Assembly (NCBI GenBank): GCA_034189655.1
Contig: JAXHUE010000005.1
Location: forward strand, 4,408 to 68,407
Source of the DNA: Chloroflexota bacterium
Lineage (GTDB): Bacteria > Chloroflexota > Dehalococcoidia > E44-bin15
DNA length: 64,000 nucleotides
Direction: 5' to 3'
The notes beneath the pieces were generated by a model. That model saw only the letters and a list, made by a program, of their open reading frames with translations. It did not search any database and was not told the DNA's origin. Each line of letters opens with the position of its first letter. The first letter of the stretch is position 1. Below, piece after piece: positions 1 to 64,000 of the stretch. Position numbers and translations under genes: made by a program.

Positions 1-60
1 CGGGGACGCTACCTGAAGGTCCTGTGGTGGAGCTCGTGGCGGGAGACCCCCATGGCATAA
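1..60 (+). CDS. 3' end of a CDS entering from outside the window (RGRYLKVLWWSSWRETPMA*)
   Basis: Frame 1 is open from base 1 to TAA at 58-60. Product unknown. Confidence 0.4.
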   Translation, partial: RGRYLKVLWWSSWRETPMA

Positions 61-168
61 GAGGCATCGCCTGTCCTGGCCCCGCCGGGCGGCAGCCGCA
101 GATTGGACAAAGGGGGCCGGCGTATGCATAATGGGTCTGCAGGTACCGATTACAGGAAAGGGGGGGAA

Positions 169-612
169 ATGTACCACAGGATACTCGTTCCCCTGGACGG
201 CTCTCCGCTCTCCGAGATTGCACTGCCCTATGCCGAGGAGCTGGCGCGGGGGCTGGGCTCATCGCTCGTCCTGCTCCTGGTCACCGGCTCTGCCGAGGCC
301 CACGACTACAACGAGCAGCAGATATATATCGAGAAGGTGGTCGAGGCCATAGAGAGGCGTGACGAGGGCCATGAGGAGAGGCATCACCGGAAGCCTGTCA
401 AGGTGGAATCGACAGTCCTGGTCGGCGACCCTGCCGAGCAGATCGCGGACTTTGCCGAGAGGGAGGATATCAGCCTGGTCGTCATGGCAACACACGGCCG
501 TTCCGGCATCAGGCGCTGGGCCCTGGGGAGCGTGGCCGATAAGGTGGTGCGGGCCACCACGCGGCCGGTGATGCTCATCACGCCCCAGGGCACCATGCCC
601 GAGGTGCGCTAG
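169..612 (+). CDS. Universal stress protein (UspA family)
   Basis: MYHRILVPLDGS N-terminus and VMATHGRSG...LGSVADKVVR ATP-binding motif. G-rich SD before ATG 169. Confidence 0.93.
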   Translation: MYHRILVPLDGSPLSEIALPYAEELARGLGSSLVLLLVTGSAEAHDYNEQQIYIEKVVEAIERRDEGHEERHHRKPVKVESTVLVGDPAEQIADFAEREDISLVVMATHGRSGIRRWALGSVADKVVRATTRPVMLITPQGTMPEVR

Positions 613-657
613 CGAAAGACACTCTTGATTTTTTATCCTCATTGGGAGGGGGAGGCC

Positions 658-1200
658 ATGGAGTGGCAGGAACTGGTCCAGGACAGCTACGACCGGGTGT
701 GGGATGCCCTGAAGACGGCGCTTGGCGGGCTCTCCGTCGATGACCTCGACTGGCAGCCGCACCCCGACTGCAACAGCATGGGCTGGCTTGCCTGGCACCT
801 CACTCGTGTCCAGGACGACCACCTCTCCGACCTCATGGGCAGAGAGCAGCTCTGGACCGGAGAGGGATGGTACGCCCGCTTCAACCGACCCCCCGACCCC
901 GGCGATATCGGGTGGGGCCACACCTCGGAGCAGGTGGCAGCGTTTGAGTCGCCCGACGTCGAGACGCTGCTGGGATACCACCGCGCCGTGCTGGAGCGGA
1001 CCAAAGGGTACATCGCGACCCTCTGGCCGGCCGACCTGGAGAGGGAGCTCAACGAGCCGTGGTTTTCGCCACTGCCTACCGTGGGCGTGCGCCTGGTGAG
1101 CGTGGTGAGCGACGGCCTCCAGCACGCCGGCCAGGTGGCCTACGTGCGCGGTCTGTTGCAGGGCAAGGGGTGGCTGGAGGCCGCCAGCGCTATCGGCTAG
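658..1200 (+). CDS. DinB/YfiT-family protein (DinB_2, mycothiol-transferase-like)
   Basis: NSMGWLAWHLTR and DGLQHAGQVAYVRG metal-binding helices. GGAGG SD before ATG 658. Confidence 0.85.
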   Translation: MEWQELVQDSYDRVWDALKTALGGLSVDDLDWQPHPDCNSMGWLAWHLTRVQDDHLSDLMGREQLWTGEGWYARFNRPPDPGDIGWGHTSEQVAAFESPDVETLLGYHRAVLERTKGYIATLWPADLERELNEPWFSPLPTVGVRLVSVVSDGLQHAGQVAYVRGLLQGKGWLEAASAIG

Positions 1201-1245
1201 GCGGGTAGCGGCCAGGCACGGAGGCAGCGGCAGGGTGCCGGGGGC

Positions 1246-1683
1246 CTATTCGTCCGGGCCCTGGAGGAACACGTACTGCGTCGTGGTCTTGAGCCTCCTC
1301 CGCAGGAGTGCCAGGTGGGGTCGGTATATGGTGACGCGGCCGCGGTCGGCCCGAAGCGCCATGTCGAGGACCCTGGAGAGCAGCTCCTCGCTCACCCCGG
1401 CCACGCACGGTATCACTGCCTCGTCTGGGCCCCGCCCCACCTCGATGAGGATGGGCAGGAGCAGGGCCTGGCGCCCCTCTTCATCGCAGAGGCCGGCGAG
1501 GTACTCAAGCTCCCGCTTCCTGAAGAGGTGAGTGCCGCCGTCGTTGCAGGTCACGTGGGGGTGCTCCTCGCGGAGCAGCTCGGCGAGCGGCCTGCGCTGG
1601 CGCGGCAGGTGGGCGTTCAAGGCCCGGAGCTCGTCCCGAACGTACTCCTGGAGAAACCGGTCATGGGGTGGAATGGTGGACAT
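1246..1683 (-). CDS. DUF61/UPF0216-like protein (mainly archaeal family)
   Basis: NAHLPRQRRPLAELLREEHPHV..DGGTHLFRKRELE resembles DUF61. Starts 4 bp after the subunit D stop. Confidence 0.7.
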   Translation of the reverse strand: MSTIPPHDRFLQEYVRDELRALNAHLPRQRRPLAELLREEHPHVTCNDGGTHLFRKRELEYLAGLCDEEGRQALLLPILIEVGRGPDEAVIPCVAGVSEELLSRVLDMALRADRGRVTIYRPHLALLRRRLKTTTQYVFLQGPDE

Positions 1684-1687
1684 CTCG

Positions 1688-2320
1688 CTACTTCTGCTGA
1701 AGCAGCACCTTGACCCGCTTCAGCCGTACCTTCTCTTCCCGGTCCCTCTCCTCGAACTTCATGTGGAGGTACTTCATGGTCGCCTTCAGCGCGGGTATCA
1801 TCACGTACTCGAGGGCATTGGAGATGCGCTTGGTGCGCGAAATCTCCAGGCCGAGCAGCTCAAGGCCCCGCTGAGACTCGGCAAGCTCGGCGATGGCCTC
1901 CAGGCAGTGACGGGCCAGCTCTGCTGCCTGGTCCACGCACGCGGAGGTATCGGCCAGGCTGTAGCGCCCCACCGCGCTCCCCGCTGCCGCCAGCTCAAAA
2001 GCAGGGATCCTCACCCCGGCCACGTTCCTCGTGCCGGTGGCCAGCTTCAGGTCGGCCTCGGCCTCCACCAGCTCCTTCTCCAGCGCCAGGTACCCGTGGT
2101 AGCCGGCGGCGATGGACATCGCCCTGTACCCCTGGGAGAGCTGGTCGAGCAGCCGCCTCCGGCCCTCCACGCTCTCGCGCGCCGTCTCCACGAACTCCAT
2201 GGTGAGTATGGAGAGCCGGTCCTTGATTATCTTGTGTACCTTCTCCGCAAGTGAGCGCCTGCGCTTGAGCCTCATCAGCTCGGTCTTGGTCGGCCTCACC
2301 TTTATCATCTGCTGCGGCAT
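1688..2320 (-). CDS. ntpD: A/V-type ATP synthase subunit D
   Basis: PTKTELMRLKRR...TRNVAGVRIP...RTKRISNALEYVMIP...EERDREE. Confidence 0.95.
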   Translation of the reverse strand: MPQQMIKVRPTKTELMRLKRRRSLAEKVHKIIKDRLSILTMEFVETARESVEGRRRLLDQLSQGYRAMSIAAGYHGYLALEKELVEAEADLKLATGTRNVAGVRIPAFELAAAGSAVGRYSLADTSACVDQAAELARHCLEAIAELAESQRGLELLGLEISRTKRISNALEYVMIPALKATMKYLHMKFEERDREEKVRLKRVKVLLQQK

Positions 2321-2388
2321 CGGCTAGCCCTCTCCAGGGCACGGCGCCCCGCCCGACATGGCCGGCGCGCCTGCTCTCTGCGTGCGCT

Positions 2389-2703
2389 TTAAGCACCCTC
2401 TTTTCCACGTGTGGCGGCGTGCTGCTCCTCGACGGCCTTGAGCAGGAGCGCCACGCCGCCGCCGAGGATGAAGTACTTGTTCTTGGCCACGCGCAGGTCG
2501 ATGATGACCTCGTCGAGCTCCTTGGCCAGCTCCACTATCGACCGGCGCGATATCCCCCGCTTGCCCAGGGAGGCGAGCACGTCGGTGGAGCTCAAGATGT
2601 CCATGAGGCCCTCGTGCAGCTCATTGGCCTGGGCCACACCCTGGGACAACGTCGACCGCAGGCCCTCCACGTCCCGCCTGATCTGCTCTGTATCCATGGC
2701 CAT
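2389..2703 (-). CDS. Hypothetical helical protein between ATPase subunits B and D
   Basis: 104-aa ORF, co-oriented, GGAGG SD, coding-like codon usage. Confidence 0.7.
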   Translation of the reverse strand: MAMDTEQIRRDVEGLRSTLSQGVAQANELHEGLMDILSSTDVLASLGKRGISRRSIVELAKELDEVIIDLRVAKNKYFILGGGVALLLKAVEEQHAATRGKEGA

Positions 2704-2718
2704 CCTCCACCCCCAGGT

Positions 2719-4118
<1,400 letters not shown>

Positions 4119-4122
<4 letters not shown>

Positions 4123-5870
4123 GATGCCCCCTTGTATGCCACTGGCCCCATCTCCATCTCCTCCCACAGTTGCTTGACCCGGTCGTCGAACTCCTCGTGG
4201 GGGATGTCCTTCATTCGCGATATCTTGTACACCAGTGGCGAGGAGCGGATATCGGCGACGCTGGCCCCCTGGTCAGAGAGGGCCTGGGCCAGCTCGTAGA
4301 ACCTCATTATGGTGGCCAGCATGGCGTGGGCCCGCTGCGGCGGGCAGTAGGTATCGATCTCGTTGTAGGCGCTCTGCATCAGGAAGTCCTCGCGTATCAT
4401 CCGCGCCGCCAGCAGGAGCAGCTTGTCCTTCTCGGGCAGGGCCTCGGGGCCCACCAGCCTCACGATCTCCTCCAGTTCGGCCTCCTGCTGCAGTATCTTC
4501 AAGGCGGCCGCCCTGGTCTCCTCCCACCGCGGGGCGAGCTCCGACCACCAGTCCCGCACCGCATCGACGTAGAGGCTGTAGCTGGAGAGCCAGTTGATGG
4601 TGGGGAAGTGCCTCTTGTTGGCCAGGGCGACGTCCAGCGAGTAGAGGGCGTCTACTATCCTCAACGTGTTCTGGGTCACCGGCTCGCTGAAGTCGGCGCC
4701 GGGGGGGCTCACCGCCCCCACCATGGTCACCGAGCCCCGCCGCTCCGGGCTGCCCTGGCACTCGACGAGCCCTGCCCTCTCGTAGAACGAGGAGAGCCGG
4801 GAGCCCAGGTACGCCGGGAAGCCCTCCTCCCCCGGCATCTCTTCCAGCCTGCCCCCCACCTCCCGCATGGCCTCGGCCCACCGCGAGGTCGAGTCTGCCA
4901 CCAGAAGGATATCGTAGCCCATGTCCCTGAAGTACTCTGCGATGGTGATGCCGACGAATATGCTCGCCTCGCGGGCCACCACCGGCATGTTCGAGGTGTT
5001 GGCCACGAAGACCTCCTTCTCTTTGAGCAGCCGGCCCGTCGCCGGGTCCTTGAGCTGCTGGAAGCTGTAGAGCACGTCGGCCATCTCGTTGCCCCGCTCA
5101 CCGCAGCCCACGTAGATATTGAGGTGGGTCTGGGCCCACCTGGCGAGCTGCTGGAGGGCCACCGTCTTCCCGGTGCCGAACCCCCCCGGTATGGTGGCCT
5201 TGCCACCGAGGGCGAGGGGGAACAGGTAGTCCATGATGCGCGTGCCGGTGGTGAGCAGCTGCGAGGGGGCCAGCCTCCGCCGGTAGGGGCGGGGCTTCCT
5301 CACCGGCCACTCCTGCATCATGGTGAGCCCCCTGGTAGCGGCACCGACATCGAGCGCGGCCACCTGCTCCTCGACGGTGTACTCCCCCTCCTTCACTATG
5401 CTCTTGATGGTGCCTTTTAGTCTCGGGGGCACCATCACCCGGTGCTCTATGAGCGCGGTCTCGTGGACGAGGCCGATGATGTCCCCGCCCTCGACCATGT
5501 CGCCCGCGGCGACCTTGGGCACGAAGAACCACTTCTTGTCCCGGTCGAGCCGGGCTACCTTCACCCCCCGCGTGAGGAAGGAGCCGCCCTCCATCAGCTT
5601 GGTGAGCGGCTTCTGGAGGCCGTCGTAGATGGCGCCGACGACCCCTGGGCCCAGCTCTGCGGTGAGGATCCTCCCGGTGCCGGTCACCCTCTGCCCCACC
5701 TGAAGGCCCTGGGTATCCTCGTGGGCCTGGACGATGGCCCTGTCGCCCTCCAGGCCTATGACCTCACCGATCAGCCCCTCATCGCCGATCTCGACGATCT
5801 CGTAGACCTGGGCCCCCTTCAGCTCGTTGGCGATGATGAGGGGGCCGGAGACCCTCCATATCTTTCCCAT
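4119..5870 (-). CDS. ntpA: A/V-type ATP synthase catalytic subunit A
   Basis: P-loop [39 protein letters not shown]. Confidence 0.97.
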
Positions 5871-5894
5871 GGTCTCACCTTCTCTCCTGGGCTA

Positions 5895-6251
5895 TCAGTA
5901 GACGTCGATCTCGAACCCGATGTATCTCCTGATGGTGTCCCGGTAGTACTCCGCCGCGTCGCGCTGGGTGGTCCCGTACCCTGAAGGGACCGCGATGACC
6001 ACCGGGGTCAGGCCCCTGCCCTCCCTGAGCGGGGCCAGCAGGTCGGCGGCGTACCCCTCGTAGTCCTCGGGTATCACTATGATGCCGATGTCGGGCTCGG
6101 CGAGCATGGCGCCCAGCGCCTCCCTGAACTCGTCGCCGCGGCCGGGGCCCTCCTTCACGATGTGGTACCTGCTCACGCCGCCGAGCCGCAGCAGGTTGAC
6201 CAGGTCCTCGCCGGCCACCACCGCTATCGCCATCTGTCTCACCGGTATCAT
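5895..6251 (-). CDS. ntpF: A/V-type ATP synthase subunit F
   Basis: Operon position, IAVVAGEDLVNLLRLGGV, DIGIIVI, IRRYIGFEI. Confidence 0.9.
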   Translation of the reverse strand: MIPVRQMAIAVVAGEDLVNLLRLGGVSRYHIVKEGPGRGDEFREALGAMLAEPDIGIIVIPEDYEGYAADLLAPLREGRGLTPVVIAVPSGYGTTQRDAAEYYRDTIRRYIGFEIDVY

Positions 6252-7294
6252 GATGCCAGCACCAGGTAGTTTCTCGTTTCATCCACGGGGATGCCGTCCG
6301 ACATGGCCTTCAAGATGAGCCTCATGTTCCGTATCTCGGCCTCCTTGAGGACCAGGTAGTAGAGCGCCATGACCGGAGAGAGCACCCGCGGTGCCAGCAG
6401 CCCCTTGAGCAGCCTCACGCGGTGCCCCTCGACGACCCAGGCGACGATGGAGCGGTCTCTGGTCCTCTCGTAGCCGCTGGCGATCTCCTCTGCGGCGTCA
6501 CGGTACTGCGTTGTCCCCAGCCGCTGCGTCATGTCGCCGAGCGTCTGCGAGAGCAGCTCCCGCACCGTCCCGGCGGTGAGCATGGCCCCGCCCTCGATGA
6601 TATAGTCGGCCGCCTCCGGCCCCAGCCCCCCTATTATGGCCCGCGCCGCCATCTGGATGTTGGCCAGGTCGATGATGACCCCCAGCGCCCTGGTGAAGAT
6701 GAGGGCATCGCCACTGGTGCGGGCGACGGCCGCGAGGCCCCGGTAGTACTCCCGATCCAGCTCGGCATCGACGCGGGGCCTGGCCCTGGCGCTCGAGCCG
6801 AGCTCCTCTGTGTGCCGCCGCAGGATGTCGGCGTAGCCGACAAGCCCGCACCTGGCGAGCGGCTCGGCGATGTCTTCTATGGTCTCGGCGCTGGCCACCC
6901 TGTCGAGGAGGCCCACGCCGTGGAGCGTGCCCACCGGTATGGTGCCGTCGCCGCCGCCCGCGGTCAGGCGACGCAGCGCGGCCTTGGCGTTGTGGACGTC
7001 GTACTTCACCTTGTAGGCGGCCACCACCTTCAGGATCTCCCTGGGGGCCATATCGAGCCCCTCCAGGAGCCCCAGGCACTGTGAGAGGTAGAGCCACAGT
7101 GAGCGGTCTATGTGGTCAAAGTCCCACAGAGGGGTCTCCCTCAGGTAGCCACCGATGTCGGTGTCGCGGACCACCTCCACCGCGGCATCGATGGAGGGGG
7201 CGGCGAGCATGCGCTCAACGTGGCTGGAGGCTACGAGCCGCGCCTCCTCACCCTTCAGGTAGGCAGAGATAAAGGCATATCCTGTGCGTGGCAC
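6248..7294 (-). CDS. ntpC: A/V-type ATP synthase subunit C (AC39/d)
   Basis: YAFISAYLKG start, KYDVHNAK, YLVLKEAEIRNMRLI C-terminus, operon position. Confidence 0.9.
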   Translation of the reverse strand: MPRTGYAFISAYLKGEEARLVASSHVERMLAAPSIDAAVEVVRDTDIGGYLRETPLWDFDHIDRSLWLYLSQCLGLLEGLDMAPREILKVVAAYKVKYDVHNAKAALRRLTAGGGDGTIPVGTLHGVGLLDRVASAETIEDIAEPLARCGLVGYADILRRHTEELGSSARARPRVDAELDREYYRGLAAVARTSGDALIFTRALGVIIDLANIQMAARAIIGGLGPEAADYIIEGGAMLTAGTVRELLSQTLGDMTQRLGTTQYRDAAEEIASGYERTRDRSIVAWVVEGHRVRLLKGLLAPRVLSPVMALYYLVLKEAEIRNMRLILKAMSDGIPVDETRNYLVLAS

Positions 7295-7309
7295 CTTCTT
7301 AAATGACCC

Positions 7310-7906
7310 CTACGAACTGGGGAAGAGCTCCCTCTGTATATCAGGCAGTATACGGGGCAGCAGCATCTCGAGCCTGGTCTCGTAGGTATTGTCTATCCGC
7401 ACCTTGCCGTCTGGGTCCTCGGCGATGACGCCCCCCAGGCACTGGTACTCCCTGACCTCGGCTATCCTGGCCCCCAGCGCGCGCTCGCTCTTCAGCAGCC
7501 GCTTCACCTCTGGGACGTCCCGGGGCGAGCAGTAGAGCCTGGCCTTAGCGGCACCGAGGCCGTCCACGGCCTCGCGGATCAGGCCCAGGAGGGCGTCGTC
7601 ATCGCGCGGGGCCTCCTCGAGCGCGCTCCGCACCCTCTCCGTGAGCTCGGCGATGACGGCCGACTTGCCCGCCAGCTCCTCCTGCCGCGCTGCTACCTGG
7701 GCCTGGGCACGTATCCTGGCGGTCTCCCTCTCGGTCTCTTCTTCCAGGCGGCGCCTGGCCTCGTCGTACCTGCGCCCCCGCTCCTTCTGCGCCCTGGCCA
7801 CCTCGTCCCGCGCCCGCGCCTCGGCCTCTTCTATGGTCGCCCTGGCCTCGGCCTCGACCTTGGCCAGTATGGCCTTTCTTATCTCATCCATTCCCGTAGT
7901 CGACAT
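7310..7906 (-). CDS. ntpE: A/V-type ATP synthase subunit E
   Basis: Charged N-terminal coiled coil and LGGVIAEDPDGKVRIDNTYETRL. Confidence 0.92.
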   Translation of the reverse strand: MSTTGMDEIRKAILAKVEAEARATIEEAEARARDEVARAQKERGRRYDEARRRLEEETERETARIRAQAQVAARQEELAGKSAVIAELTERVRSALEEAPRDDDALLGLIREAVDGLGAAKARLYCSPRDVPEVKRLLKSERALGARIAEVREYQCLGGVIAEDPDGKVRIDNTYETRLEMLLPRILPDIQRELFPSS

Positions 7907-7915
7907 GGGGCACCT

Positions 7916-8380
7916 CTACATCACCCCGAGCAGGGTGAAGGCCATGATGGTGAACACCAGGCCCAGCACCGCGATGAGCTCGACGAACACGGCGAGCATC
8001 ATCGAGGAGGTCAGTATGCCCCCCTTGGTCTTGGGCAGGAGCGAGTTGCCCGAGGCGCACACTGAGCCCTGGTATATCGCCGAGGCGGCAAAGGCGAAGG
8101 TGGCTATCAGGCAGGCGCCCAGCACCATGAAACCGCTGCCGCCCTCGCTCGACACGTTGGGGATCACCGACGTGAGCACCAGGATCATCACGATGAGCCC
8201 ATAGAAGGACTGCGTCATCGGCAGCGAGGAGAGTATGATCACGTTGCGGAACTGGCTGCTGTCTTCAGAGAGCGTGGCCAGGCCTGCCGACGCGGCGATG
8301 CCTATCCCGATGGCGGAGCCCAGCAGGCCGCCGGCGAGGGCCAGCGCACCACCGAGGTTTGCCCAGGATGCCGGATCCAT
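7916..8380 (-). CDS. ntpK: A/V-type ATP synthase proteolipid subunit K (4 TM, NtpK-like)
   Basis: GSAIGIG, LPMTQSFYG, SAIYQG, VFVELIAVLG. Confidence 0.93.
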   Translation of the reverse strand: MDPASWANLGGALALAGGLLGSAIGIGIAASAGLATLSEDSSQFRNVIILSSLPMTQSFYGLIVMILVLTSVIPNVSSEGGSGFMVLGACLIATFAFAASAIYQGSVCASGNSLLPKTKGGILTSSMMLAVFVELIAVLGLVFTIMAFTLLGVM

Positions 8381-8393
8381 AGTTCACCTCCGT

Positions 8394-10379
8394 TCATTTC
8401 CCCCCGACGACGACGGATGCCGGGGTCTTAAGCCTGAAAGGACTGTACTCTCGGCCGCCCCCCTCGTAGAACTTGAACAGGAACTCCACGAAACACAGCC
8501 TCAAGGAGTGTATGAAGGCGGTGAGGCCGCTCAAGACAAGGTTGATGGCGTGCCCGAAGATGAGGACGACGATGGCGATGATGACCCCGATGACCGCCCC
8601 CACGGCGCCGGGGATGAGCCCGGCGAACAGCTCGGCGAGCATGTTGAAGCTCGATGCCAGGTAGAAGGTGGCCAGGCCCACGCCGGCCAGCCGGGCGTAG
8701 GACATGACGTCGCCGAAGATGCCGGTGATATCGAAGAGCCAGAATATGGCCCCCAGCCCGCCGTGCTGCATGAAGGCGGATACCACGACGACCAGGAAGC
8801 TCGCCAGCAGGGCGTACATGAAGACGTCGTACACCACGGCGCCCACCGGCAGGGTGACGTCGAACAGCCAGCTCAAGATGAGCGGGATGCCGGCGAGCTG
8901 GAGGGTGAACAGCCCGATCCTGTTGACCACCACGCCCCGCTTCCTGTCCTTTATCCCCTTGGCCAGGGCCAGCGCGTGGGCGATGTTCACGTGGACGACG
9001 CCCAGCCCCAGGGCGAGGATGATGAAGGAGATGGGGTTGCCCAGCACCCCCCGCACCGAGGCGGCGAGGGCCAGGTCCTCGACCCCGAAGAAGTGGTAGA
9101 CATCGCCCAGGTAAGTCCCGGTGAGCAGGCCGCAGACCAGGGCGACGCCGCTGCTTATGTACAGGACGCGCTGGAAGAGGCGGTACCCCTCTGTGGTGGG
9201 GTCGTCGACGAAGATGCGGAGGAGGAACCTGGTCACCAAGATGACGCCGATGGCGTAGACCACGTCGCACAGCATGAGGCCGTAGAAGATGGCGAACGAG
9301 TAGGCCACTATCGGCGTCGGGTCCCACTCCCGGTACCCGGGCGAGCCGAAGAGGTTGGTGATGACCTGGAACGGCTTTAGCCCCCGTGGGTTCTTCAGCT
9401 TGGTGGGGGGCTCCTCCTGGGGCGTGGGCTCCCTGGTATCGATGAAGGCGTAGCCCACGCTGTCCTTTATCTCGGCGATGGTGGCATTGATGGCGCTCTC
9501 CGGTATCCACCCCGCGATGAGGTTCACGTACCGGGCCTGGCACGCCTTCTCCAGCACGGCAAGTCTCTCGTCCTCCGCGGTGAGCACGGCCTCCAGCAGG
9601 CAGATGCGCTCCAGGTTCTCCCTCACCCTGCCCTGGAGCTCCTGGCTCAAGAACCTCACCTCCTCTTCGAGGTGGGCTATCTCCCCTTCTACCCTGTCGA
9701 GGAACTCCCCCAGGGTGAGGTCTTCGTCGGGCAGTGCCAGGACGGTGCCGCCGGCATCGACAACCGTGGACTCGATGAAGTCGCGCTCCTGGGTCCTGGC
9801 GATGGCATAGACCGTGGTCTCGTCATCTCCGGGGGCGACGGTGTCTGCCAGGAGGTGTCCTTTGAGCTGCTGGTAGGTGGGCTCGAAGGCCCGCGCCGGG
9901 AGGGTGACGCAGCGTGCGGAGAGGTACTTACCGGAGAAGTCCAGGTCTCTCAGCCTCAAGTCTGTGTGCGCGGCGAGAGGCCCCAGGCGCCTCTTGAGCC
10001 CGCTCACGCGGGCCAGCTCTTCGGCGGGGCCCACCGTCTTGCGGTGGACGGCGTTTAACCGCTCGCACAGCGACAGCACTTCGTGCTCGAGGTCGCTGAA
10101 AGGCCGGGCGTATATCGCCTCGACGCCCTCTCCCAGGGAGACCCGCTCCGCCGCCGGGATGTAGCCGATCACCCCGTCGATGCAGGCGGCGAGCTCGGCG
10201 ACCTCCCTGCGCTGTCGTTCGATGGCCGCCCTGTCCATGGGCTCGAGCTCGTCGCTCTCCTCTACGTGCAGCACCCCCATGCTGTGCAGGGTCTTGAGTG
10301 CCCGCTCCGAGCGGTCCTTGGTGGTGATAACCCTGACCCTCACCATGGGCTCTGCAGAGTTGAGGATTATGGGCATCAT
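8394..10379 (-). CDS. ntpI: A/V-type ATP synthase subunit I (a)
   Basis: PPTKLKNP, GYREWDPT, GDVMSYARL, HSLRLCFVEF..KFYEGGG. Confidence 0.96.
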   Translation of the reverse strand: MMPIILNSAEPMVRVRVITTKDRSERALKTLHSMGVLHVEESDELEPMDRAAIERQRREVAELAACIDGVIGYIPAAERVSLGEGVEAIYARPFSDLEHEVLSLCERLNAVHRKTVGPAEELARVSGLKRRLGPLAAHTDLRLRDLDFSGKYLSARCVTLPARAFEPTYQQLKGHLLADTVAPGDDETTVYAIARTQERDFIESTVVDAGGTVLALPDEDLTLGEFLDRVEGEIAHLEEEVRFLSQELQGRVRENLERICLLEAVLTAEDERLAVLEKACQARYVNLIAGWIPESAINATIAEIKDSVGYAFIDTREPTPQEEPPTKLKNPRGLKPFQVITNLFGSPGYREWDPTPIVAYSFAIFYGLMLCDVVYAIGVILVTRFLLRIFVDDPTTEGYRLFQRVLYISSGVALVCGLLTGTYLGDVYHFFGVEDLALAASVRGVLGNPISFIILALGLGVVHVNIAHALALAKGIKDRKRGVVVNRIGLFTLQLAGIPLILSWLFDVTLPVGAVVYDVFMYALLASFLVVVVSAFMQHGGLGAIFWLFDITGIFGDVMSYARLAGVGLATFYLASSFNMLAELFAGLIPGAVGAVIGVIIAIVVLIFGHAINLVLSGLTAFIHSLRLCFVEFLFKFYEGGGREYSPFRLKTPASVVVGGK

Positions 10380-10696
10380 TCCGGGGCTGCTCCAGTGACC
10401 ATCCTCACAAGGCGCTGTGAGACCTCTGCTACCTTGGCCCCGGCACCCTCTGTGAGCTCATACGCCCGCTTCCTCGACTCCTCTACCCGCTCCTCGGCCT
10501 CCTCCCTGGCCTTCGCTACCGCTTTCTGGCACTCCACCTCTACCTCTGCCAGGGTCAGCTCGGAGAGGAGTATCTTTTCGGCCTCTTCCTTGGCGGCGAG
10601 GACGATCTTGGTGGCCTGGGACTTGGCATCATCGAGTACCTTCTCCGCCTCGGCCTCGATGGCCTCCACGCTGTGAGCGACTCCCTCTGCAGACAT
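10376..10696 (-). CDS. A/V-type ATP synthase subunit H/G
   Basis: First gene of the operon, E/A/K-rich coiled coil (IEAEAEKVLDDAK). Confidence 0.8.
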   Translation of the reverse strand: MSAEGVAHSVEAIEAEAEKVLDDAKSQATKIVLAAKEEAEKILLSELTLAEVEVECQKAVAKAREEAEERVEESRKRAYELTEGAGAKVAEVSQRLVRMVTGAAPE

Positions 10697-10831
10697 AGAC
10701 ACCTGCCTGGGGTTTTATGTGGTCACTGCCAACGTACAAAAGGTGGTACGACGCCCCGCAGGTCGCACCGTTAAAAAAACCGCAGTATATTCTACGCCCT
10801 TTCATACCGTAAGTCAAACATCGGGGCCGGG

Positions 10832-13018
10832 TCAAACCGGAAGACGTGGGAAAAGACCGCCGTCGGGGCGCGGGCGGCCCCTCCGGCGTCTCAATGTGTG
10901 GAGGGTGCAGTACGAGGCCACACACGCCAGGGAGAAAAGCGATACGATGTAGCTGGGCAGGTAGACGCGATAGAACCTGGTGTAGGCTATCTCTGTGCTT
11001 GTCCCCTCCACCTCGAACGCGGGCACGAACCCCACGTTTCCCAGCGAGTGGCTTCCCCCCGCCTCCCAGTGCTCCGTGGAGACCCCCTGGGGCACGGTGA
11101 GCACCACGTATCTTGTCGCCACGTCGCCGACGCGATAGCTCGTGGGGCCGCCCTCGACGGCGAGGGCCTGCATCGTGCCATTGCCATCGTCGCCCGTACC
11201 TTCGCCCAGCAGGTACAGGTGCCCGGTGACGTCCTGCTCCTGGCTCAAGGCCAGGTACTCCTCCAGGCCGTCCACGTACACCACGCTGTCGACGCCGTAG
11301 GCGCGGGATACCGGGTGCTCGTTGCGGAAGAGGGTGAGCCCCGGCCGCTGCATGGCGACGGACAGGTCGTCCTGGTGGTAGAGGAACTGGTAGCCCTGGT
11401 AGTCCACCTCGTGCACCAGCACCACGTACTTCACGTTCAGCGGCGCCAGGAGCTCGCCCATGTTGTGGAGCTGGCCACCCCGCGCCAGCAGGAGCTCCAC
11501 GTATGCGCTTACGGGGTCGTCGCTCTGCGAGGGGACGCCGGGTATCTCGATGTTGTCCCCGGCGATGACCGGCCGGTCGAAGAACTGGTGGGCCGGGTTG
11601 GCCAGCCTCTGGTCACGGTTGGGGAGCCACTCGTAGTCCATGTAGAGGTGCCAGGGCAGGAAGAGCACGTTATAGTCGCCCTCGTCGCAGTTTAAGTACT
11701 CGTTCACCTGGTACCACTCCTCGGGGTAGTCGGTGGCCCCGAGCTGGCCATAGGTGCCGAACATGGTGAAGGTGTAGGCCAGGGGGGTGCAGAGCGCCGC
11801 CACAAGGAGAGCGGTCATCGCTGCCCTGGGGAGCCGCCGCCCCTGCCGGGGCACCCATCTGGCCAGGGCGTCCACCCCCAGGCCGCCGAGGCAGGCATAG
11901 GCCAGGCACAGCAGGGCGACGAACTTCTGCGAGTCGCGGAAGCCGCGGAAGAAGGGGATGTGCCCGTAGAGCCACTCGAACAGGGGCCGGGTGAGGTCGC
12001 TTGCCGCCCCCACCGCCAGCAGGAGGCCCAGGACGCCGATGATGCCCAGTGAGAGCACCAGCCACCGCGGCGGCCCGCCGCGGGCCGCTGCCCCCGCTTC
12101 GCCGCGCTGCGAGTCAGGGGGCGAGGCCCAACTGGCCACCAGGCCGTAGACCGCGAGGAACAGTATGGCGACGAAGGGCAACCACCACACGGGCCAGACA
12201 TCGCTCACGTGGATATACCCCTCCCGCCAGAACCCGTACATCGAGGCGGTATCGAAGGTGACGCCCAGCGCCGACGACGACCTGGGGGAGAAGAAGGCGA
12301 GGTCCTCCCAGCCGATGTACCCCAGCGCCGTGCCGCTCGCGGTGACGAGTGGCACCAGCCAGTACACGTTCAGGCCCAGGAACACCACGGCGCCTATGGC
12401 CCCTGTCCTGGCCGCCCTGGCCACGCTCGCCCTCCCCCCACGGTGGGCCACCCTGGCCACGAAGATGACCGAGAAGACGACGAGGAGGAGGAGCAGGAAG
12501 TGCACCTGCAGCAGGCCGGCCAGGGTGGCCCACGCCGCCACCCTTACTGCATTCCTGGCGCCGCCCTCGCTCACCAGGTCCAGAAAGGCCTTTACGGCGA
12601 AGGGCACCACGGCATAGGCCAAGAGCAGCATCCACTGACCGGCGAGGAAGCGGACATAGGTGAAAGGGTTCACCATGTAGAGCACGCCGGCGAAGTAGCG
12701 CCCCCACGCCCCGCAGGGGGCCAGCCGGTGGGCGCCGACGCCGCACAGGAAGAAGGCGAGGAGGAGTATGGCCTTCTGCACCAGCCATGCGGGGAAGACG
12801 CTGGTGATACCCTGCAGCAGGAGGAAGAGGGGGGCGCCGGCGGATATGCCCTCGTCGAGGCCGTAGAGGTGGGCGCTGTAGTCCATGGAGGGGGCGAATA
12901 CCGAGTCGAGGGTGAGGATGTACCCCGGCGCCAGCAGGGGGCCCAGGACGGCCAGGGAGAGCACGCCGTACACGACATAAGGCATCCAGGCCCGCCACCT
13001 CGCGCGTGCCCACCTCAT
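10832..13018 (-). CDS. Polytopic GT-C-fold (AftD/YfhO-like) membrane glycosyltransferase candidate
   Basis: PGYILTLDSVF, AGVLYMVNPF, GFRDSQKF, NVLFLPW, LNVKYVVL, many TM helices. ATG 13018 overlaps the upstream TGA. Confidence 0.7.
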   Translation of the reverse strand: MRWARARWRAWMPYVVYGVLSLAVLGPLLAPGYILTLDSVFAPSMDYSAHLYGLDEGISAGAPLFLLLQGITSVFPAWLVQKAILLLAFFLCGVGAHRLAPCGAWGRYFAGVLYMVNPFTYVRFLAGQWMLLLAYAVVPFAVKAFLDLVSEGGARNAVRVAAWATLAGLLQVHFLLLLLVVFSVIFVARVAHRGGRASVARAARTGAIGAVVFLGLNVYWLVPLVTASGTALGYIGWEDLAFFSPRSSSALGVTFDTASMYGFWREGYIHVSDVWPVWWLPFVAILFLAVYGLVASWASPPDSQRGEAGAAARGGPPRWLVLSLGIIGVLGLLLAVGAASDLTRPLFEWLYGHIPFFRGFRDSQKFVALLCLAYACLGGLGVDALARWVPRQGRRLPRAAMTALLVAALCTPLAYTFTMFGTYGQLGATDYPEEWYQVNEYLNCDEGDYNVLFLPWHLYMDYEWLPNRDQRLANPAHQFFDRPVIAGDNIEIPGVPSQSDDPVSAYVELLLARGGQLHNMGELLAPLNVKYVVLVHEVDYQGYQFLYHQDDLSVAMQRPGLTLFRNEHPVSRAYGVDSVVYVDGLEEYLALSQEQDVTGHLYLLGEGTGDDGNGTMQALAVEGGPTSYRVGDVATRYVVLTVPQGVSTEHWEAGGSHSLGNVGFVPAFEVEGTSTEIAYTRFYRVYLPSYIVSLFSLACVASYCTLHTLRRRRGRPRPDGGLFPRLPV

Positions 13019-13296
13019 CTGCGTCTCCTCGCACCCCTCCTGCTGCCTCTGCCCCCCTCGCGGACGTACCAGATGAGGGCAGAGAGCACCGCGGCGGCCA
13101 GGAGATAGAAGGCGTAGAGCGCGATGTGGGCGGCCACGCCCTCGCCGCCAGCGCCATAGGCGACGGCGGCGGCCACTATCAGGGCGATGGCCGCGAGCGC
13201 CGATATCCGCGATGCCCCCAGCTCCCGGCGGAGGAGGGCGAAGGCGACGACATATGTGGCGAAGGCCACTACGGTGATGATCTCGGCTACGCCCAT
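13015..13296 (-). CDS. Small 3-TM membrane protein
   Basis: 93-aa hydrophobic ORF, translationally coupled to the downstream gene. Confidence 0.7.
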   Translation of the reverse strand: MGVAEIITVVAFATYVVAFALLRRELGASRISALAAIALIVAAAVAYGAGGEGVAAHIALYAFYLLAAAVLSALIWYVREGGRGSRRGARRRR

Positions 13297-13309
13297 TCAC
13301 ACCTCTCTC

Positions 13310-16300
13310 TCATCTGCGCCCTCTCGATGGCAGCGAGCGCCTCTTCTGCCTCACCCAGCCGTAGAGCAGGTACGCCACGGCGATGGCCACAAAGGCCATG
13401 CTTGTGGCCAGGCCGATGTGATAGCGCCGCTGTGGCACGTACTCGACGGTGATGGAGAGGGGGCCGTCGCCGTCGATGTAGAAGCCGTTTATCGCCGAGT
13501 AGAGGGGCACCGACTCGTACCTCTCGCCGTCCACCACGGCCACCCACCCCGGGTCGTAGGCCTCGGAGAAGGCGAGCAGGAAGGGCCCCGATGCCTCCAC
13601 CGCCACCTGGTACCGCGTCGGGTCGACCTTGAGGATATCGGTGACCGTGGCCCCGCCCCCGGAAGAGGCCAGGGCCTCCTCCAGGGACTGGCCGGCGCCA
13701 TCCCCGGAGTAGAGGACGACGGCGTCCAGCTCTGGGCTCTCGCTCCTCCTCACCACTTCGATGTCGTCGAACCAGGTGACGGCGGCGCCCTGTGCCGGGT
13801 CGAGGGCCCACCCCGCGTTCAGCACCACCCGCATCGTATCGGCGTCGCCGGGGACGGTCACCACCTGGCTGAACTGGGCCCAGTCCGAGCTGCCGTCTCT
13901 CCCCGAGGGCACCTGGGCGACCTGGTGCCAGCCCTCGTCCGGTGAGTGCACCTCCAGCGCTATGTGGGACTGCGCGGCGTTCTGCCAACTCACGTGGGTG
14001 GTCACGGTGTAGGCGGCCCCCGGCTCCACCGTGACCTCGTCGCTGTACACCCGGCTCCACGTGTGCCCCGCGGTGGCGCTCGTGGTGAGACGGTAGCTAT
14101 AGTCCCCGTCCCACGCGGTGTTGCCATCGAGGGCCTCGGAGAAGGCCTCCCGCGGCGGGCCCCAGCTCACCACCTCGGCGCCGCGGTAGACCTCGATGTC
14201 GTCGAACCAGGTGGTGGCATCGCCCTGGGACGGCTCCAGGGCCCAGCCGGCATTGAGCACCACCCTGATCTTGGTGACGCCGTCGGGGATGGTTATCGTC
14301 CTGTTGAACTCGGCCCAGTCCGAGCTGCCCTCCCTCCCGGCAGGGACCTGGGCGATCTGGTGCCAGCCCTCCTCCTGGGAGTAGCCGTGAAACGCGATGT
14401 GAGACGCCGTCACGTTCTGCCACTTCATGTGGGTGGCGATGCGGTAGGTGTCCCCAGGGTCGACCCAGACCTCGCCGCTCTTTACCGAGCTCCAGGCGCG
14501 CTCGTGGGCCGACGTGTCGAGGCGGTAGCTGTAGCCGCCGTCCCAGGCCGTGGTGCTATCGAGCGACCCTGAGAAGCCGGCGCCGGGCGCAGACCAGGAG
14601 ACGGGGATGCCCTGGGCGTCTGCGCCCTGCTCGAAGCCGGCGTTCGACACCAGGTTGTGCTCCGCCGTCCGCTCGGCCTCGCTCCCCTCCTCGAAGCTGG
14701 GGTTGGCGACGATGTTGGGCTCCCTGGCGATGGAGGACAGGGTGAGGGTGTGGTCGCCCACCTCCAGGTATACCTCGCCGACGTCGAGCCAGCCCATGCC
14801 CTCTGCGCTCACGCCCTCCAGGGAGACCTCCCACGTCTGGCCGGCGAGATGGGCCACCACGTCCTTGAACTGCTCCCCGCCGCTTAGCCTCATCGCCACC
14901 GCGTAGCTCCCCTCCTTCAAGACCTTGAGCGGCAGGGTGAACTCCCCGCCTTCTGCCAGGACTACCGCCTCCCCGTTGCTGGCATCGACCCCGGCCCTCA
15001 CGGCGAGCGAGTCCAGGGACACCTCTACATCGTCGAACCACGTGGAGGCGCACCCCTGCGAGGGCTCAAGGGCCCAGCCGGCATTGAGCACCACTCTCAA
15101 ATGGGTGGCACCGTGAGGCACCACCACCGCGGCGCTGAACCGGGCCCAGTCCGATGAGCCCTCCTGCCCCGGGGGCACCTGGGCGATCTGGTACCAGCCC
15201 TGGCCCTGGGAGTAGGCCTGCACCGCGACGTGGGACTCCACGGCGTTCTGCCACCTCATGTGGGTGGTGATGCGGTAGGTGGCCCCCGCCTCCACGGCGA
15301 CCTCCTCGCCCCTGACCGAGCTCCAGGCGCGCTCCTGGGCCGACGTATCGAGGCGGTAGCTGTAGCCGCCGTCCCAGGCCGTGGAGCCGTCCAGCGCCGC
15401 GGAGAAGTCCCCCCGCGGCATGCCCCAGCCCAGGGGGGCCCCCGCCTCGTCCAGGCCCTGCTCGAAGCCGGGGTTGGAGAGCAGGCCGCCCCCGCGCAGG
15501 CTCGAGCTCACGGTGGACTCTGCCTCCAGCATGTACACCAGGTCGGCAGGCCCCAGGGACTCGATGGCGCCAATGAGGGCCTCGGCGACGGCCTCCACCG
15601 GTGCCACCACCACCTGGTCCAGGTAGCAGACGCCGCCCTCGCCCTGGACCGAGACCACCGCGCTGCCTTCGTCGAGCCCCACTGTGCCCAGGTGGAACCA
15701 CCCCAGCCTGCTGAAGTCGCGGGAGGCATCGACCTGGCCCACCTCCTTGCCGTCGATGGAGAAGGTCATGGCACCGCCGTCGGGCCCGGTCCACACCCGG
15801 GCCCACACCTGGTGCTCCCCCGACGCGGCGACTGAGAGCGGAACCCGCAGCTCGCCCGCCGTCTCGGAGAACGCGCCGCGGTGGCCGGCGAGGTACCAGT
15901 TGTACCACCAGTAGGCGCTGGCGTCGGCCCAGCCGTCACGAGAGTCGTTGCACGGGGCATACCGGCCCAGCCCCTCCAGCCTGAAGTCGGTGGGGATGAA
16001 CGTGGCCACGTACTCGAACTCATCGCCGTTGGCTATGACGATGGCATCGGCCTCCGCGATAAGCCCCTGCCTCTGTGCGTCGTCGACGCCGGCCAGGTCG
16101 GAGGCCAGGAGCACGCCGTCGCTCACCGCGCCTCCGGCCCACTCGCCGAGGTAGGAGAGCGATACCAGGGCCTGGGGGTCGCCGGCGAGGACCAGGGGGT
16201 CGGCCACGACGTAGAGATGGCCCAGCGCGCTGGGGTTCTGGTATATGGTCACCTCGCCCTGTACCTGGTCGAGGTCGAGGTCGCGCTGGAGCTGGAGTAC

Positions 16301-17962
16301 CTGCCTCTCCCCGTCTGCCGTCCAGCGCTGCTCCAGGCCGGGAAAGGCCCTCATATAGGAGGCGGGGTACGGCGAGTGGAAGTCGCCTCTCAGCAGGACG
16401 TACTCTATGTTGGCACACTTCATCAGGTCGCCGCCGTACTGTGTGCGGTCGTCGTGGAGGGCATAGGCCAGCACCGTGGCGTACTGCCAGCCGGGGAAGT
16501 ACCCGCTCGCCGTCGAGTAGCAGTAGGGCAGCGAGGGCTTGGGGGAGTAGCGTATCAGGAAGTCGGTCACCGACCTCGACTCCAGGCCGTCGTACTGCGT
16601 CGGCGCCAGCATGGGGAGCCACAGCACCCTGAAGTCCCCTTCCATAGCGGCTACGTCGTCGTAGACCTGCCGGTACTCATCGCCGTACTCGAAGACCTGG
16701 ACTTGCCCCCCCAGGCCGCCGCCGAGCATGGGGAACGATGTGAAGAGCAGGGTGGCGGTGAGTGCGAGCGGCACCGCCGCTCGCACCGCGGGGCGGCGGG
16801 GCCTGAGCCAGCGCAGGCAGGACTGGAAGGTGAACCCGATGAGGATGGCGTAGGGGAGCGCTATGAGAAACGTGATGTGGTATATCTCGCGGAAGGTGCC
16901 GATGAGCGGCACGTGGTCGAAGAGCCACAGCTTGGCGGAGCTCAAGGGGGCGTTGACCCCGGTGGCGAAGGCGATGGCGATGAGCGCCACCAGGCTGAAA
17001 TAGACGATGCGCCGGTCCCAGGGCCGCAGGAGGAGCGCGGCTGCGGCCAGGGCCGGGACTGAGAAGCTCACCACGGCCCACGCCTGGTCGAGCGGCGTGG
17101 CCTGCACCGCCTGGGAGAAGTAGGCCAGGTGCGGAGACAGGTACCCCACCAGTCGAATGGCGTCGGGCATGGCCATGGAGTGCTGGGCCAGCCCCTCAAG
17201 GGTGGCCGCGGTGGAGATTGCGCCGAGGGCCGCCTCGCGCTCGGCGAAGAGGTTCAGCAGCCAGGGCAGGTGAACGATGAGGGCGATGGCCACCACGCCG
17301 CCGAGGAGGCCCAGCCCGGTGGCCGTCTGCCTCCAGCTTCTCCTCAGGCACCAGAGGAAGAGGAGCAGGAACACCATGGCGAAGAACTGTATCTGCACCC
17401 CGACGAGGGCGAACAGCAGCCCGGCCACGAGCAGGTTCCTCCACCTCGCCTCTCCACCGCCGGTGGCCCTCGTGAAGAAGGCAAGTGCCAGGGGGGCGGC
17501 GGCATAGGCCACCAGGTAGTTCACGTGGCCGGCAGCGATCTTGTTGAACATCACCGGGGTGAGCATGTAGAAGAGCCCGGCCACGAACGAGGGGATGGTG
17601 CCCAGGCGCAGCGCGCGCGCCAGGAAATAGGTGGCGAACCCGCTGGCCATGACGGCGATGAAGAGGAAGGCCTTGGAGAGCAGCTCGCCATCGGCACCGA
17701 GGAAGGAGAACGAGCCCAGCGTAAATCGGAGCAGGTAGTGGGAGGGGTACAGGAAGCTCTGCCCCATCCCCTGCTCGCACCACGCGTACAGGTTCTCGCC
17801 GAAGTACTGCTGGAGCTGGGCGGTGTACGGCGGTATGGGCCAGTCGTGCTTGAGCCCGATGGTGCCCGGGGTCATCAGCACCACGCGCAGCGAGATGAAG
17901 GTGACGAAGGCGTACGCCAGCGACACCCACAGGTGGTCTCTCTTCGTCCCCTGGGCCTTCAT
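13310..17962 (-). CDS. Large GT-C/AftD-like membrane protein with three CBM4/9-like domains and a C-terminal TM (~1550 aa)
   Basis: N-terminal TM region (KHDW, AGLFYMLTP, FRVLWLP, ANIEYVLLR), three NPxFE...W..DG.YSYR...WFDDIEV repeats, YfhO-like tail (LAFSEAYDPGW, AINGF). ATG 17962 overlaps the upstream TGA. Confidence 0.75.
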   Translation of the reverse strand: MKAQGTKRDHLWVSLAYAFVTFISLRVVLMTPGTIGLKHDWPIPPYTAQLQQYFGENLYAWCEQGMGQSFLYPSHYLLRFTLGSFSFLGADGELLSKAFLFIAVMASGFATYFLARALRLGTIPSFVAGLFYMLTPVMFNKIAAGHVNYLVAYAAAPLALAFFTRATGGGEARWRNLLVAGLLFALVGVQIQFFAMVFLLLFLWCLRRSWRQTATGLGLLGGVVAIALIVHLPWLLNLFAEREAALGAISTAATLEGLAQHSMAMPDAIRLVGYLSPHLAYFSQAVQATPLDQAWAVVSFSVPALAAAALLLRPWDRRIVYFSLVALIAIAFATGVNAPLSSAKLWLFDHVPLIGTFREIYHITFLIALPYAILIGFTFQSCLRWLRPRRPAVRAAVPLALTATLLFTSFPMLGGGLGGQVQVFEYGDEYRQVYDDVAAMEGDFRVLWLPMLAPTQYDGLESRSVTDFLIRYSPKPSLPYCYSTASGYFPGWQYATVLAYALHDDRTQYGGDLMKCANIEYVLLRGDFHSPYPASYMRAFPGLEQRWTADGERQVLQLQRDLDLDQVQGEVTIYQNPSALGHLYVVADPLVLAGDPQALVSLSYLGEWAGGAVSDGVLLASDLAGVDDAQRQGLIAEADAIVIANGDEFEYVATFIPTDFRLEGLGRYAPCNDSRDGWADASAYWWYNWYLAGHRGAFSETAGELRVPLSVAASGEHQVWARVWTGPDGGAMTFSIDGKEVGQVDASRDFSRLGWFHLGTVGLDEGSAVVSVQGEGGVCYLDQVVVAPVEAVAEALIGAIESLGPADLVYMLEAESTVSSSLRGGGLLSNPGFEQGLDEAGAPLGWGMPRGDFSAALDGSTAWDGGYSYRLDTSAQERAWSSVRGEEVAVEAGATYRITTHMRWQNAVESHVAVQAYSQGQGWYQIAQVPPGQEGSSDWARFSAAVVVPHGATHLRVVLNAGWALEPSQGCASTWFDDVEVSLDSLAVRAGVDASNGEAVVLAEGGEFTLPLKVLKEGSYAVAMRLSGGEQFKDVVAHLAGQTWEVSLEGVSAEGMGWLDVGEVYLEVGDHTLTLSSIAREPNIVANPSFEEGSEAERTAEHNLVSNAGFEQGADAQGIPVSWSAPGAGFSGSLDSTTAWDGGYSYRLDTSAHERAWSSVKSGEVWVDPGDTYRIATHMKWQNVTASHIAFHGYSQEEGWHQIAQVPAGREGSSDWAEFNRTITIPDGVTKIRVVLNAGWALEPSQGDATTWFDDIEVYRGAEVVSWGPPREAFSEALDGNTAWDGDYSYRLTTSATAGHTWSRVYSDEVTVEPGAAYTVTTHVSWQNAAQSHIALEVHSPDEGWHQVAQVPSGRDGSSDWAQFSQVVTVPGDADTMRVVLNAGWALDPAQGAAVTWFDDIEVVRRSESPELDAVVLYSGDGAGQSLEEALASSGGGATVTDILKVDPTRYQVAVEASGPFLLAFSEAYDPGWVAVVDGERYESVPLYSAINGFYIDGDGPLSITVEYVPQRRYHIGLATSMAFVAIAVAYLLYGWVRQKRRSLPSRGRR
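13750..15490 (-). repeat. Three paralogous ~450 bp CBM-coding repeats (~15020-15490, ~14190-14660, ~13750-14170)
   Basis: Near-identical peptides TAWDGxYSYRL, HxxWQN, QIAQVP.G.EGSSDWA, VVLNAGWAL.P.QG...WFDD. Confidence 0.85.
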
Positions 17963-19065
17963 GGTGTCAACGCCTGGGCCTGGTGCACCGCTGCCAGCAG
18001 CGCCGCGGTGCACGCCGGTATCGAGAAGTGGCCCTCGACGTGCCGGCGGCACCTCTGGCGCATGGCATCGCTCACCCCGCGGCCGTAGACCTCCTGGCAC
18101 GTGTCGACGAGCTGGCGGCGGCCGCTCACCAGCCATCCGGTCTCGCCGTCGCACACGGTCTCCGCCGGCCCCTGGTAGCCGTAGCAGACGACCGGGGTGC
18201 CACAGGCCATGCTCTCCACCGGGACGTAGCCGAAGGGCTCGTGCGTGGCCGGGAACAGTGTGGCCACGGCCCCAGAGTAGTACCGCACCAGCTCCTCGTC
18301 GCTCACGAAGCCCCGGTTGTCGCAGCCCGCTACGCGGTGGGCGCCCACCTTTACCACCGGTACCGTGGCGGCGACCTGGGCCACGGCCTCGCTGTCTATC
18401 TCTGCGGCACCGCCTATGGCCAGGAGGTACCTCTCGCCCCCTCCGCCCTGACCCTGGGGGCAGAACCTCTCGGTGTCCACCGGCAGGTATACCACCTGCG
18501 AGTGGATGCCGGTGAACAGGTAGAGCCACTCGGCGGTGAAGCGGCTGTTGGCCAGCACCAGGTCGAACCGGGAGAGGCGGCGCTGCATCCTGGAGAGCAG
18601 GAGGGGAGAGGTGGCCCTGAGCATGAGCTTGAGCGGGCGTGCCAGCGGCAGGCTGCGGTACCACTCCTCCATGAAGGGCATGGTGTAGGGCAGGCCGTGG
18701 CAGAAGTAGACCAGGGGGCGCCCTGCACCGTCGATGGCGGTGCGGTAGCCGAAGCCGGGGATGTGGATGTAGCAGTCGGCGTCTATGTCACGCACCAGCC
18801 GGGAGAGCCTCCTGCCCACGGCGTCGAGGTAGTAGTCGGCCACCATCAGGTGGCCGTACCGCTTGGCGTGGTCTATGACCTCCAGGCACTTTACCTCGGC
18901 GTAGGGAGAGAAGCGCTCGATGGCCCCGGCGGTGGCCCAGGGCGTGGCCACCACTGCCTCGTGGCCGGCCTCCTTGAGACCACGGCACAGGTTGAGCAGC
19001 AGGGAGACGGCGCCTCCCCCCGCGGAGAGGTCGGCGTGGAGAAAGGCCACCTTCGTCCGGGACAT
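17959..19065 (-). CDS. Glycosyltransferase family 4
   Basis: HEPFGYVPVESMACGTPV (E-x7-E), ANSRFT. Confidence 0.92.
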   Translation of the reverse strand: MSRTKVAFLHADLSAGGGAVSLLLNLCRGLKEAGHEAVVATPWATAGAIERFSPYAEVKCLEVIDHAKRYGHLMVADYYLDAVGRRLSRLVRDIDADCYIHIPGFGYRTAIDGAGRPLVYFCHGLPYTMPFMEEWYRSLPLARPLKLMLRATSPLLLSRMQRRLSRFDLVLANSRFTAEWLYLFTGIHSQVVYLPVDTERFCPQGQGGGGERYLLAIGGAAEIDSEAVAQVAATVPVVKVGAHRVAGCDNRGFVSDEELVRYYSGAVATLFPATHEPFGYVPVESMACGTPVVCYGYQGPAETVCDGETGWLVSGRRQLVDTCQEVYGRGVSDAMRQRCRRHVEGHFSIPACTAALLAAVHQAQALTP

Positions 19066-19067
19066 GG

Positions 19068-19769
19068 TCACTCCTTTCGCGCCGCTATGAGCACGTTGCG
19101 GGCAAAGGTACCCGCGGGCAGGGCCCACGACATGAGGCGCTCGAGCGATACCAGGACGCCCAGGGGCAGCCCGCGGTCTGCCCTGCGGTACAGCGGGAAG
19201 GGGAGCCTGGTGCCGGCACCCCTGTCCACTATGGTGAGGTCGCGCCCCAGCGCCCTCTCCACGTCCCCGACGTGGAACAGGGAGTAGTTGGCCCGCCCAA
19301 GCCCCAGGCGGGCGACGGAGCGCGCGTTGCCGAGCTCCAGGATGAAGATGCCCCCCCTCTTCAGCACCCGCGCCGCCTCTCCCAGGGTGACCTCCCACTG
19401 GGGGACGTACTTCAAGACCCTGATACAGAGGACGTAGTCGAAGGTCTCGTCGGGGTAGGGCAGGGCCTGCCCGATATCGGCCACCTGGAGCTGCGCCGCC
19501 CCCTCCCCCAGCCTCTGCCGCGCCCGCGCAAGCATGCCCTCCGAGACATCGATGCCATCCACCACCGCCCCCCGCTCCGTGCACAGGGAGGCCAGGCGGC
19601 CGGTGCCGATGCCCATGTCCAGCACCCTCTCGCCCTTCGCGGCGGGGCAGTGCCTCATCACGAACGCGACCTCAAGCTCGCTCAAAAACTGTGTGCCTCG
19701 GCTCTGCTGGAAGGCAGAGGTGTCGTAGCAGGGGGAGAAGCGGTCGAAGAACTGCGCAATGCTATCCAC
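19068..19769 (-). CDS. Class I SAM-dependent methyltransferase
   Basis: VLDMGIGTG, GIDVSEGML, LPYPDETFD, RVLKRGG. GTG start with GGAGG SD. Confidence 0.92.
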   Translation of the reverse strand: MDSIAQFFDRFSPCYDTSAFQQSRGTQFLSELEVAFVMRHCPAAKGERVLDMGIGTGRLASLCTERGAVVDGIDVSEGMLARARQRLGEGAAQLQVADIGQALPYPDETFDYVLCIRVLKYVPQWEVTLGEAARVLKRGGIFILELGNARSVARLGLGRANYSLFHVGDVERALGRDLTIVDRGAGTRLPFPLYRRADRGLPLGVLVSLERLMSWALPAGTFARNVLIAARKE

Positions 19770-20997
19770 AGAGCACCTCCCGGTAGATATCTGCGACCCT
19801 GGCCGCCGCGGTGCCCCAGTCGAACTCCGCCGCCGTCTCCTGTGCGCTCCGCCCCAGCGCCGAGGCGCGCTCGTCGTCGGCGAGGAGCCCGACGATGGCC
19901 TGCGCCAGGCCGTCCCGGTCACGGGGCGAGACCAGGATGCCGTTGTGGCCGTCGCGGACGACCTCAGGGATGGCCCCGATGCCGGTGGTGACCACCGGCC
20001 TGCCCGCGGCCATGGCCTCCAGCAGGACCAGTGGGTACTCAGGGAGCTCGGGGCGGAAGCGGTAGGGCAGCACCACGACGTCGGCCAGGCCCAGGTACAG
20101 CTCCGGCTTCGCAACGTAGCCCACCACGGTCTTCACCGAGTCACCCAGGCCGCTCGCCGCCGCCAGCGCCTCGATGCGGCCCATCGGTGAGCGCGGCATC
20201 CGGTTCAGCACCAGGAGCGCCGCGGCCTGGGGCACCTCGCGGCGCACCGCCTCCATGGCATGGATGACGTCGTCGATGCCCCGCACCAGGAAGGCGTGGC
20301 CCAGGTAGAGCACCACCTTCTGCTCAGGGGCGAGGCCCAGCCCCCTCTTGAGCCGCTGGGCCTCCTCAGGGTCGTAGTGGGCGAAGCGGTGAAAGTCCAC
20401 CCCGTGGGGTACGCGGGCCACCCGCTCCGCTCCCAGGAGCCGGGAGTAGAAGCGCTCCATGCCGTGGCTCTGGACGATGACGCGGTGGCAGCGGCCCAGC
20501 ACGCGGGCGATGGCGGGGCCGGGCACCAGGTCGGCGAGCAGCGCGTTTAGGCCCAGGAGCACCCTGCGGTCGTAGGCCAGGTCCGACGGCCTCAAGCCAG
20601 AGAGGTCGCGGAGCGGCACCTTCGCGGTGTAGAGGTGGAGGACGAGGGGGCCTGCGGGGCGACGCCCCGCCGTGAGCGTGAGGGCGCGGAGCAGGCCGCC
20701 GTAGAAGCTCACCAGGTTGAACCCGTCCCCGTCCATGGCCAGGGAGAGGCCGTCGCGGTACTGGACCTCTACCCCGCCGCTCATGGTCGCCGTGCCACCC
20801 CCACCCTGGCTGCCGTCCCTCTCGGTGACGATGGTCACGCCGTACCCCTCCTGGGCCAGTCGCCTCGATATCTCGTAGGCCGAGCGGGGCAGCATGGTGA
20901 GCCTGTCGGCCCAGAAGTACTGCACCGCCGTCCCTATACTGTGCCGGCCTGCCACCCCCTGCTCGCTATCCTGGCGGCGCAGGTCGAGGGCGCTCAT
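19762..20997 (-). CDS. Glycosyltransferase family 4
   Basis: VPHGVD, PEYPLVLLEAMAAGRPVV, F(D)W C-terminus. Confidence 0.92.
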   Translation of the reverse strand: MSALDLRRQDSEQGVAGRHSIGTAVQYFWADRLTMLPRSAYEISRRLAQEGYGVTIVTERDGSQGGGGTATMSGGVEVQYRDGLSLAMDGDGFNLVSFYGGLLRALTLTAGRRPAGPLVLHLYTAKVPLRDLSGLRPSDLAYDRRVLLGLNALLADLVPGPAIARVLGRCHRVIVQSHGMERFYSRLLGAERVARVPHGVDFHRFAHYDPEEAQRLKRGLGLAPEQKVVLYLGHAFLVRGIDDVIHAMEAVRREVPQAAALLVLNRMPRSPMGRIEALAAASGLGDSVKTVVGYVAKPELYLGLADVVVLPYRFRPELPEYPLVLLEAMAAGRPVVTTGIGAIPEVVRDGHNGILVSPRDRDGLAQAIVGLLADDERASALGRSAQETAAEFDWGTAAARVADIYREVLCG

Positions 20998-21734
20998 CCC
21001 TTCCTCCGGCACAGCGCCTCCACGGTGAAGTAGCCCACCGCCGGGACGCGGACCCTCCTCAAGGCCTCCAGCCGCGGCCTCCTCACGTAGATGTCGCGGC
21101 ACTGCTCCGGCGCCGCCAGGCCGCAGGCGGCCGCCGCCCTCACGGCGAGGTCGAGGACGGGGTACCTGACGCCCACCGTCGCCCACTCCAGCGGCTCCAG
21201 GCCGCTCCCCGCGAGCAGGGCCAGGAACTGGTCGCGGGAGCGGTACTCCCGCACGTGGGTGGGGTCTAAGAGGAAGCCGCTGCCGTTGCGGTAGGCCCAG
21301 AACCCGTACCAGCTCTTGATCACCGAGGATATGTACGCCATGCCATCTGCCTTGAGCACCCGGCGCACCTCTTCCAGGAGCGCCCCGTCCTGGGCCACGT
21401 GCTCGATGAGCTGGGAGCATACGACCACGTCGAAGCTCTGGTCTCCCAGCTCCGGTACGTGGCAGGCATCGGAGACGACGCCCACGGCGTCCTCCATTGT
21501 GAGCGCGAACAGCGCGGCACGGCGCGGCGACAGGTCGACGCCGGCGACCACCGCCGCCCCACCCAGCAGGCCCTGCCGCTTGAGGGCAAACATGAGCCCG
21601 CCATCGCCGCAGCCCATGTCGAGCACGGCGAACGGCGCCCCGTCCCTGGTGGCGATGGCCCGCTCCAGGAGCCGCGGCGGCAGGCCGCCCAGAAAGTGGA
21701 AGTGGAGGCTTGAGTACCTCTGGAACTCGTCCAT
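20994..21734 (-). CDS. Class I SAM-dependent methyltransferase
   Basis: VLDMGCGDG, SFDVVVCSQLIEHV, RVLKADG, DPTHVREY. Confidence 0.9.
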   Translation of the reverse strand: MDEFQRYSSLHFHFLGGLPPRLLERAIATRDGAPFAVLDMGCGDGGLMFALKRQGLLGGAAVVAGVDLSPRRAALFALTMEDAVGVVSDACHVPELGDQSFDVVVCSQLIEHVAQDGALLEEVRRVLKADGMAYISSVIKSWYGFWAYRNGSGFLLDPTHVREYRSRDQFLALLAGSGLEPLEWATVGVRYPVLDLAVRAAAACGLAAPEQCRDIYVRRPRLEALRRVRVPAVGYFTVEALCRRKG

Positions 21735-21736
21735 GG

Positions 21737-22552
21737 CTAGCACCTCCTCCATCGGCCGTATGCGTACCCGGCGCCGCCAGCGCCGAACTCGCAGGCCTTC
21801 ATGAACATCATCCCCGCGGCGTGCAGCGGGTCTCGGGCCAGCCTCCTCGCGTTCCTGGCGAAGGCGGGCCGCAGCAGCACGAGTTGCCTCCGCGCCATGT
21901 CGCGGTGCTTGTTGAGGTAGAGGTGCAGCGTCCTGCCGTAGTAGAACTTCTTTCTCACCGTGTCGGACAGCCTGGCCCTCCCCTCGTGGTGGTGTATCAT
22001 GGCGTCCACCCTGCCGATGCGGGCGCCGCTCGCCTGCACCCGCAGGTGCAGGTCCCAGTCCTCGGCCATCACCAGGCACTCGTCGTAGCCGGAGACCCCC
22101 CAGAAGCTCGCCCGGTCGAAGAAGCGGGCGGCCTCGATGGTGTCGTCGCCGATGTAGCACTCCTTCTCCAGTGCCTTGCACCGTGCCCAGAACCCCTGGC
22201 CCACCGCTCTCTCCGGTATCACCAGGGCCTGGCCCCTCGTGCCGCTACACCTGGCCACGCACTCCTCGACGACCAGGGGGCAGAGGTCGAAGTCGGCGTC
22301 TACGAAGAGGAGGTACTCCCCCAGGGCGTTCTGGGCCCCGTAGTTCCGCTGCGCCGTCCGCTCCGGCCCCTGCATGAAGACCCGCGCCCCGTAGGCGGCG
22401 GCGACCTCCCTGGTACCATCGGTCGAGTAGTTGTCCACGACGATGACCTCGATGTTCCGGTAGGTCTGCTCCACGATGGAGCGCAGGCAGACCCCTATCG
22501 TCCCCTCCGAGTTCCTGGTGGGCAGTATCACCGATACCAGGGGCCCATCCAT
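21737..22552 (-). CDS. Glycosyltransferase family 2
   Basis: LVSVILPTRN, VVDNYSTDGT, FVDAD (DxD), AEDWDL. Confidence 0.93.
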   Translation of the reverse strand: MDGPLVSVILPTRNSEGTIGVCLRSIVEQTYRNIEVIVVDNYSTDGTREVAAAYGARVFMQGPERTAQRNYGAQNALGEYLLFVDADFDLCPLVVEECVARCSGTRGQALVIPERAVGQGFWARCKALEKECYIGDDTIEAARFFDRASFWGVSGYDECLVMAEDWDLHLRVQASGARIGRVDAMIHHHEGRARLSDTVRKKFYYGRTLHLYLNKHRDMARRQLVLLRPAFARNARRLARDPLHAAGMMFMKACEFGAGGAGYAYGRWRRC

Positions 22553-22577
22553 GTAGTCCCTCCCTTCTCGCGTAGGA

Positions 22578-23873
22578 TCACGCGCCGGCATGGCTCCCGC
22601 CTGCCGCGGCACCGCCTGCGGCAGCCATAAGCTGCCTCACATTGAAGAGGCCGACCATGACCAGGGCCAGGGCCGCGGAGATGAGCACCACGTCTACGAC
22701 TTGCTCGATGCTGGAATGGAACAGTGCCATGAGCACCACCTGTATGGCCATGGCCCCGGCAAGGGGATAGGCCACCCGGGTGCGGTTCACTGAGAGCAGG
22801 TAGAACATGAGCAGGCTGGCGATGGCGAACAGCGCCATGGCCAGCCCATACCTGAACAGGTGAGGGACGGCCAGCGGGTATTTGCCCATGAACAGGACGC
22901 CGACGACGAGGTCGGGGAAGAGCCAGAATGCCACCACCATGGCCCCCGATAAGAGCACGGTGAGCGCCATGGCGCGGTGCAGCACCGCGCGGTGGGCACC
23001 GCCCCCCTCTGTGAGACTGGCCGTCTTGGGGAACATGGCGATGGCGATGCCCCCGGGCACGAAGTAGACCAGCTTGCCCATCACCGAGATGGCGGAGTAG
23101 GTGCCGGCCTCGGCGGCGCTCAAGAAGTGCCTGGCCAGCACGACGTCGGCGTTGACCAGCACGGTGAAGGCAAAGAGGGCCACGAATGACAGCGCGGTGT
23201 AGGAGCGCAGGCCCGCCACCTCGACCTCCTCGCCGCCGGCGCGGGAGACGTCCTTGAGGAAGTACCTGGTCACGAAGAACACGACGGCGTAGGCCAGGAG
23301 GAATGACACCAGGGCACCGCTCGCCTTGAACCCCGCGTAGACCAGGCCGACGGCGATGGCAACCCGCAGGAAGGCCCACAGGGTGCTGCCTATGCCCAGG
23401 GGGACGAAGCGCTGCAGCCCGCGCAGTGTGGCCAGGTTGGTATAGACGGCGAACGTCAGCACCAGCGAGGAGAACAGGATGATGGGGTACCAGGCGCTGT
23501 CCAGGTGCAGGAATGAGACCAGCACCGGCGTGAGCGCGGCCAGGCAGATGAACGTGGCCAGCCCGATGAGCAGGGTGCGCCTCAGGAAGTAGTGCCACAG
23601 GAAGCCCACCCGCACCAGGCCACCGCCCTCCCTGGAGACGAACCTGGTGACCGTGGTATCGACGGTCCGGGAGAACACCGAGCAGATGATGAGCAGGGAC
23701 ATCAGGCTGATGACCACCCCGTAGTCCTCAGGGGTGAGCAGCCAGCCCATGGAGAGCTGGTAAAGGTAGTTGAAGAAGGCGGCGCCAAGGCCGAAGGCCA
23801 CCATGACGGCGCCGTGCCTGGTCATGTCGTCCGCCTTCACCCTGTACTTGAGCGCAGAGAGGTTGCTTACCAT
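22578..23873 (-). CDS. Oligosaccharide flippase (Wzx/MOP family)
   Basis: About 12 TM helices, LTPEDYG, ADVVLARHFLS..EAGTYSA, MFPK. Confidence 0.88.
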   Translation of the reverse strand: MVSNLSALKYRVKADDMTRHGAVMVAFGLGAAFFNYLYQLSMGWLLTPEDYGVVISLMSLLIICSVFSRTVDTTVTRFVSREGGGLVRVGFLWHYFLRRTLLIGLATFICLAALTPVLVSFLHLDSAWYPIILFSSLVLTFAVYTNLATLRGLQRFVPLGIGSTLWAFLRVAIAVGLVYAGFKASGALVSFLLAYAVVFFVTRYFLKDVSRAGGEEVEVAGLRSYTALSFVALFAFTVLVNADVVLARHFLSAAEAGTYSAISVMGKLVYFVPGGIAIAMFPKTASLTEGGGAHRAVLHRAMALTVLLSGAMVVAFWLFPDLVVGVLFMGKYPLAVPHLFRYGLAMALFAIASLLMFYLLSVNRTRVAYPLAGAMAIQVVLMALFHSSIEQVVDVVLISAALALVMVGLFNVRQLMAAAGGAAAGGSHAGA

Positions 23874-23880
23874 AAGGCCC

Positions 23881-25035
23881 TTACTGCATGGCGGCGTCGT
23901 GCCCCCATAGCGCCGAAGGGGCCCGCGCCTTTTCGCGTATCGCCCTGTCCAGTACCTTCTCGAAGTCGCGGGTGCTCCTTGCCCAGCTGAAGGTGGCGGC
24001 CCACTCCACGGCGTTGCCACCCAGCCGCTGCCTGAGCGCATCGTCGGAGAGCAGCTCCACTATGCCGTCGGCGAGCCGCTCGATGTCCCCCGCGGGGCGG
24101 ACGAGGAGGCCGGTCTCGCGGTGGCGTATCGAGTCCCGAAGCCCGGGGACATCGTAGGCGACGACCGGCGTGCCGAAGGCATTGGCCTCAAGCACCGTGA
24201 TCCCCCACCCCTCCTTCATCGACGGGGTGACGAACACCCACGCCCGCCGCATTATCTCCGCCTTCTCTGCCTCGGAGACCTCACCGCAGATGGTGATGCC
24301 CGGCCCCAGCGCCGAGACGTCCACCAGGTCGCAGAGCTCGGCCTGGAGGTCGCCCCTGCCGGCGATCACCAGCTCGGCCTCCGCTATCTGTCTGCGGACG
24401 ATGGCGAAGGCCCGCAGCAGGTGGTCGAGCTGCTTGTAGCGCTTTATCCGGCCCACGTAGGCCACGAGCGGCCGCGGCGACTTGACCGCCAGGCCCGCCC
24501 GCTCCATGCCGGTGGCGTTGTAGACGATGTCTATCCTCTCTCCCGGCATGTCGAGCGCGACGAGCTGGTCGCGGGTGCTGGGGGACACCGCCACCACCGG
24601 CGCCCGGCGGTAGAGGAGCGGTATGCCCCGCTCGGCAAGCCAGGCGACGGTGGCGAGGGGCAGGGGCAGCTCCCTTCTGAATATGGGCCACCCCACCAGG
24701 TGGTGGATGACCGCCACCCGTGGCCGGCGCACGAACAGCGGGGTGAAGAAGGGCACACCGTTTATGTTGTCGACGACGACATCGAAGCCCTCTCTCCTCA
24801 AGCGGAGCAGGTAGTCGAGCGCGGCGCGCAGGTAGAGGGTGAACCGCCCTCCCCTCCTCACTATCTCAATCCCGTCTATGTGCTCGCTGCGCCGGCACCC
24901 TGGGTAGCTGCCACAGTACAGGGTCACCCTGTGCCGCTGGCCCAGGCCTTTGCCTATCTCGTGGAGATAGAGCTCAGCGCCACCCGCCTGGGGGTGGGTG
25001 ATGTCCCTCCAGTTGAAGAAGAGGAGCTTCATCAT
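23881..25035 (-). CDS. Glycosyltransferase family 4
   Basis: NWRDITHPQAGGAE, GRIKRYK, KEGWGITVLEANAFGTP. Confidence 0.93.
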   Translation of the reverse strand: MMKLLFFNWRDITHPQAGGAELYLHEIGKGLGQRHRVTLYCGSYPGCRRSEHIDGIEIVRRGGRFTLYLRAALDYLLRLRREGFDVVVDNINGVPFFTPLFVRRPRVAVIHHLVGWPIFRRELPLPLATVAWLAERGIPLLYRRAPVVAVSPSTRDQLVALDMPGERIDIVYNATGMERAGLAVKSPRPLVAYVGRIKRYKQLDHLLRAFAIVRRQIAEAELVIAGRGDLQAELCDLVDVSALGPGITICGEVSEAEKAEIMRRAWVFVTPSMKEGWGITVLEANAFGTPVVAYDVPGLRDSIRHRETGLLVRPAGDIERLADGIVELLSDDALRQRLGGNAVEWAATFSWARSTRDFEKVLDRAIREKARAPSALWGHDAAMQ

Positions 25036-25784
25036 TCTGTGCTCTGAACGGGGTTGCGCTCGTCGAGAGCCCACCGCGGGCGCTCGAGGCCCTCCAGCTT
25101 GAGCCTGAGCACGGTGGAGAACATCGCCGGTATCGCCTTCCTCATGCTCACGGTGGACCCGCACCGCTCCCGCCAGGTGATGGGAACCTCCTTGACCACA
25201 CAGCCGCCCTGCATGAGCCGGTAGAGGAGCTCGACATCGAAGGCGAAGTTGGCCACCCGCAGCCGGGAGAGCACCCTCTCGATGGCCTGCCTGCGGAACA
25301 CCTTGGCACCGCACTGGGTGTCCCTGAAGGGCAGCCTCAACAGGAGCCTCACCAGCAGGTTGAATCCCCGGCTCGCCACGCGCCGCATCAGGGGCTGCCG
25401 CGCCGGCACACTGGAGCCGGGGAGCCAGCGCGAGGCTATGGTGGCATCGCACTCAGCGAGGGCGGCGACAAGCCTCTCGAACTCGGCGGCATCGGTGGAG
25501 CCGTCGGCATCGGTGAACCCCACTATGTCGCCGTGGGCTGCCCGCAGGCCCTCTACCACGGCACCCCCCTTGCCCAGCCGCTCCCTGAAGGTGAGCGGCC
25601 TTATGCTGCCGTTCTTGCGGGCGATGCCAGACACCACCTCGTCGGTGCCGTCGGTGCACCCGTTCATCACCACGATGAGCTCCAGGTCGTACCTGGCGCT
25701 GAGGTGGGTGGCGTAGCTCTCGACGGTGGGCCCTATCCGGCGGCCCTCGTTGCACGCCGGGATGATGACTGACAGCGAGGTCAT
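25032..25784 (-). CDS. Polyprenyl/dolichyl-phosphate glycosyltransferase (GT2, ALG5/DPM1-like)
   Basis: IIPACNE, GKGGAV, FTDADGS, DTQCGAKVF, FAFDVELL. Confidence 0.9.
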   Translation of the reverse strand: MTSLSVIIPACNEGRRIGPTVESYATHLSARYDLELIVVMNGCTDGTDEVVSGIARKNGSIRPLTFRERLGKGGAVVEGLRAAHGDIVGFTDADGSTDAAEFERLVAALAECDATIASRWLPGSSVPARQPLMRRVASRGFNLLVRLLLRLPFRDTQCGAKVFRRQAIERVLSRLRVANFAFDVELLYRLMQGGCVVKEVPITWRERCGSTVSMRKAIPAMFSTVLRLKLEGLERPRWALDERNPVQSTE

Positions 25785-25802
25785 CTCTCACCTCACATTG
25801 GT

Positions 25803-26690
25803 CTACTCTTCGTACGTCTCAACGCGCTCCTCGACCACGACGGTCGACCTCCTGCTCCACAGGTACCAGGCGAGCACGCCTGCCGCGCCCAGGGCCGAGG
25901 CACCGATGACGCCGCCGAGGAGGGGCCAGTTCGTGGGCACGGGCATGGTGGTGAAGGAGTACGTGTCCGATGACGCCATGTTGCCCGAGGCATCTGTGGA
26001 GAGCGCCTGGAAGCTGTAGGTGGTCCCCGCCAGCAGGTCGACCAGGGTGACGCTGTGGCTGGTGACCAGTGTGGCGTCCGCGGACAGGCTGGAGCCGGCG
26101 TCTACCCAGTACAGCACCTGGCTGTCTGCCGGGTCGTCGGTGGTCCAGGTTATGGTGACGCTGTCTTCCGTGATGGCGGCGATGGTCACGGTGGAGATCA
26201 CCGGGGCGGAGGTGTCCGTGGCCTGGGGCAGTGTGTTGAAGGTGTAGTCATCGGATACCGCCAGGTTGCCCGACTCGTCGCACGACCTCACGTTGTAGGT
26301 ATAGGTGGTCTCCGGCAAGAGGTCGCTCAAGGTGATGCTGTGGCTGGTGACCAGCTCCGGCACAAGCGGCGACATGGAGGTGGGGCTGGCCCCGTACTCC
26401 ACCTGGCTGTCCGCGGGCTCATCGGTGCTCCAGCATATGGTGGCGGCTGTGGCGTCGATGCCGGTGGCCGCCACGCCGGATATCTCGGGCGCGGCGCGGT
26501 CACGGGTGTCCACCCACCCGCCACCGCCAAATGAGCCCCACCCGCTGCCCCCGTAGCCGTAGCCCGTGCGGCCCAGGGCCACCGTGGTCGCCGTCACCGT
26601 GCCCAGGAGGAGCAGAAGGGCGATGATGGAAGCGGTGATGAGGCCACTCTTGACCACTCCGCTCGTGAAAAACGACTTCGACCATCCCAT
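25803..26690 (-). CDS. Secreted, C-terminally anchored protein with two FN3-like (purple-acid-phosphatase N-terminal-type) domains
   Basis: Signal peptide, GYGYG, twice ITWxTD.PADSQV.Y...LVTSHS.TL.DLL..TTY....S.D.SGN, C-terminal TM followed by RR. Confidence 0.8.
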   Translation of the reverse strand: MGWSKSFFTSGVVKSGLITASIIALLLLLGTVTATTVALGRTGYGYGGSGWGSFGGGGWVDTRDRAAPEISGVAATGIDATAATICWSTDEPADSQVEYGASPTSMSPLVPELVTSHSITLSDLLPETTYTYNVRSCDESGNLAVSDDYTFNTLPQATDTSAPVISTVTIAAITEDSVTITWTTDDPADSQVLYWVDAGSSLSADATLVTSHSVTLVDLLAGTTYSFQALSTDASGNMASSDTYSFTTMPVPTNWPLLGGVIGASALGAAGVLAWYLWSRRSTVVVEERVETYEE

Positions 26691-26976
26691 GGAAGGCCCT
26701 CCTCGCTTCTGTGTTGCCCGTATCTGACCTGGGGTGTCCTCATCCCATGCCACCGTCCCCACCTCTCCCTCGAAGATACTTCCCAGTCCTGCGCAAGGCG
26801 ACCGCGCTGTCCTCTATCATTGGGCGGGCTATCTACCAAAGAGTGGTGGTAGGCAGCCCCTATGGAGCACACACACAAGGCGGGGGACCCTCACCCGGTT
26901 GACGTCCCCACGGTAGAAACCGATGGCGAGACCACTGAAAAAGCGTGAGCGTCGCCAGGCGGCGGGCCGCGGCCGC

Positions 26977-27065
26977 TGGGGGGCTGCTCCCACGGGAAAT
27001 GGGGGAAAGGCCCCGCAAAAATGGAGGATAGCGTGGTCGTATTTTGGGCCCGTCATTGGTAGCGT
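26977..27065 (+). promoter_or_regulatory. Conserved promoter module, copy 1 (upstream of the GGDEF gene)
   Basis: AAAATGGAGGATAGCGTGGTCGTATTTT at 27018-27045, TAGCGT (-10-like) at 27060. Ungapped similarity to 45666-45754. Confidence 0.7.
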
Positions 27066-27112
27066 CAAACGGTGGGGTGTGCCCGGAGAGAAAACGGAGC
27101 GGAGAGGGTTAG

Positions 27113-29326
27113 TTGTATACGCTACTGCTGTTCTTCATATTCCTGTTCCTGTTCCTCTTCCTTATGTTCCTGTGCCTGTACTTGGGGGACATCGGCAACA
27201 AGAGGAGGGCACGGGAGAAGGTGCTGGGCCACGCCAGGCGGCTCGAGGCGCTCAACGCCGTGGCGCAGACAGTGAGCAAGACGCTGGAGCTCGACGAGCT
27301 GCTCCACAGCGCCCTGGCCACGGCGATAGAGGTGATGGGGGCCGATACCGGCTCTGTCTTCGAGATCGACCTGTCGGCGAGCGAGCTTCGGCTCAGGTCA
27401 TACGTGAACGTTTCCGACGGCCTGGTCGACAGGGTGCTGCGGCTACCGCTGGACGACGAGGAGCTGGAGCGGGCGCTCCAGTGGACGGACCCCAGTGTGT
27501 CGGTGTGGGAGGTCTTCAGTGAACATAACCTCTTACTCATGGCAGAGGCGATGCAGCAAGAGCAGGTGCGCTCCTTCGCCGTGGTCCCCTTCTCGGCCCG
27601 GGACCAGCTCCACGGCTTCATCAGCGTGGGGGCCTGCCTGGAGCGCCAGTTCGGGCCCGATGAGATCGAGCTGCTCCAGGCCATAGGCAACCAGATAAGC
27701 GTGGGGCTGGAGAACGCACTGCTCTACCAGGACGCCAGGGACAAGGCGGTGCGCCTGGAGACACTCCACGCCATCGCCGCCACCTGCAGCCAGAGCCTCG
27801 ACCTCGACCGCCTGTTCGCTACCGTCCTGGACAAGATACTGGAGCTCACCGATGTGGACGCCGTCCTCATCTTCTCCGCCGATATCGCCATAAAGCGCGC
27901 CTGCCTCAGGGCGCACCGGGGGATAGGCGACGAGACCGCCGAGCTGGTGCGGGAGCTGGAGCTGAGCGTGGAGAGAGATACGGCCGAGGGCTTCATCGCA
28001 CGGGGCCAGCCCATACTCGGGCTGCGGCAGATGCTCAGCGAGTCTGCCCTCTCGTCGACCATGGGGGCAGTGCGGCGCGAGGGGCTCAAGTCCTTCCTCA
28101 CGCTTCCCTTCAGGTCGCGGGAGAGGTTCCGCGGCGCCGTCATCCTGGCCTCACGCGCCGAGCGCCACTTCAGCCCCGACGAGATCGGCCTCCTGGAGTC
28201 CATCAGCAACGAGCTCGCGGTGGGCATAGAGAACGCCAACCTCTACCAGCAGGTATCGGAGAAGGCGGAGCGCCTGGCCCTCATCGCCGAGGTGACCAAG
28301 GTCATCGGCTCCAGCCTCTACATCGAGGACGTGTTCGAGGGCTTCGTCGCCGGCATCAAGCGGCTGGTGGACGCCGACCGCGTGGCCATCAATGTCATCG
28401 AGGGTGAGACCAAGCGCGTCTTCGCCGTATCGTCAAAGGTGTCCACTGAGCTGGGGTGGGGGGTGTCCTCTCCCCTCGCTGGCTCGGCCACTGAGTGGCT
28501 CATGAACCACCGCAGGCCCATCGTCGAGGACGACCTGGCAGCGGACACGATGTTTGAGAGCAGCCGCATCCTCCATGAAGAGGGCTTCAAGTCGGCCATC
28601 AGGCTGCCCCTCATCGCGCGCGGCGGCGTCATCGGCTCCTTCAGCGTGAGCAGCCGCCGTCCCCATGCCTACTGCGGTCGGGAGCGTGAGCTACTGGAGC
28701 AGGTCACCGGACAGCTTGCCATGGCCGTTGAGAACATGAGGCTCTACCAGCACACGGAGTACCTGGCCTGGACCGACGGCCTCACCGGCCTCTACAACCG
28801 GCGCTACCTCGCAGAGCAGATGGGGCGGGAGCTGGCCCGCGCCCAGCGGCTGGACGTCCCGCTCTCGCTCATCCTCATCGACCTGAACGAGTTGAAGCGG
28901 GTCAACGACCACTTCGGGCACGAGGCAGGGGACATGCTGCTGTGGGAGCTCAGCCGCATCATCCACGAGAGCATGCGCCGCTCCGACATCGCGGCGAGGT
29001 GGGGCGGCGATGAGTTCCTCATCATGGCAGCGGAGGCCGACATCGACGGCGCCGATGCCCTGGCGCGGCGCATCGTCTCTAAGGTGGTGCGCTTCCGCAA
29101 GAAGGTGAACGACGAGTGGGTGTCCCTGGGGGTGAGCATAGGCATCGCCTCCTATCCCGCCCACGCCGAAAGCCTCCTCGACCTGATCAGGAAGGCGGAC
29201 GAGGCCATGTACTGGGCCAAGAGGAGGGGGAGGGGCTCTTCCATCGCCAGGGCACTGCCCGACGGCGAGCAGCCCAGCCCCGGCAAGGACGGGGCCAGCA
29301 TAGGCACGTCCACCAAGATGAAATGA
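27113..29326 (+). CDS. Membrane-anchored diguanylate cyclase (TM-GAF-GAF-GAF-GGDEF)
   Basis: TDGLTGLYNRR, VNDHFGHEAGD, RRSD I-site, RWGGDEF, three GAF domains ending ENA.LY/ENMRLY. TTG start. Confidence 0.93.
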   Translation: MYTLLLFFIFLFLFLFLMFLCLYLGDIGNKRRAREKVLGHARRLEALNAVAQTVSKTLELDELLHSALATAIEVMGADTGSVFEIDLSASELRLRSYVNVSDGLVDRVLRLPLDDEELERALQWTDPSVSVWEVFSEHNLLLMAEAMQQEQVRSFAVVPFSARDQLHGFISVGACLERQFGPDEIELLQAIGNQISVGLENALLYQDARDKAVRLETLHAIAATCSQSLDLDRLFATVLDKILELTDVDAVLIFSADIAIKRACLRAHRGIGDETAELVRELELSVERDTAEGFIARGQPILGLRQMLSESALSSTMGAVRREGLKSFLTLPFRSRERFRGAVILASRAERHFSPDEIGLLESISNELAVGIENANLYQQVSEKAERLALIAEVTKVIGSSLYIEDVFEGFVAGIKRLVDADRVAINVIEGETKRVFAVSSKVSTELGWGVSSPLAGSATEWLMNHRRPIVEDDLAADTMFESSRILHEEGFKSAIRLPLIARGGVIGSFSVSSRRPHAYCGRERELLEQVTGQLAMAVENMRLYQHTEYLAWTDGLTGLYNRRYLAEQMGRELARAQRLDVPLSLILIDLNELKRVNDHFGHEAGDMLLWELSRIIHESMRRSDIAARWGGDEFLIMAAEADIDGADALARRIVSKVVRFRKKVNDEWVSLGVSIGIASYPAHAESLLDLIRKADEAMYWAKRRGRGSSIARALPDGEQPSPGKDGASIGTSTKMK

Positions 29327-29389
29327 CATCACGGGCACCGGCGATGACGGGGCCACCACGGGGAGAGGGCAGCCCTCTCCTGTACGAGC

Positions 29390-31576
29390 ATGTATGCTAT
29401 GAGTAGCGTGAGAGTAGCAGTCACAATACTTGTCACAGTGGCCATGCTGGCCACCTGGGGCACTGCCCTGGCCCTCTCGCCCACCCCCTCGCTGGCGCAG
29501 CTTGAGCCCGCCATAGCCTTCGCGCCTGACGGGATGGAGTTCAGCGCCGTCGAGAACGGCGAAGACCCCGCCCCGCAGACGCTGGAGGTCTGGAACGGCG
29601 GCAACGGGACGCTGGAGTGGGCCGTAGAGTGCGACGTGGACTGGGTGTCCCTGGAGCCGCTGGCCGGGGCCTCGGGTAACCCCATGGACAGTAACCCGGT
29701 GACGGTGACCGTCGATATCTCTGGCCTCGCCGCCGGCAACCACACCGCCACCATAACCATCACCGACGGCGATGCCATAAACAGCCCGCAGACCATCCCG
29801 GTCACCCTGACACTGGCCCCCGACATAGACTACAGCCCGCAGGGCTTCCTCTTCACCGCGTGCAACGAGGACCCCCCGGCGCAAGTGCTCTCCATCGAGA
29901 ACATCGGCTCGGAGGTACTCTCGTGGTCGCTGGACGTCGAGTATGGGCCGGGCGGGCCCACGGGCTGGCTCGTCCCCTCCTACACCAGCGGCGCCGCCGG
30001 CGTCGGCGAGACGGACGACATCGACATCGCGGCCAATGTCACCGACATCGAGAGCGGCACCCACAGCGCCACCATCGTGATAAACGGCAACAGCCTGCCG
30101 GTGGCAGAGGTCGATGTCACCCTGCAGCTCAACCTGCCGGCCATAGAGTACAGCCCGGCCAGCCTGGACTTCAGCGCCGTGGCGGAAGGGCCCAACCCGG
30201 CGCACCAGACCTTGAGCATCGCAAACGGCTGCGAGGGCACCCTGGAGTGGTCCCTGGACAACGGCGATGTCACCTGGCTGGCCCTGGCGCCCTCCAGCGG
30301 CAACTGCACCGTGGGGAGCGTCCCGGTGTCCGTCTCCGTCGATATCACCGGCCTGGCCGCGTGTACCCTGGAGACCGTTATCACCATCACCGCACCCGGC
30401 GCTACCAATAGCCCCCAGACCGTGCCCGTCACCCTCACCGTAGCGCCACCGGTAACCCCCACCCCGACGCCGACCCCCTCCCCGACGCCCACGCCGACAC
30501 CTACCCCCACGCCCACGCCCGACGCCACGCCGCCGACACTGGAGGGCCTGGGGTGGGCCGACAACGACGGCTCAGGCGATGTGAGCGCCGGAGATGTGCT
30601 CCAGTTCACCTTCAGCGAGGAGATGGACACCACCACCATCGACAGCGTGGACGAGATAAACTCGCGCCTGGATAGCTCGGCATCGGGCACTACGGACTAC
30701 GGCGCTACGTTTACCTATAGCTGGAACGCGGCAAAGACGGTGCTCTCGGTGACCCTGGGGCCGGCCCCGGCCATGAGCGTGGGCAGCACAGTCAACCCCT
30801 CGAACGATGTGAAGGACACGGCGGGGAACCCCGACGCTACCACGGCGCCGGGGCCGGCCCTGCTCTCTACGCCGACGCTTACCCCCACACCCAGCGCCAC
30901 ACCTACACCGACGCCCACACCCACGCCTACGCCCACCCCGACGCCGACACCTACCCCCACGCCTACGCCGACACCGACGCCCACCCCCACGCCCACGCCC
31001 GACCCCACGCACGTGACCCGGGTGGTGGGTATCGGTGCCGAGTCGGTGTCGACGCCCGACGGCAGGGTGACCGTCAACTTTGCCGCGGGGACCTTCAGCA
31101 GCTCCAGCACCGTGAGCATCCGTCACAGCTCAAGCTGCCCCGGGGCCCCCGAAGGCTACGCCAATGGCGGGATCTGCGTCTCCATCACCTCCACGCTCAC
31201 GCCCCAGAAGCCGGTCACGATTTGCCTAAACTACACCAGCAGTGACCTGACCGCGGCAGAGGGAGACGCCTCCAGGCTGAGGATCGGGTACTACGATAGC
31301 TCCACGTCGACCTGGTACATCCTGCCCTCCACTGTGAACGAGGGCATGATGACGGTGTGTGCCGAGGTCGACCACTTGAGCAGCTTCTCGGTGCTCGCCG
31401 CCCCACCTTCCGCGGGAGGCTTCCTGGGACTCCCGCTGTGGCTCCTGATAGTCATCATCGTCGCCCTGGCAGTGGTGGGAGGGGCCATCTACTGGCTGTT
31501 CTTCGCCAATCCCCCTGGCGGCGATGACGAGGACGATGACGAGGGTGAGCCGATGTGGGGGAGCGCCACCCCTTAA
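29390..31576 (+). CDS. Secreted surface protein: signal peptide, three BACON/Ig-like domains, PT linkers, Ig-like domain, C-terminal TM anchor
   Basis: Repeated P..QTL.I.N.G...L.W...WL motifs, (PT)n linkers, VDHLSSFSV before the TM, acidic tail. Confidence 0.8.
30455..31005 (+). repeat. Two Pro-Thr coding repeats (~30455-30520 and ~30870-31000)
   Basis: (ACN CCN)n translating to TPTPTP linkers. Confidence 0.9.
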
Positions 31577-31590
31577 GGCCTCACACCACA

Positions 31591-31846
31591 CGGGGCAAGG
31601 CCCAGCTCCAAGGCCCGGACGGAAAGCCCCCCTCCCCATGACCTGCTGAGGTGAAACCGGCACCCCGTGCCGACACGCCCACTGTACTCCCTTCGCCAGC
31701 ACGCCGCCCTTTGCCGGGGCAAGGCCCAGGCACCAAGGCCTGGGCAGAGAGCCCCCATCCCCATGACCTGCTGAGGTGAAACCGGCACCTGGTGCCGACA
31801 CGCCCACTGCACTCCCTTCGCCAGCACGCTGCCCTCTGCCGGGGCA
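31591..31846. repeat. Intergenic tandem direct repeat: two units of 124/125 bp plus the start of a third
   Basis: Units begin CGGGGCA at 31591, 31715 and 31840, and share CCCCATGACCTGCTGAGGTGAAACCGGCACC..GTGCCGACACGCCCACTG.ACTCCCTTCGCCAGCACGC. Confidence 0.92.
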
Positions 31847-32056
31847 CGCCCACGCCTTTACCCAGGACAAGGTTATACCACAGCGGATATCGCCATCCGG
31901 GTAGACCGTGGTCGCCATGAAGGAAGGTGAGAGGGCTGCCGCGGCGGCACCGTGGGGGAAAGGGCGAAAAAAGGGGACATCCAGGGGACACAGGGGACGA
32001 GCTCACCAGCCCTTGCCAGGATGGGGTAACCAGTCTATAATTCGAGGGGAGGGTTG

Positions 32057-32090
32057 CCCAGCGGGGAAGGAGGGTGTAATCCCCGCTGGG
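32057..32090. promoter_or_regulatory. Perfect 11-bp inverted repeat (CCCAGCGGGGA-N12-TCCCCGCTGGG) upstream of the DUF5658-like gene
   Basis: Read directly from the sequence. The same half-site recurs at 33793-33803. Confidence 0.5.
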
Positions 32091-32104
32091 CCGGTGCTAT
32101 ATAC

Positions 32105-32410
32105 ATGGCGCACGCGCTTTTGGACTCTGCCGCCACCTTCAGGAGGGGTGCGGCCGAGAAGGTATCGTTTGTGCTCTTGAACCAGCTGGACCTGGTACTG
32201 ACCGTTGTTGCCCTGTCCATAGGTCTCCAGGAGCTGAACCCCATCATGCGCAGCGCGGCGACATCACCCCTTCATCTGGTGCTGCTCAAGCTCGCCCTGC
32301 CGCTGCTCATCGCCTGGCTCGTCCCGGGCAAGCTTCTCCTGCCTGCCATCGCCCTCCTCGCATTCGTGGTGGGCTGGGACGTGAAGGAGCTGCTCCTGGG
32401 TATTCCCTAG
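32105..32410 (+). CDS. Small membrane protein, DUF5658-like
   Basis: LNQLDLVLT...G..ELNPIM...LLKL pattern, hydrophobic. Confidence 0.7.
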   Translation: MAHALLDSAATFRRGAAEKVSFVLLNQLDLVLTVVALSIGLQELNPIMRSAATSPLHLVLLKLALPLLIAWLVPGKLLLPAIALLAFVVGWDVKELLLGIP

Positions 32411-32434
32411 GCCCCCCATATCCGTGCACTGTCA

Positions 32435-33178
32435 CTAAGAGTACGAGGGGACCATCACCTTCCTTTTTCTGCGCAGGTTTGGCGAGAGCAGCTCACCGGT
32501 TGCCTCCAGGTAGAGCCTCGCGGCGCTCACCCTGGCGTGCTTATCTCCGAAGTTGGTCTCTGCCTTAAGCTTGCCGTACATGCTGTTGATGTGGTTCTCA
32601 ACCGTTCTCACATCTATGTACAGGGTCTCAGCTATCGCTGAGTTGGTGTACCCCTTGGAGAGCAAGCTCAAGATCTCCAACTCCCTGGCAGTAAGCTGTT
32701 TCAAGAAGGGATACTCAGGGTTCTCGGTGAACAGGAAACCGGCCAGGGCCGGGTCGAGAATGACCTGTCCCCGGCTGGCGGCAATGACGATACCCGTCAA
32801 CTGCTCGATGTGGTCCAAAGACTGCTTCAAGAATAGTGCCACTCCCCCCTCGCCCTTCAAGGCAAGGTCCCGCAGCAGCTCTATATGCTCACTATCATAG
32901 GATACCAGGAAAAGGACTATCCCGATGCCGGGGTTGTCGGCACGTATCTGCTCCAGCTCCTCGATGATGGCCTCATCGAGCTGCTTCGTTCCTACCATCA
33001 GTACATCGGGACCCTGGGTCAACACCTCACGACGCGCGGCACTTATATCGCCGTTCCTGAACACACTCACCAGATCAACGCGGTCGGTCTGGGAAAAGAC
33101 AAACCGGCATGCCTCCCGATGGAGCTCCTGCTCCTCCACTACAAAGAGCCGCACCGCCTTTGCTTTTGTCTGTGCCAT
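32435..33178 (-). CDS. Atypical NarL/LuxR-family regulator (pseudo-receiver plus LuxR HTH)
   Basis: LTARELEILSLLSKGYTNSAIAETLYIDVRTVENHINSMYGKL. The receiver has VVEE and LMVG in place of the phosphoacceptor Asp. Confidence 0.9.
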   Translation of the reverse strand: MAQTKAKAVRLFVVEEQELHREACRFVFSQTDRVDLVSVFRNGDISAARREVLTQGPDVLMVGTKQLDEAIIEELEQIRADNPGIGIVLFLVSYDSEHIELLRDLALKGEGGVALFLKQSLDHIEQLTGIVIAASRGQVILDPALAGFLFTENPEYPFLKQLTARELEILSLLSKGYTNSAIAETLYIDVRTVENHINSMYGKLKAETNFGDKHARVSAARLYLEATGELLSPNLRRKRKVMVPSYS

Positions 33179-33406
33179 CCTCTTGCCCTCTGGACCGTGT
33201 ATTTTCTCCCCTCACCACCTTCCCCTCCCAGCTCGTGCCCAGCCCTGTAGTGAAGACAGACGGCCCGTCGGGAAGCATAGGACTGTATTGGAACCGCTGA
33301 AGCGTTCATCTCTGTCTCACCTACCACCGATCTCGCAGCAACTGGCTACAGGGCCAGGGGCAACCAACACTCTCGATCCGACCTGAGATCTAGAACACGC
33401 GCTCCG

Positions 33407-33491
33407 TCTTCGGCAACCCGGCCATCCTGCTCCAGCTTCGGATCCGTGGCTTTGCGCCCCGCGATCTCTCGCGGTTTGCCTTTATCGGCAC
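33407..33491 (-). ncRNA. c-di-GMP-I (GEMM) riboswitch
   Basis: Minus strand reads GCCGAUAAAGGCAAACCGCGA-GAGA-UCGCGGGGCGCAAAGCCACGGAUCC...GGAUGGCCGGGUUGCCGAAG, with GGCAAAC, a GNRA-capped P2, GCAAAGC and a 3' GGGUUGCCGA. Confidence 0.88.
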
Positions 33492-33569
33492 TTCAGAGCG
33501 TTCCCATTTTACCAGGCATTGCCTGTCCAGCTCTTACGCACCATTGACACCCCTTGCCAGGCTCTGTAT

Positions 33570-33685
33570 GAGCGATATTATCTTTATTTTATGTATATTA
33601 CTGCTGAATGGTATATATAACACATTAGTAAAGATAATGCAACTATTTTAGATGTTCTTCAGCTATTATAAACAATTTCAGTCAA
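33570..33685. promoter_or_regulatory. AT-rich divergent promoter region between the riboswitch-luxR unit and the archaellin operon
   Basis: Sharp drop in GC (TTATTTTATGTATATTA, TATATATAAC, TATTATAAA) in a high-GC window. Confidence 0.6.
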
Positions 33686-33828
33686 CTGGGACTGGGGTGG
33701 TGCCCATTATGTCATACCACTCTCCCAATTGCAAGGGGTGCTAGCCCCTAATTCCAGTGATGGAACACTCTCAATCGCCTTCGGGGGACACCCCCAGCGG
33801 GGATAGGGGGTTTAGTGCCACGCAACAT

Positions 33829-33894
33829 TTGTGGAAATACCCCGCCAAAATGAGGGCTGCCATCGTAGAACTGGACAGGCGAAGGCGGTAGAGT
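33829..33894 (+). promoter_or_regulatory. Conserved promoter module, copy 2 (upstream of the archaellins)
   Basis: GGAAATACCCCGCCAAAATGAGGG. TAGAGT at 33889 lies exactly 42 bp after AAAATG (33847), as in the other two copies. Confidence 0.6.
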
Positions 33895-33933
33895 GTTGTC
33901 ACCGCTATGCCCAGCACACAAAAAGGGGATGCA

Positions 33934-34560
33934 GTGCGAGTAAATTGGGCACGAAGGCTAGCCGGCGATCAGCGAGGCATCACTGGCCTCGAGACCGCCA
34001 TCATACTCATCGCGTTCATCATGGTTGCCTCGGTATTTGCCTATGTGGTCCTCTCGGCGGGCCTGTTCTCCTCGCAGGAGGCGAAGGAGGTGGTCTACGA
34101 GGGAGTGGAGGAGGCCAGGAGCACCGTCCAGCTCAGGGGCAACGTCCTGGCCAGGATGGAGGGCGGGATAGCCACGGAGGTCTACTTCACCGTAGGCAGC
34201 ATGGCGGTATCCGAGCCCGTGGATTTCACCGATACATCAGAGGGGGACAACGTGGTGGTGATCTCGTACAGCGATGCCTATAACCAGTACCCCTCGCTGG
34301 ACTGGACCATGGAGCGTATTAGCACCATGAACGATGACAACCTGCTGGATGCCAACGAGCTGTTCCAGGTCACCGTAGACCTCGCGCAGGTCAACTGGGA
34401 GGACTGGGAGGCCGACCCCCCCCAGACACCGAGGCCATCGGAGCAGCAGCTGGTGGCCTATCGCGGCTTCACTCTGGAGGTAAAGCCCCCCAATGGGGCG
34501 GTGCTCACTATAGAGCGCACCCTGCCTGCGAGGGTAGAGCAGGTAGTGAATCTCTACTAG
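33934..34560 (+). CDS. arlB: Archaellin (ArlB/FlaB) 1
   Basis: Class III signal peptide RRLAGDQRG|[57 protein letters not shown] 33934 has an SD, ATG 33907 is an alternative start. Confidence 0.92.
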   Translation: MRVNWARRLAGDQRGITGLETAIILIAFIMVASVFAYVVLSAGLFSSQEAKEVVYEGVEEARSTVQLRGNVLARMEGGIATEVYFTVGSMAVSEPVDFTDTSEGDNVVVISYSDAYNQYPSLDWTMERISTMNDDNLLDANELFQVTVDLAQVNWEDWEADPPQTPRPSEQQLVAYRGFTLEVKPPNGAVLTIERTLPARVEQVVNLY

Positions 34561-34666
34561 GGGGGCACCAGATGGATACGATTTACCAGCAATGGGTCGA
34601 AAGGAGGTGAGGCATACACTTCGATCGTGACGATAACCATATCCTAGATATAGGAAAGGAGGAAAA

Positions 34667-36253
34667 ATGCTCAAGAAGCTAATACGACCGATACACAAGG
34701 ACGAAAAGGGAATAACCGGCCTCGAGACGGCCATCATCCTGATCGCCTTCGTGGTAGTAGCCGCGGTATTCGCCTACACCGTGCTCAGTGCCGGGCTGTT
34801 CTCAACCCAGAAGGGCCAGGAGGCGGTCTACTCCGGGCTGGAGGAGACCCAGAGCACCCTGGAGCTCAAAGGGGCAGTGGTGGCCCACGGCGAGAGCGAG
34901 CTGCACGACGGCAACTGCTGGGTGAACACCAACTCAACCAAGGTGACTACGTTCCAGCAGGACACCGCCAACAAGGCGACGGCCCCGGGCAGCGTCAAGC
35001 TGGTGGCCGATGCCGACTACAGCACTACCGCGGAGGTGATCTGCTACCACGACCTGGACGTGCCGGTGAGCCTCTCCAGCGGCGATAAGCTCAACATATG
35101 GCTGCGCAACAACGACGGCGTAAACGCCCTGGACGTGGCAAGCGGCCTGGAGCTGGTGCTCGATACCGACACCACCCACACCGGGGTTATAGGCACGTGG
35201 TCCAACAGCCTCACCTTCACCGGGTCGCTCGCCGCATCCACAGCGAGCACGTTCGAGAGCAGCGCGCTGGGCGCCCCAGTGACGGTCTACGCGGTGGGGC
35301 TCAAGGCCAAGGCCGACTTCAGCACCACCAGCATGCAGCTCAGCTTCGATGACATCGAGGAGAGCACCGAAGGGTCGCCGCAGGTCGACACCTGCGACGC
35401 CGTGTGGACGCCGACGGCAAACATCAACTTCAGCGGGAGCACCACCAATGTGGAAGGCTATGGTGCTGCTCAGTTCACCCTGGCGGGGGCGGCGATAAGC
35501 TCGGCCACGGAGCTGGGCACCATCGTCATCCCGACGAGGGACTTGAGCAGCAACGGCTACATCCACTTCTGGATACGGTCCAGCGTCGACGTCTTAGATG
35601 ACGCCACCGAGTACATGGCGCTCATCCTCCAGGACGACGGCGGCGACAGAGAGTCGTCACAGGGCACCGTTGGTGCGCTCACCGCCGGGACGTGGAAGAA
35701 GGTGAGCTGGGACATAAGCTCGCTTGACGTCGATAGCGTCGATGAGATCACGCTCAAGGTTGCGGGCAGTGGCCCATCGGTGGCCGATACCTCCAGCATC
35801 TACATCGACATCATCGAGACCGAGCCCGTCCTGAGCACCACCTATCCGATGAAGGCCTACGCCGACGAGTTGGTGTTCACCGTGTCCTGCGTGGCCGGTG
35901 GCGAGGACATCGACTTCACCATGCCCACCGACAGCGACAGCAACGGCCTGCCCGATGCCAACAGCCAGCACAAGGTGGTCATCTCCTTCAACGACCCGTA
36001 CATGGAAGTGAGTGACATCTCATGGAGCAAGAGCGTCGTGGGCAAGGACGACGGTGACAACCTGCTGGAGATCGACGAGAAGTTCCAGATCACGGTCGAC
36101 CTCTCCTACGTGAACAACCAGACCACTCTCGACGTGGAGAAGCTGGGCATCAACCGCACCTTCACCGTCGAGGTCAAGCCGCCCAAGGGTGCCGTGCTCA
36201 TCATCGAGCGCACCATGCCGGGTAAGGTAATGGCGGTAAACAACCTGTGGTAA
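34667..36253 (+). CDS. arlB: Archaellin 2 with two inserted jelly-roll/CBM-like domains (528 aa)
   Basis: KDEKG|[28 protein letters not shown], archaellin C-terminus [10 protein letters not shown]...[11 protein letters not shown], ~300-aa insert. Confidence 0.92.
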
Positions 36254-36325
36254 AGCGGGGTAGGCCTATGTGAAGAAGAGGAGATGTCACCCGCTGACCA
36301 GGAGCAACTCAGGAAAGGAGGAAAA

Positions 36326-36988
36326 ATGCTCAAGAAGCTAACACGACCGATGCACAAGGATGAGAGGGGGATAACCGGCCTGGAGACGGCCATCATCCTC
36401 ATCGCCTTCGTGGTGGTGGCCGCGGTGTTCGCCTACACCGTGCTCAGTGCCGGGCTGTTCTCCACCCAGAAAGGCCAGGAGGCAGTCTACTCCGGGCTCG
36501 AGGAGGCCCAGAGCACCTTGCAGCTAAAGGGCGGCGTCATCGCCAAGGCGACCACCACCGGCGAGACCGGCACCATTGGCCAGATAACGTTCACCGTGAC
36601 CAACGCCCTCGGCGGCGAGGCCATCGACTTCACGGAGCCAACGGCAGACACCACCGACAACGATGGCAAGGCCCACACCAACAGCAACAACGTGGTGGTG
36701 ATCTCCTACATCGACGACCACCAGCGGGTGGAGGACCTCTACTGGTCCATCACCAAGCTGGGAGAGGCCGATGCCGATAACCTGCTGGAGATCGACGAGA
36801 AGTTCCAGATCACCATCGGGGCCAGCACTACTGCGGGGGCGAGCGGCGGCAACCTGGTGAATGCCCTGGAACCCGACCTCTCGATAAACGATACCTTCAC
36901 CATAGAGGTGAAGACTCCCAAGGGGGCGGTGCTGCCCATAGAGCGGACGACACCTTCCTACATCGACACCGTAATGAGCCTGAACTAG
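36326..36988 (+). CDS. arlB: Archaellin 3 (compact, candidate major subunit)
   Basis: KDERG|[10 protein letters not shown], strong AGGAGG SD before ATG 36326. Confidence 0.94.
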
Positions 36989-37034
36989 GCATGGTTACAC
37001 AAGCGATAGCGCCGTGAAGAGAGTTGATATGGGT

Positions 37035-37082
37035 GGGAAGGGTTTTCCGGGCCCGCTCGCGCAAGGTGCGGAGGCCCTTCCC
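37035..37082 (+). terminator. Stem-loop between archaellin 3 and 4
   Basis: GGGAAGGGTTTTCCG...CGGAGGCCCTTCCC, no clear U-tract. Confidence 0.45.
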
Positions 37083-37111
37083 TTGCCAAATCGAGAAAGG
37101 AGGAAGGCTAG

Positions 37112-38233
37112 ATGATCCGGAAGCTAAAGAGCATTCACCGCAGCCAGGAAGGGATAACCGGTCTCGAGACGGCCATCATCCTGATCGCCTTCGTCGTGGT
37201 GGCCGCGGTGTTCGCCTACACCGTGCTCTCCGCCGGGCTGTTCTCCACCCAGAAAGGCCAGGAGGCAGTCTACTCCGGGTTGGAGGAGACCAGCTCCACC
37301 CTGGAGCTGCGGGGGAGCGTCGTCGCCTACACCACCGAGATACAGATAGACGACTGCGAGAACGCGTGGGACGACACCGTCGCCGGGGTGACCACGTCGG
37401 CGGATACAGACCGCAAGGAGGGCAGCTACAGCTCCAAGCTGGTGATCGCGAGCGGGTTCGCCGGCGGTCTGGTCTCCTACTACGACACCTCGACGTTAAT
37501 GATGCCCACCGCCGACAAGATACGTCTCTGGATCAAGGCCGATAGCGACGTAGCGGCGAGCGTCTTCGACTTGAACCTGTGCTCGGACAATGCCGGCGCG
37601 GTCTCGGTCGAGGACCTGGCCATCCCGGCACTGAGCGCCAACGAGTGGACGCTCGTCGAGCTCTCCCTCGCTGACCCGTCTGCCTGCACCGCCATCGAGT
37701 CGGTGGCGCTCTACGATGACGGAGACGCCGCGGGGGTCGTGAACGTGTGGCTGGACGACATCGAGATCGTGCCCTACGTCAACAAGGTAGAGTGCACCGT
37801 GACCAACGCCCTCGATGGGGATGCCATAGACGTGACCCCGCCCTACGTCATCGACTCGGACGGGAACGGCAACCTGGCGCCCAGCAACCTGGACAACGTG
37901 ATCCAGATCGCATTCAGCGATGACAACACCTTCATCGCCGAGTGTGCCTGGACCCTTTCCTGGGTGGGCAAGCACAGCGACGACTACCTCCTCGAGATCG
38001 ATGAGAACGCCGTCATCACCGTGTGGCTGGTGGACTACCCGTACAGCAGCACCAACAGCATGCTGTACTACGACCACGGCAGCGACGATAGCGACCCCTT
38101 CATCGACGATGAGGAGAAGCTCATCGGCACAAATCACACGTTCACCCTGGAGGTGAAGCCGCCTAAAGGTGCCGTGCTGCCCATCGAGCGCACTACACCC
38201 GGCTACCTGGACACAGTAATGGACCTTCACTAG
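37112..38233 (+). CDS. arlB: Archaellin 4 with one inserted CBM-like domain
   Basis: RSQEG|[10 protein letters not shown], insert IDDCENAW...VWLDDIEIV, C-terminus [18 protein letters not shown]. Confidence 0.92.
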   Translation: MIRKLKSIHRSQEGITGLETAIILIAFVVVAAVFAYTVLSAGLFSTQKGQEAVYSGLEETSSTLELRGSVVAYTTEIQIDDCENAWDDTVAGVTTSADTDRKEGSYSSKLVIASGFAGGLVSYYDTSTLMMPTADKIRLWIKADSDVAASVFDLNLCSDNAGAVSVEDLAIPALSANEWTLVELSLADPSACTAIESVALYDDGDAAGVVNVWLDDIEIVPYVNKVECTVTNALDGDAIDVTPPYVIDSDGNGNLAPSNLDNVIQIAFSDDNTFIAECAWTLSWVGKHSDDYLLEIDENAVITVWLVDYPYSSTNSMLYYDHGSDDSDPFIDDEEKLIGTNHTFTLEVKPPKGAVLPIERTTPGYLDTVMDLH

Positions 38234-38245
38234 CGTTCACTTGCC

Positions 38246-38279
38246 AGGGGTGGGGGCACCTTTAGGGGCCCCCACCCCT
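38246..38279 (+). terminator. Strong hairpin between the archaellins and the motor genes
   Basis: AGGGGTGGGGGC-ACCTTTAGGG-GCCCCCACCCCT, 12-bp perfect stem. Confidence 0.6.
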
Positions 38280-38389
38280 CGTGGCCCGATACGATCAGAA
38301 GGGCCTTTGTGAGAATTGGGGGGGCGGTGGGGCGGGTGGTGCGGTGGCCAGGACCTGTTACTCACAGGAACAGATAGGAGTGGTCTTCT

Positions 38390-38866
38390 GTGGACAAGGT
38401 AGTGACGACGGCTCTGCTGATCATAGCGGGGATCATATGTACCGTATTCATCTTTAACAGCGTCTACCCGATGGTGAACCGTTCCAGCGAGGCCATGGTG
38501 AGCATGGCTGAGAACATAGACGAGAGGATGAAGAGCAGCATAAACATAGTGCACGCGGCGAGCTCGTCCGACCGGCTCACGCACTATGTGTGGGTGAAGA
38601 ACGTGGGGGATGCCCGCATCACCACCATAGAGAGGAGCGACGTGTTTTTCGGCAAGGAGGGCAGCTTCTCTCGCGTTCCCCACACGTCGGAGGCCGGCGC
38701 CAGCTACCCCAGGTGGAGCTACACCATAGAGAACGATGCCGAGTGGAAGAAGGGTGCCACCGTGAAGATAACCATCACCTACGACGTTGACCCGGGGACC
38801 GGGACCTACTTCGTGAAGGTGATCATACCGAACGGGATAGCGGATGAGTACTACTTCAGCATTTAA
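38390..38866 (+). CDS. arlG: Archaellum stator protein ArlG/FlaG
   Basis: N-terminal TM, ERMKSSINIV, VWVKNVG, DVFFG, W..GATVKITI, GTYFVKVI.PNG. Confidence 0.85.
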   Translation: MDKVVTTALLIIAGIICTVFIFNSVYPMVNRSSEAMVSMAENIDERMKSSINIVHAASSSDRLTHYVWVKNVGDARITTIERSDVFFGKEGSFSRVPHTSEAGASYPRWSYTIENDAEWKKGATVKITITYDVDPGTGTYFVKVIIPNGIADEYYFSI

Positions 38867-38877
38867 CGGAGAGGAGA

Positions 38878-39411
38878 ATGGAGACTGCTATCGTCTCGTT
38901 GATATGCATCGCGCTCATCGTGCTCGGGGGGATGACCATCTCGCAGAGCTTCCTCGACTCGGTGGACAGCACCAGTAGCGGCCTCGAGGAGATGGGCGAT
39001 AGGGCCGGGGAGATCATGCGCACCGAGCTCTCTCCCCTCTCTGGGAGCCAGTCCCAGGCCGAGGTGCTGGACATATGGCTGGGGAACGATGGACAGACCA
39101 AGCTGGGCTCGTTCGATAAGTGGGATGTCATCGTTCAGTACTACGACGACGGCGGCTCGTATCACATAACGTGGCTTCCCTACACCGAGGAGGTGCCGGG
39201 AGACAATAAGTGGACGATAGCGGGGATATACCTCGACGTGGAGAGCTCGACGCCGGAGGTCTTTGAGCCAGATATCTTGAACCCAGGAGAGGACGTGGCG
39301 ATCGAGGCCAGGCTCGACCCGCCCGTGGGGGCCGGTACCACCAATATGGTGATAGTCGCCACCCCCAATGGCATCGCCACCGTCATCCCCTTCGCCGGAT
39401 ACCAGCCATAG
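38878..39411 (+). CDS. arlF: Archaellum stator protein ArlF/FlaF
   Basis: N-terminal TM, N.G.T.L...WDVIVQY, LNPGE, VIVATPNG, position after arlG. Confidence 0.8.
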   Translation: METAIVSLICIALIVLGGMTISQSFLDSVDSTSSGLEEMGDRAGEIMRTELSPLSGSQSQAEVLDIWLGNDGQTKLGSFDKWDVIVQYYDDGGSYHITWLPYTEEVPGDNKWTIAGIYLDVESSTPEVFEPDILNPGEDVAIEARLDPPVGAGTTNMVIVATPNGIATVIPFAGYQP

Positions 39412-39464
39412 CCGCTCCGGAGGTCGACCTCCGAGACAGCGGAGGTCGCAGAGGAAAAGGCAGC

Positions 39465-40970
39465 ATGAAGTTTGGAAGGCTTGGCAAGAGGCCAGAGGCG
39501 GGGGAGGGCGCACCGACCAAGGCGGCAGGTAACAGCAAGTATATCGACTTCGACCTGCTCTACCAGCTCTCCTACATGTCCGTCATCGCTGCGGCGGGCG
39601 TTCCCCGCAGCCAGATATTCGAGCGCTCTTCGCAGCTCTCGAACGCCTCTTCCAAGTATTTCAGGAAGATACAGCTCACCTGCCAGAGGCTGGGCTACGA
39701 CTACGCACGGGCGTGCCGGGTGGTGGGAGAGCAGGCGAAGGAGGAGGACATCAAGGGGCTCCTGCTCCGCTTCTCGAGCTCCCTGGTCTCCGGCGAGCCC
39801 GAGGCCGAGTTCCTGACCAGGGAGGCAGAGGCCCTGGCCAAGACCTACGACAACGAGTACGAGGGCAAGCTGGAGTCACTGCGGCAGTGGACCGATGCCT
39901 ATGTGTCCCTCACACTCTCGGCGGTGCTCGTGGTCATCATCGGCCTGGTATCTACCATGATATGGAAGATGGATACCATATTCATCATGGGGCTCATGGC
40001 GGTGTGCATCGGTTGCACTGCCGTGGGGGTATGGCTGCTCTATCTCATGTCGCCGCGAGAGGTCATGGTCCTGGGCTGGGACGCGCAGGGAAGGGGCGTC
40101 GTGAGGAAGGCGCTCAAGTTCTTCCTCCCCGCTGCCGTGGTGGTGTGCATCGTGCTCCTGGTACGGGGGGCAAACATCGGATGGATACTGCTCATCGGGG
40201 CTGCCCTGGTCTTGCCCATAGGGTTCGTGGCCTCGCGCGACGATAAGAAGGTGTCGGCGCGGGACGCCGAGGTGGGGCCCTTCTTGAGGTCACTGGGCGG
40301 TGTCTGTGCTGCCATAGGGACAACGGTGCGGGACGCCCTGGGGCGGCTGGACCTGGATTCGATAAACACGCTCAGGCCCCAGGTGAAGAACCTGCACACC
40401 AGGCTCGTCTCCGGCATCAGGGCCAGGCTGTGCTGGCAGCGGTTCATCGAGGAGACGGGGAGCGAGCTCGCCAGCAGGAGCGTGACCATGTTCTACGACG
40501 CCATCGATATGGGGGGAGAGCCGGAGCGGGCGGGGTACCACGCCTCGATCTTCGCCAACAAGATCGCGATGCTGCGCGCCCGGCGGAGGGTGGTGTCGTC
40601 ACCGTTCCACTGGCTGTGCATCGCCATGCATGGTGCGGTCATCATGCTGTTGGTCTTCGTCACCGAGGTGATCACCATCTTCGGGGGGATGGTGGCCGAG
40701 GCCGAGGAGGCCATGCCCCAGAGCCCGGGCGCCGCCTCGATGACTAGCTTTGCCAGCTTCAACTACTCAGGGATCGAGCTGATGGGCCGCATCGTGCTGC
40801 CCCTGGTCTTGATATTCACCGTGGCCAATGCGCTGGCCCCCAGCATAGTCGACGGCGGAAGCAAGTGGAAGTTCCTCTACCCGCTGGGGATAACGGCGGC
40901 CATATCGGGATTGAGCCTGATTGCGCTGCCCGGCGTGGCCACCTGGCTATTCAGCTCGATACAGATGTGA
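39465..40970 (+). CDS. arlJ: Archaellum platform protein ArlJ/FlaJ
   Basis: DLLYQLSYM, LGYDYARAC, SGEPEAEFL, YEGKLESLRQWTDAY, FLRSLG, two-repeat GspF-like fold with TM helices. Confidence 0.92.
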   Translation: MKFGRLGKRPEAGEGAPTKAAGNSKYIDFDLLYQLSYMSVIAAAGVPRSQIFERSSQLSNASSKYFRKIQLTCQRLGYDYARACRVVGEQAKEEDIKGLLLRFSSSLVSGEPEAEFLTREAEALAKTYDNEYEGKLESLRQWTDAYVSLTLSAVLVVIIGLVSTMIWKMDTIFIMGLMAVCIGCTAVGVWLLYLMSPREVMVLGWDAQGRGVVRKALKFFLPAAVVVCIVLLVRGANIGWILLIGAALVLPIGFVASRDDKKVSARDAEVGPFLRSLGGVCAAIGTTVRDALGRLDLDSINTLRPQVKNLHTRLVSGIRARLCWQRFIEETGSELASRSVTMFYDAIDMGGEPERAGYHASIFANKIAMLRARRRVVSSPFHWLCIAMHGAVIMLLVFVTEVITIFGGMVAEAEEAMPQSPGAASMTSFASFNYSGIELMGRIVLPLVLIFTVANALAPSIVDGGSKWKFLYPLGITAAISGLSLIALPGVATWLFSSIQM

Positions 40971-40980
40971 GGGCGGGACA

Positions 40981-41166
40981 ATGGACCCACAGCAGAGGCT
41001 TCAGGCGCTGGAAGACGAGTTCCAGGAGCTGAAGGAGGAGTGGCGGCGCATCCTCCTGGACATTCGCGCCTTCCTCATGGAGCTCCACACCCCCCTGCCC
41101 GGAGAGTGGAGCGCGGGAAAGGGCCCCTCCCAGGGCGGTTCAGGAAGGAGGGATGAGCACCCATGA
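40981..41166 (+). CDS. 61-aa coiled-coil protein resembling the N-terminus of the next gene
   Basis: RLQALEDEFQELKEEWRRILLDIRAFLME versus KIDALEGEFKLMKGELKHTLISIRDFLLN. Its stop overlaps the next ATG. Confidence 0.7.
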   Translation: MDPQQRLQALEDEFQELKEEWRRILLDIRAFLMELHTPLPGEWSAGKGPSQGGSGRRDEHP

Positions 41167-42263
41167 CCATGGAGAAGAAGATCGACGCGTTGGAGGGGGA
41201 GTTCAAGCTGATGAAGGGGGAGCTCAAGCATACCCTCATCAGTATCCGCGACTTCCTGTTGAACGCCAGGCCGGCGCCCCTCGATATAGAGGAGGTCCCC
41301 GAGACCGACTCGGAGACCCTGATACCTGCGGAGGCCTACGTCCCGCCGCCCCCGCCTCAGGAGACCGATGACGACGACTCCCCGCTGTCACCGGGGCCGG
41401 CCGAGGATACAGTGCAGCCGCCGTCTGCGGAGATGGCGGTGGACGAGCCGGAGCCGCCTGAAGAGAGGTCGGAGGCAGTGCTGCCGCCCCTCGTGGAGGA
41501 CGAGGACAACACTGTCCCGCCGCTGCCAGAGGCCGAGGCGGTGGAGGGGCAGGTGCCGGGTACAGGGGAGGAGGCGCTCGACGATATGGGGACACCGCCG
41601 CCGATAGAGGAGGTCGAGGACACAGCGCCGCCATCGGCGGAGATGGCCGAGGGGCCGGCCCCGCAGCCGCCGCTCCGGGAGTCCGCGCACCACGTCCCGC
41701 AGCCGCAGGGCCCTTCCGATTTCATGGTGGAAGAGACCGTGGTGGAGGAGGACATACTCGATGAGCCCCCCGCGGCCGCCGGTTACGGCGCAATACCGTG
41801 TGAGGAGGACATCCACTCACCGCTGCCCTTCGACGAGGGACCGCTCGACGTGCTGTCCGCACTCGATGACATAGACGAAGTGCCCTCCCTGCCCCCAGAT
41901 GACGCGCCGGCCGAGGCCAGGCCGCCGACGGAGAGACCCCAGGGGGCGAGGCGGGAAGCGCCACCACAGGCACTCAAGGAGGAGAGGATGAAAGAGACAA
42001 ACGGGTCACTTTCCCAGATGAATTCGCTGGCCAATCTCATACGCTGGGTCTCGTCCGCCAAGAAAGAGATAGGGACCCAGCAACTGCCCACCTTCCTGGA
42101 GGCGTTCCGGGCCCACGGGCCGCTCCCGGCGGAGATGAAGGAGCTCATCCTGCACCTCGCAGTGGTGGTGGAGGAGCCGCCTGAGCGCCTGAGCCCGGCG
42201 GAGATATGGAGCAGGCTCGCCCTGGAGCTGCACGCCATCCTCCAGGACGGCGCACACCAGTGA
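41163..42263 (+). CDS. ArlD/E (FlaD/E)-like accessory protein
   Basis: N-terminal coiled coil, long acidic Pro-rich linker, C-terminal LANLIRWV...IG...LPTFLE.F...G resembling the FlaD/E domain. Confidence 0.6.
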   Translation: MTMEKKIDALEGEFKLMKGELKHTLISIRDFLLNARPAPLDIEEVPETDSETLIPAEAYVPPPPPQETDDDDSPLSPGPAEDTVQPPSAEMAVDEPEPPEERSEAVLPPLVEDEDNTVPPLPEAEAVEGQVPGTGEEALDDMGTPPPIEEVEDTAPPSAEMAEGPAPQPPLRESAHHVPQPQGPSDFMVEETVVEEDILDEPPAAAGYGAIPCEEDIHSPLPFDEGPLDVLSALDDIDEVPSLPPDDAPAEARPPTERPQGARREAPPQALKEERMKETNGSLSQMNSLANLIRWVSSAKKEIGTQQLPTFLEAFRAHGPLPAEMKELILHLAVVVEEPPERLSPAEIWSRLALELHAILQDGAHQ

Positions 42264-42362
42264 GCGTGAGAGGACGGGGGCCGATGCACACTCCCAGGGG
42301 CCATCACCCCCGGGACGACGACTATTGAAGCGGCTGTAGCCGCGGCTTGGAGGTAGGATACC

Positions 42363-43082
42363 ATGATGGAGGATACCGCCTTTGCGTCTGATGTCATACT
42401 TACCGGCATCCGCGAGATGGACGAGAAGCTGGGCGGGGGCATTCCCATCGGCTCCCTGTGCATAATAGAAGGCCACTCCGATGCCGGGAAGAGCGTGCTG
42501 AGCCAGCACTTCACCCACGGCGCCCTGAGCTGCTCCCAGAGCTCCGTGGTGTACTACACCACGGAGAACACGGTGAGGAGCTTGATCGCCCAGATGGACT
42601 CGCTCTCACTGTTCACGCTGGACCACTTCCTCACCGATCGCCTGCGCATCTATCCGCTCACACTGCGCAGCGACCAGCAGGACACCAGCAGGCCCTTCCG
42701 CCTGCTGGTGGAGCACTTCGCCTACCTGCCGCGCGATTTCACGGTGCTGGTGGTGGACTCCATCACCCTCCTCGTCGCGCACAGCAGCGCGGTATCCATA
42801 ATCGATTTCTTCTCGGCGTGCAAGGACCTGTGCGACGAGGGTCGCTCCATCCTCCTGGTGGCGCACTCGTATGCCTTCGACGACGAGGTGCTGTCCCGCA
42901 CCCGTTCTCTGTGCGATGCCCACCTGAGGCTGAAGCTGCAGCAGGTGGGGGACCGCCTGGTGAAGATGCTGGAGGTGCTCAAGGTGCGCGGTGCCGACCG
43001 CCCTACAGGGGACATCGTGAGCTTCGAGATAGAGCCCAAGCTGGGCATGCGCATCATACCGCTGGCCAAGGCGAGGGTCTAG
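42363..43082 (+). CDS. arlH: Archaellum RecA/KaiC-like protein ArlH/FlaH
   Basis: EMDEKLGGGIPIGSL, GHSDAGKS, YYTTENT, VVDS, FEIEPKLGMRIIP. Confidence 0.93.
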   Translation: MMEDTAFASDVILTGIREMDEKLGGGIPIGSLCIIEGHSDAGKSVLSQHFTHGALSCSQSSVVYYTTENTVRSLIAQMDSLSLFTLDHFLTDRLRIYPLTLRSDQQDTSRPFRLLVEHFAYLPRDFTVLVVDSITLLVAHSSAVSIIDFFSACKDLCDEGRSILLVAHSYAFDDEVLSRTRSLCDAHLRLKLQQVGDRLVKMLEVLKVRGADRPTGDIVSFEIEPKLGMRIIPLAKARV

Positions 43083-43091
43083 GGGGACGGC

Positions 43092-44870
43092 ATGTACCGC
43101 CTGCCCTTCGTAGCCAAGCCCTGCCACGTCGATTGCGAGAAGAGGTGCGGCGTCACCTTCGACAAATGCCCCACTTTCCATAACCTACCCGCCGACCTGA
43201 AAGGGGCATGCCGGGAGAACCTCCACCTCTTGCAGTACCTGCATATGCTCCCGCTGGACGAGATGGGCCTGCCCGAGTACCACGTGAAGCTCAGTCGGGG
43301 CATGAGGGGGGCCCAGAACCGCAACCTGCTCTACCCGGTGGAGGGCAGGATATTCATCCACATACTGGCCAACCCGGACGATATCAGGGACCACTATATC
43401 CCCGTAGAGCCGAGCCTGCTCCGCGACATGGACCACGTCCTGGAGGAGGTGGAGCAGCGGCTCGCCGACCACGTCGAGGAGCTGGAGGGCGTGTCCAGCG
43501 ACGAGAAGAGGCTGGAGGTCATACTCAAGATAATGGACCGGATGGTCAGCACCAAGGGGGGCAATGGGGGCAAGGCACATCGCGGTGGCGGCAGAAACGG
43601 CAGTCGCACCCAGCAGGCGGGTGCCAGGGGAAAGGGGGGCAAGAACGGGAAAAACGCCCTCGCCGTGACCACCACCCAGTACCAGGGCCTGCGCTACCTG
43701 CTCAAGCGGAAGCTGGAGGGGCTGGGGGTGCTTGAGCCACTGATACAAGACCCCTACATCGAGGACATCTCCTGCTCCGGCGTGGGGCACATATTCGTGG
43801 AGCACAAGATATTCGGCGGGCTGAAGACCATCATAGGCTTCGAGGACCACGAGGAGCTGGACAAGTTCGTCATCGGGCTCGCCGAGCGTATCAAGCACCC
43901 GGTGACCTTCCGCGACCCCTGTGTCGATGCCACGCTGCCTGATGGCTCCCGTATCAACATCGTCTATGGCACCGATGTATCCAAGCGGGGCAGCAACTTC
44001 ACCATCAGGAAGTTCAGCCCGGTGCCGATAAGCGTGATAGAGCTCATCCAGTACGGCACCATCAGCTACGAGATGGCGGCCTACATGTCCATCATCATCC
44101 AGGACCAGATGAACGTGTTCGTGTCAGGGGAGACGGCCTCGGGCAAGACCACGCTGTTAAACGCGCTGGCTACCTTCCTGCCGCCGGAGTCTAAGGTGGT
44201 GAGCATCGAGGACACACCCGAGATCCAGGTGCCCCACCCCAACTGGATACGCGGCGTCACACGCGGCTCCACCAAGAGCTCGGACGCATCCGAGGTGTCG
44301 ATGTTCGACCTGCTCAAGGCCTCGCTGCGACAGCGGCCCAACATAATCATCGTCGGCGAGATCCGCGGCGAGGAGGGGAACATCGCCTTCCAGGCGATGC
44401 AGACCGGCCACGCCTGCATGAGCACATTCCACGCGGCCTCGGTGACCAAGCTGGTGCAGCGCATCACCGGCAGCCCCATAAGCGTGCCCAAGTCCTACGT
44501 GGACAACCTGAACGTGGTGGTGATCTGCCAGATGGTGCACCTGCCCAACGGGCAATCGGCCCGTCGCGTCACCAGCATCAGCGAGATAGTGAGCTACGAC
44601 TCAGTGACCGATACCTTCTCCTTCATCGAGGTGTTCACCTGGGACCCTATCGAGGACACCTTCAGGTTCCCGGGATACCGTAACTCCTACCTGCTTGAGG
44701 AGAAGATCGCGGCCAAGCGCGGCATCCCCCACGATAAGAGACACCAGATATACTCCCAGATCAAGCAGCGGGCCGAGGTCTTGAAGCGCATCCAGGAGCG
44801 GGACATCACCAACTTCTACGAGGTATACGGTGTCCTATCGAAGGCATACCGCGAGGGCTATTTCCGGTGA
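43092..44870 (+). CDS. arlI: Archaellum motor ATPase ArlI/FlaI
   Basis: DPYIEDISCSG, ATLPDGSRINIVYG, Walker A GETASGKTT, LRQRP, Walker B IIVGE, QTGH. Confidence 0.95.
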   Translation: MYRLPFVAKPCHVDCEKRCGVTFDKCPTFHNLPADLKGACRENLHLLQYLHMLPLDEMGLPEYHVKLSRGMRGAQNRNLLYPVEGRIFIHILANPDDIRDHYIPVEPSLLRDMDHVLEEVEQRLADHVEELEGVSSDEKRLEVILKIMDRMVSTKGGNGGKAHRGGGRNGSRTQQAGARGKGGKNGKNALAVTTTQYQGLRYLLKRKLEGLGVLEPLIQDPYIEDISCSGVGHIFVEHKIFGGLKTIIGFEDHEELDKFVIGLAERIKHPVTFRDPCVDATLPDGSRINIVYGTDVSKRGSNFTIRKFSPVPISVIELIQYGTISYEMAAYMSIIIQDQMNVFVSGETASGKTTLLNALATFLPPESKVVSIEDTPEIQVPHPNWIRGVTRGSTKSSDASEVSMFDLLKASLRQRPNIIIVGEIRGEEGNIAFQAMQTGHACMSTFHAASVTKLVQRITGSPISVPKSYVDNLNVVVICQMVHLPNGQSARRVTSISEIVSYDSVTDTFSFIEVFTWDPIEDTFRFPGYRNSYLLEEKIAAKRGIPHDKRHQIYSQIKQRAEVLKRIQERDITNFYEVYGVLSKAYREGYFR

Positions 44871-44945
44871 CCGTTGCCGTGAGGGGGAGCGGCTAATAGC
44901 GCGGGGGCGGCGACCGCCCCTGGTGGCAAAGGAGCAGGAGTCTCT

Positions 44946-45656
44946 ATGCCTCTGCTTTCAGCTATAACCAGTACACGAGGGCGCTTCAACAGGAAGGCCA
45001 GAACGAAGAGAGAGCTGGGCCGGCAGGGGGACGAGCATGCCCCCGATGTGGGAGGGCCGGGCGCGCGCTCCGGCAAAAAGGGCGCGGCCAGCGGTGGCCC
45101 ACGGGAGCGCTCGAAGGGCAAGGGCAGGCCCCAGGGTGAGTCGCGCCCGCGCCCGAAGAACTCGTCGCCGGGCAGGGAGGGCAAGGGCGCCCCAAAGGGG
45201 GGTAAGAAGAGGAAGCAGGGGCCGAAGGAAGAGATGAGCGGCAGCGAGAGGCTGCTCATGACACAGCGCCTTCGGGAGGAGCGGGAGTCAAGCCCGTGGT
45301 ACAAGGAGGGGGAGTCCCTGCTCAACGGCACGGACGAGCCGGCAGATGAGGGCGTCGCCCTGCCGGAGGAGACCCCCGATGTGCCCCCCGCCGCGGATGA
45401 AGAGGGGGCGGCCCCACTCCCCGGTGAGACGACGGACGAGGGCATCGGCGAGTGCCTTGTGCCGGGGGGTGCCGAGGAGGTGACCGACGAGGAGCGGGAG
45501 TTCCTGGCCTCCATTTTCAACCAGGAGATAGAGGAAGAAGAGACCGCCCTCGACCGCTTGATCGCCTCACTGCCCGATGTGACGGCCGAGGAGCTCTACG
45601 ATGAGCTGATGGAGGTGAAGACACTGATGCAGCTCAGGTACGACGTCGAGCTGTAG
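44946..45656 (+). CDS. Hypothetical archaellum-associated protein (basic N-terminus, acidic middle, helical C-terminus)
   Basis: AGGAG SD. C-terminus FLASIF..E.EEE..LDRLIASLPDVTAEELYDEL.EVK. Confidence 0.7.
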   Translation: MPLLSAITSTRGRFNRKARTKRELGRQGDEHAPDVGGPGARSGKKGAASGGPRERSKGKGRPQGESRPRPKNSSPGREGKGAPKGGKKRKQGPKEEMSGSERLLMTQRLREERESSPWYKEGESLLNGTDEPADEGVALPEETPDVPPAADEEGAAPLPGETTDEGIGECLVPGGAEEVTDEEREFLASIFNQEIEEEETALDRLIASLPDVTAEELYDELMEVKTLMQLRYDVEL

Positions 45657-45665
45657 CGGTAGGTG

Positions 45666-45754
45666 TGGGGGGCTCCTCCTACATGGAATTGGGTGCAGGT
45701 CACGAGAAAATGGGAGATAGCGTGGTCGTCTTTTTCATCGCGCACTAGTACCTT
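45666..45754 (+). promoter_or_regulatory. Conserved promoter module, copy 3 (upstream of the MCP/che operon)
   Basis: AAAATGGGAGATAGCGTGGTCGTCTTTT at 45707-45734, 25/28 identical to copy 1. TACCTT at 45749. Confidence 0.7.
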
Positions 45755-45892
45755 CAGATATGCTGTGGTGCTCTGTATGGGCAGGGACCGCAGGGGAGGT
45801 GATGTCCCGGAGCAGGCGGCTATTAAAGTGCCTCACGTAAAGAGATGGCATCGATCTGGTATCAACGAAATCACCAAGGAGGAGCAAGAGCC

Positions 45893-48800
45893 ATGACGCA
45901 GACCAAGAGCGCGCCGACGCGGAGCAGGACGAAGGCGCAGGGCAATGGCGGGGCCCGTCGCAGTAACGGTGAGCCCGCCACTGGACTGGTGACCGAAGAG
46001 GCCGCCGCCCCCGAGAGTGGTGCCGTGGTGGACGGCGGTGCCATGGCATACGCTACAGGAATCATACACAGCATCGCCGACATGGTGTGCACCGTGGACA
46101 ACAACCTGGTGGTGACCATGGTGAACCCTGCCACCGAGAGGCTCCTCGGCTACAAGGCAGACGAGGTGGTGGGCAGGCCCATTACCGAGCTGCCGATGAT
46201 GCCGCCGGAGATGAACCAGAGCATGGGGGAGCGCCTGGCCGAGCTCGCGGCGGTGGGGATGATAACCACGGAATCGGAGATGATACACAAGGATGGTCAC
46301 CGTGTGCCCTTCTCCACCTCGGTCGCCACGATGAAGGACGAGGGGGGCAACCCCATGGGCATGGTGGTCATCGGCAAGGACATAAGCGAGCTAAAGGCCG
46401 CCATGCGGCAGCAGGAGGACGCCGCCAGCTTCCTCTCGGCCACGTTGAATACCATCACGGACGTGGTCATCACCACGGACAACGACCTGGTGGTGAAGAC
46501 GGTCAACCCCGCCATGGAGGTGCTCCTGGGGTATACGCCCGAAGAGGTGCTGGGCAAGTCTCCCCTCGAGCTGCCCATACTCCCCAGGGAGAGGCTGGCC
46601 ACCATAGGCGAGTCCCTGGCAGAGATCCAGAGGGGGGATATCGCCACCAGGGAGACCGAGCTGGTGCACAAGGACGGCCGCAACGTGCCCTTCCTCATGT
46701 CCATCGCCATGATGAAGGACGACGATGGCACGCAGATGGGGATGGTGATGATCGGCAAGGACATCACCGAGATGAAGGGCGCCATGAGGCAGCAGGAAGA
46801 GACCCTCAGCTTCTTCGAGGGCACGCTGAACGCCATGGGGGACATGATCTGTACCACGGACAAGGACATGGTGGTGCAGATGGTGAACCCCGCCATGGAG
46901 AGGCTCCTGGGGTATACGCCGGAGGAGGTGCTGGGCAAGACTTCCTTCGAGCTCGCCATGCTGCCGCCGGAGGTGCTCGAGACCATGGGCCAGAGGCTCG
47001 CCGAGATCGCGGAGCGGGGCGTGGCCACCATGGAGATCGAGATGGCACACAAGGACGGGAGGAGGATACCGTTCTTGAACTCTATGGCGGTGATGAAGGA
47101 CGAGGCCGGGGAGATGCTGGGCATGGTGATCATCGGCAAGGACATCACCGATATCAAGGCCATGATGAGAGAGCAGGAGGAGGCCTCCAGCTTCCTGGAG
47201 GGCACCTTGAACAACATCGCCGATATGATCATCGCCACCGACAAAGACCTGGTGACCACCATGGTCAACCCGGCAATGGAGCGGATACTGGGATACAGGC
47301 CAGAGGACGTGATGGGCAAGGGGATGATGGAGCTCCCCATCCTGCCGCCGGAGCTGCGCGACACCATGGGCGAGCGGATGGCAGAGATATTCGCCGCCGG
47401 GATAAGGAGCAGCGAGCTGGAGCTCATCCACAGAGACGGCCGGAGGGTCCCCATCGCCATGTCCATCGCCGTGATGAAGGATGAAGACGGCGACATGACG
47501 GGCATGGTGGTCATCGGCAAGGACATAGGTGAGCTCAAGGCCGCCATGCAGCAGCAGGAGGCGGCGGCCCACTTCTTCGAGGGCACCCTGAACTCCATCG
47601 CCGACATGGTGATGACCACGGACAAGGACATGGTGGTGAACATGGTCAACCCGGCCCTGGAGCGGCTCCTGGGCTACACCACAGAGGACGTGATGGGCAA
47701 GTCCACCATGGAGCTGCCCATACTGCCGCAAGAGATGCGCGAGTCGATCACCAATGAGAGCCTCGCCGAGCTCTTGAGCGCCGGCGTCATGAGCAACGAG
47801 ACCGAGCTGGTGCACAAGGACGGCAGGAGGATACCGTTCTTGAACACCATGGCGATGATGAAGGACGAAGAGGGCAACGCCCTGGGCATGGTGATAATCG
47901 GCAAGGACATCACCGATATGAAGGCCATGATGAGGGAGCAGGAGGAGGCGGCCCACTTCTTCGAGGGCACCTTGAACTCCATCGCCGACGTGGTCATCAC
48001 CATGGACAAGGACATGGTGGTGAACCTGGTCAACCCGGCACTGGAGCGGCTCCTGGGCTACTCCGCGGAGGACGTCATGGGCAAGGCCTTCACCGAGCTG
48101 CCCATACTCCCCCCAGAGAGACGGGCCAACGTGCAGCAGAGCGCGGGGCAGCTCATGGAGGCCGGGATCATCACCACCGAGACCGACATGGTGCACAGGG
48201 ACGGCAGGCAGATACCCTTCGCCCTCTCGGTGGCGATGATGAAGGACGGTGAGGGCAACGCCCTGGGCATGGTGATAATCGGCAAGGACATAAGCGACAT
48301 AAAGGACGCGATGCGACAGCAGGAAGAGCAGCGGGCGTACCTGGAGCGCAATGCTGAGCGTATAAGCGCCGTCATGAAAGAGATGGCCAAGGGCAACCTG
48401 GCCATCGTGCTGGAGAAGGAGCAGGACGACGAGATCGGGACCATCGTCGAGAGCATTCACCACACCGTGTCTGCCATCAAGGCGCTGATAGAGGACACCA
48501 ACATGCTGGTGGAGGGTGCGCTCCAGGGCCAGCTCTCCACCCGCGCCGACGACTCCAGGCACGAGGGCGACTTCCAGAAGATAGTGCAGGGGCTGAACAA
48601 GACCCTCGACGCCGTGGTCACCCCCATCAACGTCGCCGGGATCTACCTGGACCGCATCGCCAAGGGCGATATCTCCAAGCGCATCACCGTCGCCGACGAG
48701 AGCTCTAACGTGTTCAAGGGCGACTACAAAGAGGTCATGGACAACATAAACGCCGTCATCGACTCCCTGACCATGGTCACCGATATCGCGCGGGAGATAG

Positions 48801-50005
48801 CGAGCGGCAACCTCACCGTCGCCGTGGAGATGCGGTCGGAGCAGGACGAGCTCATGAAGGCCCTCGCCAATATGACCCAGAACCTGACCAGTCTGGTGGG
48901 GGACATCAAGGGGAAGGCGGACAACCTGGGCGTATCGAGCCAGCAGCTCTCCCAGGCGGCGGACCAGTCGGGGCAGGCCATCCAGCAGATAGCGAGCTCC
49001 GGCCAGGAGATGGCGCGCGGGGCCCAGGAGCAGTCGAGCAACCTGCAGCAGGTGACCGCCGGCATGAGCGGGGTGACGGAGGCCGTGAGCGCGGTCGCCG
49101 CCGCCTCCCAGGAGCAGAACAAGCTGGTGGAGCAGTCCTCCAGCTTAATCAGCCAGGTGTCTGAGGCCATCGCTCAGGCCACGGACAGCGCCCAGTCCGC
49201 TACCGAGAGCGCGACCAGGTCGGCCCAGACCACGCAGCACGGCGAGGAGATGACCCGCAAGACCGCCGAGGTCATGAACGGGATCAAGGAGAGCATAGGG
49301 GTGATGGCGGAGAAGGTGAACGAGATGAGCGAGCGCGCCACGCAGATCGGCAAGATCGTGGCCACCATCGACGACATCGCCGCCCAGACCAACCTCCTGG
49401 CACTGAACGCCGCCATCGAGGCGGCGCGGGCCGGGGAGCACGGCCGCGGGTTCGCCGTCGTCGCCGACGAGGTGCGCAAGCTCGCCGAGCGCACCGCGGT
49501 GGCCACCAAGGAGACGGCGGACATCATCGGGGATATGCAGAAGGGCGTGAAGCAGGCAGTGGACGCCGTGGAGAGCGGCAACAAGCAGGCCGCCGACGGG
49601 GCCCAGCTCTCCAGGGAGACCGCGGATTCGCTCAAGTCGGTGCTGGATGAGGTCGAGCACTCGCAGCAGCAGGTAGAGCAGATATCGGCAGGCACGCAGC
49701 AGATAAACGCCTCCACCGCCGAGATGGTCAAGGCAGTGGATGCCATAAGCTCCGCCGCGCAGCAGAACGCGGCCAGTGCCCAGCAGATGATGGCCAGCGT
49801 GACCCAGATATCCCAGTCCATCGAGAATGCCGCGGGCATCTCCGAGGAGAACACCGCCGCCACCGAGCAGGTATCGGCATCTGCGGAGGAGATGAGCGCC
49901 CAGATGGAGGAGATCATCGCCCTGGCCCAGTCCCTGGCCGGGATGGCCGGCGACCTGCAGGACTCCGTGGCCACCTTCCGGATCAACGGGAGCAGTGCCG
50001 CGTGA
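45893..50005 (+). CDS. Soluble methyl-accepting chemotaxis protein with six tandem PAS domains and HAMP domains
   Basis: [38 protein letters not shown], six VNPA.E.LLGY...H(K/R)DG...GKDI repeats, no TM. AGGAGG SD before ATG 45893. Confidence 0.95.
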
Positions 50006-50060
50006 GGGAGTGGGCAGGCAGGGTGAGAGACACCAGACTAAATGTACACGGGGTGAGAGC

Positions 50061-50606
50061 ATGAACGACATCGCCATAGGAACGGAGAGGCAACTGGTGG
50101 TCTTCAATCTCGGCGGCGAGGCCTACGGAGTGGACATTGCCACGGTGCGGGAGATCATCCAGATGCAGCCGGTCACCACCGTGCCGGGCACGCCCCACTT
50201 CGTGCAGGGGGTGATCAACCTGCGGGGCTCTGTGATCCCGGTGGTGGACCTGCGCACCCGGTTCGGCCTGGAGGCCGTCGAGCACGGCAAGGACACCCGC
50301 ATCGTGGTGGTGAACAGCAAGGGGCAGGACATCGGGATCATCGTGGACTCAGTGGCAGAGGTGCTCCGCGTCGCGGCTGACTCTATAGAGCCGCCCTCTT
50401 CCATGATAACCACCTCCGACTCTGAGTACCTCCTGGGCATCTTGAAGCTCCCCGACAGGCTGGTGATCCTGCTCGACGCCGACCGGGTGCTCTCCCGGGA
50501 TGAGAAGACCTCGCTCGCGGCCGGTGTGTTGCGAGAGGAGGCCCCGTCCCAGGTCGCGGGGCGGGCCGCCTGCGCGGTCGAGGAGACGGCACTGGCCGAG
50601 GCCTAG
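50061..50606 (+). CDS. cheW: Chemotaxis adaptor CheW
   Basis: QLVVFNLGGEAYG, GVINLRGSVIPVVDLR, GIIVDSV. Confidence 0.96.
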   Translation: MNDIAIGTERQLVVFNLGGEAYGVDIATVREIIQMQPVTTVPGTPHFVQGVINLRGSVIPVVDLRTRFGLEAVEHGKDTRIVVVNSKGQDIGIIVDSVAEVLRVAADSIEPPSSMITTSDSEYLLGILKLPDRLVILLDADRVLSRDEKTSLAAGVLREEAPSQVAGRAACAVEETALAEA

Positions 50607-50736
50607 AACGCGAGAGAGAGAAGCCGTATCCCCCCATCCCACTAGGGGAGGGGGGAACGGCCATCTCGGAACCCTGGTGCCGGTCGCCTGCCGCGTGCAG
50701 ACCGTGAACGAAAGAGGAGAGGATCAGGATAAGACG

Positions 50737-52785
50737 ATGGGCCTGCCTTCAGACATCACGCAGGAAGAGATGGAGCTCTTCCTGCAAGAGGCTGACGAGC
50801 AACTGCTGCTCCTGGACGAAGACTTCGTTGCGCTGGAGAAGGCAGGCTTCGATGCCGAGCTCATCCAGGAGATATTCCGCGCCGCCCACACGCTTAAGGG
50901 CTCCTCGGCCATGGTGGGGCTGGAGAAGATGTCCCAGGTGGCCCACGCCATGGAGACCGTGCTCGATAGGCTGCGCTCAGGGCAGATGGAGGTCAGCACC
51001 CCGGTCATCAACGCGCTCCTCTACGGGCTGGATGCGCTCAAGTCCTTGAGGGAGGAGCTGGTCTCCGAGGAAGGCGAGGGGCTGAACGTTGACTCAGTCG
51101 TGGCCGAGCTGGAGAGGGTGGCCAGCGCCCAGGACGAGGCATGTAGCGACGTGATAGAGGACGAGGGCGCCGCAGACGGGCTGTGGCAGAGGCTCAAGGA
51201 GGCGCTCGATAGCGGGCTCACCCTCTACCGGGTGACGATAGAGATAGACCCCTCCAGTAGCTGGGCGGCGGTGAGGTGCTTTCAGGCGCTCCAGGAGCTG
51301 TCCCAGGCCGGGGAGCCGCTGCACACCGTGCCCTCCGCGGAGGATATCGAGGCCGGGAGCGTGGGCTCAACCCTGGAGGTGATACTGGCCAGCCTGCAGG
51401 AGGCCGCGGCCATCAGGGATACCTTGCACGACGTGTGCGAGATAGCGAGCGTCTCCATCAGGCCCTATGAGCCTGAGGACATGGGTGACGTGGCCGCGGA
51501 CCAGGATACTGGCGGGGAGAGCGGCGATGCCGGCACACCGGCCGCAGCCAGGGCCGCCGGGAAGCTGTCCCACACCCAGCAGACAGTGCGGGTCGATGTA
51601 TCGCTGCTAGACCAGATGATGAACCTGGCCGGGGAGATGGTGATCGACCGCACCCGCATCGGGCAGGTGGGCAAGGTACTGGAGCAGAGATACGTGGGAG
51701 ACGAGGCCATCATAGAGCTCAGGGAGACCTCGGCCCACATGGGGAAGGTGGTGGGTGAGCTCCAGGAGAGCGTGCTGAAGGCTCGTATGCTCCCCATAGG
51801 CACGGTGTTCAACACGCTGCCTCGCGTGGTGAGAGACCTGGCGCAGAGGGCTCACAAGAAGGTGGACTTCCTCATCGAGGGCAGGGAGACAGAGCTGGAC
51901 CGCACCATCATCGAGCAGATGCGGGATCCGCTCCTCCACCTGCTCAGGAATGCCGTCGACCACGGCATAGAGCCCGTGAGCGAGCGCAAGGCCGTCGGCA
52001 AGCCGGAGAAGGGAACCATCCGCCTCTCCGCCTGCCAGGAGCAGAACCACATCGTCATCAGGGTGCAGGACGACGGCAGGGGCATAGATGCCGAGAAGGT
52101 GAAGCGCTCTACCGTGGACAAAGGGCTCATCGCCGCCGAGGAGGCGTCGCGGCTCGCCGTCGCCGAGGTCATGGATCTCATCTTCGCCCCGGGGGTGTCC
52201 ACCGCGGAGAGGGCCACAGAGGTATCGGGGCGCGGCGTGGGCATGGACGTGGTGAGGACCAACATCGAGGCACTGGGGGGGTCGGTCAGCCTGGAGAGCA
52301 CCCTGGGAAGGGGTACCACCTTCACCATGAGGCTCCCCCTCACGCTGGCCACCATAAACGGGCTCCTGGTGTCGTCCAGCGGCACGGTCTACGTCATCCC
52401 CATGGCGTCCATGGTGGAGGTGCTCAAGGTGGAGCCGCAGGAGATAAAGACCATCATGGGCAAGGAGGTGGTGAGGCTCCGGGACAACGTCCTGCCCCTG
52501 CTCCGGCTGGACCGGGAGTTCAGCAACCACCGCGCGGAGGAGCGGGACATCGACGGCACCCTGGTCTCGGTGGTGAAGGCCGGGGAGAAGGCGGTGGGCC
52601 TTGCCGTAGACTCCGTGATGGAGCCTCAAGATACCGTTGTCAAGCCCCTGGGCAAGTATATCGGCGGCGTTCGGGGCATAGCCGGTGCCACCATCCTGGG
52701 GGACGGACGAGTGGCGCTGATACTCGACACAGCCACCCTGGTGAGGGAGGCCACCGGGCACTCCACACCTGGATGCAGGGCATGA
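50737..52785 (+). CDS. cheA: Chemotaxis histidine kinase CheA
   Basis: IFRAAHTLKGSS (Hpt), HLLRNAVDHGIE, DDGRGI, SGRGVGMDVV, C-terminal CheW domain. Confidence 0.97.
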   Translation: MGLPSDITQEEMELFLQEADEQLLLLDEDFVALEKAGFDAELIQEIFRAAHTLKGSSAMVGLEKMSQVAHAMETVLDRLRSGQMEVSTPVINALLYGLDALKSLREELVSEEGEGLNVDSVVAELERVASAQDEACSDVIEDEGAADGLWQRLKEALDSGLTLYRVTIEIDPSSSWAAVRCFQALQELSQAGEPLHTVPSAEDIEAGSVGSTLEVILASLQEAAAIRDTLHDVCEIASVSIRPYEPEDMGDVAADQDTGGESGDAGTPAAARAAGKLSHTQQTVRVDVSLLDQMMNLAGEMVIDRTRIGQVGKVLEQRYVGDEAIIELRETSAHMGKVVGELQESVLKARMLPIGTVFNTLPRVVRDLAQRAHKKVDFLIEGRETELDRTIIEQMRDPLLHLLRNAVDHGIEPVSERKAVGKPEKGTIRLSACQEQNHIVIRVQDDGRGIDAEKVKRSTVDKGLIAAEEASRLAVAEVMDLIFAPGVSTAERATEVSGRGVGMDVVRTNIEALGGSVSLESTLGRGTTFTMRLPLTLATINGLLVSSSGTVYVIPMASMVEVLKVEPQEIKTIMGKEVVRLRDNVLPLLRLDREFSNHRAEERDIDGTLVSVVKAGEKAVGLAVDSVMEPQDTVVKPLGKYIGGVRGIAGATILGDGRVALILDTATLVREATGHSTPGCRA

Positions 52786-52800
52786 AAGGAGGCAAGGAAC

Positions 52801-53397
52801 TTGGCAATGAACAGGACACGGCGTAACTTCGATCTGGCCAGTTGGTCAAAGCTGGCCCACATGGGAAGCACCAACGCCATCCTGGGGCTCTCCCAGATGG
52901 TGAACGAGGAGATGCAGGTCACCGCCCTCGACCTTCAGGAGGTCTCGCTGCGCAATGCCACCAGCCTGATGGGCAAGGCCGAAGACGTGGTAGTGGGGAT
53001 ATACCTCCTGTTCTCAGGTAACGGCGACGGACAGATCATGCTCGCCTTCCCGCCGGAGACCGCATTCGAGCTGGTGGACATGCTGATGGCCCAGACCTCG
53101 GGCTCCACCACTGAGCTTGGGGACATGGAGAGGTCGGCCCTGGGCGAGATAGGGAACATCGTGGGCTCCTTCTTCTTGAACGCGGTGGCCGACTATGCCG
53201 GGCTTCGCCTGCTGCCCTCGCCGCCGGCGGTGGTCATGGACATGGCGGGGGCCATCATCGGCTCGCTCATGGCCCCGGTCTTCAGCTCCACCGAGTCGGT
53301 ATTCGTGATCAAGATGAACTTCAGCACGCAGAGCCGGCAGATCGAGGGCCGGTTCCTGGTGCTCCCAACGTTCGATAGCACGGCAGACACGTCATAG
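52801..53397 (+). CDS. cheC: CheC phosphatase
   Basis: Second site SALGEIGNIV...PSPP is intact. First site reads SKLAHMG. Confidence 0.9.
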   Translation: MAMNRTRRNFDLASWSKLAHMGSTNAILGLSQMVNEEMQVTALDLQEVSLRNATSLMGKAEDVVVGIYLLFSGNGDGQIMLAFPPETAFELVDMLMAQTSGSTTELGDMERSALGEIGNIVGSFFLNAVADYAGLRLLPSPPAVVMDMAGAIIGSLMAPVFSSTESVFVIKMNFSTQSRQIEGRFLVLPTFDSTADTS

Positions 53398-53416
53398 CGT
53401 GTGGAGGCGCGACACA

Positions 53417-53914
53417 ATGACGATATGTAAAGAGATGATTGTCGTCGGCATGGGCGAGATGCGGGTGATGAAGAACCAAACCGTGGTACTCAGCTGTATA
53501 GGTCTGGGCTCATGCATTGCCATATGTGCCTATGACCCAGCATCAAAGGTGGGAGGCATGTTGCACGGCGTGTTGCCCAGTGGCAACAACGGCGATGGCA
53601 CGAAGGCCGCCCCCAAGTTCGTGGATAGCGGCGTCCCCCTGCTGATCACCGAGATGAGAAGGCAAGGGGCCTTGAAGTCCAGCATGTACATAAAGATCGC
53701 CGGCGGGGCCCACATGTTCTCGGTGCCGGGGACGGATGGGAGTCTCAACATCGGGGAGAGGAATGTCGCCGCAACGCATGCCGCCATGGAGAGAGAGGGC
53801 ATCGCCGTAGCCGCTGCGGACGTCGGAGGCAACTGTGGTCGCACCGTTCAGCTGTTCGTTGACTCGGGCAAGGTCGTGGTGAGGATGGCGGGGGGGGCGA
53901 TCACCGAGCTGTGA
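53417..53914 (+). CDS. cheD: Chemoreceptor glutamine deamidase CheD
   Basis: GLGSCI, GGMLH, KIAGGA.MF, IGERN, DVGG..GRTV. Confidence 0.95.
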   Translation: MTICKEMIVVGMGEMRVMKNQTVVLSCIGLGSCIAICAYDPASKVGGMLHGVLPSGNNGDGTKAAPKFVDSGVPLLITEMRRQGALKSSMYIKIAGGAHMFSVPGTDGSLNIGERNVAATHAAMEREGIAVAAADVGGNCGRTVQLFVDSGKVVVRMAGGAITEL

Positions 53915-53939
53915 AACCGAAAGAGGAGGCGATGGAGAC

Positions 53940-54296
53940 ATGCCAAGGATACTGGTCGTAGACGACGCTGCCTTTATGCGTATGCGGTGTGCCAAGCTGC
54001 TCAACGAGAAGGGGTACGAGGTGGTCGAGGCCGGGGACGGCCTCGAGGCCCTGGAGAAGTTCAAGGAGTGCCGGCCCGACGGCGTACTCCTCGATATCAC
54101 CATGCCCAACATGGACGGGATAGAGACGCTCAAGAAGCTCACCGAGATGTACCCCGACGCCAAGGTGGCCATGGTGACCGCCATGGGGCAGCAGTCGATG
54201 GTGATAGAGGCCTTGAAGTCGGGGGCCAAGGACTTCGTGGTCAAGCCCTTCGATGCCGACCGGGTGCTCTCTGCGGTACAGAAGCTGGTGGGATAG
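53940..54296 (+). CDS. cheY: Response regulator CheY
   Basis: VVDDAAFMRM, LLDITMP, MVTA, DFVVKPF. Confidence 0.96.
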   Translation: MPRILVVDDAAFMRMRCAKLLNEKGYEVVEAGDGLEALEKFKECRPDGVLLDITMPNMDGIETLKKLTEMYPDAKVAMVTAMGQQSMVIEALKSGAKDFVVKPFDADRVLSAVQKLVG

Positions 54297-54337
54297 TGGC
54301 GGGCGTTTTCGAAAATGCCGTTCCCAAGAGGTGCCAG

Positions 54338-55402
54338 GTGAGAGACAAGGTCAGGGTGCTCATAGTCGATGACTCCGCCTTCGCCAGGTTCGCCATCGCG
54401 CGCGAGCTCAGGCTCGATCCCGCTATCGAGGTGGTGGACTTCGCCAGCGACGGCGTCGAGGCCGTGGAGAAGGTGCAGGCGCTGAGGCCCGACGTGGTGA
54501 CCCTCGACGTAGAGATGCCCCGCATGGACGGCCTCGGTGCCCTGGAGCGCATCATGACGACGTGTCCCACGCCGGTGGTCATGCTGAGCAGCATCACCTC
54601 CGAGGGGGCAGAGGCCACCATACGTGCGCTGGAGCTGGGCGCCGTCGACTTCTTCCTTAAGCCCTCGCTCTCGACGCCGGCAGGGTCTGGCGATGGCACC
54701 AGCGGCCTGAGGGCCAGGGTGATGACGGCGGCCGCGGCCAAGGTGTCCCCCTTATGGCGAGGGCGCGGCACGGAGAGGGTAAGGACAGAGACCCGGCCAC
54801 TCCCCAAGAACATCTCGCCGCAGATGGTGGCGGTCATCGGCAGCTCGACCGGAGGGCCCAGGGCCCTCTACCAGCTCATGCCAGACCTGCCCGCCGACAT
54901 ACCGGCGGCCGTCCTCGTCGTGCAGCACATGCCGGCCGGGTTCACGAAGTCACTCGCCGAACGGCTGGATCAGCTCTCGGCGGTACGGGTCAGAGAGGCC
55001 GCGGCCGGGGATGTGCTGAGGGAGGGGGAGGCCCTCATCGCCCCCGGCAACTACCACATGACGGTGACCGCGAAGGGGACCGTAGAGCTCAACCAGGGCC
55101 CTCAAGAGTGCGGCGTGCGGCCCTCGGTGAACGTGACCATGGAGTCGGCGGCGCGGGCGTTCGGCGCCGCGGTGGTAGGTGTGGTGCTCACCGGCATGGG
55201 CGCCGACGGCACCAGGGGGGCAGGCCTCATCAGGGCGGCCGGGGGCAAGGTGGTGGTCCAGGACGAGTCCACCTGCACCATCTACGGGATGCCCAAGAGC
55301 GCCATCGCGGCCGGAAACGTGGACCTGGTGGTGCCCCTGCCCCAGATGGCCGCGGAAATGATCCATGTGCTCAAGAATGGGCGGGGTGGCAGGCGGCCAT
55401 GA
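54338..55402 (+). CDS. cheB: Methylesterase CheB
   Basis: REC domain (VDDS, TLDVEMP) plus GSSTGGP, VQHMP, LTGMGADG. GTG start 54338. Confidence 0.96.
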   Translation: MRDKVRVLIVDDSAFARFAIARELRLDPAIEVVDFASDGVEAVEKVQALRPDVVTLDVEMPRMDGLGALERIMTTCPTPVVMLSSITSEGAEATIRALELGAVDFFLKPSLSTPAGSGDGTSGLRARVMTAAAAKVSPLWRGRGTERVRTETRPLPKNISPQMVAVIGSSTGGPRALYQLMPDLPADIPAAVLVVQHMPAGFTKSLAERLDQLSAVRVREAAAGDVLREGEALIAPGNYHMTVTAKGTVELNQGPQECGVRPSVNVTMESAARAFGAAVVGVVLTGMGADGTRGAGLIRAAGGKVVVQDESTCTIYGMPKSAIAAGNVDLVVPLPQMAAEMIHVLKNGRGGRRP

Positions 55403-56217
55403 ACGAACGAGAGTACTCGTATCTCAAGGGAAAGATATTGAAGCTGGCCAACATCGATATCGATTGCTACAAGGAGCAGCAGATGCGCCGTCGCCTCGAT
55501 GGCTTCATCGCACGGCACAGCCCCCAGGGCGTCATCGCCTACTGCAACACGCTGGAGCGGGACCGGGGCCGACTCCACGAGCTCCTGGCGTTCCTCACCA
55601 TCAACGTGTCCGAGTTCTGGCGCGATGTCGCCCAGTTCCGCACGCTCAAGGAGGTCGTCCTGCCCCAGCTCCTGGCGCGGAGCCCGCGGCTCAACATATG
55701 GAGCGCTGCCTGCTCCCGCGGCCAGGAGCCGTACACCATTGCCATTGTCCTGGAGGAGCTCTGCCCCGCCCGCAGGCACCGCATACTGGCCACCGATATC
55801 GACCAGGACGCCCTGGCCTATGCCAGCGCCGGAGGGCCCTATCCCCCCTCTGATATAAAGAACGTAGAGCGCCACCTGCTCGAGAGATACTTCGTGGAGA
55901 CCGACAAGGGGTTCTCGGTCGCAGACTGCATAAAGAAGAGGGTGGAGTTCCGCCACCACAACCTGCTCTACGACCCGTTCGACGAGGGCTTCGACCTGGT
56001 GCTGTGTCGCAACGCCATTATCTACTTCTGCGACAGTGTCCGGGACAGGCTCTTCGCCAAGTTCAATCGCTGTCTCAAGGAGGGGGGAGTGCTCTTCGTC
56101 GGCGGCAGCGAGGTCATGCTGCGGCCGGGCGACATCGGCTTCGTTCACATGATGCCGTCTTTCTATCGCAAGCTTCACTCCGTGGCCGAAGAGGCGGCAA
56201 CGGCAGGAGCATTGTAG
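55399..56217 (+). CDS. cheR: Methyltransferase CheR
   Basis: LTINVSEFWRD, IWSAACSRGQEPY, ATDID, LCRNAIIYF. Confidence 0.96.
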   Translation: MNEREYSYLKGKILKLANIDIDCYKEQQMRRRLDGFIARHSPQGVIAYCNTLERDRGRLHELLAFLTINVSEFWRDVAQFRTLKEVVLPQLLARSPRLNIWSAACSRGQEPYTIAIVLEELCPARRHRILATDIDQDALAYASAGGPYPPSDIKNVERHLLERYFVETDKGFSVADCIKKRVEFRHHNLLYDPFDEGFDLVLCRNAIIYFCDSVRDRLFAKFNRCLKEGGVLFVGGSEVMLRPGDIGFVHMMPSFYRKLHSVAEEAATAGAL

Positions 56218-56229
56218 GAGGTAAGGAAA

Positions 56230-57312
56230 GTGCGCCGAATTACCGTAGCCCACGCTGAACTGGGGATGGTACTGGCCAGGGCAGTATACGATGGCACCGG
56301 CACACAGCTGCTCAATGCCGGCATGGCCCTCGATGCGCGCCACCTGCCCGTCCTCGGCCGGCTGGAGGTGCGGGAGATCCTGGTCCAGGACCCCCGTGTC
56401 GACGATGTCATCATCGAGCCCCTCATCTCGGAGGGGATAGAGGCGCGGGCGACGCGGCTGCTGCACAGGCTGCTGGATGGTAACCGGGGGCGGAGCTTAA
56501 AGTACATTCAGCTGGACGTGGTATCCCTCGACCGCGTGGTGAAGGCCATGCTCCAGGAGCTGTACTCCGCATTCATGGGCGAGATCGACGTAGCGGGGTG
56601 CCACTCCCTGGGAAACTACGAGTACGTCCACCCGGTGAAGACGGCGAGCCTGTGCCTCATGCTGGGCAAGGAGGCGGGCATCCCCCGCTCTGAGCTGGCC
56701 CACCTGGGCATAGCCGCCCTGCTGCAGAATATCAGCTATATACTGCTGCCCAGGAACATGGTGACAAACCTGGACCCGACGAAGGGTGACCCCCCGGAGG
56801 ACTACAAGAAACACCCGGAGTGGGGATACTACATCCTGAGGCGGTACCCCGATATAGACGCCAAGGCGCAGCTCGCAGTACTACAGCACCACGAGAGGTG
56901 GAATGGGGAGGGGTTCCCCAAGGGGCTGAAAGGGGACCAGATATCCCTCTTTGCCCGCATCATCGCCATAGCCAGCACCTACCACGCCCTGGTCTCGAAG
57001 AGGCCCAACCAGCAGCCCTACCCCCCTCCCGAGGCGGCGGAGTACATCTCTGCCTACAGCGGGGAGCTCTTCGATCCCCAGCTCGCCCAGCTCTTCATAA
57101 GGAGCGTCCCCTTCTATCCCAAGGGGATATCGGTGAAGCTCAATACAGGGGAGGGCGGCATCGTCACCAACGCCAACGTGGGCTACATAGGCAGGCCGGT
57201 GGTGCGCATATGCAGCGACCGCTACGGCGATGAGGTGAGCAGGCCCTATGACATAGACTTGACCGACACGGAGTACCAGAGCAAGCTCATCACCGAGATA
57301 CTGGAGTATTGA
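56230..57312 (+). CDS. Degenerate HD-GYP protein
   Basis: HHERWNGEGFP and FARIIAIA are present, but the HD dyad reads QN (ALLQNIS). Confidence 0.85.
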   Translation: MRRITVAHAELGMVLARAVYDGTGTQLLNAGMALDARHLPVLGRLEVREILVQDPRVDDVIIEPLISEGIEARATRLLHRLLDGNRGRSLKYIQLDVVSLDRVVKAMLQELYSAFMGEIDVAGCHSLGNYEYVHPVKTASLCLMLGKEAGIPRSELAHLGIAALLQNISYILLPRNMVTNLDPTKGDPPEDYKKHPEWGYYILRRYPDIDAKAQLAVLQHHERWNGEGFPKGLKGDQISLFARIIAIASTYHALVSKRPNQQPYPPPEAAEYISAYSGELFDPQLAQLFIRSVPFYPKGISVKLNTGEGGIVTNANVGYIGRPVVRICSDRYGDEVSRPYDIDLTDTEYQSKLITEILEY

Positions 57313-57352
57313 CCGGAAGGGACAGCGTACACCCAATGGGGGGACCCGAGCA

Positions 57353-57892
57353 GTGAGCGATAAGCCGCTCTCACAGTCAGACATCGACAACCTGGTGTCG
57401 CGGCTCTCCGCGAGCGAGCCGGCAGCGCCGAAGGCGACGGCCACCGCCGCGGCAGACACTGCACCCCCACGCGGTGCCACTGCCCCGCCGACCGCCGCCT
57501 CGCCTTCCAAGGGGGCGCCGCCGCCACCGGGCCCGCCTCCCCAGGCCGCGGCCGTCGACGAGAGGACCGAGGAGAGGCTGGCAGAGCTCGCCCAGCGGCT
57601 GGTCAAGGTGGAGACATCGCTGGCCAGGCTCGACCGCCTGGAGAAGCTCATCGCCGAGGCGGGGAACACCTCCCAGCTCTCTCATCGCCAGATACAGGTG
57701 GTGGTCAATCGAGTACAGGAGCTGAACGAGGAGCTGAAGGCGATGTCGACAAAGCTACAGGGCACACTGGGCTACGACGTCTACCACACCTTCACCTGTG
57801 ACAAGTGCGGGAGCCAGGGCCTGGTCGCCGTCCTGTTCAAGTGTACCAAGTGCACCCGCCAGAGCTGGCGCGGCTGGTGGCCGCGCAAGTAG
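57353..57892 (+). CDS. Hypothetical protein: FliM-N-like CheY-binding peptide, Pro/Ala linker, coiled coil, Zn ribbon
   Basis: MSDKPLSQSDIDNLV, heptad region, CDKC...CTKC, WRGWWPRK end. Confidence 0.75.
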   Translation: MSDKPLSQSDIDNLVSRLSASEPAAPKATATAAADTAPPRGATAPPTAASPSKGAPPPPGPPPQAAAVDERTEERLAELAQRLVKVETSLARLDRLEKLIAEAGNTSQLSHRQIQVVVNRVQELNEELKAMSTKLQGTLGYDVYHTFTCDKCGSQGLVAVLFKCTKCTRQSWRGWWPRK

Positions 57893-57923
57893 GGCACACT
57901 CTATACCTTCAAGGGAGCGGACT

Positions 57924-60638
57924 ATGACAGTGAGAGAAAGAGCACAGGGGCTGTGGCACAATCGTCACCTGCGGCTTATCGGCCTGGTCACGGTGGTATG
58001 TACCGTGTTCTACTACCTGCCGCCCATAGCTGGCCTCGCCGGGGGGACATCCATGGAAGGGGCGCTGGGCGTGCTGCACGACTTCTACGGGCTGGTCTTC
58101 TTCGTCCCGGTGGTCTACGCAGCGTACGTATTCGGCATCAGGGGGGTCTTCATAACCGCCATACTGTCCATGCTGATCATCCTCCCCTATGCCGCGTTCA
58201 TCTCGCCCTACTCGGACGGCCTGTTAAGGGCCACGGCGCTGGCCATCATCTTGAGCGCCGTGGGCGCCGCCATAGCCATGCTACAGAAGGGAGACGACGA
58301 GCGCCGCAAGAGCGAGCGGGAGCTCAAGTACCTCTGCGACGTGGGAAAGGCAGCGGAGAAGAGCGAGTCCCTGGAGGTGTTCCTGTCCTCGATGATAGAG
58401 CTCGTGTCCAAGGCCGTCGAGCACCCCGGTGATACCAGGGTCAGGATCGAGGTCGATGACAGGGTCGTCGAGAGCACGGGCTTCGAGCGCGAGGCGCTCG
58501 AGTCCGTCGTCACCATACCGCTGCGCTCCAAGGGGACCCTCCACGGCACGCTCACCCTGGGGTGCACCTCCGGGCACAGGCTGAGCCCCCAGGAGATAGA
58601 GCTGCTGAACTCAATCGCCGACCAGATAGCGGTGGGCATCGCCAACTCCGAGCTGTACGAGGAGACGAGGCAGAACGTGGAGTGGCTGGCCGTGGTGGGG
58701 GAGATAGCCAAGGCCATCGCCTCCAGCACAGACATCGACGAGGTCTTCCGCACCGTCACCGACGGGATAGGGAGGCTCGTGGAGTTCGACCAGGCCAGCA
58801 TCCACCTCGTCGATAGGGAGGCCGGCACCATGAGGGTATTGGCCCTCTCCCGTGACATGGAGTCGGGCCTGGGGGAAGGGGTCGTGATGCCTCTGGAGGG
58901 CAGCGGCACGGAGTGGGTCGTCGAGCACATGAGGCCCCGCATCGAAGATGACCTCGCCAGCAAGGAGTGCCCCTTCTCGTCGGACAACCTGCTGCTGGCG
59001 TACGGGTTTGTGTCCCTGGTACAGCTCCCCCTCGTCGCCAAGGGGAGGGCATTCGGCACCTTCAACGTGAGGAGCCGGCGGCCCCATGCCTTTGGCGGGA
59101 AGGAGGCGGAGTTCCTGGAGCGCATCTCAAACCAGCTGGCCATCGCACTGGAGAATGCCGCCCTCATATCGCAGGTCAGGTTGAGCGGGAGACAGATGGC
59201 GGGGGCGGGCGATGGGGCCAGGGTGGCCCAGGACACCGCCGCACAGTCGGAGCAGCTCATGCACTTGAGCGAGGTGGCCGAGGAGGCGGTGCGCGACCTG
59301 AACGATGCCCTCTCCTCCATCGTGAGCAGGGCGAGACAGGCCCTCGAGGATGCCAGGGGCCGCCAGGTCCGGGCGAACCTGGAGGTCATAGAGAAGCGGG
59401 CCTTGAATGGGGCCAACACGGTACGCCGCCTCCAGGACATCGCCGCCGTGGGCCCCGACGTCGCACCCGTGCCGCTCGACGTGGCGCCGGGGGGAAACGG
59501 TGAGCGGGAGAGAGGGGCCGGGACGGGGCACGACGTCGACCCGCTGGTGGGCGCCGGCCTCTTTGCCGAACTGGACCAGGTGTCCCCCTTCTGCGGCGAG
59601 GCCGAGATCAGGGAGGCAGTGATGAACATCCTCCTAAACGCCATGCGTGAGGGCGGGGAGGCGGGCCACGGCAAGGGAGAGAAGCGGGTCAACGATAACG
59701 GGCTTTCGCTGACGGTAAACGCCGTTGCCGTCATCGACCTTGAGGGCGACATGATCTACGTCAACCGCTCGTTCCTCCAGATGTGGGGGTACTACAGCGA
59801 CAAGGATGTGCTGGAGAGGCCGGCGCGTGAGTTCTGGCAGGTCGAGGCGGGGGCAGCGGACATACTGGGGCCCCTCCTGCGGTACGGGAACTGGCAGGGT
59901 GAGCTCAAGGCCCGGAAGAAGGACGGCACCCTGTTCGATGTCCAGATGTGGGCGAGCACCGTGGGCGAGGGCGATAAGCCCATCTGCATCATGGCCTCCT
60001 TCATCGACATCACCGAGCGCATGCGCACAGAGCGCGAGCTCAAAGAGAGCTTCACCAAGCTGCGCCAGACCCTCCAGGAGACGGTGGACACACTCACCCG
60101 GACCATAGAGAAGAGAGACCCCTACACCGCTCGCCACCAGCAGCGGGTGACCCGACTCGCCTGCGCCATCGCGCAGGAGATGGGGCTCTCCCAGCAGCAG
60201 GTCGATACCATCCGCATAGCCGGCATCCTCCACGATATCGGCAAGGTCCACATCCCCACCGAGGTACTGGCCAAGCCTATCTGGCTGAGCGATATCGAGA
60301 AGGCCCTGGTAAAGACCCACCCCCAGATAGGGTACGACATCGTGAGCATGCTGCCCTTCGAGGGGCCCGTGGCCCAGATCATCCTCCAGCACCACGAGAT
60401 GCTCGACGGCAGCGGGTACCCCTCCGGCCTGCACGGGGAGGAGATACTGCTGGAGGCGAGGGTCTTGGCCGTCGCCGACGTCGTCGAGGCCATGTCCTCC
60501 AGCCGCCCCTACCGCTCCGTCATCGGCACCGAGCGGGCCGTGGAGGAGATATCGCAGAAGAGGGGGACGCTCTACGACCCCAGGGCGGTGGACGCCTGCA
60601 TAAAGCTCATACAGGAGCGGGGTTTCAAATTCGACTAA
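57924..60638 (+). CDS. Membrane sensor HD-GYP phosphodiesterase (TM-GAF-GAF-kinase remnant-PAS-HD-GYP)
   Basis: RDPYTARHQQRV, ILHDIGK, HHEMLDGSGYP, RPYR, PAS (YVNRSF...RKKDG...DITER). Confidence 0.9.
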   Translation: MTVRERAQGLWHNRHLRLIGLVTVVCTVFYYLPPIAGLAGGTSMEGALGVLHDFYGLVFFVPVVYAAYVFGIRGVFITAILSMLIILPYAAFISPYSDGLLRATALAIILSAVGAAIAMLQKGDDERRKSERELKYLCDVGKAAEKSESLEVFLSSMIELVSKAVEHPGDTRVRIEVDDRVVESTGFEREALESVVTIPLRSKGTLHGTLTLGCTSGHRLSPQEIELLNSIADQIAVGIANSELYEETRQNVEWLAVVGEIAKAIASSTDIDEVFRTVTDGIGRLVEFDQASIHLVDREAGTMRVLALSRDMESGLGEGVVMPLEGSGTEWVVEHMRPRIEDDLASKECPFSSDNLLLAYGFVSLVQLPLVAKGRAFGTFNVRSRRPHAFGGKEAEFLERISNQLAIALENAALISQVRLSGRQMAGAGDGARVAQDTAAQSEQLMHLSEVAEEAVRDLNDALSSIVSRARQALEDARGRQVRANLEVIEKRALNGANTVRRLQDIAAVGPDVAPVPLDVAPGGNGERERGAGTGHDVDPLVGAGLFAELDQVSPFCGEAEIREAVMNILLNAMREGGEAGHGKGEKRVNDNGLSLTVNAVAVIDLEGDMIYVNRSFLQMWGYYSDKDVLERPAREFWQVEAGAADILGPLLRYGNWQGELKARKKDGTLFDVQMWASTVGEGDKPICIMASFIDITERMRTERELKESFTKLRQTLQETVDTLTRTIEKRDPYTARHQQRVTRLACAIAQEMGLSQQQVDTIRIAGILHDIGKVHIPTEVLAKPIWLSDIEKALVKTHPQIGYDIVSMLPFEGPVAQIILQHHEMLDGSGYPSGLHGEEILLEARVLAVADVVEAMSSSRPYRSVIGTERAVEEISQKRGTLYDPRAVDACIKLIQERGFKFD

Positions 60639-60655
60639 CCGGGAGGGCGGTACAG

Positions 60656-61870
60656 ATGGACGAAAGGGAATGCCTGACAGGCCAGGAGTGGGAGTCACCC
60701 AGTGCCGACCAGGTGATGCAGATCGATGTCCGTCACCTCCTGCACCTGATGGCAGGAAGGGAGGCATCAGACCTCCACATCAGGGCGGGCAGCTCGCCCA
60801 TACTCAGGGTGGACGGGACACTGGTCCCCGCCGCAGACGTGCCGCCGCTCTCCCCGGAGGCGATACACAACGCCTTCGAGCAGATAACGACGGAGGAGCA
60901 GCGCCGGGCGTTCTACGCCAACAGGGAGCTCGACTTCAGCTACAGCGTTCACCGCCTGGCCCGGTTCCGGGTGAACGCCTTCTTCCAGAGGGGCACCGTC
61001 GGCCTCGCCGTCCGCCGCGTGCCCATCCACATCCCCAGCATCGAGGAGCTCGGCCTGCCCCAGGTGTGCAAGACGCTGGCCTTAAACGCAAAGGGGCTGG
61101 TGCTGGTGACCGGACCCGGCGGCTGCGGCAAGTCCACCACGCTTGCCGCCATGATCGACTATATCAACTGCCACCAGACGCGGAACATCATCACCATCGA
61201 GAACCCCATCGAGTTCCTCCACCGCAACCGGTGCTCCGTCATCGCACAGCGTGAGCTGGGAGACGATACCCTCTCTGCGGCGGCGGCCCTGCGTCAGGCC
61301 TTGAGACAGGACCCCGACGTGATAGTGGTGAGCGAGATGTCTGACCTCGATACCGTGGCCACGCTCATCACCGCCGCTGAAAATGGCCACCTGGTGCTGG
61401 GCACGCTCCGCGCCAACGATGTCATCCAGGCCGTGGAGCGCATCGTGGACGCCTTCCCCCCGAGCCAGCAGGGCCGGATAAGGCTGCAGCTCTCTACGGC
61501 GCTGCAGGGCATCGTCGCCCAGATGCTGCTGCCCAGGGCCGAGGGGCAGGGCAGGGTCGTGGCGTGCGAGGTCATGACGGCCAGCGACGAGGTCCGCGCC
61601 CTCATCAGGGAGGGCCGGATATACCACCTGCACAGCTTTATGCAGACGTGCGGTGAGCGCGGGATACAGACCTTCGAGAGCTCGCTGTGGGAGCTCGTGG
61701 TCTCGGGCCAGATAAGCGGTGAGGAGGCGCTGATACGGAGCTCCAGGCCGGATGAGTTCAGGCCGCCCCCCGCGTCGTATCTGGGGACGGCAGCCTCTGG
61801 CCCGCAGTGGCGCCGGGAAGACTGTATGATGCGGTATCCCTCTACCAGAGAGGAGGAAGTGACGATATGA
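60656..61870 (+). CDS. pilT: PilT/PilU-family ATPase with divergent motifs
   Basis: ASDLHI, RFRVNAF, GPGGCGKSTT, ALRQDPDV, VRALIREG. Confidence 0.88.
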   Translation: MDERECLTGQEWESPSADQVMQIDVRHLLHLMAGREASDLHIRAGSSPILRVDGTLVPAADVPPLSPEAIHNAFEQITTEEQRRAFYANRELDFSYSVHRLARFRVNAFFQRGTVGLAVRRVPIHIPSIEELGLPQVCKTLALNAKGLVLVTGPGGCGKSTTLAAMIDYINCHQTRNIITIENPIEFLHRNRCSVIAQRELGDDTLSAAAALRQALRQDPDVIVVSEMSDLDTVATLITAAENGHLVLGTLRANDVIQAVERIVDAFPPSQQGRIRLQLSTALQGIVAQMLLPRAEGQGRVVACEVMTASDEVRALIREGRIYHLHSFMQTCGERGIQTFESSLWELVVSGQISGEEALIRSSRPDEFRPPPASYLGTAASGPQWRREDCMMRYPSTREEEVTI

Positions 61871-63135
61871 ACGTGTTCGGTGAGCTAGTCCTGACCCTCT
61901 CCCGGCTGCTGGACCTCTCTCCCAACGGGTACCTGGGCCACGGCGAGAGGGTGGGGTTCGTCGCCTGGCTTCTGGCGAGCGAGTGCCTCCCGGAGCAGGC
62001 CGAGGAGGTGTTCTATGCCGGCCTCATCCACGATATCGGCGCCCTGCCGGCACCCCACCATATCACCCACTATACCAGCTTCGAGGCCCAGCTCGCGGAG
62101 CCCGTGGTGCGCCGTCACCCCGAGGCGGGGGCACAGCTGGTGAGGCGTCTCCCGTCGAGCCACGGCATCGCCGACCTGGTCCTGGAGCACCACGAGTACT
62201 GGGACGGCACTGGCTACCCCCGCGGCACGCAGGGCGATGAGATCGCGCTGGGGGCCCAGCTCATCCGCATAGCGGACTACTTCGACCTCAGGCTGCGCCA
62301 GCTCGGCCAGCCCACCCGGCCGTCCCTGTCTGCGGTCTTCGACGGCGAGGGGGCCAACCGGCAGTTCACCAGCGAGCTGCAGCACCGCCTGGAAGACATC
62401 CTGGCAGGCGACGAGGCCAAGGAGCAGGTGTGCAGCGATATAAAGCTGGGGACACTGGTGGACCAGCTCGTGGCCACCATGCCCCCGCGCGCCGTGGGGG
62501 CGCCCCCCAACGAGACCCTCTACATGGAGGGGACGTCTCTCCGCGATGGCCGCCGCACCGAGGATGTGCTCTGGCTGTTCGCCGAGATCATCGATTCCCG
62601 GCACACCTACACCGAGGGCCACTCCCAGCGTGTGGCGCGGTACTGCGACGAGGTGTCTTTGGCCATGGGGCTCCTGCCCGAGGTGGTGAGAGACTTCCGC
62701 TGGGCGGCACTCCTCCACGACGCCGGCATGGTGGCCGTGCCCCGGCACGTCCTCGATGCCCCCCGCGGCCTGAGCGAGCAGGAGAGGGGGCTGGTGCGGG
62801 CACACCCCGTCCGTAGCAAGCTGGTGGTGGAGCAGGTGAGCTGCCTGCGCCACCTGGCACCCCTCGTCGCCTATCACCAGGCCTACTACAACGGGGAGGG
62901 GTACCCCGATAACATCGCCGGCGCGGACATCCCGCTGGGCGCCCGCGTCATCGCGGTGTGCGATGCCTTCGACGCCATGACCTCCCCCCGGCCCTACCAG
63001 GGCATGAGGACCGCCGCCGAGGCGGTACGGGTGCTCCAGCAGAACGCGGGCACGCAGTTCGACCCGGCGGTGGTGGAGGTGGCCTCGGCCGTGTTTGCGC
63101 CGCAGGCGGTGACCATCGCCTCTCACTCCGGCTGA
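61867..63135 (+). CDS. Tandem (double) HD-GYP protein
   Basis: LIHDIG...HHEYWDGTGYP, second domain LLHDAG...YHQAYYNGEGYP...RPY. ATG overlaps the pilT stop. Confidence 0.9.
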   Translation: MNVFGELVLTLSRLLDLSPNGYLGHGERVGFVAWLLASECLPEQAEEVFYAGLIHDIGALPAPHHITHYTSFEAQLAEPVVRRHPEAGAQLVRRLPSSHGIADLVLEHHEYWDGTGYPRGTQGDEIALGAQLIRIADYFDLRLRQLGQPTRPSLSAVFDGEGANRQFTSELQHRLEDILAGDEAKEQVCSDIKLGTLVDQLVATMPPRAVGAPPNETLYMEGTSLRDGRRTEDVLWLFAEIIDSRHTYTEGHSQRVARYCDEVSLAMGLLPEVVRDFRWAALLHDAGMVAVPRHVLDAPRGLSEQERGLVRAHPVRSKLVVEQVSCLRHLAPLVAYHQAYYNGEGYPDNIAGADIPLGARVIAVCDAFDAMTSPRPYQGMRTAAEAVRVLQQNAGTQFDPAVVEVASAVFAPQAVTIASHSG

Positions 63136-63175
63136 CCCAGTATACCCCTTTACGCTGCCCGAACCGGGGCACGAA

Positions 63176-63209
63176 GAGGCCCTCTGTGCCGTCTCGGCCA
63201 GAGGGCCTC
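63176..63209. terminator. Hairpin between convergent HD-GYP genes
   Basis: GAGGCCCTCTG-T-GCCG-TCT-CGGC-CAGAGGGCCTC. Confidence 0.55.
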
Positions 63210-63230
63210 CTGAATCTCCCTTGCCAGGCC

Positions 63231-63983
63231 TCACAAGAGGGGTTTGGCGGCGTACCGGGCGCTCCTGTTCATCGCCGTCGGGCTCTTCACCCTCCTCGTG
63301 ATGCGGCGCTGGATGCGGCGATGCACTGTGCCGTTGGAAGGCCTCGCATCGAGGCTTGCCGGGGGGATGTACATGCCGCCCGACGCATCGGGCCTCACCA
63401 GCTTGCCCTCCTGGGCCACTACGTTCAAGAGGGCGCTCACCACTGTAGGGTCGAACTTGGTGCCGGCGTTCTGCTGGAGGTGCTCGAGGGTCTCCTCCAG
63501 GCTCGCCGCCGGGCGGTACGGCCGGTGCGAGGTCATGGCCTCGAAGACATCGGCCACGGCCATGATGCGGGCCTCCAAGATGATGTGCTCACCCCACACA
63601 CCGCGGGGATAGCCACTGCCGTCGAGCCTCTCGTGATGCTGGTAGACCATGGTCTTCACCGGCCACGGGAAGCTGACGTTGTGGAGTATCCTCGCCCCCT
63701 GCTCCACGTGGCCCTTGACCATCTCCCACTCCACGCGGGTGAGCCTCCCCGGCTTGTTGAGGACCTCTCCCGGCACCCCTATCTTGCCCACGTCGTGCAG
63801 CAGGGCGGCTATCTGTAGCCCCTGGATGACAGACTCGGAGAGCCCCATCTCCCTGCCTATGGATGCCACTATGCGTGACACCATGGCAGAGTGGCCCTTG
63901 GAGAAGGGATCCTTGGCCTCCATGGCCGCCACCAGTGCGTAGGTGGTGGAGGCAGCCTGTGACTTCTTTTCTACATGGTCCAC
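63231..63983 (-). CDS. HD-GYP phosphodiesterase (may extend beyond the window end)
   Basis: KDPFSKGHS, LLHDVGKIG, HHERLDGSGYP, HRPYR. AGGAGG precedes GTG 63983, but the frame is open to 64000. Confidence 0.9.
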   Translation of the reverse strand: MDHVEKKSQAASTTYALVAAMEAKDPFSKGHSAMVSRIVASIGREMGLSESVIQGLQIAALLHDVGKIGVPGEVLNKPGRLTRVEWEMVKGHVEQGARILHNVSFPWPVKTMVYQHHERLDGSGYPRGVWGEHIILEARIMAVADVFEAMTSHRPYRPAASLEETLEHLQQNAGTKFDPTVVSALLNVVAQEGKLVRPDASGGMYIPPASLDARPSNGTVHRRIQRRITRRVKSPTAMNRSARYAAKPLL

Positions 63984-64000
63984 GCTACTCGATGCCTCCT

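Follow-up and report, generated by a model that had tools for sequence, protein, structure and literature searches.

How does a bacterium control a motor of archaeal type? The question is raised by a stretch of 64,000 nucleotides (the window) from an uncultured, Dehalococcoidia-like Chloroflexota bacterium of marine sediment, which carries an archaellum cluster. That archaella function in bacteria was demonstrated only in 2025, and Chloroflexota archaellum clusters have been published (Nat Microbiol 2025, PMC12488501); the papers put the number of Chloroflexota genomes with an archaellum at 226–244. Like the clusters in the available text of that paper, the window carries archaellins and arlF, G, H, I and J; the terms promoter, LuxR, riboswitch and c-di-GMP do not appear in the main texts of this and two related papers. 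We found that a promoter module of ∼100 bp is repeated before archaellum, chemotaxis and c-di-GMP signalling genes in this genome, and that it also occurs in relatives. A preliminary description of the window had noted three copies; the genome holds six (c1–c6). The host being a bacterium, bacterial promoter logic applies to these modules, and a reading of them as archaeal promoters was dropped, given the bacterial nature of the genome (riboswitch, GGDEF, sigma-70 genes).

Copies of the module and the genes they face

The features considered here are collected in Table 1. All six copies are intergenic and each is directed at a downstream gene, with the exception of c5, which faces an unannotated stretch. 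Five of the six lie on one contig (C45) and c5 on another (C38). Downstream of the fn3 gene faced by c6, and in the same orientation, lie genes for glycosyltransferase and polysaccharide export.

Table 1. Module copies, facing genes and neighbouring features (window coordinates unless a contig is named; ranks and bits are from the matrix built on other genomes)
Feature	Position	Strand	Details
fn3/purple-acid-phosphatase-N domain protein gene	25803–26690	−	start probably ATG 26690 behind GAGGAGG
Module c6 (probable), facing fn3 gene and pointing away from c1, its back-to-back neighbour	26773–26866	−	anchor GAC 26811; −35 TCGCCT 26801–26796; −10 TATCTT 26778–26773; predicted start ∼26766
Module c1, before GGDEF gene	26977–27065	+	rank 2 of 3.57 M positions, 33.5 bits; boxes TGGGGGG 26977, TGGGGG 27000, TGGAGG 27022; anchor GAT 27027; −35 TCGTAT 27037–27042; −10 TAGCGT 27060–27065; predicted start ∼27072
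GAF-GAF-GGDEF diguanylate cyclase gene	27113–29326	+	TTG start behind GGAGAGGG
NarL/VraR-type regulator gene, GerE HTH	32435–33178	−	PF00196, 49.9 bits (cut-off 23.5)
c-di-GMP-I-GGC riboswitch aptamer, regulator-gene leader	33408–33489	−	RF03167, 67 bits (gathering score 59)
Likely regulator promoter	33706–33760	−	TTGCAA-17-CATAAT
Module c2, before archaellins	33800–33894	+	rank 1, 40.6 bits; anchor GCT 33856; −35 TAGAAC 33866–33871; −10 TAGAGT 33889–33894; predicted start ∼33901
Archaellum gene row: four archaellins, arlF, arlG, arlJ, unnamed ORF, arlH, arlI, unnamed ORF	33907–45656	+	first archaellin start ATG 33907 or GTG 33934
Module c3, before MCP-che operon	45666–45754	+	rank 4, 15.8 bits; anchor GAT 45716; −35 TCGTCT 45726–45731; −10 TACCTT 45749–45754; predicted start ∼45761; leader 132 nt
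MCP-che operon: PAS-HAMP-MCP, CheW, CheA, CheC/X-like, CheY-like receiver	45893–54296	+	PAS-HAMP-MCP start probably ATG 45893, behind AAGGAGG
HD-GYP (HD_5) gene, 3′ part	63231–64000	−	
Module c4, HD-GYP promoter, just beyond window end	C45:68848–68940	−	rank 3, 17.0 bits; −10 TACTTT; predicted start C45:68841
Module c5, before unannotated 460-nt stretch	contig C38		12.6 bits; predicted start C38:1325

The sequence similarities given in the preliminary description all held on checking. The segments 27018–27045 and 45707–45734 match at 25 of 28 positions on recounting, and the 41 bp upstream of this match in c1 and c3 agree at 28 positions, so that the whole ungapped stretch scores 53/69. The sequence GGAAAnnCCCCGCnAAAATG is common to c1 (27004–27023) and the archaellin upstream region (33833–33852). 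The hexamers TAGCGT (27060), TAGAGT (33889) and TACCTT (45749) each begin 42 bp past AAAATG, and the TGG-rich boxes at 26977, 27000 and 27022 are spaced by 23 and 22 bp.

When the 69-mer of c1 was compared with all 3,573,140 genome positions, the highest scores were 53 (c3) and 47 (c5), followed by 38 twice. One of these 38/69 sites is itself a further copy (c6), and thus no unrelated site in the genome exceeds 38/69. The 14-mer core GATAGCGTGGTCGT is exact at c1 and c3 only (33 matches genome-wide when up to two mismatches are allowed), which argues against a dispersed repeat. An origin as a dispersed repeat or MITE was rejected on the placement of the six copies, all of them intergenic and directed at genes or, for c5, at the unannotated stretch. 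A strict module pattern gave four matches in this genome, three single matches in 40 relatives and seven control matches.

We also scanned 3,574,964 positions of this genome with an independent matrix of 21 non-redundant modules taken from other genomes only. The five best matches were c2, c1, c4, c3 and c5; the next match scored 9.9 bits and the background −72 ± 12. The c6 copy is weak with this matrix (−2.0, about rank 23). In leave-one-out searches, the genome-wide best non-training match was c1 with 69.8 (best non-member 7.1), c3 with 44.0 (11.3), c4 with 20.7 (4.5) and c5 with 42.5 (16.1). The c2 copy is unlike the c1 type, scoring 1.2 in the same procedure, under one non-member at 4.5, which is c6. 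Alone, c2 is weak (37/69 to c1), yet it is the genome-wide top match for matrices trained on orthologous archaellin promoters; the comparative evidence therefore rescues it.

Architecture and conservation of the module

The boxes contain TGGGG or TGGAG, lie ∼22 bp apart and number two to three per module. In c1, c3, c4 and c5, they are found at −8, −30 and −52 from the anchor, and the box blocks are also kept in 15 archaellin modules and 29 unique modules that follow arlI (the c3 position) in related loci. Together with the six copies of this genome, these 50 modules were used for a tally of the core promoter, in which a weak −35 (TnG) is followed, after a spacer of 17 bp, by a −10 of the form TAnnnT that lies at a fixed distance. 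A T at +10 is present in 6/6 modules of this genome, 15/15 of the archaellin class and 28/29 of the post-arlI class; for a G at +12, the corresponding counts are 6/6, 9/15 and 28/29. The distance from the anchor to the TAnnnT hexamer is 33 or 34 in all 50 modules, which is partly by construction, because the matrix rewards TAnnnT.

For the post-arlI class, the core reads TTGCCT-17-TAGCCT. For the archaellin class, the −10 is TAGATT, TAAATT or TAGAGT in 14 of the 15 modules, with TAGAGT kept independently in this genome and in two relatives, G021 and G004. The six copies of this genome have a −35 that is TnG only (TCGTAT, TCGCCT, TCGTCT, TAGAAC); their −35 and −10 hexamers are far from consensus and none passes a simple sigma-70 scan. 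No competing canonical sigma-70 promoter or terminator was found on the + strand of the c1 and c3 intergenic regions.

A check of orthologous loci, as suggested in the preliminary description, found the module kept at the archaellin promoter and after arlI in relatives. Of the 16 unique related loci where the promoter is covered, 15 have the archaellin module; of the 38 loci with an ArlI at least 60% identical, 31 have the post-arlI module, 573–861 bp after arlI (10 of these 31 were in the matrix training set). These loci are kin, some near-identical, so the counts overstate independent support. Seven of the 38 close loci lack the post-arlI copy, as do all 21 loci with an ArlI at most 57% identical; in one locus (L073), an MCP follows arlI without a module and the archaellin copy is weak. 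When the archaellin upstream region is compared with that of G021, the box block and GTAGAGT prove to be kept, and the spacer to have diverged. In the related loci the archaellin −10 sits 25–30 nt ahead of the ribosome-binding site, leaving no room for a second promoter.

The set of genes that bear the module differs by lineage. In relatives, the post-arlI module precedes an operon encoding a histidine kinase, a double receiver, a receiver-GAF-kinase, an OmpR-type regulator and a receiver. In G021 and G004, the sole module found is the archaellin copy, in the regulator/archaellin intergenic region. The genomes G021, G004 and G024 hold no orthologues of the window MCP or cyclase, only domain-level matches, and so have no orthologous c1 or c3 promoters. 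Among the 30 of 49 matches listed for a loose 15-mer pattern in these three genomes, the full architecture was seen only at the two archaellin promoters.

Sense of regulation and candidate binders

We think it probable, from the shared layout, that the modules are activator-dependent sigma-70 promoters which define a motility and c-di-GMP regulon. The core would be a promoter of the housekeeping sigma factor (sigma-70 type), its weak −35 (TnGnnn) being separated by 17 bp from a TAnnnT −10. The two to three phased boxes directly upstream, the nearest of which abuts the −35, would be bound by a single transcription activator, which would bring RNA polymerase to otherwise poor promoters. Six promoters would respond: archaellin, MCP-che, GGDEF cyclase, HD-GYP phosphodiesterase-type, fn3/glycosylation and the C38 locus. 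With the module before all six transcription units, swimming, steering and c-di-GMP turnover would switch together. The predicted starts in Table 1 follow from the −10 hexamers; the 18 sequencing runs listed for this DNA include none of RNA. The preliminary description had proposed phased activator sites by the −35 that co-regulate the cyclase, filament and chemotaxis genes; the shared architecture at these genes and in dozens of related loci supports this and widens it: the HD-GYP gene, the fn3/glycosylation gene set and the C38 locus also carry the module.

The leading candidate for the binder, favoured also in the preliminary description, is the putative regulator encoded next to the archaellins, which aligns at full length with VraR (residues 9–207, E 8.5e-13). 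Its receiver domain has Gly63 where the phosphoacceptor Asp would be, and EE replaces the DD of the acidic pocket; the protein is thus an atypical member of the NarL/FixJ (LuxR-type) family, probably phosphorylation-independent. The Asp-less receiver is shared by the G021 orthologue and by a paralogue on contig C55 of this genome, which is 55% identical with an identical recognition stretch. A gene for a GerE-HTH regulator lies divergently to the archaellin module in 14 related loci whose upstream sequence is covered (12 of them unique), and also in G021, G004 and the window. A search of 41 genomes for orthologues of the regulator at E ≤ 1e-95 gave G000, G021 and G004 alone, which are the module-bearing genomes. 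We regard it as about an even question whether the boxes are bound by this conserved, neighbouring Asp-less regulator or its paralogue.

It is less likely, though still the most serious of the alternatives, that the boxes are bound by another protein, either an OmpR-type response regulator or another of the eight proteins encoded by GerE-domain genes in this genome, one of which lies 2 kb from c5. The OmpR-type regulator of the post-arlI operon in relatives has a 57% identical counterpart here (C55:31127–31810), beside a GAF kinase. Direct-orientation boxes at ∼22 bp fit winged-helix regulators. However, there is no module near the C55 kinase and regulator genes, and G021 and G004 have the archaellin module yet no post-arlI operon at the archaellum locus. 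The 13-bp palindrome GGGGnAATnCCCC held by the post-arlI class suits a dimeric HTH protein, and only the LuxR-type gene always adjoins a module.

The boxes might instead be operators of a repressor that silences the motility and c-di-GMP genes, which we consider improbable. The sign of regulation lies beyond sequence alone, and in the likely promoter of the regulator gene itself, the −35 is immediately preceded by the box AATTAGGGGCTAGC and the spacer contains TTGGGAG, the latter being a position typical of repression. In the six modules, however, the boxes are placed ahead of the −10 and predicted start rather than over them, and the −35 itself is poor, which is the usual signature of activator dependence. 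Activation rather than repression is thus suggested.

Slightly less probable still is that an alternative (ECF-like) sigma factor recognizes the conserved blocks as its −35 and −10 elements, and that they are not activator sites. Apart from its primary sigma gene, the genome encodes three small members of the sigma-70 family, and the hexamers of its own copies are non-consensus. Against this, conservation runs from ∼−36 to ∼−90, well beyond a −35 element; the conserved positions are those of the housekeeping type, with TTGnnn-17-TAnnnT in about 27–28 of the 29 post-arlI modules; and no sigma gene is found on the contig that carries five of the six copies.

It is very improbable that c1, c3 and c5 are leftovers of a recent segmental duplication without shared regulation, or that the module is a translated leader ORF of 12–13 codons or an RNA element: c1 and c3 share the exact 14-mer, but their identity, high in the boxes and the −35, falls to 8/19 (counted by eye) in the −35/−10 spacer and the same columns are kept in unrelated loci; the TAG that coincides with the TAnnnT hexamer of c1 and c2 stands in the reading frame set by the ATG of their AAAATG, but this ATG is ACA in G004 and the three G021 differences fall at codon positions 2, 2 and 1, on which grounds a leader peptide was rejected; and no known Rfam family matches the modules or the stretch downstream of c5.

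Known systems and a possible link to c-di-GMP

The activator-dependent arrangement favoured here resembles class II activation at the lux box of Vibrio fischeri luxI, where the site of a GerE-type HTH abuts or overlaps a poor −35 and is centred in the −40s. Counting the T of the −10 as −12, the proximal box of the module has its centre at ∼−45. Unlike lux, the module has two or three phased sites reaching to ∼−90 rather than one 20-bp palindrome, and the candidate regulator has an Asp-less receiver-like domain and no autoinducer domain.

GerE of Bacillus subtilis, a sporulation protein, is a stand-alone HTH. Its box is given in the available text of PMC2695774 as RWWTRGGYN2YY. The core (A/G)(A/T)(A/T)T(A/G)GG of this consensus is found at the box positions of many modules, and the candidate binder has a GerE domain. 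When RWWTRGG was counted over 31 modules, 29 of the 31 occurrences fell at −30/−29, at −8/−7 or, reversed, at −85 to −83. The consensus matched is short and degenerate, though, and only 18 of the 31 modules have forward boxes with the core.

The leader of the regulator gene contains an aptamer that matches the full length (1–80) of RF03167, the GGC variant of c-di-GMP-I; the available text of PMC7266159 does not state the ligand of this variant. At the gathering score, no riboswitch precedes the regulator in the regulator-bearing loci of 14 relatives, so that among the loci scanned the arrangement is confined to this genome; nor does one precede the C55 paralogue. In G021 and G004, a c-di-GMP-II riboswitch precedes the neighbouring DUF5658 gene. 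In all, the archaellum neighbourhood includes one cyclase gene, four HD-GYP-type genes and, in three genomes, riboswitches.

The abundance of the regulator may be set by the riboswitch, and cyclase, riboswitch and regulator may, as the preliminary description proposed, form a feedback loop. A more far-reaching reading, which we offer tentatively and hold to be somewhat doubtful, is that an Asp-less NarL-type master regulator, its level set by the riboswitch and not by phosphorylation, binds the boxes and activates the filament, chemotaxis and glycosylation genes together with those that make and break c-di-GMP. If true, a second-messenger feedback loop would be closed around the archaellum.

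Ties between c-di-GMP and motility are known in bacteria: VpsT and FleQ are c-di-GMP-binding regulators of motility, and a c-di-GMP-I riboswitch precedes the flagellar operon of Clostridioides difficile. Here too, the second messenger appears tied to a motility regulon, with a GEMM-type riboswitch in the motility locus and the module before both cyclase and phosphodiesterase-type genes. Unlike in C. difficile, the motor is an archaellum, and the GGC-variant riboswitch precedes a regulator gene and not the structural operon. The W[F/L/M][T/S]R motif of VpsT is absent from the window regulator.

In archaea, EarA (Methanococcus) and ArnR/ArnR1 (Sulfolobus) are activators whose binding sites are repeated ahead of the core promoter of the archaellins; in the window, too, repeated boxes precede an archaellin core promoter. 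EarA and ArnR/ArnR1 act on TATA/BRE promoters with archaeal factors; the promoter and regulator here are bacterial, which points to a rebuilt control of a borrowed machine. On the tentative master-regulator reading, Chloroflexota, on taking up the archaeal motor, would have rebuilt its control from bacterial parts.

The module offers a first concrete handle on the bacterial control of a borrowed archaeal-type motor, giving predicted promoters, predicted transcription starts and a short list of candidate regulators. The module sequence is also a means of finding more genes that belong to the regulon, for example the glycosylation gene set, which may modify the filament, and the 460-nt stretch on C38. 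As the motor lies inside a neighbourhood of c-di-GMP genes, control of a bacterial archaellum by c-di-GMP becomes directly testable.

Copies of the proposed promoter module in the genome and in related loci

The preliminary description had claimed one promoter module in three places: before a GGDEF cyclase gene (copy 1), the archaellin genes (copy 2) and the MCP-che operon (copy 3). All of its coordinates and counts were reproduced on recount. Copies 1 and 3 match at 25/28 positions in the core and at 28/41 in the 41 bp upstream, giving 53/69 without gaps; a 20-mer of copy 1 is also present upstream of the archaellins; and the hexamers TAGCGT, TAGAGT and TACCTT all begin 42 bp beyond AAAATG. 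When the 69-mer of copy 1 was compared with all 3.57 million genome positions, copy 3 scored 53, a new site on contig C38 scored 47 and the best unrelated site scored 38. The three copies are all present but the count was too low: matrix scans and a mismatch scan of the genome exposed copies 4, 5 and 6.

Copies 1, 3, 4 and 5 align without gaps across ∼115 bp, sharing the block GATAGCGTGGTCGT, three box blocks and a TAnnnT; relative to an anchor, the G of GAT, the boxes sit at −52, −30 and −8 and the TAnnnT at +33. Copies 2 and 6 are weaker members of the set. A matrix from all modules gave six genome sites of at least 30 bits and none between 30 and 9.4, a scan that is circular for the six but informative on a seventh copy, which was not found in the genome.

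A further 80 related loci were collected via ArlI; these are kin, and several are near-identical. The same architecture was seen at two syntenic places. The consensus before the first archaellin reads CAAGATTGGGGATGGTCT.GTAGT, spacer, GGTAGATT, and the module is present in 15/16 unique related loci with the promoter covered (L073 is weak). The second place, 573–861 bp 3′ of arlI, is that of copy 3 and carries the module in 31/38 loci at ArlI identities of at least 60% (10 of the 31 had served in building the matrix) and in 0/21 at 57% or below. An independent matrix of 21 non-redundant modules, from other genomes only, was scanned across this genome and ranked copies 2 (40.6), 1 (33.5), 4 (17.0), 3 (15.8) and 5 (12.6) highest, with the next-best match at 9.9 and a background of −72 ± 12. 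Motif scans of the kind proposed in the preliminary description, genome-wide and in orthologous loci, upheld the module. Copy 6 is graded as a probable rather than certain copy because it scored only −2.0 with this matrix.

Features of the module set and its surroundings (plain coordinates are window positions; C45 is the contig of the window)
Feature	Position	Strand	Remarks
Copy 4	C45:68886	minus	∼480 bp beyond window end; before HD_5 gene
76-codon ORF 3′ of copy 4	C45:68610 (∼window 64203)		begins at predicted transcript start
Copy 5	C38:1279	plus
Stretch after copy 5 (locus L151)	C38:1325-1790		∼460 nt; ends at terminator-like hairpin (1771-1784)
Copy 6	26811	minus	back to back with copy 1; faces fn3-domain gene, then glycosyltransferases
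GAF-GGDEF cyclase	27113-29326		upstream of archaellum genes
BACON-domain gene	29390-31576		ACGCC/GACCC-type repeats at 30475-31000
DUF5658 gene	32054-32410
GerE-HTH regulator	32435-33178	minus	upstream of archaellum genes
c-di-GMP-I-GGC aptamer	33408-33489	minus	regulator-gene leader; 67 bits vs gathering score 59
Archaellum genes			four archaellins, arlF, arlG, arlJ, arlH (KaiC-like), arlI (T2SSE)
Genes 3′ of archaellum			PAS-HAMP-MCP, CheW, CheA, CheC/X-like, CheY-like receiver, four HD_5 (HD-GYP-type)
Four HD_5 genes in a row	56230-64000		after che genes
C55 paralogue locus	C55:29833-32846
c-di-GMP-II riboswitch, G021	L022:2326-2407		before DUF5658 gene
c-di-GMP-II riboswitch, G004	L027:3165-3248		before DUF5658 gene
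Operon after post-arlI module, relative	L104:12718-17965

The stretch into which copy 5 points lacks a plausible ORF, matches nothing in Rfam and has no homologue among 40 relatives; it could be an undescribed RNA or the remnant of a gene. Divergent from it is a small receiver-like gene, and a subtilase and a REC-GerE regulator follow. Only a single in-frame stop codon separates the 76-codon ORF after copy 4 from the HD_5 ORF, which could reflect stop-codon read-through, an error in the sequence or a pair of separate genes.

Anatomy of the proposed promoters

With the T of TAnnnT numbered −12, the anchor G lies at −45. The −35 is the hexamer at +10 to +15 from the anchor and the spacer is 17 bp. 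The hexamer tallies show that the post-arlI class reads TTGCCT-17-TAGCCT.

Hexamers by module class (the scan matrix itself rewards TAnnnT, so its count is partly predetermined)
Class	Modules	T at +10	G at +12	−35	−10
This genome	6	6/6	6/6	TCGTAT, TCGCCT, TCGTCT, TAGAAC	TAGCGT, TACCTT, TACTTT, TACCGT, TATCTT, TAGAGT
Archaellin	15	15/15	9/15	varied	TAGATT, TAAATT or TAGAGT in 14/15
Post-arlI	29	28/29	28/29	mostly TTGCCT	mostly TAGCCT

Upstream conservation reaches ∼−90, and a palindrome, GGGGnAATnCCCC, lies between the boxes in the post-arlI class and copy 1. No competing canonical promoter or terminator was found in the spacers of copies 1 and 3. A weak −35 with abutting conserved sites typically indicates an activator-dependent promoter, and the sequences suggest that the modules are promoters of this kind.

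In related archaellin loci the ribosome-binding site follows the −10 by 25–30 nt, with the archaellin start just 3′ of it. The first archaellin of the window may start at GTG 33934 (behind AAGGGGA) instead of ATG 33907, which is only ∼6 nt past the predicted transcript start.

The preliminary description had assumed bacterial promoter logic. This applies, since the host is a bacterium with an archaellum and with sigma-70-family genes (genome 1.79 Mb, 97% complete, 65% G+C); archaellum-bearing bacteria were published in 2025 (PMC12488501).

Candidate binding proteins and rival readings

Every locus that extends far enough upstream carries the GerE-HTH gene divergent from the archaellin module; these are 14 of the loci collected via ArlI (12 unique), the window and the related genomes G021 and G004. 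Among 41 genomes, orthologues of this regulator at E ≤ 1e-95 occur only in this genome, G021 and G004, the three with a close arlI and the module; neither such a regulator nor the module was found in G024, which has a distant arl cluster. The regulator can be aligned over its full length with VraR, NarL and DevR, with Gly63 at the phosphoacceptor Asp position and EE for the acidic pair, likewise in G021. These residues make control by phosphorylation improbable, in keeping with a regulator governed by its abundance. Its own likely promoter, TTGCAA-17-CATAAT, has one box directly 5′ of the −35 and another in the spacer. The GerE consensus core, as given in PMC2695774, falls at box positions in 29/31 of its occurrences.

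A paralogue on contig C55 is 55% identical, likewise has an Asp-less receiver and shares the identical stretch IDVRTVENHINSMYGKLK. It immediately follows genes for a GAF kinase and an OmpR-type regulator, the counterparts of the operon following the module in relatives; no riboswitch and no module were found at this C55 locus. The paralogue and the OmpR-type counterpart count against certainty that the neighbouring regulator is the binder. From the sequences, we give about an even chance to the boxes being bound by either the neighbouring regulator or its C55 paralogue. Binding by another protein appears unlikely, and the probability left over was assigned to other rivals. One such rival, an alternative sigma factor behind the conserved blocks, fits poorly with conservation extending so far upstream and with the TTG-17-TAnnnT pattern.

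Other readings were rejected. No known RNA family matched over the modules and no intrinsic terminator was found in the spacers of copies 1 and 3. A 12–13-codon ORF, ATG to TAG, would account for the 42-bp coincidence in copies 1 and 2, but this reading is contradicted by ACA in place of the ATG in G004 and by differences from G021 at codon positions 2, 2 and 1. Genome scans did not bear out a dispersed repeat, which the preliminary description had named as a refutation: the 14-mer core has exact matches at copies 1 and 3 alone, and the strict copy 1-type pattern has four matches here and three in total across 40 relatives, vs seven control matches.

Gene neighbourhood, c-di-GMP and putative regulon content

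Two ORFs in the archaellum region matched no Pfam family. Contigs from four metagenome runs frequently skip, step back or leave loose ends over the repeats of the BACON-domain gene, which are probably a length-variable tract in a probable surface protein. The four HD_5 genes include one with GAF and PAS domains and one with two HD domains, and c-di-GMP phosphodiesterase-type genes are unusually dense at this place adjoining the motility cluster.

The module precedes one cyclase (copy 1) and one HD-GYP-type gene (copy 4), and three additional HD-GYP-type genes follow the che genes, which places c-di-GMP turnover genes in the set. Of 15 regulator-bearing loci scanned, only that of this genome has a riboswitch before the regulator. 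In G021 and G004, the DUF5658 gene behind the c-di-GMP-II riboswitch converges on the regulator gene; no c-di-GMP-II aptamer was found before the window DUF5658 gene; the window instead has the class I variant, placed before the regulator. Closure of the feedback loop proposed in the preliminary description would depend on the ligand of the GGC variant and on the identity of the binder.

In L104, and at the same position elsewhere, the genes after the post-arlI module encode a histidine kinase, a double receiver, a receiver-GAF-kinase, an OmpR-type regulator and a receiver, an operon that the module would drive in relatives. In this genome the place is taken by the MCP-che operon, suggesting that signalling cargo has been exchanged behind a conserved promoter. 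Regulon membership varies between lineages.

Promoter, LuxR, riboswitch and c-di-GMP are all absent from the main texts of the papers searched on Chloroflexota archaella, and literature searches on the archaellum with c-di-GMP or a riboswitch gave no title that addresses the subject. As a kind of system, regulons that share an activator-dependent promoter motif are ordinary; as far as the literature was searched, the novelty lies in this motif, the regulon it would define and the setting.

Follow-up and report, generated by a model that had tools for sequence, protein, structure and literature searches.

Is the archaellum of a Dehalococcoidia bacterium controlled by c-di-GMP, and if so, through which RNA and which regulator? 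The question is raised by a stretch of 64,000 nt from a Chloroflexota genome (hereafter the window), in which cmscan locates a complete c-di-GMP-I aptamer at 33408-33489 on the minus strand, with ends within 2 nt of those first proposed for a GEMM-type element (33407-33491). The aptamer lies in front of a gene for a LuxR-family regulator (luxR, 32435-33178, minus strand), and 229 nt separate its 3′ end (33408) from the luxR ATG (33178), in agreement with the spacing of about 230 nt in the original prediction. Beyond the aptamer, four archaellin genes (33907-38233, plus strand) are transcribed divergently from luxR. The explanation that we favour is that a class-I riboswitch acts on luxR, and that the level of LuxR in turn sets archaellin transcription; taken as a whole, we give this reading a probability of about 0.5.

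The archaellum cluster and the DUF5658-LuxR module

The four archaellin genes (33907-34560, 34667-36253, 36284-36988 and 37112-38233) all match PF01917, and their divergence from luxR is as originally claimed. They are followed on the plus strand by archaellum assembly and motor genes (38390-44870), namely two ArlF/G-like genes at 38390 and 38878, ArlJ (39465-40970; T2SSF, with an NF004703 match of E 7e-120 that is below the curated cut-off), a gene of unknown product (41163-42263), an ArlH-like ATPase with a KaiC-type match (42363-43082) and an ArlI-like ATPase (T2SSE; 43092-44870). Archaellins, ArlJ, ArlI, ArlH and ArlF/G are all represented in the window, and che genes adjoin the cluster.

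The host is a bacterium of the Dehalococcoidia with four sigma-70 region-2 genes, a family that matches only bacterial genomes among the controls; of the named relatives, those nearest to the locus are MAGs of Chloroflexota or Dehalococcoidaceae. Its genome holds three GGDEF genes and eight HD-GYP-type (HD_5) domains. One of the three GGDEF genes, encoding a GAFx3-GGDEF diguanylate cyclase (27113-29326, plus strand), and five of the eight HD_5 domains, in four proteins encoded downstream of the che genes (56230-63983), are in the window. Given a bacterial host with its own GGDEF and HD-GYP-type genes, c-di-GMP is therefore native to it. The locus was originally presented as an archaeal motor governed by a second messenger not generally known from archaea; this framing is not supported, and the acquisition of archaella by Chloroflexota has already been published (main text of PMC12488501, Nat Microbiol 2025). 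The locus has no bearing on c-di-GMP signalling in archaea.

The regulator (247 aa) is a NarL/LuxR-family protein with a pseudo-receiver. Pfam matches GerE alone (E 2.4e-13), and phmmer aligns residues 9-207 to VraR, NarL and DevR (E 8.5e-13). In this alignment, the acidic pair reads EE (residues 15 and 16, EEQE pocket) in place of DD, Lys118 is retained and the phospho-acceptor position is G63 (PDVLMVG), which bears out the predicted loss of the Asp at LMVG. Across the family alignment (n=49), the same column is G in 27 sequences, S in 20, V in one and D in one, the lone D being that of an outgroup. The AlphaFold2 model (pLDDT 86.8) has a (beta-alpha)5 receiver and an HTH, and its best Foldseek neighbours in the PDB are LiaR, VraR and NarL (E 1e-11 for LiaR/VraR). 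The protein thus has the NarL/FixJ fold of receiver plus GerE/LuxR HTH, and lacks the phospho-Asp and acidic pocket. The surroundings of luxR consist of the GGDEF gene, a BACON-domain protein, DUF5658 and the archaellins; no cognate histidine kinase is encoded within about 17 kb, the nearest kinase being CheA at 50500, so the claimed absence of an adjacent kinase also stands. A LuxR paralogue in the same genome (55% identity) adjoins a two-component system.

Tail-to-tail with luxR, across a gap of 24 nt, lies a gene for a DUF5658 small membrane protein (32105-32410, plus strand), with a TTGCCA-17-TATAAT promoter as read by eye. The module therefore has the order DUF5658 -> <- LuxR <-> arlB. 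Among 51 LuxR homologues elsewhere, an archaellin gene lies opposite 28, a DUF5658 gene is convergent with 28, and 19 combine the two neighbours; nine have the DUF5658 partner and no archaellin, and 14, some of them at contig ends, have neither neighbour. The divergent, promoter-sharing arrangement of LuxR and archaellin persists at 36%-65% protein identity across several families, and no relatives above 65% identity were found among 8 loci on genome contigs and 18 loci on metagenome contigs. As the divergence is conserved in 28 of the 51, a regulatory link is plausible. The proposed synteny of riboswitch, luxR and arlB thus survives for luxR and arlB and fails for the riboswitch, which occurs in the luxR leader at none of 55 homologous LuxR-family loci. 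Neither the LuxR signature VEEQEIYRE nor the DUF5658 partner gene was found described in the literature searched, and a pseudo-receiver LuxR in a conserved module of this order is new here.

The same neighbourhood may be read differently, with the riboswitch controlling luxR but LuxR and DUF5658 governing something other than archaellins, such as envelope or membrane functions or the module itself, and the adjacency of arlB reflecting shared inheritance of an island. LuxR is paired with DUF5658 as often as with arlB, the nine loci without archaellin included; its paralogues occur apart from archaella; and most archaellum-bearing genomes of the class do without this LuxR (62 of 78 ArlJ-positive genomes at E <= 1e-35). 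In favour of a link to the archaellum, ArlJ is found in 16 of the 21 genomes with a LuxR homologue versus 78 of 401 genomes overall, a comparison in which related genomes are non-independent. We nevertheless regard a role away from the archaellins as rather unlikely, given the retention of the divergent arrangement over such protein distances and a conserved element of the AATTnGGGG..TTGC type in the shared luxR-arlB intergenic region at 10 of 18 loci. A shorter motif, A[AT]TT[ATG]GGG[GT], has 12 matches in the genome, two of them in the archaellum cluster, and per-locus counts not above mononucleotide expectation; it was rejected, and only the longer, positionally conserved element was retained. 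A structure prediction for a complex of LuxR with DUF5658 (score 0.00, mark 0.32) counts neither for nor against binding.

Leader architecture and the polarity of the switch

In the favoured mechanism, the archaellum cluster would be headed by this module, in which DUF5658 lies tail-to-tail with a kinase-less, Asp-less LuxR that is itself divergent from the archaellins, and in this lineage the luxR 5′ leader would have gained a canonical class-I c-di-GMP riboswitch by insertion. The three GGDEF cyclases would supply the ligand, and HD-GYP-type enzymes, mostly encoded in the window, would probably remove it. Binding of the ligand to the aptamer would alter the amount of full-length luxR mRNA or of LuxR protein, and the amount of LuxR would set transcription from the luxR-arlB intergenic region. 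We infer both the polarity of the switch and the targets of LuxR. In an OFF model, the ligand would lock the aptamer and release a weak, U-tailed hairpin that lies further downstream, thereby attenuating luxR; with LuxR as an activator, high c-di-GMP would then mean less swimming, which is the usual bacterial logic.

Constrained folds predict a 7-bp extension of P1, in which CGCUCUG (33494-33500, minus strand) pairs with CGGAGCG (33400-33406); at 33500, a strain variant turns C-G into U-G. Past the aptamer, folds give a weak candidate attenuator (33361-33395, minus strand), made up of a 26-nt hairpin (dG -6.5 kcal/mol) and, after it, UGUUGGUUG; the 3′ arm of this candidate, CGGAUC, can alternatively pair with GAUCCG of the aptamer. 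This candidate is under the thresholds passed by the terminators of sibling class-I riboswitches, and a terminator scan of the minus strand after the aptamer listed none. In addition, the Shine-Dalgarno region of luxR shows no obvious sequestration in either fold state and the MFE of the whole leader is no better than that of shuffles (z -0.21); a convincing expression platform was not found in the luxR leader by folds and terminator scans. The genome does encode Rho. Dam methylation was considered as the reason for the GATC cluster and rejected, the genome having no PF02086 match.

The siblings are more explicit. The genome holds four class-I riboswitches, three of them upstream of genes for signalling proteins or regulators. 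In two of the siblings, a clear terminator follows the aptamer after 19-21 nt, with antiterminator complementarity (a strict scan for hairpin plus U-tail returned terminators for C26 and C56, and none for C45 or C12), and in silico these two are read as OFF switches.

The reverse polarity would be an ON switch, in which LuxR rises with c-di-GMP and either represses the archaellins or works together with DUF5658. Relatives lend it some support. In G021 and G004, the sole other members of the family from which the LuxR module was recovered, class-II aptamers (RF01786; 57.6 and 56.7 bits, cut-off 53.5) precede DUF5658, with terminators that overlap the 3′ strand of the aptamer. With CCGACC common to terminator and aptamer, these riboswitches are read as ON, and the same sign would be expected for luxR if DUF5658 and LuxR act together. 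That c-di-GMP riboswitches occur at the module in these relatives also counts for the favoured reading as a whole. The DUF5658 gene of the window has no such riboswitch, at E <= 5. Further, full-length folds give the 5′ flank of the aptamer a second, distal partner at about 33289-33303. This partner overlaps what may be the start of an upstream ORF (33309), and its pairing is in competition with the P1 extension. We consider an ON switch unlikely, however, as in silico the sibling class-I riboswitches look OFF and the sole ligand-dependent hairpin found past the aptamer has terminator-like geometry. An OFF switch is modestly favoured over ON.

Either polarity supposes that the aptamer is part of the luxR transcript. 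Aptamer and luxR share a strand, with the aptamer upstream, and we infer co-transcription. A promoter-like site, TTGCAA-17-CATAAT with TG (33706-33734, minus strand), whose -35 falls within the conserved AATTnGGGG..TTGC element, is also conserved in G021 and G004, and by consensus match both minus-strand promoter-like sites lie upstream of the aptamer. The aptamer might still stand outside the functional luxR mRNA, with luxR starting downstream of it, as a recently inserted element that has no function or a decaying one, or acting instead on the archaellin promoter through transcriptional interference or a short terminated RNA. The element is unique to one lineage: class-I riboswitches were found at none of 77 other archaellum loci, and about 330 nt, comprising the aptamer and the rest of the leader (33179-33407), are missing from the G021 and G004 leaders in a three-sequence alignment of low identity. 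These comparisons show a single, lineage-restricted case, found among the loci compared in this genome only. Counted from the conserved promoter-like site, the leader is also long (about 520 nt), and a further promoter-like site facing the archaellins (TTGCCA-16-TATTAT, 33554-33581, plus strand; consensus match only) lies inside it as predicted. Yet the aptamer keeps all columns that are invariant among the aptamers of the lineage, and no promoter-like site occurs between it and the luxR ATG. In the strain variant, from an independent run of low depth, there are no changes in the 82-nt aptamer or the next 120 nt (33285-33407) and eight just upstream (33490-33640). Taken together, these alternatives are improbable. 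A contig from another study covers DUF5658, luxR, the leader and the aptamer. The sequencing runs that match 32435-34560 include DNA of marine-sediment communities and no RNA run.

Aptamer identity and ligand class

An Infernal search with the Rfam c-di-GMP-I model, named in the original prediction as its check, was run and gave 68.5 bits against RF01051 (cut-off 35; model positions 1-87); a lineage-specific model gave 78.3 bits. The G20-equivalent column is G, as predicted (AAAGGCAAACC versus the RF01051 consensus AAaGGCAAAcc), and the A47 and C92 equivalents (GCGCAAAGCC and UUGCCGAAG) likewise agree with the RF01051 consensus columns. We take the A47 column to be a ligand contact. For G20 and C92, ligand-contact roles are described in sections of PMC6140456.

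The GNRA tetraloop of the aptamer is GAGA, with a CCGA receptor variant. Tetraloop and receptor covary across 30 lineage aptamers, GAGA occurring with CCGA in 3/3 and GAAA with CU.. in 27/27. In this set, which includes the aptamer of the window, helix positions are paired in 95.9% of cells, compared with at most 44.5% in slid controls, and changes on both sides (compensatory) are seen at 17 of 23 pairs, a number matched by 0 of 500 shuffles. At the level of sequence covariation, these data confirm a genuine aptamer of c-di-GMP type, and binding is predicted.

The aptamer is labelled RF03167 (c-di-GMP-I-GGC) because of clan competition in cmscan, with a match of 67.0 bits (cut-off 59, E 1.2e-13, model positions 1-80 of 80). 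The suffix GGC presumably denotes a G at a column where the parent class has A. Here this column reads A (GCGCAAAGC; RF03167 consensus ACGCGAAgC), as it does in RF01051 and in all 30 lineage aptamers, and membership of the GGC class was rejected despite the score passing the cut-off. A ligand other than c-di-GMP, be it 3'3'-cGAMP or the ligand of the GGC variant class, is very improbable, for the RF03167 label that speaks for it is countered by this A, by the higher RF01051 score far over its cut-off, by related models being reported to match the same sequences (parts of PMC9943018) and by the G at the G20 equivalent, where cGAMP-binding relatives carry A (sections of PMC6140456), in line with the preference for c-di-GMP over cGAMP originally claimed.

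Implications and comparison with known systems

The locus suggests that a borrowed archaeal motor has been wired into ordinary bacterial second-messenger control. It provides a testable entry point, as an RNA sensor, a regulator with a conserved partner gene and a conserved promoter-proximal DNA element adjoin the archaellins, flanked by genes for enzymes that make c-di-GMP and for candidate enzymes of its degradation. Confirmation would mean that a horizontally acquired archaeal machine was fitted into a bacterial motile-sessile decision circuit, and the DUF5658 family and the pseudo-receiver LuxR clade would each gain a first function. A bolder and still tentative proposal is that the archaellum may have been placed under c-di-GMP twice in one Dehalococcoidia family, by a class-I riboswitch on luxR here and by class-II ON riboswitches on DUF5658 in two sister genera, a convergent rewiring in which DUF5658-LuxR would be the master switch of the bacterial archaellum.

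The cluster resembles the Chloroflexota archaella already described (main texts of PMC12488501 and PMC13747009, ISME Commun 2026, the latter with 226 archaellum-encoding Chloroflexota genomes) in that a Dehalococcoidia genome carries the complete arlB-arlF/G-arlJ-arlH-arlI set next to a che cluster. It differs in the DUF5658-LuxR regulatory module, which is absent from those main texts, as are the words 'riboswitch', 'c-di-GMP' and 'LuxR'; the supplements may hold gene lists. Literature on the archaellum with c-di-GMP, riboswitch or Chloroflexi, and on c-di-GMP in Dehalococcoidia, does not address this wiring in its titles and abstract openings.

Atypical NarL/LuxR regulators (Asp-less or phosphorylation-independent) such as VpsT, which matches LuxR in sequence and in fold searches alike, likewise combine a receiver fold and GerE HTH with a degenerate phospho-site, and lack a partner kinase. 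The c-di-GMP-binding motif of VpsT contains Trp. That motif cannot apply to LuxR because LuxR has no Trp, and c-di-GMP would here be sensed by the mRNA leader. Class-II riboswitches (RF01786) with textbook terminators occur at the corresponding module of G021 and G004, but they belong to another aptamer class, sit on DUF5658 on the opposite strand and are absent from the window at the threshold given above.

Close parallels are also the class-I c-di-GMP (GEMM-I) riboswitches that act on motility or on regulators of it, such as Cd1 before the flagellar operon of Clostridioides difficile and Vc2 before tfoY of Vibrio cholerae. In contrast to these, the output here would be an archaellum rather than a flagellum or pilus, the direct target would be the gene of a pseudo-receiver regulator, no canonical terminator is evident and the element is lineage-specific. 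What they have in common is the aptamer family, the ligand-contact columns, a leader position before motility-related genes and an expected logic in which c-di-GMP acts against swimming.

The c-di-GMP-I aptamer ahead of luxR

A cmscan search of the whole window gives one match above gathering score, a complete aptamer on the minus strand at 33408-33489, confirming the GEMM-type aptamer proposed there in the original prediction; the Infernal score is significant and above the cut-offs of both families concerned. The match is labelled c-di-GMP-I-GGC (RF03167; 67.0 bits, cut-off 59, E 1.2e-13), and the parent family RF01051, searched alone, scores 68.5 bits over the same positions (cut-off 35). 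The RF03167 label, whose 'GGC' suffix we take to mean a G at the column reading A in the parent class, is a product of clan competition and is rejected: the window reads GCGCAAAGC where the RF03167 consensus is ACGCGAAgC. This column agrees with the RF01051 consensus and is shared with all 30 class-I aptamers collected from the lineage (29 GCAAAG, 1 GCAAAA). Models of this related group are reported to match one another's sequences (PMC9943018). The G20-equivalent base is G, as originally read, and the C92-equivalent is C; the former favours c-di-GMP, as A replaces G20 in the cGAMP-binding relatives described in PMC6140456.

In the alignment of the 30 class-I sequences, 95.9% of cells are paired and compensatory changes occur at 17 of the 23 pairs, a level reached by 0/500 shuffles, and slid controls pair at most 44.5% of cells. 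The receptor region is CCGA in all three aptamers with a GAGA tetraloop, including that of the window, and CU.. in all 27 with a GAAA tetraloop; judged from this alignment, the window aptamer retains the tetraloop/receptor covariation of the tertiary contact. It is almost certainly a functional c-di-GMP sensor. The stretch is also present in DNA runs of several studies. One contig of 1,894 nt, assembled in a study that is not the possible source, spans 32000-33690 with seven differences, none of them in 33178-33690. A second, of 810 nt and from a different sample, spans 33285-34100 with a 6-nt deletion and 11 differences (none in the aptamer or in 33285-33407, eight in 33490-33640 and three in 33877-33975), although at depths of about 5-10 single differences in these contigs may be errors.

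Leader architecture and the direction of control

The next same-strand ORF is luxR (32435-33178, minus strand), with its ATG 229 nt past the aptamer. The two promoter-like sites on the minus strand are both located 5' of the aptamer; none was found in the interval from the aptamer to the luxR ATG. We put the probability that the aptamer acts in cis on luxR at roughly 0.8.

The host genome carries four class-I copies. The other three precede a prepilin-type (N_methyl) gene with a CBM96/DUF7305 protein (contig C26, 17198-17286), a 1,980-aa PAS-GAF hybrid kinase with a single-domain receiver, divergent from a GGDEF gene (C12, 85545-85632), and a GAF-HisKA_3 kinase with a NarL-type regulator (C56, 51871-51959); c-di-GMP riboswitches on regulators are thus a habit of this genome. 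A sub-threshold class-II match (46.6 bits; C33, 7958-8042) lies ahead of two ORFs without a Pfam family. Past the C56 and C26 copies, at 19-21 nt from the aptamer, stand strong hairpins that end in U-rich tails (dG -21.5 to -26.2 and -15.9 kcal/mol, respectively); by our reading their arms are complementary to aptamer strands, the usual arrangement of an OFF switch.

Nothing on a par with these hairpins follows the luxR copy. A fold in which the aptamer is enforced contains a 7-bp extension of the basal helix P1 (33500-33494 with 33406-33400) and a 26-nt hairpin (33395-33370, dG -6.5) followed by UGUUGGUUG; one difference in the independent contigs changes a predicted C-G of the extension to U-G. 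In the unconstrained fold, GAUCCG of the aptamer pairs with CGGAUC of the hairpin (-54.3 versus -40.9 kcal/mol at 142 nt). These folds weakly fit an OFF attenuator, in which the c-di-GMP-bound aptamer would free the weak hairpin and so attenuate luxR. The whole-leader fold is no better than shuffles, and the Shine-Dalgarno region is open with and without the aptamer enforced. Control of luxR may instead be Rho-dependent, and the host does encode Rho, or be mediated by an upstream ORF. A possible 56-codon ORF (33139-33309, minus strand) with a Shine-Dalgarno-like AGGUGAG runs into the luxR start in another frame, and its start region pairs with the 5' flank of the aptamer in full-length folds, in competition with the P1 extension; in G+C-rich DNA an ORF of this kind may arise by chance. 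Between the two polarities, we lean modestly towards OFF rather than ON.

Five GATC sites within 135 nt (33329-33463), spanning luxR leader and aptamer, form the densest such cluster of the window, and five sites occur in only 5 of 35,610 200-nt windows genome-wide. No Dam-type (PF02086) methylase was found in the host genome; the self-complementary sites may provide alternative pairings.

A conserved regulator module with variable riboswitches

In LuxR, Pfam recognises only the GerE HTH. Residues 9-207 align to VraR, NarL, DevR and other PDB chains (phmmer, best E 8.5e-13), and this alignment places EE (15, 16) in the pocket in place of DD, G63 at the phospho-acceptor Asp and K118 at the conserved Lys. 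An AlphaFold2 model from a 46-row family alignment (pLDDT 86.8) shows a (beta-alpha)5 receiver and HTH, for which Foldseek ranks LiaR, VraR, ChrA, RcsB, NarL and DesR at the top and VpsT 24th. Across 49 family members E15 is invariant; 27 have G at the phospho-site, 20 have S, one has V and one, a 35%-identity outgroup, has D; domain annotation finds no histidine kinase among the genes neighbouring luxR. The earlier description of a regulator lacking the phosphoacceptor Asp and an adjacent kinase is therefore correct. A paralogue with 55% identity (C55, 32136-32834), likewise without the Asp, follows a histidine kinase of PAS-GAF type plus an OmpR-type regulator and precedes an ABC transporter, with no riboswitch, archaellin or DUF5658 neighbour.

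Among 401 genomes sampled from the class, 21 encode a LuxR homologue (E <= 1e-35) and 78 encode ArlJ; 16 of the 21 are ArlJ-positive, a count in which related genomes are not independent. A neighbour census combined these loci with seven named MAG loci, 18 metagenome contigs and 77 ArlJ-centred loci, leaving 51 LuxR-family genes after deduplication, excluding that of the window. A divergent archaellin gene lies within 1.3 kb of 28, a convergent DUF5658 gene within 400 nt of the 3' end of 28, both beside 19 and neither beside 14; four homologues without DUF5658 and five without an archaellin gene are near a contig end. The arrangement DUF5658 -> <- LuxR <-> arlB is therefore a conserved module. 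At one locus (genome G249, C19), two tandem homologues stand between the archaellin gene and DUF5658.

Of 18 luxR-arlB spacers, 10 carry the longer element AATTnGGGGnTAnCAnnnnTTGC on the strand of luxR (besides the window, at L039, L040, L043, L046, L050, L053 and L070-L072). In the window it lies at 33741-33753 (minus strand), overlapping the -35 of a promoter-like site (33734-33706), and it aligns with the relatives G021 and G004; it is a candidate operator. A second AATTGGGGG is found at 38314 (plus strand), ahead of an arlF-like gene. Synteny tips the balance slightly towards LuxR acting on the archaellin promoter.

The pairing of luxR with arlB is conserved, that with the riboswitch is not: Rfam gathering-score scans of 55 LuxR-family loci (4 + 20 + 13 + 18) found a class-I aptamer in the sense leader of none. 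Of the two class-I matches, one precedes a histidine kinase adjoining 34%-identity regulators (L041) and the other points away from a 37%-identity homologue (L057). Similarly, models derived from 30 class-I and 22 class-II aptamers of the lineage, run on 77 other archaellum loci and controls (1.41 Mb), recovered only the window aptamer and two class-II controls, with none credited at the 77 loci; an additional 20.7-bit match (E 0.002) was not credited.

Among close relatives, ArlJ is present in four of 41 and the LuxR module in three of those four, and all three modules, including that of the host, contain a c-di-GMP riboswitch: class I on luxR in the host, and class II (RF01786) ahead of DUF5658 in G021 and G004 (57.6 and 56.7 bits, cut-off 53.5). 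Each class-II copy has, by eye, a sigma-70-like promoter, and also an intrinsic terminator (CCGACC-loop-GGUCGG and a run of U) in which the 3' strand of the aptamer itself serves as the 5' arm; we read these as ON switches. Ahead of DUF5658 in the window a TTGCCA-17-TATAAT promoter can be read by eye, and a search for a class-II aptamer gives no match at E <= 5. In a three-way leader alignment, whose low identity makes it only indicative, the host appears to carry about 330 additional nt, made up of the aptamer and the stretch following it. By eye, a GC-rich hairpin lies just 5' of the DUF5658 start (window ~32058-32092; L039 ~10679-10712; L040 ~9277-9312), with stems identical in the host and G021 (CCCAGCGGGG/CCCCGCUGGG); in G004 the hairpin has a different sequence.

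An archaeal-type motor in a bacterial signalling context

The host genome (1.79 Mb, 57 contigs, 65.5% G+C, 97% complete) is that of a bacterium. Sigma-70 region 2, a family matched in 10/10 bacterial and 0/4 archaeal control genomes, is found in four of its genes; Rho is present too, and among named genomes the luxR locus has its nearest relatives in MAGs called 'Chloroflexi bacterium RBG_16_60_22' and 'uncultured Dehalococcoidaceae'. The host encodes three GGDEF genes and eight HD_5 (HD-GYP-type) domains, with no EAL or PilZ match anywhere in the genome, and c-di-GMP riboswitches are frequent in the lineage (class I in 29 and class II in 24 of 41 relatives). PMC12488501 describes archaella that Dehalococcoidia and Anaerolineae acquired from Methanotecta-like archaea. 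The suggestion that an archaeal motor had come under a messenger not generally known from archaea is therefore inapplicable. The aptamer and the regulator are borne out, and with the host domain set right the interpretation drawn from them finds partial support. Put correctly, this is a motor of archaeal type that lies, in a bacterium, beside bacterial c-di-GMP sensors.

By domain annotation, the window is a supercluster of motility and signalling genes: a GAFx3-GGDEF gene (27113-29326), a BACON-domain surface protein, DUF5658 (32105-32410, plus strand), luxR, four archaellins (33907-38233), ArlF/G-like, ArlJ, ArlH-like and ArlI-like genes (up to 44870), a six-PAS MCP followed by CheA, CheC/X, CheD, CheB and CheR, and four HD_5 proteins (56230-63983) with a T2SSE ATPase among them (60656-61870). 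The archaellum and che clusters are flanked by one of the three GGDEF genes and five of the eight HD_5 domains of the host. Between the BACON-domain gene and DUF5658 is a 125-nt tandem repeat (31591-31846; 2.1 copies, 90% identity) with no further copy in the host genome. Two ORFs that lie inside the archaellum cluster or close it off (41163-42263, 366 aa; 44946-45656, 236 aa) have no Pfam/NCBIfam match and by position could be ArlCDE- or ArlX-like adaptors.

A search of the literature on archaella and Dehalococcoidia c-di-GMP found, judging by titles and the start of abstracts, no paper on the module, and the terms riboswitch, c-di-GMP and LuxR did not occur in the main text of PMC12488501 or PMC13747009. 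As a riboswitch, the element belongs to a known class and is ordinary for it. The novelty lies in how it is wired to a conserved regulatory module heading a bacterial archaellum cluster, and in the riboswitch of another class that sister genera use on the partner gene.
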